Of a stretch of DNA of 39,214 nt, positions 1 through 39,214 are shown piece after piece. Source of the DNA: an uncultured bacterium (GTDB taxonomy: Bacteria; Patescibacteriota; Minisyncoccia; Phycocordibacterales; UBA9973); contig CAITQP010000003.1 in the NCBI GenBank assembly GCA_903894565.1, forward strand, positions 1 to 39,214. Reading direction: 5' to 3'. The notes below the pieces were generated by a model. That model saw only the letters and a list, made by a program, of their open reading frames with translations, ran no database searches and was not told the DNA's origin. The position numbers were made by a program, and so were the translations under genes. Numbering within the stretch: the first letter of the stretch is position 1; every line of letters begins with the position of its first letter.

Positions 1-71
1 CAAGGCACCAGCGTAAAATCCTGAAGGATTTTCGCCTCACGCTCGCGCCGCCCTGCTCCGCGAGTGCCTTG
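1..71. repeat. Dispersed structured (palindromic) repeat, copy 1; probably truncated by the window edge
   Basis: Aligns ungapped to 37729-37799 at 56/71 positions. Outer stem CAAGGCAC(1-8)/GTGCCTTG(64-71); inner hairpin AAAATCC-TGAA-GGATTTT. Confidence 0.85.
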
Positions 72-126
72 CAAAGTGCATTTTAAAAATTTTCTCCGAC
101 TTTTTGCCAAAAATACCCTTTGTATG

Positions 127-132
127 TATAAT
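127..132 (+). promoter_or_regulatory. Sigma70-type -10 box (TATAAT) 6 nt upstream of the guaA ATG
   Basis: Consensus hexamer followed by CATTTC-ATG(139); no Shine-Dalgarno. Confidence 0.6.
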
Positions 133-138
133 CATTTC

Positions 139-1665
139 ATGGATACAATTCTCATCTTAGATTTTGGAGGTCAGTCGTGCCATCTTATTTCCCGTCGTTT
201 GCGTGACTTTGGCGTCTACGCCGAAGTGCTTCCATCCGATTATTCTGCCAAGGAAATCATGGCTCGTCCCGAGGTAAAAGGAGTCATCCTTTCAGGGGGT
301 GCTCGTTCAGTCTATGAAAAGAATGCACCAGAATTCGACAAGGCCATCTTCGCTCTTGATATGCCACTTTTTGGTATTTGTTATGGTCACCAGCTTCTCG
401 CAAAACAGCTCGGAGGTACCGTTGAGAATGGTACCGTTGGCGAATATGGACAGCAGACACTCTCAGTCACCAAAAAGACAGGACTCTTTGCTGGCCTCGC
501 TTCAAAGGAAAAAATTTGGATGAACCACAAAGATGTTGTGACCAAGATGCCAGAGGGTTTCACTGTTATCGGCAAGACTTCACATTCAGCTATCGCTGCG
601 TACGCATCAAAGGACAACAAGCGCGTTGGCGTACAGTTCCATCCAGAAGTCAGTCATACTGATCATGGTACAGAAATGCTCAAGAACTTCGCCGTGACTA
701 TTTGTAAAATCAAACCGACATACACATCAGCAAATCTCCTCAAAGAAACAATCAAAGAAGCCAAAGATACAATGGGTAATGAACGCGCCGTCATTGGTCT
801 CTCAGGTGGAGTGGATTCGTCTGTAGCGGCTGCACTTGTCGCGCGCGCTATCGGTGAGAACCTCACTGCCGTATATGTCGATACTGGACTGATGCGTGAG
901 GGAGAGACTGACTATCTCCGCAAAGCATTCGGAGACAAGGGTCTCAAGCTCATCATTGTGGATGCTGCCAAAGAATACTTTAGCGCACTCAAAGGTGTGA
1001 CCGATCCTGAAACCAAGCGCAAGATTATCGGGACACTCTTTGTTCGTATTTTTGAACGCGAAGCAAAGAAGACGAAAGCACAGTGGCTCATTCAAGGTAC
1101 GATTTATTCTGATCGAATCGAGAGTGGACTTACAAAGCATTCGGCGAATATCAAAAGTCATCACAACGTTGGAGGCCTTCCAAAAGATTTGGGGCTCAAA
1201 CTCTACGAGCCGCTTCGCGATCTCTACAAGGACGAAGTTCGTACGCTTGCAAAGACGCTGAAGCTTCCAAAAGAAATCACCGATCGTCAGGTTTTCCCTG
1301 GTCCAGGTCTTGCGATTCGTATCATCGGTGAAGTGACTCCAGAGCGCGCAGCGATTGTACGCAAAGCTGGGGATATCATCGAGAGTGAGCTCATGCACAC
1401 GAAACACTGGAAAGATATTTGGATGAGTTTTGCCGTTTTTCTTCCTGTGCAATCCGTTGGAATTTCAGGTGATGAACGTTCGTACAAGCATCCACTCGTT
1501 CTTCGCATCGTCGAATCACGTGATGCGATGAGCGCAAACTTTGCCAAGCTTCCATACGAAATTCTTGAGACAATCTCTACTCGTCTTACAAACGAAATTA
1601 AAGAAATTAACCGTGTCGTGTACGACATCACAAACAAGCCACCAGCAACAATGGAGTGGGAGTAA
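139..1665 (+). CDS. guaA: GMP synthase (glutamine-hydrolysing)
   Basis: N-terminal ILILDFGGQ, GATase GICYGHQL and GVQFHPEV, PP-loop SGGVDSS, IKSHHNVGGLP, FPGPGLAIR, C-terminal KPPATMEWE. Start moved from 64 to ATG 139. Confidence 0.98.
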   Translation: MDTILILDFGGQSCHLISRRLRDFGVYAEVLPSDYSAKEIMARPEVKGVILSGGARSVYEKNAPEFDKAIFALDMPLFGICYGHQLLAKQLGGTVENGTVGEYGQQTLSVTKKTGLFAGLASKEKIWMNHKDVVTKMPEGFTVIGKTSHSAIAAYASKDNKRVGVQFHPEVSHTDHGTEMLKNFAVTICKIKPTYTSANLLKETIKEAKDTMGNERAVIGLSGGVDSSVAAALVARAIGENLTAVYVDTGLMREGETDYLRKAFGDKGLKLIIVDAAKEYFSALKGVTDPETKRKIIGTLFVRIFEREAKKTKAQWLIQGTIYSDRIESGLTKHSANIKSHHNVGGLPKDLGLKLYEPLRDLYKDEVRTLAKTLKLPKEITDRQVFPGPGLAIRIIGEVTPERAAIVRKAGDIIESELMHTKHWKDIWMSFAVFLPVQSVGISGDERSYKHPLVLRIVESRDAMSANFAKLPYEILETISTRLTNEIKEINRVVYDITNKPPATMEWE

Positions 1666-1674
1666 AAAATAATC

Positions 1675-3525
1675 ATGTTTTCATTTCGAAAGATATTTGG
1701 ATACGTCTGGCCACACATGCGAAAGCATGGGTGGCTTCTTTCGGGTCTATTGTTCATGTTTACACTTCGAATATCGAACGACATCATTCGTCCGCTGTTT
1801 TACAAAAAGATCATTGACACACTTTCTGTTGCTGGTGTTGATCATGGAGCGATCGCGCACCGTTTGTTTGTGCTTGTTGCCATAATCGTTATTTTGAACG
1901 GCTGCGCGGGGCTCCTCGGTCGAATTACGAAATATATGAATATTTCGTTCGAATTGAAAGTCATAGAGCGACTGCGTAATTTTGCATTTGAAAAAATAGA
2001 GAGTCATTCACCAACATTTTTTGCGAATACCTTCGCGGGAAGTTTGGTAACAAAAAGCCGTCGTTTTGTTGGTGCATTCGAAATGATGTTTGATATTTTT
2101 ATCTACAATTTTTGGAATGTACTCGTCGTGATTACGGGAGCATTGATTGTGTTGTTCCAACAATCATTTGTGATTGGAGGTATTTTATTTGGATGGATGA
2201 TTTTGTTCTTGGTGATTGTTACCTTCTTTGTTAAAAAGAAAATTAAATACGATCTCGAGGAAGCACGATATGATTCAAAGATCGGTGGGCGTTTGGCCGA
2301 TGTGTTTGGTAACACAATTGCCGTAAAAACATTTTCGGCTGGAAATCGTGAACGAGTATCGTTTGCGAAACTTGTAGCGCAGACGGCAGAAAAAAGCAGA
2401 ATTGCTTGGCTTTTTGGAAATAAAGTTGATGCTGTTCAGGCTGTCCTCGTCTTTTCTGCACAAGGTATTTTACTTTATACGATGATTCGTTTGTGGCTTG
2501 CAGGAGCAATCTCTACTGGTACTGTTGTATTAACACAGACATATATGGTGATTATTTTTGACCGTATGTGGGACCTCGGGAATTCACTTACGAAATTTAT
2601 GAAATCTGCAGCTGACATGCAGGAGATGGTAGATCTGTTTGAAGTACCGCTTGATATTGCTGATCCAAAAAATCCTGAGGAGCTTCGAATGCATACTGGA
2701 GTTGTTGAGTTCAATCATGTTTCATTTTCATATCCAAACAATCAGTCTGTTTTTTCAGATTTTGAATTACATATTCGTGCCGGTGAACGTATTGGGCTTG
2801 TTGGGCATTCTGGCGCAGGAAAATCAACCATAACAAAATTACTTTTGCGATTTACTGATGTTACAAAAGGCGTCGTTGCTATCGACGGCCAAGATATTCG
2901 AAATGTAACCCAGGACGATTTGCGTAGTGTTGTCTCGTACGTACCGCAAGAACCAGTTCTTTTTCATCGATCACTTCGAGAGAATATTGCGTATGGTAAA
3001 CCGGATGCTGCGCTCGAAGAAATCACAGAAGCAGCTCGTCGCGCACACGCCGATGAATTCATTGCAAACCTGGAACATGGTTACGACACGCTTGTCGGTG
3101 AACGTGGTGTAAAGCTCTCCGGAGGAGAGCGCCAACGTATCGCCATTGCTCGCGCGATTTTGAAAGATGCCCCCGTTCTTGTACTTGATGAAGCAACAAG
3201 TTCTCTTGATTCATATTCAGAAAACCTGATTCAGGAAGCATTCAACGAACTAATGAAAGGAAGAACAACGATCGTAATCGCCCACCGACTCTCTACGATT
3301 CAAAAGATGGATCGCATTATCGTATTGTCAGGTGGTAAGATCGTTGAGGAGGGAACACACAATGAATTGCTCGGTATCGTGGGAGGAGAATATAAACAGA
3401 TGTGGGATTTGCAGGCTGGAGGATTTATCGGAGGCCCTGTCGTGTTAGACGATGAAAATGAAAATCAAGGCGAATTAGATTTTGAAGTTAGGCGAATGAG
3501 CGAAAATAAAAATGAAAATCAATAA
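1675..3525 (+). CDS. ABC exporter, fused TMD-NBD half transporter (ABCB/MsbA-like)
   Basis: About 6 TM segments, then Walker A GHSGAGKS, Q-loop VPQE, signature LSGGERQR, Walker B VLDEATSSLD, H-switch IAHRLST. Confidence 0.95.
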   Translation: MFSFRKIFGYVWPHMRKHGWLLSGLLFMFTLRISNDIIRPLFYKKIIDTLSVAGVDHGAIAHRLFVLVAIIVILNGCAGLLGRITKYMNISFELKVIERLRNFAFEKIESHSPTFFANTFAGSLVTKSRRFVGAFEMMFDIFIYNFWNVLVVITGALIVLFQQSFVIGGILFGWMILFLVIVTFFVKKKIKYDLEEARYDSKIGGRLADVFGNTIAVKTFSAGNRERVSFAKLVAQTAEKSRIAWLFGNKVDAVQAVLVFSAQGILLYTMIRLWLAGAISTGTVVLTQTYMVIIFDRMWDLGNSLTKFMKSAADMQEMVDLFEVPLDIADPKNPEELRMHTGVVEFNHVSFSYPNNQSVFSDFELHIRAGERIGLVGHSGAGKSTITKLLLRFTDVTKGVVAIDGQDIRNVTQDDLRSVVSYVPQEPVLFHRSLRENIAYGKPDAALEEITEAARRAHADEFIANLEHGYDTLVGERGVKLSGGERQRIAIARAILKDAPVLVLDEATSSLDSYSENLIQEAFNELMKGRTTIVIAHRLSTIQKMDRIIVLSGGKIVEEGTHNELLGIVGGEYKQMWDLQAGGFIGGPVVLDDENENQGELDFEVRRMSENKNENQ

Positions 3526-5386
3526 CAATTATGTAGCCGTTACGAACCGTGACGTGATCTCTACCTACTGGCAGAGCCTCAAAAAGCGCGCGTGGTTTTT
3601 CTATGTGTCGATTGTCATGATTATACTCGCGTCGGTAATGGAACTTACGTATCCAATTTTTTACAAAAAATTCTTTGATGTGCTTACGGTGAGTAGCCCG
3701 AATCCTATCACTGCGAATAGTCTCGTACATATCATTTTGATTATTCTCGGAGCTCACATCGTTGCGTGGGTCGGTTGGCGTATTTCGACATTCGCTACGA
3801 TTCGGTATCAGGTAGAAACAATGTCGGATATTAAAACAAATGCTTTTGAATATATTGCGGGTCATTCGCAAACATTTTTTGCGAATACTTTTATTGGTTC
3901 GCTCGTTCAGCGTGTCAGTCGTGCTGCGAAAGCATTTGAAACGATTTTTGATAATTTAAGCTGGAATCTTATCCCACTTATTGTGCAGATCGTGGGGTAC
4001 ACAATCGTGCTGTCGATCGAAAAGCCGTTGTTTGCCGTACTGATCGTATCATGGGGAGTGCTATTTATCGCATTCAACTTTTTCTTTGCACGATATAAGA
4101 TGAAGTATGATGTTAAGAAGTCAGAAGCGGATTCACGTACGACGGGAGCGCTCGCGGATGCACTGACAAATCATACGACAATCAATCTTTTTACTGGATA
4201 TGATTTTGAAAATAGTCGGTTCGTTGCGATCTCAAATGATCAGGCAAAAATTACTTCTACCTCATGGAATCTTGGTTGGATCGTCGAGGCCATTCAATCG
4301 GCATTCATCATGGCGATTGAATTTTTGGTATTTTATTTTGGGATCAAATTGTGGAGAGATGGACAGATGTCGATGGGTACGTTTGTGCTCATTCAGGTCT
4401 ACGTCATTTCGCTCTCTGGTTCGCTCTGGAATTTTGGTAAAGTCATTCGTGGATTTTATGAAGCGTTTGCGGATGGAGTGGAGCTTGTTCAAATCTTGAA
4501 AACGCCACACGACATCGACGATGCGCCACAAGCAGGAACACTCACTATCGAAAATGGTTCAGTTGAATTCCGCGATGTTTGTTTTGAGTACGGTAATGGA
4601 CGCATGGTGCTTGATCACCTGAATATTCGAGTGAAGGCAGGAGAGCGCGTAGCGCTCGTGGGTTCAAGTGGTGCAGGCAAGACGACAGTGATGTCACTTT
4701 TGCTTCGATTCCACGATGTGACGAGTGGAGCTGTCTTGATTGACGGTGTTGATATTCGGACTGTTACACAAACAAGTTTACATCATGCGATTGCCATGGT
4801 TCCTCAGGACACCGTCCTTTTTCACCGAACACTTCGTGAGAATATTCGCTACGGCCGAATTGGCGCGAACGACGAAGAAGTTGAACGTGCAGCACATCTT
4901 GCGCATTGTACTGAATTTATCGGCCGACTTCCGCTCGGCTATGATACCTATGTTGGAGAACGTGGCGTGAAGCTTTCTGGTGGAGAGCGTCAGCGTGTCG
5001 CCATTGCTCGCGCAATTTTGAAACACGCGCCACTGCTTGTCCTTGATGAGGCTACGAGTTCACTTGATTCAGAATCTGAAGCACTTATTCAAGATGCGCT
5101 CGGCAAAGTCATGGAAGGACGCACGACTATCGTGATTGCACATCGTCTTTCAACGATTCGAAAAATGGATCGCATCATTGTGCTTGATAGCGGGCGAGTT
5201 GCCGAAGAGGGAACACACGATGAACTGATTCAAAATCCAAACAGTCATTATAAAAAACTCTGGGATTTGCAGGCGGGAGGATTTATGGGTGGTACGATAC
5301 GCAAAAATGAGCAAGAAGAGGAGGAGAAAATAGGGAATCTTGACGACGAAGAAGATGATGATGTAATCAAGCATCCTACTGTTTAA
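3512..5386 (+). CDS. ABC exporter, fused TMD-NBD half transporter (paralog of the upstream gene)
   Basis: GSSGAGKT, VPQD, LSGGERQR, VLDEATSSLD, IAHRLST. Overlaps the upstream gene by 14 nt; acidic C-terminal tail. Confidence 0.95.
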   Translation: MKINNNYVAVTNRDVISTYWQSLKKRAWFFYVSIVMIILASVMELTYPIFYKKFFDVLTVSSPNPITANSLVHIILIILGAHIVAWVGWRISTFATIRYQVETMSDIKTNAFEYIAGHSQTFFANTFIGSLVQRVSRAAKAFETIFDNLSWNLIPLIVQIVGYTIVLSIEKPLFAVLIVSWGVLFIAFNFFFARYKMKYDVKKSEADSRTTGALADALTNHTTINLFTGYDFENSRFVAISNDQAKITSTSWNLGWIVEAIQSAFIMAIEFLVFYFGIKLWRDGQMSMGTFVLIQVYVISLSGSLWNFGKVIRGFYEAFADGVELVQILKTPHDIDDAPQAGTLTIENGSVEFRDVCFEYGNGRMVLDHLNIRVKAGERVALVGSSGAGKTTVMSLLLRFHDVTSGAVLIDGVDIRTVTQTSLHHAIAMVPQDTVLFHRTLRENIRYGRIGANDEEVERAAHLAHCTEFIGRLPLGYDTYVGERGVKLSGGERQRVAIARAILKHAPLLVLDEATSSLDSESEALIQDALGKVMEGRTTIVIAHRLSTIRKMDRIIVLDSGRVAEEGTHDELIQNPNSHYKKLWDLQAGGFMGGTIRKNEQEEEEKIGNLDDEEDDDVIKHPTV

Positions 5387-5435
5387 AAGAGCCATTTTCG
5401 TATATACTAGCAGGCATTACTAACTCACATTTTAT

Positions 5436-6659
5436 ATGACTAATCCATTCGAAAACGCATTGATGCAGTTGAAGCGTGCCACAGACGTACAGGCCTTCCC
5501 AGAGGGCTTTATGAAGCAGATTTCAGTACCGAACCGTGAGGTTCGCATTTCTATTCCTGTTGTGATGGACGATGGCAGTACTCAGGTCTTTGAAGGGTAC
5601 CGCGTTGAGCACAACAATGCTCGCGGACCATACAAAGGCGGAATTCGTTACCACCATGACACTGATATTTATGAAGTGAAGGCGCTCGCTTTCTGGATGG
5701 CACTCAAATGTGCTGTCGCAAATATCCCGATGGGCGGTGGAAAAGGTGGAATCACTGTTGATCCAAAGAAACTCTCAAAGACTGAACTTGAAAAACTCTC
5801 ACGCGGATGGGCACGCGGAATGGCTGATATTCTTGGACCAAAGAAAGACGTCCCAGCTCCAGACGTAAATACGACTCCAGAAATCATGTCATGGATGAAT
5901 GATGAATTCATGAAAATCTCTGGTGATACAACTGGGGCAACATTTACTGGAAAGCCCCTCGACAAGGGAGGTTCAGAAGGTCGCGGTGCGGCTACTGGTC
6001 TCGGCGGATGGTATGTCTTTAGCGCGCTTCGTGAGAAATATAATGTTCAGCCAGGATCAACTGTCGTTATTCAAGGATTTGGAAACGTTGGAGGTCACGC
6101 TGCAAGTATTTTCTCTTCGAACGGATACAAAGTCATCGCAACATCTGACTCAAAGGGAGGTATCGTCAAAGAAGATGGTATCGATGTAAAGGCGCTTGAG
6201 GATTGGAAGAAGCAGAATGGAACACTCGCAGGATTCCCAGGATCACGCGTTGTTACAAACGCAGAACTCCTCGAACTTCCATGTGATATTTTGATTCCAA
6301 GTGCGCTTGAAAATCAGATCACTTTTGATAACGCGCCAAAGATCAAGGCCAAGTTTATTCTTGAACTTGCAAACGGACCAATCACCCCAGAAGCGGATGA
6401 GATCCTCTTTGATCGCGGAATTCCAGTTATTCCAGATATTCTTGCAAACTCAGGTGGTGTAACTGTTTCAACATTTGAATGGGAACAGAACATAAAGGGT
6501 GAGCATTGGACAGAAGTTGATGTGAACGCAAAATTGCTTGAAATTCTCAATCGTGAGTCAATCACTATTTATGAGAAATCACTTTCAGCAAAGACTGATA
6601 TGCGCCGTGCAGCCTTCATCGTTGCGCTTGAGCGCATCGCGAAGGAGATGGGGTACTAA
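5436..6659 (+). CDS. gdhA: Glu/Leu/Phe/Val dehydrogenase (glutamate dehydrogenase)
   Basis: RGPYKGGIRY, GGGKGG, DVPAPDVNT, FTGKP, GGSEGR, IQGFGNVG, ELANGP, PDILANSGGVTVS motifs. Confidence 0.95.
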   Translation: MTNPFENALMQLKRATDVQAFPEGFMKQISVPNREVRISIPVVMDDGSTQVFEGYRVEHNNARGPYKGGIRYHHDTDIYEVKALAFWMALKCAVANIPMGGGKGGITVDPKKLSKTELEKLSRGWARGMADILGPKKDVPAPDVNTTPEIMSWMNDEFMKISGDTTGATFTGKPLDKGGSEGRGAATGLGGWYVFSALREKYNVQPGSTVVIQGFGNVGGHAASIFSSNGYKVIATSDSKGGIVKEDGIDVKALEDWKKQNGTLAGFPGSRVVTNAELLELPCDILIPSALENQITFDNAPKIKAKFILELANGPITPEADEILFDRGIPVIPDILANSGGVTVSTFEWEQNIKGEHWTEVDVNAKLLEILNRESITIYEKSLSAKTDMRRAAFIVALERIAKEMGY

Positions 6660-6672
6660 TACGAAATGTGAG

Positions 6673-6710
6673 AAAATGCGCGGTCGCCCTTCGGGCGACC
6701 GCGCATTTTT
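6673..6710 (+). terminator. Intrinsic terminator after gdhA
   Basis: Perfect inverted repeat AAAATGCGCGGTCGCCC-TTC-GGGCGACCGCGCATTTT ending in a T-tract. Confidence 0.9.
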
Positions 6711-6765
6711 CATACCCACCCACTTACTTTCCCGATTTGAAAGCAAGGCGTATACTACATATACT

Positions 6766-7185
6766 ATGGAAAACCTACCAAAAGCATCCAAATGGCAGAT
6801 TATTAATCGTCATTATTACGGCAACGTAGTGCGAGGTATCTTTGTCCTTGTTGGACTCATGATGCTCGCTACGTTCCCATTCTTTAATGATCTCGTTCCT
6901 GTGCCGCTCTGGCTCTCAATTGGTATCATTGCTATGCTTGCCGTGTTTGGCGGGTTGCTCAATCCTGCACAGCGCTGGATACTCGTGGTGAATACTATTT
7001 TGCCGGTTGTCGGACTTATTGTTTTTCAGTACGAGGCTGCGTATGCATACGCACATATTCCTGTAACTGAGACACGTCGTGTTGCATTCTTTTGGGCCAA
7101 TGAGATCGTGTCGCTTTTGTTCTTCATCGCTACATATCTTGCCGTCAAAACTGCTCGTGGCCGTTTTGTCGAGGAGGTAGAATAG
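6766..7185 (+). CDS. Hypothetical membrane protein (~4 TM, 139 aa)
   Basis: Hydrophobic helices. Start taken as ATG 6766 (MENLPK), 9 nt after TATACT 6751-6756; the track's longer start overlaps gdhA and its terminator. Confidence 0.75.
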   Translation: MENLPKASKWQIINRHYYGNVVRGIFVLVGLMMLATFPFFNDLVPVPLWLSIGIIAMLAVFGGLLNPAQRWILVVNTILPVVGLIVFQYEAAYAYAHIPVTETRRVAFFWANEIVSLLFFIATYLAVKTARGRFVEEVE

Positions 7186-7211
7186 TCCTGCGTATGGTAT
7201 TCTGTTAAGGT

Positions 7212-8705
7212 ATGGCACGAGCCAATAAGATTCAGATAATCAAATACGCTCCGCCTCCACTCGAGCTTCCAGTCTTTGGGAAAGTTGATGCATCTGAAGT
7301 ATCCTTTATCGGACGCACAAACTATGTCGCGTCACTTGAAGAAAAGAAATTCCTTTTTGGCATCAAGCGTGCCGATCGTCGTCGCCATCTCTATATCATC
7401 GGAAAATCTGGGGTTGGAAAATCCAAACTCCAAGAGCTTTTTGTTCGCCAGGATATCGCGTATGGTCATGGTGTATGCGTGATCGATCCGCACGGAGAAT
7501 TCATTGATGACATTCTCGTTTCTATTCCAGAGAATCGTGTTGAAGATGTTTGTATTATTGACCCTTCAGATGTTGATTTTCCTGCATCGTTCAATCCGCT
7601 ACAGAACGTTGATCCAACATTCAAACACCAACTGACACAAGGACTGATTGAAGTGCTTGAAAAGCAATTCGGTGCCAACTGGACTCCGCGTCTCGAGCAC
7701 GTCTTTCGTTTTACGACGCTCGCGCTCCTCGATTATCCGCACGCTACGATGCGTGGAATGATTTCAATGCTTACGGATCGTAACTATCGTCAAAAGGTAG
7801 TTGAATACATTGAAGACGACATGGTGAAGCGCTTCTGGGCAATCGAATTTGCCGACTGGTCTGAGAAATTCGACACTGACGCGATCATTCCGCTCGTCAA
7901 CAAACTTGGACAATTTTTGTCTGACCCAATGCTCCGCAATATCTTCGGTCAAAAAACAAACAAGATCAATTTGGAAGAAATGATGAATACGCAAAAGATT
8001 TTGCTTATCAATCTTTCAAAAGGAAAAATTGGAGAAGAGAACTCATCATTCTTCGGTGCCATGTTCTTGACCAAGATCAAACAAGCCGGAATGGCTCGTG
8101 CGAAGATCGATGCGAAAGATCGTAAAGACTTCTATCTCTACGTGGATGAGTTCCAAAACGTCGTGACTGATACATTTGAAAACTTGCTGTCAGAGGCTCG
8201 TAAATATGCGATCAATCTCACTATGGCGCACCAATATGTCGGACAAATCCCTGAAAAGGTTGAAGCCGCTGTGCTCGGAAACGTCGGATCGATCATTTCA
8301 TTCCGCGTGGGTGGTGATGATGCTGTGAAGCTCAAGCCTGAGTTCGCGCCGATTTTCGATGTCAAAGACATGATCAACCTCGGAGTTGGTGAATTCTATA
8401 TCAAGATGACGATTGATGGCGAGTCGTACGATCCGTTTTCTGCCGAAACACTCAAAGTACTTCCACCACCATACCCATCGAACAAAGAGCGAATCATTGC
8501 GTCATCGCGACGCAAGTTTGCGATTACGGCAGAAGATGCAAAACGTCTGATCGCCGAAGAAGAATCAACGATCATTCGTAGTGCTCAAGAAAAGGCCGCT
8601 ATCATGCGTAAGGGTGTGAATGAAGGCGGAAGTACGGGTGCGAGCGGAGCGAGCGCCCCACAAGCTTCCGCAAAAGCTGAAGAAATCGCCGAACCATTAA
8701 TTTAA
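7212..8705 (+). CDS. TraD/VirD4/TrwB-like (FtsK-HerA superfamily) P-loop ATPase, short soluble form
   Basis: DRRRHLYIIGKSGVGKS (Walker A), VIDPHGE, LLINLSKGKIGEEN, YLYVDEFQN (Walker B), LSEARKY, AHQY, GNVGSIISFRVG; no TM segment. Confidence 0.9.
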   Translation: MARANKIQIIKYAPPPLELPVFGKVDASEVSFIGRTNYVASLEEKKFLFGIKRADRRRHLYIIGKSGVGKSKLQELFVRQDIAYGHGVCVIDPHGEFIDDILVSIPENRVEDVCIIDPSDVDFPASFNPLQNVDPTFKHQLTQGLIEVLEKQFGANWTPRLEHVFRFTTLALLDYPHATMRGMISMLTDRNYRQKVVEYIEDDMVKRFWAIEFADWSEKFDTDAIIPLVNKLGQFLSDPMLRNIFGQKTNKINLEEMMNTQKILLINLSKGKIGEENSSFFGAMFLTKIKQAGMARAKIDAKDRKDFYLYVDEFQNVVTDTFENLLSEARKYAINLTMAHQYVGQIPEKVEAAVLGNVGSIISFRVGGDDAVKLKPEFAPIFDVKDMINLGVGEFYIKMTIDGESYDPFSAETLKVLPPPYPSNKERIIASSRRKFAITAEDAKRLIAEEESTIIRSAQEKAAIMRKGVNEGGSTGASGASAPQASAKAEEIAEPLI

Positions 8706-8718
8706 TTAATTCAATCGA

Positions 8719-10374
8719 ATGGATACACAAGAAAAGACATGCGAGTACTGTGGTAATAATTTTGTCTTGAGTAGTGACGAGCTTGTAATGTATGGCAAGG
8801 TGCAAGTCGAGATTCCAACCACGTGCAACACGTGTCGTTGGGCACAGCAATTCGCATTTTGGCCATTCGGTAAATTTCGAAAGGGAACATCTGCGCTCTC
8901 AGGACAAAGTTTGATTACGATGCTGCCTTCGAGTGTACGCTATCCAATTTATACGGCAAAAGAATGGTGGAGTGACGCGTGGGATCCCATGGAGTTTGGT
9001 CAAGACTATGATCCAACTCGTTCTTTCTTTGACCAATTGAAAGAAGTACAAGAAAAAGTTCCACGTCCGCATCAGCAGGGGACGAATAGTACTGGGTGCG
9101 ATTGGTGCGACGATATTTGGGATTCCAAAAATTGTTATCTTTCGCGATCATGTGCTCGCGCAGAAAACGTATCATATGGATATCGTGGTTTCGACGTGAA
9201 GGATTCTATCGATATTTCACATGCATTTTCGCTTGATAATTGTTACGAGTGTACCTATTCGTTCAATTGTTTTGAACTGAATTTTTCGCGCAATTGTCGC
9301 GACTGTATGAACAGCCGTTTTTTGTATGATTGTCGCAACTGTAGTAATTGTACAATGTGTTGGAATCTCCGTGGCAAGCAATATTGCATAGAAAATGTGC
9401 AATATTCAAAAGAAGACTATTTTGAAAAGGTGAAGGAGTACGACATGAGTTCGTACCAAAATCTAGAACTGCTCCAAAAACGATATTCTGATATTCTAAA
9501 AACAGAAACAATTCATCGTGAAAATTTTAATATCAATACCTACACCTCTACAGGCACATATCTCGCTGATTGTAACAACTGTAAGAACGTATTTGGGTGG
9601 GAAGAATCTGAAAACTGTATCAACTGTCTGCGTGGACGCGAGGCAAAAGATAGTATCGATTTACTTGGCACATGGAAAGTAGAACTCTGTGGCAATGACA
9701 GTTGTTGTACTGGAGGATATGAACTCCGATATTCATCGTGGTCAGAAGGAAGATATTCTGAATACTTGGATGAATGTATTGAAGTGGAAAATTGTTTTGG
9801 ATGTGTTGGCTTACGCAAGAAAAACTATTGTATTCTCAACCGCCAATATACAAAAGAAGAGTACGAAGCACTGAAAGAAAAAATCATTGCAGATATGCGC
9901 GAGCGCGGAGAATATGGACGTTTCCTCCCGTATTCTATGGGGCTCTGCTCATATGACCTCACTACAGCTGCGATATACATGCCCGAGATCACCAAGGAAT
10001 ACGTACTTGCTCGTGGAGGGCATTGGGATGATCAGTCAGAAGATGCTGTCGAAGGACTAGCGACAAGCGAACTTCCTGACTCGATTGCCGAAGTCGATGC
10101 GACAATATCAAAGCAAGCACTTGTGTGTCCTGTCACAGGGTGGCGGTTTAATATTTCACCTGACGAATTCCAATTTTTGTCACGAAAAGGAATTGCCCTT
10201 CCGCGAGTCCACTTCGACGTTCGAACCAAAAACCGCATGCGATCGCTTGCGACACTTCATGGAGAGCACTACTCATGTGTTTATTGTGCAAAGGATTGTA
10301 TTGGATATTATCCAAAAGAGTGGGGCTACACGAATATTGCGTGTGAAGAGTGCTACAAACAAAATATAAATTAG
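8719..10374 (+). CDS. Cys-rich zinc-ribbon/solenoid hypothetical protein (paralog 1)
   Basis: N-terminal CEYC...CNTCR ribbon, WWSDAWDP, central Cys repeats (NCYEC, NCRDC, DCRNCSNCTMC, NCFGCVGLR-KNYCILN), C-terminal CVYC...CEECY. Confidence 0.85.
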   Translation: MDTQEKTCEYCGNNFVLSSDELVMYGKVQVEIPTTCNTCRWAQQFAFWPFGKFRKGTSALSGQSLITMLPSSVRYPIYTAKEWWSDAWDPMEFGQDYDPTRSFFDQLKEVQEKVPRPHQQGTNSTGCDWCDDIWDSKNCYLSRSCARAENVSYGYRGFDVKDSIDISHAFSLDNCYECTYSFNCFELNFSRNCRDCMNSRFLYDCRNCSNCTMCWNLRGKQYCIENVQYSKEDYFEKVKEYDMSSYQNLELLQKRYSDILKTETIHRENFNINTYTSTGTYLADCNNCKNVFGWEESENCINCLRGREAKDSIDLLGTWKVELCGNDSCCTGGYELRYSSWSEGRYSEYLDECIEVENCFGCVGLRKKNYCILNRQYTKEEYEALKEKIIADMRERGEYGRFLPYSMGLCSYDLTTAAIYMPEITKEYVLARGGHWDDQSEDAVEGLATSELPDSIAEVDATISKQALVCPVTGWRFNISPDEFQFLSRKGIALPRVHFDVRTKNRMRSLATLHGEHYSCVYCAKDCIGYYPKEWGYTNIACEECYKQNIN

Positions 10375-10381
10375 TTTTTGT

Positions 10382-12124
10382 ATGGAAACCCGCACCTGCC
10401 AAAACTGCAAAACTGATTTTCAGATTGAACCAGAAGACTTTCTGTTCTACGAAAAAATCAAGGTTCCTCCACCAACATTTTGTCCGGAGTGCCGTACCGC
10501 GCGCCGTCTTTCGTGGCGCAATGAAATGTCGCTCTACAAGCGTACCTGTGATGCGCCTTCGCATGATGAATCATTGATTACTATCTATCATCCTGATACA
10601 AAATTGCAGGTTGTTGATTCAAAATATTGGTGGGGTGATTCGTGGGATCCTTTTGATTACGGGGCTCCGTACGATTTTTCAAAACCATTTTTCCAGCAAT
10701 GGATCGAACTTTTTCGACGTATTCCGTTGCAAGGACTTTCGAATTCAAATGCAACGAACAGTGACTACTGTAATATCGCAGAGGAGAGTCGTGATTCATA
10801 CATGATATCAGCCACATGGAAAGTTGAGCGTAGTTTTTATTCCAATCGAATTATGGAAGTAAAAGATTCATCTGATTTGTACGTTGTGCATGATTCAGAG
10901 CTGTGTTACGAAGATGTTATTTCATCTGATTGTTATCACACTTTGTATTCGGTAAATTGCAAAAGTTGTGTTGATTCATACTTTCTCTACGATTGTCATG
11001 GGTGTACGAATTGTTTTGGATGTACCAACCTGCGAAATCAATCGTACTGTATGTGGAACGAACAGCTGGGGAAGGAAGAATACATACGCAGAATATCAGA
11101 GCTTGATATGAGTAGTTATGCCGTTGTCTCCGAGTGCAAGCAACGATTTTCTGACATGTGCATGCAAGCGATTCATCGTTTTGCAAACCAGATTAAAATC
11201 GTAAATTCTACTGGCGATAATCTTGAAGGTGTAAAAAACACACGTATGTGTTTTGATGCGAGTGGTCAAATTGAAGACTCAAAATTTGTGCATTGGGCAA
11301 AGGTGAGCGCGAAGGATGTGTATGATTCGGGCCCGGGGATTGGTATGGGAGAGATGATGTACGAGGTTTTCGATACTGGTATCGGCAATTTCCGAAACCT
11401 TTTTACAAGTGTTGTGTATAGTTCAAATGAAATTGAATATGCGTTCAATTGTCACGGTTCCTCAAATTTATTTGGATGCATTGGCATTCGTGGAAAAAAT
11501 TACTGCATTTTGAATCGACCATATGAGAAAGAGGAATATGAACTGCTCGTACCGAAAATAAAAGAGCATATGATGACGATGCCGTATGTCGACGCGAAGG
11601 ATAGAGTGTATCGCTATGGAGAATTTTTCCCTTCTGAGCTCTCACCATTCGCATACAATGAGACAGTGGCTCAGGATTATTTCCCGCTTTCAAAGTTTGG
11701 TGCAGTTGAGCGAGGTCATTTGTGGAGAGACAAGACACTTCAAAACTATACAGTTACCATATCTGCGAAGGATTTACCGGACTCACTCACCACGGTTTCG
11801 GATACAATCACAAAAGAAATCATTGGATGTCTTCACAACGGCGAGTGTTCAGATCGCTGTTCACGAGCATATCGTATAACTGCCGATGAGCTTAATTTGT
11901 ACAGACGAATTGGCGTACCGCTTCCACGGCTGTGTTTCGGGTGTCGTCACGATGAGCGACTTCGAAAACGTAATCCGATGAAACTCTGGTCTCGCACTTG
12001 TATGTGTACCCAATCAAACCACGACCATACGGGTTCATGTCAGACTACATTCGAGACGGCATATGCACCAGAACGAAAAGAGATTATATATTGTGAGTCA
12101 TGTTACCAACGAGAAGTGCTCTAA
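10382..12124 (+). CDS. Cys-rich zinc-ribbon/solenoid hypothetical protein (paralog 2)
   Basis: CQNC...VPPPTFCPECR, WWGDSWDP, DCHGCTNCFGCTNLR, YGEFFPSELSPFAYNET, LPRLCFGCR, C-terminal YAPER-IIYCESCYQREV. Confidence 0.85.
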   Translation: METRTCQNCKTDFQIEPEDFLFYEKIKVPPPTFCPECRTARRLSWRNEMSLYKRTCDAPSHDESLITIYHPDTKLQVVDSKYWWGDSWDPFDYGAPYDFSKPFFQQWIELFRRIPLQGLSNSNATNSDYCNIAEESRDSYMISATWKVERSFYSNRIMEVKDSSDLYVVHDSELCYEDVISSDCYHTLYSVNCKSCVDSYFLYDCHGCTNCFGCTNLRNQSYCMWNEQLGKEEYIRRISELDMSSYAVVSECKQRFSDMCMQAIHRFANQIKIVNSTGDNLEGVKNTRMCFDASGQIEDSKFVHWAKVSAKDVYDSGPGIGMGEMMYEVFDTGIGNFRNLFTSVVYSSNEIEYAFNCHGSSNLFGCIGIRGKNYCILNRPYEKEEYELLVPKIKEHMMTMPYVDAKDRVYRYGEFFPSELSPFAYNETVAQDYFPLSKFGAVERGHLWRDKTLQNYTVTISAKDLPDSLTTVSDTITKEIIGCLHNGECSDRCSRAYRITADELNLYRRIGVPLPRLCFGCRHDERLRKRNPMKLWSRTCMCTQSNHDHTGSCQTTFETAYAPERKEIIYCESCYQREVL

Positions 12125-12196
12125 AAATAAAGAAAAAGTAAAGTCTCATCCACACATAATTTGCCTTCATTTTTTTGGGTGATATACTCAAATTAT

Positions 12197-12505
12197 ATGA
12201 AGAAAGTGATTGCCCAAAAAACTGAAAAATACCTCACTATTTCTGTGTTTGAGAAGCATATGGGCTCAATCGCTCGGTCTTTTGGGGAGGTTGATGCACG
12301 CTTTGAACGTATTGATAAACGTCTCGCACATCACGACACGGTATTTGAGCGAATGTTTTCAATGATTCAGGATGTTCAGGAATCAAACCGAGAGATACAT
12401 AACGATATACGAGGCTACATGCACCATACGGTGACAGGTGAGCGCAGGGTAGACGACCTGACCGAACGTGTCGAGAAGCTCGAACGCAAAACAGCCAACA
12501 TCTAA
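12197..12505 (+). CDS. Small coiled-coil hypothetical protein (102 aa)
   Basis: Heptad pattern (FGEVDARFERIDKRL; VDDLTERVEKLERK). ATG 12197 lies 8 nt after TGaTATACT. Confidence 0.75.
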   Translation: MKKVIAQKTEKYLTISVFEKHMGSIARSFGEVDARFERIDKRLAHHDTVFERMFSMIQDVQESNREIHNDIRGYMHHTVTGERRVDDLTERVEKLERKTANI

Positions 12506-12555
12506 AAGTTTTGAACTGTGGCATTTAAGTTTTAAAGCTTGTATAATTTCAGTAT

Positions 12556-14970
12556 ATGGATTTCCTCCCCGATGGGGTTGCTTTTAATAAAAATATTACC
12601 TACCTCGCGAAAACAAATTTTCGTGCTCAGGAGCAGGTATTCGGCATCAAACGTAAAGATCGACGCCAGCATATGTATGTGCTCGGAAAGTCCGGCTCGG
12701 GTAAATCTGTGCTTCTCGGGAACATGATCGTTCAGAATATTTGGAACGGTGAAGGGGTATGTGTTATCGACCCGCACGGAGAGCTTGTAGAGAGCGTGCT
12801 TGCGACTATTCCTGCACACCGCGCGAAAGATGTCATCTATTTCAACCCAGCTGATACGGACTATCACATCGGGTTTAACGTTCTGCAGGTTGACGATCCA
12901 AAATACAAACACCTTGTTGCGTCCGGACTCATGGGAATTTTCACCAAGATTTGGGCCAATGCATGGAGTGCGCGTATGGAATACATTTTGAACAACGCGA
13001 TTCTTGCGCTTGCTGATACACCTGGATCAACATTGCTCGGTATTCCGCGCTTGCTTGTGGACAAAGATTATCGTCAAGTGGTGATCAACAACTTGAAAGA
13101 TCCCGTGATCAAAGCATTCTGGATTCACGAATACGAAAACTGGCGTGATCAATATCGTAATGAAGCAATCGCTCCAATTCAAAACAAAGTCGGACAATTC
13201 CTTTCGACCTCTATTGTTCGTAATGTCGTTGGTCAAGCAAAGTCGACAATCGATTTGTTTGAAATGATGAACACAGGAAAAATATTTCTTGTGAACGTTT
13301 CAAAGGGACGTATCGGTGAAGACAACTCCGCACTGCTTGGAGGTATGATCATTACGAAGCTTCAGCTCGCGGCCATGGAGCGCGTGCGTATTCCAGAAGA
13401 TGAACGTAAGGATTTCTATTTGTACGTGGACGAATTCCAAAACTTCGTGACTGATGCGTTTGCGTCGATTCTTTCTGAGGCGCGTAAATATCGTCTCAAC
13501 CTCACGCTCGCGCACCAATACATTGCTCAGCTCGTTACCAAAGACTCAGAGGCCGTACGTGATGCTGTATTCGGAAACGTTGGAACGATGATTGTGTTTC
13601 GTGTTGGTGCTGCCGACGCGGAATTTTTGGAACAAGAATTTGAGCCAGAGTTTATGGTGCAGGATATGGTGAATTTACCAAACTATACGATCTACCTCAA
13701 ACTTATGGTGGATGGTGTTACGTCGCGCCCGTTTTCTGCAAAGACGCTTCCTCCGTACAAGATTCCGGAGAACAGTAATGTCTCACAAGAAATCATTGAA
13801 TCATCGCGACGATTGTATGCGCGTCCTCGTGAGACGGTTGAAAAAGAAATTAATGAATGGAGTGGAATGCTTGTTGGGCTTGCAGAAGAAGGCAAGTTTA
13901 AGGCCGTATGTTCGTCGTGTGGCAAAGAGACGATGGTTCCATTTGAGCCTGAAGCAGGACGCCCAGTGTACTGTAAGGAATGTATTGCCAAGATCAAGTC
14001 CGGTGAAACGAAACCGCTCAAAGGTACGAAGCAGGAAAGTCTGCGCCCTCAATCATATGCAGCGCTCTCGAGTCTTGGAATTGAATTCGTATCTGATGGG
14101 TCACCAATGCCAAAACCAAGTGCTCCGCGTGGGATGCCACCACCAATGGCTCGACCTCCAATCGGAAAACCATTTGTGCCAACACGTACTCCAATCGTGG
14201 CACCACGCCCTGTAGTGAACACTGTAAAACCTGTTTTGGCTAGTACGCCAAAACAGCCAATTCAAGAAGGAGAAAAACCATCGCTTGGTGCGATTGCCAA
14301 GGTAAATAACGCTCAGCCTGCTCAGCCGATTCAAGCACCGCAATCCGATAAGCCAAAGAATTTCCGAACCCCGACAGTCGAACGTAAAGGTCCTGACCAC
14401 GAGGGCTTGCAGTCAATTTTGAAACAAGCACTTGGAAGTGCAATGAAAGAAGAAACACCTACTCCTCAAGCTTCGAGTATTGAAGCCGTAAAAACTGAAG
14501 CTCCAGATATGGTTCCAAAAAAAGAAGAGAGACCAACAATATCGCTATCGGCACTGAAGAAGCCTGAATCAATCGTGAGTGCCATTCCAAAATTACAAAC
14601 GAAATCGGCCTCTGATGAACGTGTCTCAGCCCTACAGAATGCTATTGCTCGGGCGACCAAAACTGAAATAAAACCGGAACAAAAAGTCGAACCTATACCG
14701 ATGGTTGAACAAAAGAGCGAAGCTTCTCTCGCTCCAATTACACCTCGAGTAGAAACGACATTTGTTCCGCGCCCCGCACCTCCTGTGGTTGAAGCACCTG
14801 CTCCAAAGATTGAACCAGTTGTAGAAACACCTGCGCCAAGTACTCCACCACCGACTGAAAAACAAACACCCGATGAGAATAAACAACCTGAAGAGAAACC
14901 ATCCGATACGGTAGGAAAAAAAGTTCGTGAAATTCCAGAGGATATCTTAAGGAAAGTTCTCAATGAATAA
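12556..14970 (+). CDS. TraD/VirD4-like ATPase fused to a CxxC-x17-CxxC zinc finger and a long Pro/Lys/Glu-rich disordered tail
   Basis: DRRQHMYVLGKSGSGKS, YLYVDEFQN, LSEARKY; CSSC-x17-CKEC at 13909-13983; about 300 aa of low-complexity C-terminus. Confidence 0.9.
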   Translation: MDFLPDGVAFNKNITYLAKTNFRAQEQVFGIKRKDRRQHMYVLGKSGSGKSVLLGNMIVQNIWNGEGVCVIDPHGELVESVLATIPAHRAKDVIYFNPADTDYHIGFNVLQVDDPKYKHLVASGLMGIFTKIWANAWSARMEYILNNAILALADTPGSTLLGIPRLLVDKDYRQVVINNLKDPVIKAFWIHEYENWRDQYRNEAIAPIQNKVGQFLSTSIVRNVVGQAKSTIDLFEMMNTGKIFLVNVSKGRIGEDNSALLGGMIITKLQLAAMERVRIPEDERKDFYLYVDEFQNFVTDAFASILSEARKYRLNLTLAHQYIAQLVTKDSEAVRDAVFGNVGTMIVFRVGAADAEFLEQEFEPEFMVQDMVNLPNYTIYLKLMVDGVTSRPFSAKTLPPYKIPENSNVSQEIIESSRRLYARPRETVEKEINEWSGMLVGLAEEGKFKAVCSSCGKETMVPFEPEAGRPVYCKECIAKIKSGETKPLKGTKQESLRPQSYAALSSLGIEFVSDGSPMPKPSAPRGMPPPMARPPIGKPFVPTRTPIVAPRPVVNTVKPVLASTPKQPIQEGEKPSLGAIAKVNNAQPAQPIQAPQSDKPKNFRTPTVERKGPDHEGLQSILKQALGSAMKEETPTPQASSIEAVKTEAPDMVPKKEERPTISLSALKKPESIVSAIPKLQTKSASDERVSALQNAIARATKTEIKPEQKVEPIPMVEQKSEASLAPITPRVETTFVPRPAPPVVEAPAPKIEPVVETPAPSTPPPTEKQTPDENKQPEEKPSDTVGKKVREIPEDILRKVLNE

Positions 14971-14998
14971 TTAACAGTTAGTTCTTTTGTGTCTTATC

Positions 14999-16507
14999 AT
15001 GCGCCATCTTACTATGTGTGTTCTTTTTTGTGTGATTTTTGTGAGCGTGCTGTGTATCAACGTGAAGTTTGTTCAAGCATCAAATGGCTTAGAAATATCT
15101 GAAATAATGTATGACCCGAGTGGAACAGATACGAATCGTGAATGGATCGAGGTTCACAATACAGGTTCGGATAGTATCGATCTTGCGAACCATTTTTTAC
15201 TTACTGATGGTTTGTCGAGTTCTCGTCATACACTTACGCCCGTTGGATCAAGTATTATTGTAAGTGGTCACTACGCTGTCATCGTTCAAGACGTGAATGC
15301 ATTTAAAACTGACTACCCGAGTTATACGGGATTATTATTTGATTCAAGTTGGAGTGGTCTTACTGCGAGTGTCGGTAAAACAATTGCTATCATTGATAAT
15401 GATGGGGCAGTACTCGATCAAGTAACTTATGATCCTTCAATCGGTGGAGCAAATGACGGAAATTCGTTGCAAAAAAGTGCTCAGGGTACGTGGGTAAGCT
15501 CACTACCGAATCCAAATGGAGCAGTTCAAAATGGAGATGCCGTTTCTACTGAAACGGATACGGGTACATCGAATGGGGGAACAAATTCGTCTGGAATTTC
15601 CTCTGCCGTGCCAACCGCGGTTTTGAAAATAGTTCAACCTAAGGTTATTCCACCGCGTATTGATTTTACGATTCCCAAAATCGCAACGACGGGTATTCCG
15701 ATCTCTGTCGAGTATACGGTCTATGGAGCAAACGACGATATTCGCTTTTATGGCAGTACGCATATCGCATTTGGAGACGGCACGGAATATGGCGGTTCTG
15801 CAAAAGACGAGACAACACATACCTATGAATTTCCAGGTACGTATATTGTGAAGCTCGATTATCGTTCGAATCCATACATGCCAAAGCCTGATCTGACCAC
15901 TCGAGTGACAGTCATTGTTTCGCATCCAACCGTCGTAATATCGAGTATCACATCTACCGGTTCGATTCAGCTCCAGAATACAAGTACAGATGAATCAGAT
16001 ATATCCGGGTGGATACTCACGTCGGTTGTTGATGATAAAAAAACGCAATTTTCTATTCCTGAGGGAACAATTCTTGCACCAGAGGCAAGGATGCAATTAC
16101 CAGCGAGTATTGTCGGGTTCCTTGGCGATGCTCCGATCGTTACACTGTCGCTTCCTCGTCATATCGAAGTGAGTTCTTTTCAGCTTGCGCAAGAAGACCC
16201 ACCATTAGAACCAGTCGTTCAGACTTCTGTTCGAGAATTAGAACCGACAATAGGAACTGAAAGAATACAAAAAACAATCACTCAGAATACTGATACTAAA
16301 AATAGTGCGATGGTGGTGCCAGTAGGATCAAGAAAAAATGTTTCACTCATTTGGTACACTCTGTTTCTTTTGGGAGTTATTATTTGTTTTGGATATGCAC
16401 TTATTCGTTTTGTCGGTATAAAAAAGCATACTGAAACGATCTCATCGGTCGTACTGGCGGGGGATGATGAAAAGCAAATCGACCCCGTACGAATTGTCGA
16501 AGAGTAA
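14999..16507 (+). CDS. Surface protein with lamin-tail domain, PKD domain, second lamin-tail-like domain and C-terminal TM anchor
   Basis: Signal-like N-terminus; ISEIMYDPSGTDTNREWIEVHN (LTD); FGDG...HTYEFPGTYIV (PKD); IQLQN...DISGWIL; TM LIWYTLFLLGVIICFGYALI. Confidence 0.85.
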   Translation: MRHLTMCVLFCVIFVSVLCINVKFVQASNGLEISEIMYDPSGTDTNREWIEVHNTGSDSIDLANHFLLTDGLSSSRHTLTPVGSSIIVSGHYAVIVQDVNAFKTDYPSYTGLLFDSSWSGLTASVGKTIAIIDNDGAVLDQVTYDPSIGGANDGNSLQKSAQGTWVSSLPNPNGAVQNGDAVSTETDTGTSNGGTNSSGISSAVPTAVLKIVQPKVIPPRIDFTIPKIATTGIPISVEYTVYGANDDIRFYGSTHIAFGDGTEYGGSAKDETTHTYEFPGTYIVKLDYRSNPYMPKPDLTTRVTVIVSHPTVVISSITSTGSIQLQNTSTDESDISGWILTSVVDDKKTQFSIPEGTILAPEARMQLPASIVGFLGDAPIVTLSLPRHIEVSSFQLAQEDPPLEPVVQTSVRELEPTIGTERIQKTITQNTDTKNSAMVVPVGSRKNVSLIWYTLFLLGVIICFGYALIRFVGIKKHTETISSVVLAGDDEKQIDPVRIVEE

Positions 16508-16510
16508 AAA

Positions 16511-16541
16511 TAAAAATACCCCGATATTCGGGGTATTTTTA
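16511..16541. terminator. Bidirectional intrinsic terminator
   Basis: 14-bp perfect inverted repeat TAAAAATACCCCGA-TAT-TCGGGGTATTTTTA between convergent genes. Confidence 0.88.
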
Positions 16542-16551
16542 TGACAGGCGA

Positions 16552-16716
16552 TTACTTGTTTTCATTTTTTTCTGGAGACTTTTCTTCGTGGCCTTCACTC
16601 TGGCAATGACATGCTTCAAGTGATTGACCGTGTTTTGCACAGGATTCGGCCTGACACGTTCCTGGCGTAAGGGAGATACCTTTGCATCCTCCCGTACAGA
16701 TGTAGTGTTCTTTCAT
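16552..16716 (-). CDS. Small Cys/His-rich putative metal-binding protein (54 aa; not in the ORF track)
   Basis: Hand translation MKEHYICTGGCKGISLTPGTCQAESCAKHGQSLEACHCQSEGHEEKSPEKNENK. Fills the gap, ends at the bidirectional terminator, and has TATACT on the minus strand at 16738-16743. Confidence 0.75.
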   Translation of the reverse strand: MKEHYICTGGCKGISLTPGTCQAESCAKHGQSLEACHCQSEGHEEKSPEKNENK

Positions 16717-16784
16717 CGCAACGATTTTTTAGCCCGCAGTATACGGGTGTTTAATAATACGCACACCTACAGTATAATCGAAAT

Positions 16785-17378
16785 ATGAAAAAGCAAGAAG
16801 CATTACATCAGCTCAACGAGCGTAATCATACTCGTACTACGTGCGGGCTTAAAATGCTTGCAACGCAACCTGTTTTTGGAGCTGGTTCGCCGAATGCGAC
16901 TATTGTCTTTATCGGCGAGGCTCCAGGGAAAACAGAGGATAAACTCGGAGTTCCGTTCATGGGTTCGTCAGGAAAATTTTTAGACGAAATGCTTCATGAT
17001 ATCAAGGTATCAAGATCTGATGTATACATCACGAATATTGTAAAATACCGTCCACCAGAAAATCGTGATCCTTCAACTGATGAAAAGAATGCATGTCGCG
17101 CGTGGCTTAACGAGGAGCTAGATTGTATTCATCCACAATTGATTGTATTTCTAGGGCGACACGCGATGAATAGTTTTTTTCCTGATAGAAAAATCAGTGA
17201 AGCGCATGGAAAACTAATTCATGACAAAACAACAAGTCTGAGTGCCGAATATTTTCTTCCTCTCTATCATCCAGCAAGCGCTTTATATAATGGAGGAATG
17301 CGAGACACACTCAAAAAGGATTTCTCACGTATTCCCAAAATACTCAAAAAAATTGAGCAAGAAATATCTCGTGACTAG
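16785..17378 (+). CDS. udg: Uracil-DNA glycosylase, family 4-like
   Basis: VFGAG, FIGEAPG, PFMGSSG, YITNIVKYRPPENRDP, LGRHA, PLYHPAS motifs. Confidence 0.92.
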   Translation: MKKQEALHQLNERNHTRTTCGLKMLATQPVFGAGSPNATIVFIGEAPGKTEDKLGVPFMGSSGKFLDEMLHDIKVSRSDVYITNIVKYRPPENRDPSTDEKNACRAWLNEELDCIHPQLIVFLGRHAMNSFFPDRKISEAHGKLIHDKTTSLSAEYFLPLYHPASALYNGGMRDTLKKDFSRIPKILKKIEQEISRD

Positions 17379-18643
17379 TGGTTACGGAGAGCTTCTTCTT
17401 CTGCGAATATACAGGTAGGGCAGGATTCGGTGAGCATGCCTCCTTCGCGCCACACGGTAAACGCTTTTCCTAAAGGAAGAATAGAAAGAAAGAATTTGAA
17501 GTCGATGATTTGACGAAGCCACCAAAACAAGCGACCGCTCAGCGTGATATTTTTGAATGTGAGTACGGCCCAATCTTCTCCGATTGGAACCACATATGGT
17601 GTTATGCGCGGATCGTGACGGGGAAGTTTTTTGTGACGAATGATATTTGCAATCATTTCTCCCATATAATTTCCATCGTAGATTGCTGTTTGCGCTGTGC
17701 CAGAAAAGGGTGTGGCTGCTCCGTCACCGATAGCGAACACTGTGTCGAGGTCTAAAACTTTTAGATGCTCGTCAACGAGTATTCGTCCTGACTTATCAAG
17801 TGGGAGTCCTTGGATCAGAGTGTGCACGCGGTTTGGTCTGACGCCAGCCGTCCAGACGACCGTCTTTGCATTGAGTGCGATGTCCTTCATGTAGACACCC
17901 TTTTCATCTTCACTCGTAACTGCATGATTGAGAATAATATTGATGCCGAGTTTGTCGAGACGCTTTACAGCACACTCCGAAACCGTCTCCGTCATTGTTG
18001 GGAGGAGACGGGGAGCTGCTTGGAGAATATCAACCGTTACGAGCTTTTCTGAAATAGAATGAATACGTGCGAGGCTTCGTGCATAACGCCTGATCTCTCC
18101 TGCGAGTTCGACTCCTGCAGGACCGCCTCCAACAATAACAAATTGGAATTGTGGCATGAGTTCAGCTTTTGAAAGACTTGAATGGTCATCGAACAATTCA
18201 TGTAAGTGGTTTTTCAGTTTTAGTGCTGACCCAACTGATTTGATTGTATACGCATTTTGTTCTACTCCTGGTATACCAAAATATGCAGTCTCTGCGCCAA
18301 GTGCAAGGACGAGGTAGTCATAGTGGTAGACGGAACCGCTTACTCCAGTGAGTGTTTTGGTTGAGACGGAACCTCCGGTAATTGTATCAATAACATACTC
18401 AATTTTTTTCTTTCCAATGATGTCTCCAAGGGGGATACAGGTTTCCATCGGTGATTTACCTGTTGCGAGTTTGTAGAGTGCCGGTGTGTACTCAAAATGA
18501 TGACGATCTGAAACGAGCGTTATGATCAGGTTGGGGATTTTTGCTTTTTCCAAACGAAGTGCCGTGCGGATTCCTCCGAAGCCTCCGCCGACGATGAGCA
18601 CACGTGTTGGATTTTCAGGAACACCGGCGAATGATGAATTCAT
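17375..18643 (-). CDS. ndh: Type II NADH dehydrogenase-like FAD-dependent oxidoreductase
   Basis: IVGGGFGG, YTPALY, YDYLVLALG, second motif IVGGGPAGVELAGE, VWTAGV, VFAIGD, TAQTA. Its TAG stop overlaps the UDG stop (CTAG). Confidence 0.85.
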   Translation of the reverse strand: MNSSFAGVPENPTRVLIVGGGFGGIRTALRLEKAKIPNLIITLVSDRHHFEYTPALYKLATGKSPMETCIPLGDIIGKKKIEYVIDTITGGSVSTKTLTGVSGSVYHYDYLVLALGAETAYFGIPGVEQNAYTIKSVGSALKLKNHLHELFDDHSSLSKAELMPQFQFVIVGGGPAGVELAGEIRRYARSLARIHSISEKLVTVDILQAAPRLLPTMTETVSECAVKRLDKLGINIILNHAVTSEDEKGVYMKDIALNAKTVVWTAGVRPNRVHTLIQGLPLDKSGRILVDEHLKVLDLDTVFAIGDGAATPFSGTAQTAIYDGNYMGEMIANIIRHKKLPRHDPRITPYVVPIGEDWAVLTFKNITLSGRLFWWLRQIIDFKFFLSILPLGKAFTVWREGGMLTESCPTCIFAEEEALRNH

Positions 18644-18673
18644 GTCGCTTATATTGTATCACGCTCGGAGGCG

Positions 18674-18702
18674 TTGCCAAAAATGGTGAGTGCGGGTATA
18701 GT
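18674..18702 (+). promoter_or_regulatory. Sigma70 promoter TTGCCA-N17-TATAGT
   Basis: 17-nt spacer; -10 is 7 nt before ATG 18710. A divergent TGaTACAAT on the minus strand lies 9 nt before the ndh ATG. Confidence 0.6.
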
Positions 18703-18709
18703 TCTCGAT

Positions 18710-19021
18710 ATGGGAATTCAAACATTTTTAATGAAGAAGGCATTACAAGCGAAAGGTATGTCCAAAGAACAGGCCGAGATGATTGCTGATAAACTCGAGA
18801 AAGATCCATCAATCGCCGAAAAAATGAAAGCACTTGAGAGTAACAAAGAGCTCAAGACGCTTTTTGAAAATATTCAAAAAGAAATCGAAGAAAAAACAAA
18901 GGGTGGCATGCCAGAACAATACGCAGCAATGGCCGTTATGACAAAATACAAAGAACAGGTCACAAAGCACCGAGAAGAGCTTGCGCCAATTATGGAACTC
19001 ATGATGGGATTGAAAGCATAG
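18710..19021 (+). CDS. Hypothetical helical Lys/Glu/Met-rich protein (103 aa)
   Basis: Open frame in a gene-sized gap; start moved to ATG 18710 on promoter position. Confidence 0.75.
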   Translation: MGIQTFLMKKALQAKGMSKEQAEMIADKLEKDPSIAEKMKALESNKELKTLFENIQKEIEEKTKGGMPEQYAAMAVMTKYKEQVTKHREELAPIMELMMGLKA

Positions 19022-19031
19022 AGAAAATCAT

Positions 19032-19433
19032 ATGTTAAAAGATTTTAAACAATTCTTGCTTCGAGGGAATGTTGTTGATCTCGCGGTTGGCGTGGTCATT
19101 GGCGCAGCGTTTGGTTCAATCGTCACTGCGCTTGTGACAGATTTGATTACGCCGCTTATTGCAGCGGTCGCGAAAGTTCCTGATTTTTCCGGAATGTATT
19201 TTACGTTACATGGAAGCAAATTTATGTACGGACATTTTGTGAATGCATTCGTTTCGTTTCTACTTGTGTCGAGTTCCGTATTCTTTTTTGTGGTGAAGCC
19301 AATGAACGCACTTATCTTGCGTTCACGCAAAGAAAAATCAATTGATCCAACAACAAAAAAATGTCCGGAATGTTTGAGTGAAATTCCGATCGAGGCAAAA
19401 CGATGTTCACATTGCACACAAGTAGTCGCGTAG
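19032..19433 (+). CDS. mscL: Large-conductance mechanosensitive channel with C-terminal zinc ribbon
   Basis: FKQFLLRGNVVDLAVGVVIGAAFGSIVTALVTDLITP signature; tail CPEC...CSHC. Confidence 0.95.
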   Translation: MLKDFKQFLLRGNVVDLAVGVVIGAAFGSIVTALVTDLITPLIAAVAKVPDFSGMYFTLHGSKFMYGHFVNAFVSFLLVSSSVFFFVVKPMNALILRSRKEKSIDPTTKKCPECLSEIPIEAKRCSHCTQVVA

Positions 19434-19533
19434 CGATGCGTGGAACACATTTTTACGCAAATCGACAGAACTCCAGATTGTTTGAGTGTTGATGAATACC
19501 TGTTATTATGTTGATGTGTTTTCACTAAAGAAT

Positions 19534-22500
19534 ATGAAACAAAACATTAGAACTCTTGCGCTCGGTTTTATTTTGAGCTGGGCGCTATTTTTCCCTTTTT
19601 CAGACGTTCGTGCATTTAGTACGATTTCTACCGGTGCTGGAACTTCACCCAATTATTCAAGTGTTTCTGGAAAGAAACTCTATGTTGGAAACGCAAGTGA
19701 CAACGTCCTTGTGGTGAATAGTGTTGATGATTCGCTCTCTCAGATTCCAGTTGGGGGTCCAACCGGTTTTTCTGTCCCTGTTGGGAACAAAGTGTATTTT
19801 GAAACGAACAACGGCATTGCGGTCATTAACACAACAAACGACACTCTCCTGACAACTATTGCTATTTCTGGAATGAACGGGCTAGGGGGAACATACGGAA
19901 CTGTTGTCGGTACGCGATTGTATTGGGGTAATATTTCAAGCACGACACTTTCCGTAATTGATACAACGACCGATACAGTCATTGGAAGTCCGATTGCTGT
20001 TGGAAGTGTTCCATTTTCCGCGAGCGTTGTTGGAACGTATCTCTATCTCAACTGTCAAAGCTCAAATAGTGTGTATGTTATTGATACCGATCCGCTCTCG
20101 TCACACTACAATACTGTTATTGCGACGATACCTGTTGGGGGGAGTCCATACTATTCGACTGCATTTGGAAAAAAAGTGTACGTTAGTAATAACCAGGATG
20201 GAACAGACTCAGTGATCGATGCAGATCCTCAGTCTGCATCGTTCAATCAAGTTATCGGAAGCCCGATTCCTGTTGGAACTGCTCCGTATACAGCAAGATC
20301 AATCGGACATAAGATTTATGTGAGTGTATATGGAGACAACGCCGAAGCAGTGATTGATACGACCGATACGACCCCTTCATTCCCGGGTGGTAGACTTGAA
20401 AAAAAAATTTCAACAGGACGAAGCCCTGATTACGCGCGTTTTGTGGGAACACAATTATTTGTTGCAAACCAAAGTGATGGTAGCGTATCCGTAATTGATA
20501 CTGACACTGAAACGAATATCGGTACGATTACTGGAACGGGTATTCGATATCCAAGTGTGATCGGAACAAAAGTATATGTTCCATCACTTGGCTCTGATTT
20601 TATTGCAGTCATTGATTCGACAACTGATGTAACGGGCAATTTTCCCGAGCTCGAAGCCTTTCGTTCAACGAATGGTGATGGAACGTATGGGCCCACAGAC
20701 ACCATCAACATCACAGCGCAGTTCGGTCGTCCGCTCCATTCAGGTTCAACCATGACGGTGCAACTCAATACAGGTGCAGTTGTTGTGTTGAATTCAGTGT
20801 CGGGAACAGAACTCTCGGGGACATACACGGTGGGCGCAAACGATCAGACTCCTGACCTGGCCGTCGTAGCTATCGTAAGTGCTTCAGTGACTGATACAAC
20901 GAATCACACGCGAACGCACTACACGATACCGTATTCTGCTGGTACATTTACGGCAGAAAATTCTCTGATTGAACGTAACATCGGTGATACCAAAAATATT
21001 GTCATCGGAAATTATTTTTCTATTCCAGTTGGAAATAACCCATACCAAATATCTCCCGTCGTTACAGTCAGTGGTATAAAGTACGTCTACGTCGCAAACC
21101 AAGGAGACGGTACCGTATCAGTCATTCGTTTGTCTGATACGACAGTCGTTGATACGGTCACTGTTGGTTCTGAACCATACGGAGTCACCACGGCAACAGT
21201 TTCCGGTGTTGTGTATTTGTACATTGCGAACATTGGATCGAAGTCTGTATCTGTGATTGATTCACGAACGAATACTGTTGTCGCGACTGTTACAGTTGGA
21301 TTGAATCCTTACTACGTTGCGACTGTTGGTACGAATGTGTACGTGACAAACGGATTATCCAATACTGTATCTGTCATTGATGCAACAACGAATACGCTTG
21401 AGGCGACTGTTGAAGTTGGATCATATCCACGTGGTATTAAAGCGCATGGTACTGATTTGTATGTTGCAGATTATGGTGATATCAACAACAACTACGGCGG
21501 GGGAAATACGATTTCTGTAATTGACGGCAATCCTGCTTCGCCGACCTTCAATCGTGTTACTGCGACAATCGTTTCTCCAGGTGGGAGCGCTGGTCCTCGT
21601 GGAGTAACAGTGCACACTGATGCAACGTATGGTGACAAAGTGTACGTTACCAATTTCCGCTCCGACAGTGTCTCGGTCATTGATGCGAATCCTGCGCATG
21701 TGAGTACCTACAATACAATTGTGCAGACGATTGCGGTCGGTAAAGGTCCGCGCGGGATGACAGTGTATGGTAATTATGTGTACGTAGAAAATTTTGATGA
21801 CGGCACGATTTCCATTATCGATACAACAGCGAATGGTGGCCTGGGTGGGCTCGCTGGTTCGGTTGACCCAGCAGGACACTCACCGTCAGGTATCATTCCT
21901 GTCACTGGTACGGGGATAGCGATTCCAGGAATTTACTATTCGCGTTTTCAAGATAACGCAGTTTCGATTCTCGACACCTCAACCAATCAAATATACCCAC
22001 CGCACGCAGCGACAGCCTACACATTTTCTGGACCTACGACGGGAGTGTTGAATACGCCATCAGCACAATTTTCTGTTCAGGTGAACGGAACATTTTCCGG
22101 ATCAGTCACGATTACGCCGTCTGGAGGGGGACTCTCCACACCAATTGTTCTTTCGTTTGCAAGTTCGCCAACACAATTTTTTACTATTACACCAACGAGC
22201 ACTGGTTCAATAACGCTTACCGCTTCAAACAATGGTTCTTTAGTTGACCCTTCATCACTGTCTTACCTCTCCTACAATACTGTTCCGTTCGCTTCGACGG
22301 GAAGCGCGAGTACGATTACGGCGACAACAGTTCAATTGAATGGTTCTGTCACAGATATAGGTACTAGTACAGTGACAACCACAGGATTTCATTTTGGTAC
22401 CGATCCATCACTTGCAACATTTGAGGATACTCGTACGATCAACCTCACTATTAATTCTGGGTCAACGCTCTTCTCGAGAAACAATTCAGGATTGCTCTGT

Positions 22501-25500
22501 AATACGATGTATTATTTCGAGGCATATGCGATCAATAGTAGTGGCACTGGGTATGGATCAATCGCAAGTTTTCGAACTGATACGTGTGGAACACGAGCGG
22601 GAACGATTCCGTGGTACGACAGCGCGTGGAGTTATCGTACGAAGTTGACCATCGACCGAACAAAGGTTTCAAATAGTGACCAGACTGATTTTCCTGTACT
22701 TATTGCAACAACAAATCCACTTTGGAAAAGTGTAAACCATTCAGGTCACGTAGGTCTTGATACAGGGAATGATATCGTATTTGTGAGTGATGACGGGGTA
22801 AAGAAACTGAATCACGAAATTGAATCATATGATCCCTCGACTGGTGCACTTGTTGCGTGGGTGCGTGTTCCGACTCTCTCGTATACAGCAGATATGCACC
22901 TGTACATGTATTACGGCAATCCGTCTGCGAGTGATCAATCGAATCCAACTGCAGTGTGGAGTAATCATTTCACACGGGTATACCATTTATCTGACAGTGG
23001 TCCAGCTGTCGTAAAAGATGCAACTGGTACTCATGATGGAACCGCAAGTGGGGCTGTTACCTTTGGACAGACGGGGGCAATAGACGCAGCAACGACATTC
23101 GACGGTACAACAGGTGGTGATATTGATACTGGATACGTGCTCCCATCTTCTAATTTTTCAATTAGTACATGGGCGAAGTCTTCGGCGACGGGTATCAACA
23201 ATCGTCTTCTCGGCGCAAACGGTACAAATATTATTTGGGGAGCACGAAATGTATCTACGAGTCTTCTCTCTACACTCAATGGTACGAACGGACAGGGTAG
23301 CATAAACGTGAACGTTCCAAATCTCTCAGGTGACTGGCACTACCTTGAACTTACAACGGACGACACCGATGGAACGCATTTGTACGATGATGGAGTCCTT
23401 GTCGGAAGCGCAAATATAAAAAGCATTCTCGCTACGGATTCGCTGCATATCGGTAACGATGCCGATGGTTCGCCGACCGATATGTTTGATGGATCGGTAG
23501 ACGAATTTCATACCGCAACAACCGCTCGTTCTGCTGATTGGGTCGCGACTGAATTTGCGAACCAGCAATCTCCACACACGTTTTACGCTCTTTCGGGAGA
23601 AGAAAATCAAGGATTTTCAATCAACGACGGGGCAACGACAACTGTGAATCCAACAGTGACACTTTCACTCACCTGTGTCGGCACACCAGGTTCATGTACA
23701 GAAATGCAATTTTCAGATGATGGAGTCACATACTCTCCATTTGAAGCATTCTCATCAACCAAGAGCTATACGATGGGAGGTGGTGACGGCACGAAGACCA
23801 TAACTGTGGTATTTAAAGACGCAGGAGGTAACGTGAGTGCTCCGTTGTCTGCAAACATTGTGCTCGACTCCACAGGTCCAAACGGTTCAGTCGTTATTAA
23901 TGGCGGAGCTGAATCAACACGATCACAAGACGTGACGCTTACACTTGATTGCACCGATACGGCGACGTCGTGTGTAAACATGCAATTTTCAAATGATGGC
24001 ACGACGTACACATCGCTCGAACCATTTGCTTCAAGCAAGAGTTATACACTCTCGCCAGGGCTTGGTCTTAAGACCGTGTATGTGAAATTCACTGATGAAC
24101 TCGGAAATGTGAGTTCTGCATTTTCAGCTGGTATTGATTACGAGATTACAGCTCCGGCAGTTTCAACGACTACGCCACTCACATTTGTGACGAAGACGAG
24201 CGCGGTGCTTGTCGCATCAATTACGAGTATTGGCACAAGTACGGTTACGACAACAGGTTTCATTTACGGTACAGACGCGGCACTCAATACCTCAAGTGAT
24301 GCGCATACGAGTGGACGTTCGATTACATCGATGCCAACGAGTTTCAGTGAAGTCATTTCAGGACTGACATGTGACACGACGTACTACTATCGTGCGTATG
24401 CAACGAATAGTGAGGCAACAGGAAGGGGTTCAATTCAGAGTTTTGTCACTCCGCACTGTATGAGTACTGGAAGTATCGCGACGTGTGGCGAGCTTGCCGA
24501 TATAAGCACCGATCTCACTATGACATACACACTTCGTTCAGATCTTGATTGTACGAATGCACCACTCGAACCACTCGGTACGACGGGTAGTCCGTTCACC
24601 GGTACGTTTGATGGACAAGGTCACACGATTACCGGAATGACACTTTCCGGAACAAATGATGTTGGATTGTTCGGAGTCGCACAAGGAGCAACGATTCGCA
24701 ACCTCGGATTGATATCAGTGAATGTGAGCGGAAGAAATCAGGTGGGTGCGCTCGTAGGTTCTGCAAAAGATACGACCACACTGTCGCATTGTTTTGCGAC
24801 AGGAAGGGTGAATGGATCAAGCGGTGCATCGGTTGGCGGATTGATTGGATACACAAATGGCACTGTAACGATCGCACAATCATATTCAACTGCGTCTGTC
24901 ACGGGAGCTCCGGGTCAGTACTCTGTTGGAGGATTGGTTGGCCAAGAAGATGCTGCGCTCACGATTACCGATTCATACGCGATAGGAAATGTGATTGGTG
25001 GAAACGACGGTGGACTCATTGGAAATACCAACGGAACGGTGACGATTACAAATTCGTTTGCATCTGGATCGGTTACGAATCGTACACGCGGAACGTATGC
25101 AGGAGGACTCGTTGCGAGCACGTCAGGTGTGCTTCACATCATGAATTCGTATAGTGCAGGAAGCGTGAGTGGTAGTGGAACGCTCGGCGGATTGCTTGGT
25201 TTGTCGAATGGTTCGACCGTTCTTACAAACTCATATTTCACTGACGCAAGCGTAAACAATGCCAAGGGCACGCTCGTTGGCTCTGTGAGTCTCCTTAAGA
25301 CAATCAATCATGCGGTGTACGCACAAAGTGGACTATCTCCATGGAATTTTGAAACAATCTGGAAATTCGACGGGAGTACGAATGGTGGTTTTCCATTCTT
25401 GCAACCACTCGCTGCCCCAACGATAACGGTAAGCTCAGCGACGAACATTGGGACGACTACCGCATCGCCGAGCGGAACAATTGTCGCGACTGGTGGTGCT

Positions 25501-26103
25501 TCAATAACGACTCGCGGCTTCCATTACGGAGTGACAAGTAGTTACGGATCGACGACGACTGAAACTGGAAGTTTTGAGAGTGGCGATTTCACGTCGACTC
25601 TCTCAGGACTCTCGTGTGCGACACAATATCATTTCCAGGCATATGCAACGAATGCTATCGGCACAGGCGTCAGTACACCAGATGCTACATTCACAACGAA
25701 CCCGTGTCCTATCTCAAATCGTGGTCACGTTGACCAAACTTCAGGCGGTACGACAGTTACGCAATCGAATACAACAACTACAAATACACCGCAAGTACAA
25801 GTCACGCCACAGATCACGACAGGTGGAGCGTTCATCTTCAAAAAAGTACTCCGTATCGGATCGAAAGGATCAGACGTTATTGCTTTGCAAAAATATTTGA
25901 ATACCCATGGATTTTTGATTGCGAAGAAAGGCGCAGGTTCACTCGGGAAAGAATCAACATACTTCGGCAAAGCAACAGCCCTCGCCCTCGCCGCATTCCA
26001 AAACGCACACGCAAAAGAAGTCCTCACTCCCGCCGGACTCAAAAAGGGAACAGGCGTTCTTGGCTCGCTTACGATGGCGTACATCAACAAAAATCTACGC
26101 TAG
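19534..26103 (+). CDS. Giant secreted mosaic surface protein/adhesin (~2,189 aa)
   Basis: Signal peptide (..SDVRA/F), two YVTN beta-propeller blocks, three FN3-like repeats, DUF2341-like plus LamG domain, two Ig-like repeats, GLUG-type repeats, Thr-rich linker, C-terminal peptidoglycan-binding-like domain (LRIGSKGSDVIALQKYLN...YFGKAT). Confidence 0.88.
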   Translation: MKQNIRTLALGFILSWALFFPFSDVRAFSTISTGAGTSPNYSSVSGKKLYVGNASDNVLVVNSVDDSLSQIPVGGPTGFSVPVGNKVYFETNNGIAVINTTNDTLLTTIAISGMNGLGGTYGTVVGTRLYWGNISSTTLSVIDTTTDTVIGSPIAVGSVPFSASVVGTYLYLNCQSSNSVYVIDTDPLSSHYNTVIATIPVGGSPYYSTAFGKKVYVSNNQDGTDSVIDADPQSASFNQVIGSPIPVGTAPYTARSIGHKIYVSVYGDNAEAVIDTTDTTPSFPGGRLEKKISTGRSPDYARFVGTQLFVANQSDGSVSVIDTDTETNIGTITGTGIRYPSVIGTKVYVPSLGSDFIAVIDSTTDVTGNFPELEAFRSTNGDGTYGPTDTINITAQFGRPLHSGSTMTVQLNTGAVVVLNSVSGTELSGTYTVGANDQTPDLAVVAIVSASVTDTTNHTRTHYTIPYSAGTFTAENSLIERNIGDTKNIVIGNYFSIPVGNNPYQISPVVTVSGIKYVYVANQGDGTVSVIRLSDTTVVDTVTVGSEPYGVTTATVSGVVYLYIANIGSKSVSVIDSRTNTVVATVTVGLNPYYVATVGTNVYVTNGLSNTVSVIDATTNTLEATVEVGSYPRGIKAHGTDLYVADYGDINNNYGGGNTISVIDGNPASPTFNRVTATIVSPGGSAGPRGVTVHTDATYGDKVYVTNFRSDSVSVIDANPAHVSTYNTIVQTIAVGKGPRGMTVYGNYVYVENFDDGTISIIDTTANGGLGGLAGSVDPAGHSPSGIIPVTGTGIAIPGIYYSRFQDNAVSILDTSTNQIYPPHAATAYTFSGPTTGVLNTPSAQFSVQVNGTFSGSVTITPSGGGLSTPIVLSFASSPTQFFTITPTSTGSITLTASNNGSLVDPSSLSYLSYNTVPFASTGSASTITATTVQLNGSVTDIGTSTVTTTGFHFGTDPSLATFEDTRTINLTINSGSTLFSRNNSGLLCNTMYYFEAYAINSSGTGYGSIASFRTDTCGTRAGTIPWYDSAWSYRTKLTIDRTKVSNSDQTDFPVLIATTNPLWKSVNHSGHVGLDTGNDIVFVSDDGVKKLNHEIESYDPSTGALVAWVRVPTLSYTADMHLYMYYGNPSASDQSNPTAVWSNHFTRVYHLSDSGPAVVKDATGTHDGTASGAVTFGQTGAIDAATTFDGTTGGDIDTGYVLPSSNFSISTWAKSSATGINNRLLGANGTNIIWGARNVSTSLLSTLNGTNGQGSINVNVPNLSGDWHYLELTTDDTDGTHLYDDGVLVGSANIKSILATDSLHIGNDADGSPTDMFDGSVDEFHTATTARSADWVATEFANQQSPHTFYALSGEENQGFSINDGATTTVNPTVTLSLTCVGTPGSCTEMQFSDDGVTYSPFEAFSSTKSYTMGGGDGTKTITVVFKDAGGNVSAPLSANIVLDSTGPNGSVVINGGAESTRSQDVTLTLDCTDTATSCVNMQFSNDGTTYTSLEPFASSKSYTLSPGLGLKTVYVKFTDELGNVSSAFSAGIDYEITAPAVSTTTPLTFVTKTSAVLVASITSIGTSTVTTTGFIYGTDAALNTSSDAHTSGRSITSMPTSFSEVISGLTCDTTYYYRAYATNSEATGRGSIQSFVTPHCMSTGSIATCGELADISTDLTMTYTLRSDLDCTNAPLEPLGTTGSPFTGTFDGQGHTITGMTLSGTNDVGLFGVAQGATIRNLGLISVNVSGRNQVGALVGSAKDTTTLSHCFATGRVNGSSGASVGGLIGYTNGTVTIAQSYSTASVTGAPGQYSVGGLVGQEDAALTITDSYAIGNVIGGNDGGLIGNTNGTVTITNSFASGSVTNRTRGTYAGGLVASTSGVLHIMNSYSAGSVSGSGTLGGLLGLSNGSTVLTNSYFTDASVNNAKGTLVGSVSLLKTINHAVYAQSGLSPWNFETIWKFDGSTNGGFPFLQPLAAPTITVSSATNIGTTTASPSGTIVATGGASITTRGFHYGVTSSYGSTTTETGSFESGDFTSTLSGLSCATQYHFQAYATNAIGTGVSTPDATFTTNPCPISNRGHVDQTSGGTTVTQSNTTTTNTPQVQVTPQITTGGAFIFKKVLRIGSKGSDVIALQKYLNTHGFLIAKKGAGSLGKESTYFGKATALALAAFQNAHAKEVLTPAGLKKGTGVLGSLTMAYINKNLR

Positions 26104-26114
26104 AAAATAACCAA

Positions 26115-26143
26115 TTGAGTTTTTGTCGAAAAAAGGCTATAGT
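26115..26143 (+). promoter_or_regulatory. Sigma70 promoter TTGAGT-N17-TATAGT for ychF
   Basis: 17-nt spacer; -10 is 9 nt before ATG 26153. Confidence 0.55.
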
Positions 26144-26152
26144 CCTTGCATC

Positions 26153-27265
26153 ATGAGTCTTTCAATCGGAATCGTAGGCCTGCCAAACGTTGGAAAATCA
26201 ACGCTTTTTAACGCATTGACCAAAAAGGGTGTGCCAGCAGAGAATTATCCATTTTGTACGATTGACCCTTCTGTCGGTATCGTTGGTGTGCCCGACGAGC
26301 GTCTTCAAAAACTTGCGACGTTTTCACAAACAAATAAAATCATTCCCGCAGCGATTGAGTTCGTTGATATCGCGGGCCTTGTTGCTGGTGCCGCCAAAGG
26401 TGAAGGACTCGGAAACAAATTCCTAGCCAACATTCGCGAGACAGATGCCATTTTTGAAATGGTTCGTATTTTTCCAATCAAAGCTGAAAAGGGAACTGAC
26501 ATCATGCATGTCTATGGTGATATTGATCCACTTCGTGATATCAAAGTCATCAACATGGAATTGTTGCTCGCCGATCTTGAGACTGCGACGAAGCGTATGA
26601 ACAACATTTCGCGAGACGCGAAACGTGGCGACAAGGAGGCGGTCATCGAAGAAGGAGCACTCAAGAAAATTCTCGAGGCGCTCGAGGCTGAACAAATGGT
26701 TAACACGATTGCCTTTGATGACAAAGAAATACCAAAGGTTCATCAGCTTGGCTTGCTCACAGCAAAACCGATACTCTACGGATTGAACAAACGCGCCGGT
26801 ACAAAAAATCTCGACGAGACGAACCCAGAACTCTTCAAACAATTGTGTGACTATATTCTCTCGACAGGTGCGCAGTACGTCGTACTTGATGCGAAGATCG
26901 AAGACGAACTCAAAGATTTTGAAGGTGACGAAAAGGAAATGTTCCGCACTGAAATGGGTGGTGGCGATAATGGAATCAACAGCCTCATTACGGCTGCATA
27001 TAAATTGCTCGGACTTGAGACATACTTCACAACAGGTGTCGAAGAGACTCGCGCATGGACTATTCACGCGGGTAGTACTGCTCCCGTCGCTGGAATGGCA
27101 ATCCACACTGATTTCAAAGAGAAATTCATTCGTGCTGAAATTATTAATTGGCAAGACCTTCTCAATGCTGGCTCATACGCCGAAGCTCGCTCGAAAGGCA
27201 AAGTCCGCACAGAAGGCAAAGAATATATTGTCAAAGACGGTGACGTGATTGAGTTTAAAATCTAG
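26153..27265 (+). CDS. ychF: Redox-regulated ribosome-binding ATPase YchF
   Basis: [61 protein letters not shown]. Confidence 0.97.
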
Positions 27266-27277
27266 CAATGGTAGACT
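27249..27277 (+). promoter_or_regulatory. Sigma70 promoter TTGAGT-N17-(TGg)TAGACT for tsaC
   Basis: Extended -10 located 8 nt before ATG 27286; the -35 lies inside the ychF 3' end. Confidence 0.5.
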
Positions 27278-27285
27278 AGAGCGCT

Positions 27286-27837
27286 ATGAACGGGGCGAGC
27301 TCCAAAGTACTCACAATGCTCAAAAAAGGCGCTATCGGCGTCTTTCCAACCGACACGCTCTATGGAGTCGTGGGTAGTGCACTTTCAAAAAAGGCGGTTG
27401 AGCGGATATTTGCAGTCAAAGGCCGAAGTGAGGGCAAGCCACTCATCATTCTCATTTCTTCGCTCGACGATATCAAACGATTTGGTATCAACCTTTTGCC
27501 AGATCACGTCACGTACCTTGAGTCGGTGTGGCCCGGAGCATTTTCGATTATTCTTCCTTGCCCACACCAGAAATTTGCATATCTTCATCGTGGCACGAAG
27601 TCGCTCGCATTTCGTATGCCCAAGAAAAAGAGTCTGTGTGATTTTCTGAAAGTATCTGGACCACTCACTGCACCAAGTGCAAATCCCCAAGGACTCAAGC
27701 CTGCGCACACTATCGCTGAAGCCAAAAAATATTTTGCAGACAGTGTTGATTTTTATTTCGCCGGTGGACGCAAGACGGGGAAGCCATCACGCGTTGTGTC
27801 GCTCCTCTCTGGAAAACCACTCATACTTCGAAAATAA
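27286..27837 (+). CDS. tsaC: Threonylcarbamoyl-AMP synthase (YrdC/Sua5 family, YrdC domain only)
   Basis: FPTDTLYG, KGR..KPL, WPGAFS, AFRMP, APSANPQG. Confidence 0.92.
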   Translation: MNGASSKVLTMLKKGAIGVFPTDTLYGVVGSALSKKAVERIFAVKGRSEGKPLIILISSLDDIKRFGINLLPDHVTYLESVWPGAFSIILPCPHQKFAYLHRGTKSLAFRMPKKKSLCDFLKVSGPLTAPSANPQGLKPAHTIAEAKKYFADSVDFYFAGGRKTGKPSRVVSLLSGKPLILRK

Positions 27838-27842
27838 GCAAA

Positions 27843-27875
27843 AATAAAACTCGTGATATCATCACGAGTTTTATT
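27843..27875. terminator. Bidirectional terminator-like hairpin between convergent genes
   Basis: 15-bp perfect inverted repeat AATAAAACTCGTGAT-ATC-ATCACGAGTTTTATT. Confidence 0.8.
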
Positions 27876-28386
27876 CTCCCAAAATACTACGATTCGTCGT
27901 GCCTCGGCGCTTCATTTCAGCGATTTCTTTTCCGAGTTCGCGAAGTGAGTGTTCGATTCGGTGAAGCATGGCTGGATCAATCGTAACTTCCTCTTCGGCG
28001 TCATCTTCTTGAATGTCTTCGACATCTTCTTGAATGTCATCGATATCTTTTTGAATTTCTTCCACGTCCTCCTGCATTTCTTCGACGTTTTCTTGAATTT
28101 CGTCGACATCTTTGGCCACCTCGCGAAGATGTTTACTCTGACGATTGACACTCATTTGAATAAAAATGGAAAGGTAGATAGCTTCGAGAGAGACAACGGT
28201 CGTTAACGCAAGCAAAATAGTATTGAGTTCGATACCGAAGAAGTATAAAAGGAAAGAAATGATGAAAATAGCTGTATGGAAAATGAGCGACGTCGTCGAG
28301 CCGACCCAGCGGGTCGCTCGGAACGAAATATATTCGAGCAAGGGTTCGTCTTTTTGCCTCGGAGGGGCTACTTTGCGCGCATTCAT
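27871..28386 (-). CDS. DUF1003-like membrane protein with acidic coiled-coil tail
   Basis: WVGS...FH; LTTVVSLEAIYLSIFIQMSVNRQ motif; two TM segments; heptad repeats. Confidence 0.8.
   Translation of the reverse strand: MNARKVAPPRQKDEPLLEYISFRATRWVGSTTSLIFHTAIFIISFLLYFFGIELNTILLALTTVVSLEAIYLSIFIQMSVNRQSKHLREVAKDVDEIQENVEEMQEDVEEIQKDIDDIQEDVEDIQEDDAEEEVTIDPAMLHRIEHSLRELGKEIAEMKRRGTTNRSILGE
28004..28108 (-). repeat. Five degenerate 21-bp tandem units encoding acidic heptads
   Basis: Units such as TCTTCTTGAATGTCTTCGACA / TCTTCTTGAATGTCATCGATA; protein VDEIQEN VEEMQED VEEIQKD IDDIQED VEDIQED. Confidence 0.8.
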
Positions 28387-28395
28387 GTGATGCTA

Positions 28396-28405
28396 TAGTA
28401 TACTA
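28396..28405. promoter_or_regulatory. Palindromic bidirectional -10 element (TAGTATACTA)
   Basis: Provides TATACT on both strands within a 24-bp gap between divergent ATGs (28386 on minus, 28411 on plus). Confidence 0.65.
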
Positions 28406-28410
28406 CTTAT

Positions 28411-28980
28411 ATGGATACACAAACAACAATTACTCCTGTTACTAAGGGCGCAGGCTTCATGAAGTGGGCAGTTGTGGTCGCGATTGTGATTGTTTTGAAT
28501 CTTTTTTTCAATTATGCAATCTCGCTTGTTTACAAAGCACCAACGTGGGAAGAGTATATGCCGACCACACAAGTTGTTGAGACGATTACAAACAAGAGTG
28601 ATTGTTTGAGTGTTGGTGGCCAATGGACCGACTCAGATCCTCGTCTTCTCGACTCCACACCAACAAACACAAAGACTCCTGTTGTAACTGGGTACTGTGA
28701 TCCAAACTATACGAAACAACAGAATTTCAATTCTGCTCAAAAATCATACGATCGCACCGTATTTATTATTCTTGTTGTATTGGGTGTTGTATCTCTTGTC
28801 CTCGGCGCAATTCTCACCAATACGGTATTGCAACTTTCATTTTCCTGGGGTGGAGTTTTGTCTCTTGTTATTGCTTCGATGCGCTACTGGAGTGATGCAG
28901 ATAATGTGCTTAAAGTTATTATTCTCGCAGTTGCGCTTGGTGCCCTTATTTGGATTGCCGTCAAAAAATTAGCGAAATAA
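28411..28980 (+). CDS. Hypothetical membrane protein (4 TM) with an extracytoplasmic Cys pair
   Basis: TM1, loop with CLSVGGQW...GYC, then three TM segments; 6 nt upstream of leuS. Confidence 0.8.
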   Translation: MDTQTTITPVTKGAGFMKWAVVVAIVIVLNLFFNYAISLVYKAPTWEEYMPTTQVVETITNKSDCLSVGGQWTDSDPRLLDSTPTNTKTPVVTGYCDPNYTKQQNFNSAQKSYDRTVFIILVVLGVVSLVLGAILTNTVLQLSFSWGGVLSLVIASMRYWSDADNVLKVIILAVALGALIWIAVKKLAK

Positions 28981-28986
28981 AACTGT

Positions 28987-31608
28987 ATGAAAGCGTACGA
29001 TCATAAAAAAATAGAAAAGAAATGGCAGAAGACATGGCAGGAAAAGAAAACCTACCAAACACTGTCAGCGAAATCTGCCAAAGGAAAGAAACCATTCTAT
29101 GTGCTTGATATGTTTCCGTATCCGTCTGGTGCGGGATTGCATGTTGGACACCCACGTGGATATATCGGATCTGATGTGATCGCACGTAAAAAGCGCATGG
29201 AAGGATTCAATGTGTTGCACCCAATGGGATATGATGCGTTTGGACTTCCTGCGGAACAATACGCAATCGCAAACAAAATTCATCCACGCAAAGCGGTGCT
29301 TGATAACGTCAAAACGTTTGAACGACAATTGTCAGTTATTGGCTTTTCATTTGACTGGAATCGCACCGTCAATACAACTGACCCTGAGTATTACAAATGG
29401 ACACAATGGATTTTTCTCAAAATCTATAATTCGTGGTTTGACCTTTCAAAAAATAAGGCACGGCCAATAGAGGAACTTGTTGCTGTTTTTGCAAAAAAAG
29501 GAAGTGAAGGGGCCTCCGCAGCGCATCATTCAAAGCGTGCGTTTTCAGCGAGTGAATGGCGTGCAATGAGTGCACTCGATCAGCAAACAGTACTCATGGA
29601 ATATCGCCTCGCCTACGAAGGATATTCTGAGGTCAATTGGTGTCCAGAAATGGGCACAGTACTCGCAAACGATGAGATTGTTGATGGTCCCAATGGTCCG
29701 GTCTCAGAACGCGGTAGTTATCCTGTTGAAAAGCGTTCAATGCGTCAGTGGTTTATGCGTATTACTGCGTATGGTGACCGTTTGATTGAAGATCTCGACG
29801 GACTGTCGTGGCCAGAGCATATCAAGGAGATTCAGCGTAACTGGATTGGTAGGTCAGAAGGACTTTTGTTCCGCGCGCCAGTAAAAGATAGTGATATCGT
29901 GATTGAAACTTTCTCTGCTCATTTCGAAGCATGCCACGCAGATACATTTGTCGCGATCGCTCCAGACCACCCGCTTCTCTCGACGTTGCTCGAAGGTGTC
30001 ACAAACAAAAGTGAAGTGCTTGCGCAAGCAAAAGCGATAACTCAGAAACGAGAAGCACTTGGTGACAAATATAAAGAAGTCGAAGGAGTTTTTACTGGCC
30101 GATATATTGTTGACCCACTGGGTAATGGTGATTTGCCAATTTGGATTGCGAGTTTCGCACTTAAAGATTATGGTACCGGCATCGTAAAATGTTCTGCTCA
30201 CGATGAGCGTGATTTCGCGTTTGCAAAAAAATACGATATTCCACTCAAAGCAGTGATGTTTCCTCGCGATGAAGCGCTTCGTGCACAGGTTCAAAATTTT
30301 GAAATATGTTTTTCTGATTCAGGAACGGGTGTGTTGACTGAGCCGAAAGAATTTAAAGGACGCGTCGCGCACGAAGTGCGCGACGCTGTTGCCGAGTATG
30401 CGGTAAAGCATGGTTTCGCAAAACAAAAAGTGAGTTACAAAATCCGCGATGCCGTCTTTGCACGTCAACGTTACTGGGGAGAACCAATTCCACTTTCAAA
30501 AGATACGGAAGGAATTCTTCATGAAGTGTCAGAAAAGAAATTGCCACTCGAGCTTCCAAATGTAAAAAGCTATGAACCATCGGGTACTGGGGAGAGTCCA
30601 CTTGCGAGTGTTCCCACATGGACCCGGGCTGGATATGAGACCAATACGATGCCAGGTTGGGCGGGAAGTTCATGGTATTTCTTGCGCTACGTTGACCCAA
30701 AAAACAAAAAGGCCTTTGCTGGCGAAGCTGAACTTGATTACTGGTTTAATAAAAAACATGTCGGAGGCGTCGATGTGTATGTTGGGGGTGCGGAGCACGC
30801 CACCGGCCATTTACTGTATTCGCGTTTCTGGCACAAGGTTCTCTTTGATTACGGATTGGTTCCAACAAAGGAGCCTTTCCAGTTGCTACGCAATCAGGGA
30901 ATTATCCTCGCGTCTGACGGACGCAAAATGAGTAAGCGTTGGGGAAACGTTGTTAATCCCGACGAAATTGTTGGCACGTACGGTGCTGACACGCTTCGCT
31001 TGTACGAAATGTTTATGGGGCCGTTTGATGCCAGTCTTCCTTGGAGTACGGAGAGTATTATTGGTTCGAGACGCTTTATCGAACGAGTATGGCGTTTCGC
31101 TGAAAAAATAGAGACTGCTCAAAATGGAAAACAAAACCAAAGCGAACCTTCGTATGAGCAGGCGCTTCATAAAGCAATCAAAAAAGTCACTGAAGATATT
31201 GAAAACTTTGGTTTCAATACCGCGGTGTCGGCCATGATGATTTGTTTAAACGAAATGGAAAAGGCCGACTATGTGAGTGTTGCTGACTACAAAAAATTCT
31301 TGCAATTGCTTGCGCCTTTTGCTCCGCACGTTGCAGAAGAATTATGGGAATTATTTGGTGAAAAGAAATCTATTCATGTATCTGGATGGCCATCATACGA
31401 TGAATCAAAGCTTGTTTCTGATACGGTGACGATTATGGTTCAGGTGAATAGCAAGAATCGTGCAGAGTTACAGATTTCTCGAGACATGTCGAGCGATGCA
31501 GTGAAAGCACTCGCTCTTGCTTCAGAAAAGGTTCAAACAGCGCTTGCAGGTATGATTCCAAAGAAAATAATTTACGTACCTGGCCGCTTGGTAAATATTG
31601 TTGCATAG
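28987..31608 (+). CDS. leuS: Leucine--tRNA ligase
   Basis: LDMFPYPSGAGLHVGH, MGYDAFGLPAE, QRNWIGRSEG, RQRYWGEPIP, GGAEHA..HLLY, KMSKRWGN, C-terminal VQVN. Confidence 0.98.
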   Translation: MKAYDHKKIEKKWQKTWQEKKTYQTLSAKSAKGKKPFYVLDMFPYPSGAGLHVGHPRGYIGSDVIARKKRMEGFNVLHPMGYDAFGLPAEQYAIANKIHPRKAVLDNVKTFERQLSVIGFSFDWNRTVNTTDPEYYKWTQWIFLKIYNSWFDLSKNKARPIEELVAVFAKKGSEGASAAHHSKRAFSASEWRAMSALDQQTVLMEYRLAYEGYSEVNWCPEMGTVLANDEIVDGPNGPVSERGSYPVEKRSMRQWFMRITAYGDRLIEDLDGLSWPEHIKEIQRNWIGRSEGLLFRAPVKDSDIVIETFSAHFEACHADTFVAIAPDHPLLSTLLEGVTNKSEVLAQAKAITQKREALGDKYKEVEGVFTGRYIVDPLGNGDLPIWIASFALKDYGTGIVKCSAHDERDFAFAKKYDIPLKAVMFPRDEALRAQVQNFEICFSDSGTGVLTEPKEFKGRVAHEVRDAVAEYAVKHGFAKQKVSYKIRDAVFARQRYWGEPIPLSKDTEGILHEVSEKKLPLELPNVKSYEPSGTGESPLASVPTWTRAGYETNTMPGWAGSSWYFLRYVDPKNKKAFAGEAELDYWFNKKHVGGVDVYVGGAEHATGHLLYSRFWHKVLFDYGLVPTKEPFQLLRNQGIILASDGRKMSKRWGNVVNPDEIVGTYGADTLRLYEMFMGPFDASLPWSTESIIGSRRFIERVWRFAEKIETAQNGKQNQSEPSYEQALHKAIKKVTEDIENFGFNTAVSAMMICLNEMEKADYVSVADYKKFLQLLAPFAPHVAEELWELFGEKKSIHVSGWPSYDESKLVSDTVTIMVQVNSKNRAELQISRDMSSDAVKALALASEKVQTALAGMIPKKIIYVPGRLVNIVA

Positions 31609-31612
31609 TTGA

Positions 31613-31641
31613 TTGCTCCGTCTGGTTCCGTGGGATATACT
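31613..31641 (+). promoter_or_regulatory. Sigma70 promoter TTGCTC-N17-TATACT
   Basis: 17-nt spacer; -10 is 11 nt before ATG 31653. Confidence 0.55.
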
Positions 31642-31652
31642 GGGTAGATATT

Positions 31653-33989
31653 ATGCTCAAAAAGAACTTCCGTCTCTGTGACAATATCGCTCGATTTTCG
31701 TTGCTCGCAACTGTGTTGCTTACGATAATCGCCTTTGTTCCTGGGGGCTTTGTATCCATAGTACTCTTAAAAGGATATGTACTGGTAGTTGGAGTCTCGG
31801 TTGCGTTTGTCGCCTGGCTTATGGGACGACTGATGGAAGGGGCCGTTACGTTTTCACGTTCGTGGATACTTATTTCGACCGGAGTATTACTTGTCTCGAT
31901 TCTAGCATCAACCTTTTTTTCGAGTACACCATATTTGTCGTTGTTTGGTGAGCAGCTTGATCAAGGAGCATTCGTACCATTCGCTTTTATGTGTGTCGGT
32001 TTGTTCCTCGCTTCTCAATTGTTTCAGGATAAAAAATCTCTTTCTTATTTCTTTTCGTCAGCTTATGTTTTGTATGGTGTCATTGCTCTGTATCAGCTCG
32101 CGCATTTGTTTTTTGCGCGCGCACTTTCGTTCGGTATGTTTACAGCGAATGTCTCAACACCGCTTGGTTTGTGGAGTGACTTTGCATATCTCTCAGGTGC
32201 GATGCTTATTGGAGCAGTGATTGTGCATGAATTCTTTCATTTACCCAAAATAATCCGATCGCTCATGTTTAGTGCTGGGGTACTTGCACTTTTTTTCGTT
32301 GCGACTACAAATATTTTACTTGTATGGATGTTGGTCGGTCTTTCGATGTTATTGATACTCGTCTACCGCCTTCTTTTTAGTGAAGAAACCGATGGTTCAC
32401 GTTTTCCAATCGTCTCATTTCTTCTTACTCTCGGGGCACTTTTCTTTAGTATTACGAACGCAAGTTTTGGGGGAAGACTCGCAAGCTTACTGCATGCGTC
32501 ATATCTTGGTGTTGATCCAAGTTTTTCAGTTACAGTCCATGTTGCATACGAATCAATAAAAGCGCACCTTATTTTTGGAGCGGGCCCCAATCGATTTTTT
32601 CATGAATGGATTGCATATCGTCCGTTGTCAGTGAACGCGAACATGTTATGGAATAGTATATTTTCATTCGGTTCGAGTTTTCTTTTGACGATTACTACGC
32701 TCGCAGGTATTTTGGGTGTATTGAGCGGTCTATTTTTTGTAGGATCATTTTTCTACGAAGGTTGGAACAATCTTTTTCGACAGAGTTTTCGTACTCAAAA
32801 TGAGCGTATACACCCAGGTATTTTTGCGACTTTTGTGCTGACACTGTATTTCTTTCTTATTATCTTGTTTGCTTCACCAGGAACGGGAATTACCTTCCTT
32901 TCCTTTTTCTGGATTGGACTATTCATTGCAGTATTGAGTAGCGCTGGATTGATTGAGAAGCATACATTTGAATTCGCACAAAAAAAATTCTTCGGCGTAA
33001 TTGCAATTTGTGTCGTCGTTCTCGGGGTAACAGTTTCTTTTTTGAGTAGTATCGGAGCAACAAAGCGTCTTATTGTAGCTGTACATTATGCGAACGGTGT
33101 TCATTCTGCGAATGCAGGGAATGTTGCCGAAGCTGATCTTCAGTTTATGAGAGCAATTACCACCGTTGATCTTCCAAGTATTGAACGTGATCGTGTGCAG
33201 CTTGCAGTAGATACAATACAAGCTGAGTTTACGAATGTTCCATCAAATACAGCGCAACTTTCAGTTGATTCAAGAAACACGATTCAAAACGCGATCAAGG
33301 TTGGAACGGCGGCATCACTTGCTGCTGTGTCACTCGACCCGAGCGATGTACAAAATTATCTTGTGTATGGAGATTTTATGAGATCACTTTCTCCGTTGAA
33401 AATTCAGGAGTCTTTTAATAATGCACGAGATGCATACTTGAAAGCAGTGAATGTCGCGCCTAATTACCCAGTGTCATATTACGATCTCGCGCGATTGTAC
33501 GCTGGTAGCGGAGATTCAAAAAATGCAACGGTCTATGCTACCCAAGCACTCGCTATTAAGCCAAATTACGAAGAGGTGTTTTACCTCGAGGCACAACTGG
33601 CGCTTGCACAGTCTGACGTTGATACCGCGGTAACTATTCTTAAAAAAGCTATTTCAACTGACCCAAGTAATTCCCAGATATATTCAGAGCTTGGACAAGT
33701 GCAATATAAAGCAGGCAGATATACTGATGCCGTTGCTTCATTTGGAAGTGCTACGGCTCTCGATTCGAGCGATACGAATTCTTGGTATTATCTCGCTCAG
33801 GCTTTTGCCAAGACGGGGGACCAGAAGGAAGCAAGTATGATTTTGACGGCACTTCATGCTCGATATCCAGATAATAAAGATATTTCAAATGCTTTGCTTT
33901 CATTAACAACGCCTACGGTAGCACCGACCGTGCTCGATACATCAAAGATGAAAAAATCGTCGACGGTAATTCCAAAAGCAAAGAAATAA
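31653..33989 (+). CDS. O-antigen-ligase-like (Wzy_C) polytopic membrane protein with C-terminal TPR repeats
   Basis: About 12 TM segments, loop motif IFGAGPNRF, TPR-like helices (AYLKAVNVAPNYP..YYDLARLY; AISTDPSN..YSELG). Confidence 0.75.
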   Translation: MLKKNFRLCDNIARFSLLATVLLTIIAFVPGGFVSIVLLKGYVLVVGVSVAFVAWLMGRLMEGAVTFSRSWILISTGVLLVSILASTFFSSTPYLSLFGEQLDQGAFVPFAFMCVGLFLASQLFQDKKSLSYFFSSAYVLYGVIALYQLAHLFFARALSFGMFTANVSTPLGLWSDFAYLSGAMLIGAVIVHEFFHLPKIIRSLMFSAGVLALFFVATTNILLVWMLVGLSMLLILVYRLLFSEETDGSRFPIVSFLLTLGALFFSITNASFGGRLASLLHASYLGVDPSFSVTVHVAYESIKAHLIFGAGPNRFFHEWIAYRPLSVNANMLWNSIFSFGSSFLLTITTLAGILGVLSGLFFVGSFFYEGWNNLFRQSFRTQNERIHPGIFATFVLTLYFFLIILFASPGTGITFLSFFWIGLFIAVLSSAGLIEKHTFEFAQKKFFGVIAICVVVLGVTVSFLSSIGATKRLIVAVHYANGVHSANAGNVAEADLQFMRAITTVDLPSIERDRVQLAVDTIQAEFTNVPSNTAQLSVDSRNTIQNAIKVGTAASLAAVSLDPSDVQNYLVYGDFMRSLSPLKIQESFNNARDAYLKAVNVAPNYPVSYYDLARLYAGSGDSKNATVYATQALAIKPNYEEVFYLEAQLALAQSDVDTAVTILKKAISTDPSNSQIYSELGQVQYKAGRYTDAVASFGSATALDSSDTNSWYYLAQAFAKTGDQKEASMILTALHARYPDNKDISNALLSLTTPTVAPTVLDTSKMKKSSTVIPKAKK

Positions 33990-35672
33990 ATGATACGTAA
34001 GTTACTCGACATGGTGAACCGCCGATTCCAAGGAATGCACGAAGCAGCGATTCTGCTCGGAGTGTTTTCTCTCGTGTCGCAACTTATCGGTTTATTCCGT
34101 GATCGGATGCTTGCGCATATGATTGGCCCCGGACCCAAACTCGATGTGTACTATGCTGCGTTTCAGATTCCCAATTTTATTTTTATTTCAATCGCTTCGC
34201 TTGCATCAATTACCGTATTGATGCCGTTTCTTGTTGAACGAATGGATGGTAACGGGCAAGAGTCAGCACGCAGATTTTTTAGTGACGTGCTCTCTGGTTT
34301 TTTCCTTTTGCTTGTGACCGTCTCAGTAGGTGTATTTTTCTTGATGCCGTGGCTCTCGCGTATTATTGCTCCCGGATTTTCCGCGGACCAACTCCATGAG
34401 CTTGTTGCTGTCAGTCGCATCATGCTCCTGTCACCAATATTCATGGGTCTTTCAAACATGCTCGGTACCGTGACTCAACTCTTGCGAAAATTTTTTGTAT
34501 TTTCACTTTCTCCAATTTTTTACAACGTAGGTATTATTCTTGGAATTGTCTTTTTGTATCCAAGGTACGGTGTCGCAGGCCTTGCTATTGGAGTCGTGTT
34601 TGGTGCATTGCTTCATTTACTTATACAAATCCCTACACTTTTTTCTGCTGGCTTTGCCCCTACGTTTACGGCAAGACTTTCGCGTTCAACACTTCGACAA
34701 GTTGTTGCGCTCTCGCTCCCACGTACGCTCGGAATCTCGATGAATAGTCTCGCGCTGCTTGCTATCGTAGCGATTGGCTCAACACTTACGTCAGGTTCTA
34801 TTTCTATTTTTAATTTTGCACTCAATCTTGAAACGACTCCGGTTGGTATTATTGGTATTTCCTATGCAGTGGCGTCGTTCCCGATTTTGTCCGAAGCATT
34901 CGCACGAGGGGAGAAAGAGAAGTGGCAGAGCTGTATTCTTTCGGCCACACGCCAGATTATTTTTTGGTCACTCCCACTCACTGCCTTACTCATCGTGCTT
35001 CGTGCACAGATCGTTCGAGTAACGCTTGGCACAGGGGCGTTCAGTTGGGCAGATACCAAGCTCACGGCAGCGTGTTTTGCTCTTTTTACAATCGGGCTCA
35101 TTGCACAAAATATGGTTCTCGTTTCTACCCGCGCATTTTACGCCGCACATAATACAAAGACTCCACTCTACATCAATGCAGTTTGTTCCATCGGGATTAT
35201 CTGTCTTGCGTTCTTTTTGAAATATGAATTTTTGAATATTCCAATGTTCCGTTATTTTATTGAATCACTTTTGCGTGTTGGTGACGTTCCTGGAACGTCG
35301 GTGCTCATGCTTCCGCTTGCGTATTCGCTCGGTACGCTCGTGAACGCGCTCTTGCACTGGGTAGATTTGCGCAAGCGTTATCTCGACACGACTGGCACGC
35401 TTCCGCGTGCCACGTTTGAGGCCATCGGCGCCTCATTCGTGACAGGTGCGGTCGCCTACGGCTCCCTCAACGTTCTCTCAAACGTCTTTTCTATGCACAC
35501 ATTCTGGGGCGTGCTCATGCAAGGGGGCCTCGCGTGTCTCGCAGGGACCATAGCGGGCATCATGGTACTTGCGCTTCTCAAGAGTGAATCACTTTTTGAA
35601 ATCTGGTCTGCTTTTCGCAAAAAATTCTGGCGTGTTGACCTCGTCACTTCCGAGGAGTTATCAACAAAATAG
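33990..35672 (+). CDS. murJ: Lipid II flippase MurJ (MviN)
   Basis: SQLIGLFRD, DVYYAAFQIPN, SPIFYNVGII, PVGIIGIS..VASFP, RAFYA..NTKTP; abuts the upstream stop (TAAATG). Confidence 0.93.
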   Translation: MIRKLLDMVNRRFQGMHEAAILLGVFSLVSQLIGLFRDRMLAHMIGPGPKLDVYYAAFQIPNFIFISIASLASITVLMPFLVERMDGNGQESARRFFSDVLSGFFLLLVTVSVGVFFLMPWLSRIIAPGFSADQLHELVAVSRIMLLSPIFMGLSNMLGTVTQLLRKFFVFSLSPIFYNVGIILGIVFLYPRYGVAGLAIGVVFGALLHLLIQIPTLFSAGFAPTFTARLSRSTLRQVVALSLPRTLGISMNSLALLAIVAIGSTLTSGSISIFNFALNLETTPVGIIGISYAVASFPILSEAFARGEKEKWQSCILSATRQIIFWSLPLTALLIVLRAQIVRVTLGTGAFSWADTKLTAACFALFTIGLIAQNMVLVSTRAFYAAHNTKTPLYINAVCSIGIICLAFFLKYEFLNIPMFRYFIESLLRVGDVPGTSVLMLPLAYSLGTLVNALLHWVDLRKRYLDTTGTLPRATFEAIGASFVTGAVAYGSLNVLSNVFSMHTFWGVLMQGGLACLAGTIAGIMVLALLKSESLFEIWSAFRKKFWRVDLVTSEELSTK

Positions 35673-35704
35673 GGTTTGTTGACATTGTGGCCATACAAGG
35701 TAGA

Positions 35705-35842
35705 TTTGATTCAAATAAAAAGAGATGGAAAAATTATTTCGGGCCACACATGGCCACCCAAAACCTCGAGGTCAGCATGCTGTTCGAGGATGATTAAATA
35801 AATATTGTATAACATTTAAAAAAAGGATCTTCGGATCCTTTT
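35705..35842 (+). ncRNA. Candidate small RNA or small transcription unit between murJ and lepA
   Basis: TTGACA(35679)-N16-TAGATT upstream, two hairpins (GGCCA-CACA-TGGCC; CCTCGA...TCGAGG) and a downstream terminator. No family recognised. Confidence 0.3.
35821..35842. terminator. Intrinsic terminator with cUUCGg loop
   Basis: AAAAGGATC-TTCG-GATCCTTTT. Confidence 0.8.
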
Positions 35843-35882
35843 GTAGTTTTTCAGGCATTTTTCTGTTAGTATGGCGAAGTAC

Positions 35883-37703
35883 ATGGATTTACAGCATATT
35901 CGCAATTTCAGCATTATCGCCCATATTGATCACGGCAAGTCGACCCTTGCCGACCGCATGCTTGAGGTCACCGGGACTATTGAGGCGCGCAAAATGCGCG
36001 ATCAGGTGCTCGACAATATGGAGCTTGAACGTGAGCGTGGCATTACCATCAAAATGCAGCCAGTTCGAATGCAACACAAAGTTGGGAACGACAGCTACCA
36101 GCTCAACCTTATTGATACGCCAGGACATATCGACTTCTCCTATGAAGTCTCCCGTGCGCTCAAGGCCGTAGAAGGCTCAATCCTGCTCGTAGACTCGACT
36201 CAAGGAGTCCAAGCTCAAACACTTACCACACTCGATGCTGCACGCAAGGAGGGGCTTGTCATCGTGCCTGTTGTGTCCAAGATTGATTCGCCACTCGCGC
36301 GTCCCGAAGAAGTGAAGCTTGAAATCGCTACACTGCTTGATATTGACCCTGACGAAGTACTTGAAGTTTCAGGGCGTACAGGTCAAGGGGTTGAGGCTTT
36401 GCTCAAGGCTGTGATTGAGCGTATTCCGCCACCAGCGCCGGCTGCTATTGTGAGTGGTTCAGGGCTCAAAGCGCTCGTGTTTGATTTTAAATATGACGAT
36501 CACAAAGGAGTGATCGTGTACGTGCGAGTATTTGAAGGCTCAGTCAAACGTCACGACCGTTTGCTCTTTTCGATTGCAGGTGAGAAATTTATCGCACTTG
36601 AAGTCGGAGTCTTCATGCCGTTTGAAGAAGCTCGCGATACATTGTCTGCGGGAGAAATTGGCTACATTGTGACGGGTGTTAAACAGCCAGGTATCGCAAG
36701 TGTGGGAGATACAATCACGACAGAAAAGAATCCTCTCCCTGCGCTCGCAGGATATGACAATCCACGACCGGTAGTGTGGGCTTCGATCTATCCAGAAAGT
36801 CAGGATGATTTTCCTGCGCTTCGCACCGCACTCGGACGACTCAAATTGTCTGACTCAGCATTTACGTTTGAAGAAGAATCAAGTGGCGCACTTGGTCGCG
36901 GATTTCGTGCAGGATTCCTTGGAATGTTGCACCTTGAAATCATCACCGAGCGTTTACGCCGTGAATATCGTTTGGAACTCATCGTAACGACTCCATCGAT
37001 CACGTATATGGTGACGAAGCGCAGTGGCAAAGTCGAGACTGTGTATTCACCACACCTTTTCCCAAACGACGGAGATATTGTGTCTGTTGATGAGCCATGG
37101 GCGAACGTACGTATCATTACACCAGAGCGATACATCGGAATTCTTATGCCGTTTTTGTATGGACATGAGGCGGAGATTGGTACAACTGAAACATTCGGAG
37201 AAGGACGTTCTGCTGTGAGTATTGTGATGCCGCTTCGTGAAATGATGCGTGGATTTTTTGATGAGCTCAAGAGTCTGACGAGTGGATATGCTTCAATCAC
37301 GTATTCGCTCGCGGGGCTTCGCCCCGCGAGCGTAACCCGCATGGACATCATCCTCGCTGATGAAGTCGTCCCAGCATTCACTCGCGTCATCGCCAAGCGT
37401 CGTGCGCAAGACGAAGCGGATGAATCAACAGAAAAATTGCAAACCATTTTGCCACGACAACAATTTGAAATGAAAGTGCAAGCAGTCGCTCTCGGAAAAA
37501 TTCTTTCATCCAAAACAATCAAAGCATTCCGTAAAGACGTGCTCATGCATGGATCAAAAGTTGTGGGTGGAGGAGACGTATCTCGCAAAAAGAAATTGCT
37601 CGAAAAACAAAAGAAAGGAAAGGCTCGCATGCGCGATGCTGCAAAAGTAAACATTCCTCACGACGTGTTCCTCAAGATGATGCAGAGGGGAGACAACGCG
37701 TAA
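35883..37703 (+). CDS. lepA: Translation elongation factor 4
   Basis: IRNFSIIAHIDHGKSTLADR, LERERGITIK, LIDTPGHIDF, GFLGMLHLEI, GGDVSRKKKLLEKQKKGK. Alternative start at 35871. Confidence 0.98.
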   Translation: MDLQHIRNFSIIAHIDHGKSTLADRMLEVTGTIEARKMRDQVLDNMELERERGITIKMQPVRMQHKVGNDSYQLNLIDTPGHIDFSYEVSRALKAVEGSILLVDSTQGVQAQTLTTLDAARKEGLVIVPVVSKIDSPLARPEEVKLEIATLLDIDPDEVLEVSGRTGQGVEALLKAVIERIPPPAPAAIVSGSGLKALVFDFKYDDHKGVIVYVRVFEGSVKRHDRLLFSIAGEKFIALEVGVFMPFEEARDTLSAGEIGYIVTGVKQPGIASVGDTITTEKNPLPALAGYDNPRPVVWASIYPESQDDFPALRTALGRLKLSDSAFTFEEESSGALGRGFRAGFLGMLHLEIITERLRREYRLELIVTTPSITYMVTKRSGKVETVYSPHLFPNDGDIVSVDEPWANVRIITPERYIGILMPFLYGHEAEIGTTETFGEGRSAVSIVMPLREMMRGFFDELKSLTSGYASITYSLAGLRPASVTRMDIILADEVVPAFTRVIAKRRAQDEADESTEKLQTILPRQQFEMKVQAVALGKILSSKTIKAFRKDVLMHGSKVVGGGDVSRKKKLLEKQKKGKARMRDAAKVNIPHDVFLKMMQRGDNA

Positions 37704-37825
37704 GGCGGGCGCATACAAAAAACCTTTTCAGAGTACCGGCGTAAAATCCCGAAGGATTTTCGCCTCCCTCTCGCGCCGTCGCGCTCTGAGAGTACTCTGA
37801 AAAGGTTTTTTGCTTGCGGCCCGCC
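37704..37825. repeat. Dispersed structured repeat, copy 2, with long terminal inverted repeats; may also act as a bidirectional terminator
   Basis: Perfect 21-bp IR (37716-37736/37792-37812) extended by GGCGGGC/GCCCGCC; the core is homologous to 1-71. Confidence 0.85.
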
Positions 37826-37833
37826 GTCCGTGG

Positions 37834-37944
37834 TTATTTCATGAAAAGCACTGGCATGTACAAAGCGATCATAAGAACAATGATCAATACAGAGACAATG
37901 CCCCAGGCAATATTCATTCGTTTTTTGTTTTTTTTCGAAAACAT
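37834..37944 (-). CDS. Small single-TM membrane peptide (36 aa; not in the ORF track)
   Basis: MFSKKNKKRMNIAWGIVSVLIIVLMIALYMPVLFMK: basic N-terminus plus TM helix. A second in-frame ATG lies at 37947. Confidence 0.6.
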   Translation of the reverse strand: MFSKKNKKRMNIAWGIVSVLIIVLMIALYMPVLFMK

Positions 37945-38011
37945 CATAGAAATATGTTGGAAGTTTGAACTTCAGGTACTACAATGGGTAATAGCTCAAA
38001 GCTACCACGAA

Positions 38012-38401
38012 ATGGCATATTTTAAAAGGACCAACATTTTTCAAAGCATAGTCTTCTCCCGAGTCATGGCGCTCGTGGTTTTGCTTGCGATCGTATTTAT
38101 GGGCTTCGCTCTTTTTTCTATAGCAAATAAAAGCATAGAAGCTTCAAATGCACGCAAACTTGCCGAATCACAATCCATCGAGCTCAAACAAAAACAGCTT
38201 GATCTCAACAAGCAACTCACTGAACTCAATACGGCGAGTGGTCAGGAAGCTCTGCTCCGCGAACAATATCCTGTCGTCAAACCAGGGGAACATGTTGTAG
38301 TTATTACCGATACAGATTCGGGGAGTGCTGCCGTACCTCAAGCGGCTTCAGATGTTCCTCGCAATGGATTTTGGACTGTTCTTAAAGGTTATTTTAAATA
38401 A
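38012..38401 (+). CDS. ftsB: Septum formation initiator (FtsB/DivIC-like)
   Basis: Short cytoplasmic N-terminus, one TM, coiled coil, then GQEALLREQYPVVKPGEHVVVI motif. Start moved to ATG 38012. Confidence 0.7.
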   Translation: MAYFKRTNIFQSIVFSRVMALVVLLAIVFMGFALFSIANKSIEASNARKLAESQSIELKQKQLDLNKQLTELNTASGQEALLREQYPVVKPGEHVVVITDTDSGSAAVPQAASDVPRNGFWTVLKGYFK

Positions 38402-38489
38402 AAAATGTGCCCACTTTTTTGAGTGGCAATATATACATACCCGTGCTACGATTTCAGGATTAGTACTAGTACGTAGATAAAAGCCATAT

Positions 38490-39164
38490 ATGAAGCACCA
38501 GTCATTGTTTGAGAAAATGTCGGAGGTTATCGAAGAGAAGTCGATCCTTAAGCATCCCTTTTATGTGTGCTGGCAAAAAGGTCTTCTCACGAAGGCTGAA
38601 TTGCAGAAATATATGAAGCAGTACTATCATCTCGAGAGTGCATTTCCACGATTTCAGTCTAGCGTTCATGCAAATTGTGCTGATAGCGAAATGCGAAAAG
38701 TTATTTTGAAGGATTTGGTGAGCGAAGAAGGTCCCGCAACAAATCACGTTGATCAGCTCATCACATTTTCATCAGCACTCGGTGTCGACAAGGCAAGTCT
38801 CGAAAATACAGCTGCACATCAGAACACACTCGAAGCGATTGATACCATTCTCGGTCTTACGAGTAACAAGAATACAAACAGTGGATTCGCTGCGCTTGCA
38901 ACATACAAACAGCAAATCAAAGATGTTGCGGTGACTAAAGAAAGCGGACTGAAAGAATTTTATGGAATTGATTCGCCCGAAGCACTTCAGTTTTTCCGAA
39001 CGCATGCAAACAAGAATATTGCATGGCATGAATTGCTCGACTCGAGTGTTACCGAAGCAGACTATCAGACAGTGCTCGATTCGACTACCGCATTGTGTGA
39101 GGCATGGTGGCATTATCTCGACGGCGTGACGACGCAGGATATGCATATGCGTATGGCGTGCTAA
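38490..39164 (+). CDS. CADD/PqqC/TenA family (heme-oxygenase-like fold) protein, CADD-like with altered metal ligands
   Basis: ILKHPFYVCWQKGLLTK..LQKYMKQYY...AFPR, SEEGPATNH, ALGV, KESGLKEFYG, FFRTH. Confidence 0.85.
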   Translation: MKHQSLFEKMSEVIEEKSILKHPFYVCWQKGLLTKAELQKYMKQYYHLESAFPRFQSSVHANCADSEMRKVILKDLVSEEGPATNHVDQLITFSSALGVDKASLENTAAHQNTLEAIDTILGLTSNKNTNSGFAALATYKQQIKDVAVTKESGLKEFYGIDSPEALQFFRTHANKNIAWHELLDSSVTEADYQTVLDSTTALCEAWWHYLDGVTTQDMHMRMAC

Positions 39165-39214
39165 TATAGCAAGAGAGTCAGAAAAGAGCTTGAAACAAAA
39201 AAACCAGCCCTAGG

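Follow-up and report, generated by a model that had tools for sequence, protein, structure and literature searches.

What kind of element is a short, strongly structured sequence that occurs near both ends of a single contig from an uncultured member of the Patescibacteria? The window analysed here is that entire contig (C3, 39,214 nt), and its two copies of a 71-nt unit, at positions 1–71 and 37729–37799, were proposed in an initial annotation to represent either an unrecognised non-coding RNA or ribozyme-like motif, or a REP/MITE-like element recognised as single-stranded DNA by a HUH/Y1 (RAYT/TnpA) enzyme.

The two copies in the window

The copies align without gaps and are identical at 56 of 71 positions, as originally reported, and the 28-nt core pattern common to both matches the window twice, as against 0.00 matches expected from 100 shuffles. 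In copy 1, whose core lies in the + orientation (nhmmer E 7.5e-21; R2, 80.1 bits), an 8-bp outer stem (1–8 with 64–71) encloses a first hairpin at 10–36 (+ strand), in which a 4-bp GC stem is followed by a bulged T and then by a 7-bp A/T-rich stem closed by a TGAA loop. A 3-bp junction helix (40–62, + strand) surrounds hairpin 2, which is here a weakened variant common to this copy and the one on contig C13. Copy 2, also in the + core orientation (nhmmer E 9e-22; 90.1 bits), has its 8-bp outer stem at 37729–37736 and 37792–37799, hairpin 1 at 37738–37764 (+ strand; GC stem and 7-bp A/T-rich stem separated by a bulged T, with a CGAA loop), and a 3-bp CTC/GAG junction helix at 37768–37790 (+ strand) enclosing a hairpin 2 with a GC stem of 4 bp and a CGTC loop. 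Two hairpins within an outer stem are seen in the folds of both copies, and the compensatory pairs 3/69, 4/68, and 6/66 can be read directly from the two sequences.

Copy 2 lies downstream of lepA, encoding elongation factor 4 (35871–37703, + strand; TIGR01393, 706 bits), and the palindrome around the copy begins 4 nt after the lepA stop codon, at 37707. Host arms and unit together, this palindrome extends over 37707–37821 (no strand assigned) when up to three mismatches are allowed, and it includes the perfect 21-bp inverted repeat noted earlier (37716–37736 with 37792–37812). With an A-run on its left and a run of six T on its right, it is terminator-like on either strand. Copy 1 is located upstream of guaA, encoding GMP synthase (139–1665, + strand; NF000848, 689 bits), and sits at the very start of the contig, its left host arm lying on the 3′ end of contig C5. 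The initial annotation had predicted that the bases preceding position 1 would be the reverse complement of those following the unit. The 3′ end of C5 overlaps window positions 1–50 exactly, and the C5 sequence upstream of this overlap is the reverse complement of positions 64–100, as predicted; this right arm of the palindrome (64–100, + strand) matches C5 107242–107206 at 100% over 37 nt, giving a perfect arm of 37 bp.

A dispersed family at the tips of terminator-type hairpins

That the pair represents a dispersed structured family rather than a chance resemblance was borne out by a search of the 0.92-Mb genome (G000), where 18 nhmmer hits with E ≤ 8e-15 correspond to 16 distinct copies; an additional, divergent copy on contig C14 gave a weak match of 31 bits. 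Four of the hits are cut off at contig ends, and four contig ends of the assembly lie within the repeat, a practical illustration of how it breaks assemblies of such genomes. A core-only model detected the repeat in 73 of the 150 other genomes drawn from its order and in 4 of 150 drawn from across the phylum. Its distribution across the order is patchy, with 1–31 copies per genome, and 16–19 copies apiece occur in the present genome, a sister species (G001), and a more distant species (G014). In agreement with the original remark that the family was unrecognised, the window gave no match to Rfam 15 at gathering thresholds, and E-value thresholds returned only generic long-hairpin (miRNA-precursor) models, all far under their cut-offs. 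A literature search of limited reach found no printed description of the family.

The family unit of ~71 nt is non-coding and consists of an asymmetric centre of ~52 nt inside an 8–9-bp terminal inverted repeat. The centre folds as a three-way (Y) junction whose two hairpins are an A/T-rich one with a bulged T and a short one rich in GC pairs, while the 8–9-bp inner stem is semi-conserved among copies and itself covaries. CGTC forms the loop of hairpin 2 rather than a terminal tag, and other loops take its place in 23 of the relatives' loci. The unpaired bulged T and the T-G-N-N loop of hairpin 1 are kept across genera, the loop invariance in the alignment being partly a product of how its rows were selected.

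Every complete copy tops a near-perfect palindrome, and the fold energies range from −83 to −147 kcal/mol. A scan of the genome identified 75 inverted repeats with arms of at least 20 nt, of which 11 contain the core, and many of the others are plain hairpins with loops of 0–13 nt. The long arms are locus-specific and unrelated between loci, and so belong to the locus rather than to the repeat. A gene 3′ end adjoins 15 of the 16 copies; by crude ORF calls, eight lie between convergent genes, seven between co-directional genes, and one between divergent genes. In ten of the 14 complete copies, at least four consecutive T residues lie 5–15 nt outside the unit, together with a mirror A-run, and the remaining four have only an inner CTTTT. 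The orientation of the core relative to neighbouring genes is mixed (three sense and four antisense in co-directional contexts), and relative to GC skew it is unbiased (six agree, ten are opposite).

Covariation and strand symmetry

Covariation persists in a larger alignment of 72 sequences, where 91.9% of the cells in paired columns can pair, as against 33–52% (at most 52.3%) with partners slid. Changes on both sides occur in 24 of the 26 pairs, and the observed value was reached by none of 500 shuffles. The hint in favour of a structured minus strand did not hold up. The two strands of copy 2, each folded as single-stranded DNA, have energies of −43.2 kcal/mol (+ strand, z = −9.5) and −42.5 kcal/mol (− strand, z = −9.6), with 0 of 200 shuffles equally good. 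G.T and A.C mismatches are equally frequent: across four helices the G.T/A.C counts are 25/26, 10/10, 2/2, and 4/2, and the 497 cells of hairpin 1 contain neither (0/0). Watson-Crick pairing in which G.T is no commoner than A.C favours neither strand. The covariation is real, and it reflects the pairing of a hairpin on both strands alike, giving no pointer to a strand-specific RNA gene.

The original interpretation thus holds in part. Covariation itself stands, but that of the outer stem is largely the signature of a locus-specific host hairpin kept complementary by a DNA-level process, and it therefore cannot be read as RNA-helix selection. Most of the matched base changes appear to stem from one hairpin arm being copied into the other at the DNA level, which makes them weak evidence for a dedicated RNA gene or ribozyme. 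Symmetry alone is nonetheless compatible with an RNA-level role, since a need for both RNA strands to fold would likewise demand strict Watson-Crick pairing. A bidirectional terminator between convergent genes is such a case.

Inversion, arm evolution, and turnover in related genomes

Among 14 syntenic copies in the present genome and its sister species, six have an inverted core, although these calls come from short-read assemblies in which a locus may be mis-oriented where its perfect arms exceed the word size of the assembler, so that only some loci are immune. One locus, C11:74118, has arms too imperfect for an assembler orientation error, and there an arm mismatch moves together with the core. 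Copy 1 of the window is inverted in its ortholog (L031), and copy 2 has kept its orientation (L035). The arms of orthologs are 72% identical, as against 84% for the mostly coding flanks and 95.6% for the core (12 pairs). Substitutions in the arms tend to be matched on the opposite side (63 mirrored columns versus 45 unmirrored), as do indels (7 versus 4), and at L036 of the sister species the final codons of the upstream gene, with its stop codon, recur in inverted form within the right arm, a copy that the present genome lacks.

The search for empty sites in relatives, which had been put forward as a check, yielded one clean case of presence and absence. Locus L038 of the sister species carries the unit, while the same palindrome in the present genome (C1:10825–10892) ends in a 2-nt loop. 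This difference may be an insertion or a deletion, as the outgroups have unrelated hairpins there, and the 5-nt direct repeat AAAGT that borders the site would be made anyway by the palindromic context and could equally mediate deletion. None of the 18 loci fetched from the more distant species maps to a family site of the present genome (both flanks mapped for eight), and the nearest core in the sister species is the positional ortholog in 8 of 14 cases. A sequence carried along passively would be expected to decay, and the 95.6% identity of the core thus implies that some constraint or conversion is acting on it.

Weighing the explanations

The element is probably a transposase-less, REP/MITE-like DNA repeat residing in terminator hairpin tips and shaped by template switching during replication; in other words, a small non-coding family of palindromic DNA repeats sited at the tips of long terminator-type hairpins. 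The hallmarks of template switching are all present, namely mirrored changes and indels, spacer inversion, and extension of a stem from the flank, and it is from such sequence patterns that we infer the process. Template switching during replication, or copying from arm to arm, would generate the mirrored changes, the core inversions, and the growth of the palindromes. The same process, helped by the similarity of ordinary terminator tips, could carry the unit to new hairpin tips without a transposase, and such tips may be tolerated sites since the hairpin and its T-run are retained. This explanation leaves the strong conservation of the core without an account, and the conserved unpaired positions look like recognition by some factor that it does not name. 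A further reading, which we entertain only tentatively, makes the Y-shaped cap a transposase-independent mobile DNA structure that copies itself into terminator hairpin tips by template switching. Its three-way junction would stall or redirect the replisome, or bind a conserved host factor through the bulged T and loops, and the cap would build and perfect its own palindromic arms and flip itself.

Two alternatives are less probable. It is unlikely, though conceivable, that the cap is a functional RNA module within a transcribed terminator hairpin, acting in either orientation at sites mostly read from both sides to improve termination, protect 3′ ends, or bind a protein. The adjacency of 15 of 16 copies to gene 3′ ends, eight of them between convergent genes, the T-runs following 10 of 14 hairpins, the equal folding of the two strands with the strict pairing expected of a helix needed on both RNA strands, and the conservation of the core beyond that of flanking genes are all consistent with such a module. 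However, the conserved loops and bulge differ between strands, yet the core lies three times sense and four times antisense and is inverted in 6 of 14 orthologs; moreover, occurrence is patchy (73 of 150 genomes, 1–31 copies), sites turn over, Rfam offers no match, and a plain hairpin suffices at the corresponding C1 site. Somewhat less likely still is a host role for the unit as a DNA structure bound by protein. A structure-specific protein would recognise the extruded or single-stranded Y by its bulged T and loops, and conservation would reflect binding. Gyrase, IHF, and Pol I bind REP/BIME elements, and retention of unpaired nucleotides while stems vary, the well-conserved core, a pairing constraint equal on both strands, and an order-wide spread would all fit, but a candidate protein was not identified, half of the order's sampled genomes lack the repeat and the others vary from 1 to 31 copies, and the loop invariance is partly due to row choice, with hairpin-2 loops varying in 23 other loci.

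Of the original REP/MITE-like proposal, the general class remains the best-fitting option, whereas its HUH/Y1 partner has not been found. The unit resembles the substrates of Y1 transposases, whose hairpins contain a bulged base and have conserved loops; its extragenic, 3′-end location is also compatible with a REP/REPIN- or PATE-like element moved as single-stranded DNA by a RAYT or IS200/IS605 TnpA, and 17 of 41 relatives encode Y1_Tnp. Even so, we regard this as quite improbable. The Y1_Tnp profile (PF01797) has no match in the present genome, its sister species, or the more distant species, despite 16–19 copies in each, and IS110 and TnpB likewise gave no match in the first two, both 100% complete, so that a test for a MITE-type transposase parent covering Y1, IS110, and TnpB found none. 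Among the 41 relatives, 25 of which carry the repeat, ten have both repeat and Y1, 15 the repeat only, seven Y1 only, and nine neither, which amounts to no association. Nor is there an orientation bias by GC skew, and the anatomy is the opposite of a REPIN, with a conserved centre, variable arms, and CGTC in a loop instead of a terminal tag. Large serine and Xer-type recombinases are present. Least probable of all, and very unlikely, is a self-cleaving ribozyme or another small RNA gene specific to one strand, as first envisaged: a three-way junction and strong covariation would suit it, but there is no strand asymmetry, no Rfam match, and no G.U pair in 497 hairpin-1 cells, and core orientation is mixed, with 6 of 14 syntenic copies inverted.

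Significance

For RNA discovery these findings are cautionary, as textbook covariation (24 of 26 pairs) surrounds a strand-neutral DNA palindrome that flips between species, and where template switching is frequent in a genome, covariation alone is no proof of an RNA gene. The repeat family is large and old, reaching 31 copies in a genome and occurring in 73 of the 150 other order members sampled, and its core outlasts neighbouring housekeeping genes in conservation though no transposase or RNA role fits, which raises the question of what recognises or preserves it. It also offers a natural system for the creation, extension, inversion, and tolerance of long perfect palindromes in minimal genomes. 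Should the mobile-structure reading be true, the unit would open a new class of element, whether selfish or domesticated, whose propagation depends on DNA shape with no need of an encoded enzyme and which has spread over about half of the genera in a Patescibacteria order.

Relationship to known repeats and processes

MITE-type bacterial repeats with hairpin transcripts include Correia/NEMIS, ERIC, RUP, BOX, and Rickettsia palindromic elements. Like the present unit, these are intergenic sequences without coding capacity in a size range of ~70–150 bp; they have short terminal inverted repeats, to which the semi-conserved 8–9-bp stem of the present unit may correspond, and are often co-transcribed at gene ends. 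The present unit differs in that no parent insertion sequence with Y1, IS110, or TnpB was found and no target-site duplication is clear, in that it invariably occupies the very tip of a long pre-existing palindrome, and in flipping in place. As in bidirectional intrinsic (Rho-independent) terminators, its host hairpins lie at gene 3′ ends between an A-run and a T-run, and the palindrome extends through these A/T tracts, but the capped arms are 27–48 bp long and bear a 52-nt structured tip insert as opposed to a 3–8-nt loop.

REPs are described as single imperfect palindromes of 20–40 bp, one end of which bears an unpaired tag, either GTAG or CGTC (PMC3733652). The tags define REP super-families (PMC3733652, PMC3337134), and REPINs are associated with RAYT transposases. 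Both REP/BIME elements and the present repeats are small, multi-copy extragenic palindromes that fold into hairpins, mostly 3′ of genes between convergent or co-directional ORFs, and CGTC REPs likewise have no known dedicated transposase. REPs are nevertheless single stem-loops, usually in tens to hundreds of copies, whereas the present unit has 71 nt, two hairpins, and 16–17 copies; REPIN arms are conserved around a variable centre, whereas here the centre is conserved (95.6%) and the arms are locus-specific (72%); and a RAYT gene is usually flanked by its repeats, whereas no RAYT was found in the present genome.

A close parallel to the behaviour of the arms is the correction of quasipalindromes. 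Template switching has been described as creating and perfecting stems, extending them, and inverting loops (PMC8794818), and homogenisation of arms with inversion of the spacer has been described at inverted repeats (PMC8604942). Such correction would account for stems free of mismatches, compensatory changes that span several bases, lengthened stems, and inverted loops or spacers, each of which is observed in the present family. There it is treated as a mutational process; here it would be at work around a conserved, dispersed, order-wide module, and at a strikingly high frequency, with 6 of 14 orthologs flipped at ~84% flank identity.

The Repeat in the Window

The repeat, a Y-shaped unit of ~71 nt with a conserved core, occurs in the window at positions 1–71 (copy 1, upstream of guaA) and 37729–37799 (copy 2, beginning 4 nt past lepA), with the core in the + orientation at both. 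The observation of the initial annotation was confirmed: the two copies align without gaps at 56 of 71 identical positions, the three compensatory pairs of the outer stem are visible directly in the sequence, two matches to a 28-nt core pattern are present in the window versus 0.00 expected, and the 21-bp perfect inverted repeat of copy 2 was found. It had also predicted the bases that precede position 1 of the window. The window is a complete contig (C3) of the source genome (G000; 921,656 bp in 16 contigs, ~44.5% G+C). Its first 50 bases recur exactly at the 3′ end of contig C5, which on the far side of this overlap reads as the reverse complement of window positions 64–100 and so supplies the predicted arm, perfect over 37 bp. 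Folded as single-stranded DNA, positions 37707–37821 around copy 2 reach −43.2 kcal/mol on the + strand and −42.5 kcal/mol on the − strand (z scores of −9.5 and −9.6, respectively). Just after copy 2, a putative short frame for a hydrophobic peptide of ~26 aa was noted by eye on the minus strand (37840–37920).

Family Size and Genomic Position

A profile of the core matched the source genome 18 times with E ≤ 8e-15, comprising 14 complete internal copies and four that are cut by contig ends (window 1–50, C5:107235–107284, C5:1–59, and C4:1–57). The end of C5 pairs with the start of the window (C3) and the reverse of the C5 start with the start of C4, giving 16 distinct copies; these overlaps imply that C5 joins C3 and that the reverse complement of C5 joins C4. 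A core-only covariance model added one weak, divergent match on C14. All complete copies cap long, near-perfect palindromes whose arms are specific to each copy. Across the whole genome, 75 inverted repeats with arms of at least 20 nt were detected; 11 of them contain the core between arms of 27–48 nt, and numerous others are simple hairpins whose loops measure 0–13 nt.

At least two further families with a conserved apex also occur in this genome. The second has a GC-rich apex of ~65 nt, with an outer stem around two hairpins, and is seen in either orientation on top of long palindromes peculiar to each copy (C11:139431–139553, C4:7132–7275, C4:8852–8991, C6:14091–14227, C9:19962–20106, C9:41026–41140, C9:59601–59743, and, with a shorter apex of 37 nt, C7:6087–6207). 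The same apex type was found at locus L144 of a relative, G003. In the third family, palindrome arms of 27–46 bp, ending in an A-run and CACGG, surround a conserved 13-nt loop that was seen in both orientations (C12:38291–38369, C4:20675–20765, C5:43128–43224, C6:42328–42432, and a variant at C5:29386–29452).

By crude ORF calling, the 16 copies lie between convergent genes in eight cases, co-directional genes in seven, and divergent genes in one. In 10 of the 14 complete copies, a run of at least four Ts occurs 5–15 nt outside the unit and has an A run as its counterpart in the opposite arm, which is the geometry of a bidirectional intrinsic terminator. None of the copies in this genome adjoins a tRNA gene, the nearest being 871 bp away, and core orientation shows no replication-strand bias, with six copies agreeing with local GC skew and ten opposite to it.

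Pairing and Covariation

RNAalifold predicted 37 pairs from 15 copies, with compensatory changes in 23 of them and one-sided changes almost absent. The structure was then specified for 72 cores from the source genome, its sister species (G001), the more distantly related G014, and a further 14 genomes within the order. In this alignment, 91.9% of cells are paired, versus 33–52% when partners are slid by 1–3 columns; changes on both sides occur in 24 of 26 pairs, and none of 500 shuffles matched the observed values. Hairpin 1 contains no G.T pairs and no mismatches in 497 cells, and the G.T/A.C counts of the other helices are 25/26, 10/10, 2/2, and 4/2. Pairing within the unit is thus strictly Watson–Crick with neither strand favored, and the earlier hint that the minus strand is the structured one finds no support, since G.T equals A.C outside hairpin 1.

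The 72 rows were picked with a pattern that admitted only cores with CGTC as the hairpin-2 loop and with A or T preceding hairpin 1, so the invariance of both is partly by construction. Among 60 loci from relatives, 36 passed this pattern and 24 failed it; 23 of the latter share the architecture with other hairpin-2 loops, and one belongs to the GC-rich family. A bulged T ahead of the A/T-rich stem was seen by eye in 19 of these 23 loci.

Comparison with the Sister Species

The sister species, with flanks ~84% identical to those of the source genome, possesses 16 copies, 14 of which are syntenic. At a further locus of this species, L038, the palindrome carries the unit, while the same palindrome in the source genome (C1:10825–10892; arm 33, loop 2 nt) does not. 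The two sites differ by precisely the 71-nt unit, which has the 5-nt repeat AAAGT at either border, indicating that the repeat is the unit as first delimited, with its own 8–9-bp inverted repeat, and that the long arms belong to the host hairpin. Thirteen other members of the genus have unrelated hairpins at this site, leaving no outgroup state by which to settle insertion versus deletion. Neither of two further copies restricted to the source genome (C7:64571 and the copy across the C5/C4 join) has a clean empty site. The former is inside a 931-bp segment specific to the source genome (L164 922–1852, equal to C7:64522–65452), consisting of the module-capped hairpin and a gene for a 260-aa TauE/SafE-like membrane protein; in the sister species, which lacks this segment, 7 nt separate the ftsE and prfB flanks. 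For the latter, the upstream neighbor in the sister species differs.

Six syntenic cores, among them the ortholog of copy 1, are inverted relative to their flanks in the sister species, and the remaining eight of the 14, among them that of copy 2, share one orientation in the two species. At C11:74118, at least, the flip can be taken as real, since the arms are imperfect enough to keep an assembler from mistaking the orientation, and an inner-arm mismatch moves together with the core. For the other flips, perfect arms of 30–48 bp leave some risk of assembly error. The sequencing runs listed for this DNA included no RNA run; DNA contigs from four runs end at the core without joints and are mute on expression and on coexisting orientations.

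Across 12 ortholog pairs, identity is 95.6% in the core, 72% in the arms, and 84% in the mostly coding flanks, so the core is better conserved than the neighboring housekeeping genes. In the inner 32 columns of the arm alignments, changes mirrored in both arms outnumber unmirrored ones, by 63 columns to 45 for substitutions and by seven to four for indels. At L036 of the sister species, the right arm carries an inverted copy of the upstream gene’s last codons and stop codon, which the source genome lacks, and this palindrome has grown by copying one flank. The nearest core in the sister species is the positional ortholog in 8 of 14 cases, indicating that most copies have been passed down and retained at their sites; five ortholog pairs look as though they have been swapped or converted.

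Turnover and Distribution

The more distant species, G014, has flanks ~70% identical to those of the source genome and 19 copies. None of the 18 loci fetched from it maps to a family site of the source genome, with both flanks mapped in eight, and some intergenic sites common to the two species hold, in the source genome, a plain terminator or an apex of another family. An ordinary GC-rich terminator hairpin with a ~17-bp stem, a TTCG loop, an A-run, and a T-run lies at window positions 6670–6715, the intergenic site where G014 has a module-capped hairpin (L060). Taken together, these findings indicate that occupancy turns over on this time scale. Nine or ten near-identical cores belong to a sub-type specific to G014 (L048, second copy; L050; L051; L055–L057; and L059–L061), and their presence at different loci suggests a recent burst in that species.

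In an even sample of 150 other genomes of the order, the core-only model detected the family in 73 (74 of 151 including the source genome), at 1–31 copies per genome; in a phylum-wide sample it was present in 4 of 150. In several other genera, a sub-type of the module lies 45–65 nt from tRNA genes (Gln, Leu, Ser, and Trp), as at L149 1448–1700, L148 1374–1640, L151 1456–1797, and L152 1413–1640 and 2917–3133. Its right arm directly duplicates the tRNA 3′ end and its left arm is an inverted copy thereof, as if an integration scar had served as the base for the palindrome. At another locus (L028 1–2244, from C5 of G039), a copy at 1089–1186 lies in a 23S rRNA gene region that is interrupted by matches to group I introns, and 5S rRNA comes next.

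Partner Enzymes and Alternative Readings

The initial annotation had offered an ncRNA or ribozyme-like motif, or a REP/MITE-like element recognized by a Y1 enzyme (RAYT/IS200 TnpA), and this was partly right: the REP/MITE-like DNA repeat stands, and the ncRNA, ribozyme, and Y1 options find no support. No Y1_Tnp match was found in the source genome, G001, or G014, and among 41 relatives the domain occurs in 17, the repeat in 25, and both in ten. Neither IS110 nor TnpB was found in the source genome or G001; among five genomes tested, IS110 occurs only in G014, where three IS110-type transposases lie on small contigs. All five have large serine recombinases and tyrosine recombinases of the Xer type, with no visible link to the repeat. 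Rfam gave no match in the window at gathering thresholds, and 12 loci searched at E ≤ 5 gave only sub-threshold miRNA-precursor models, which are generic long hairpins. The ncRNA option thus has neither a match at curated thresholds nor strand specificity, and hammerhead, twister, and other small ribozymes were rejected on the same grounds.

It is also conceivable that the cap acts at the RNA level or by binding a protein. Strict Watson–Crick pairing would also suit a bidirectional terminator whose helix must form in both RNA strands. The core is conserved above neighboring housekeeping genes, and its conserved unpaired bases suggest recognition by some factor. Such a role is nevertheless ranked below a DNA-level reading, because core orientation is free, the family is patchily distributed, and one genome has a plain hairpin at the same site.

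Relation to Known Repeats

No description of this family was found in the literature searched. The CGTC-tagged REP super-family was considered for the CGTC loop and rejected on anatomy, as its definition, which includes a terminal unpaired tag, one 8–9-bp stem starting with A–T pairs, and a CCA tail (PMC3733652), does not describe this unit. The feature is best read as a REP/MITE-like DNA repeat that caps giant terminator-type hairpins and has been shaped by template switching, a replication process whose published signatures include arm homogenization, multi-base compensatory change, stem extension, and loop inversion (PMC8794818; PMC8604942).
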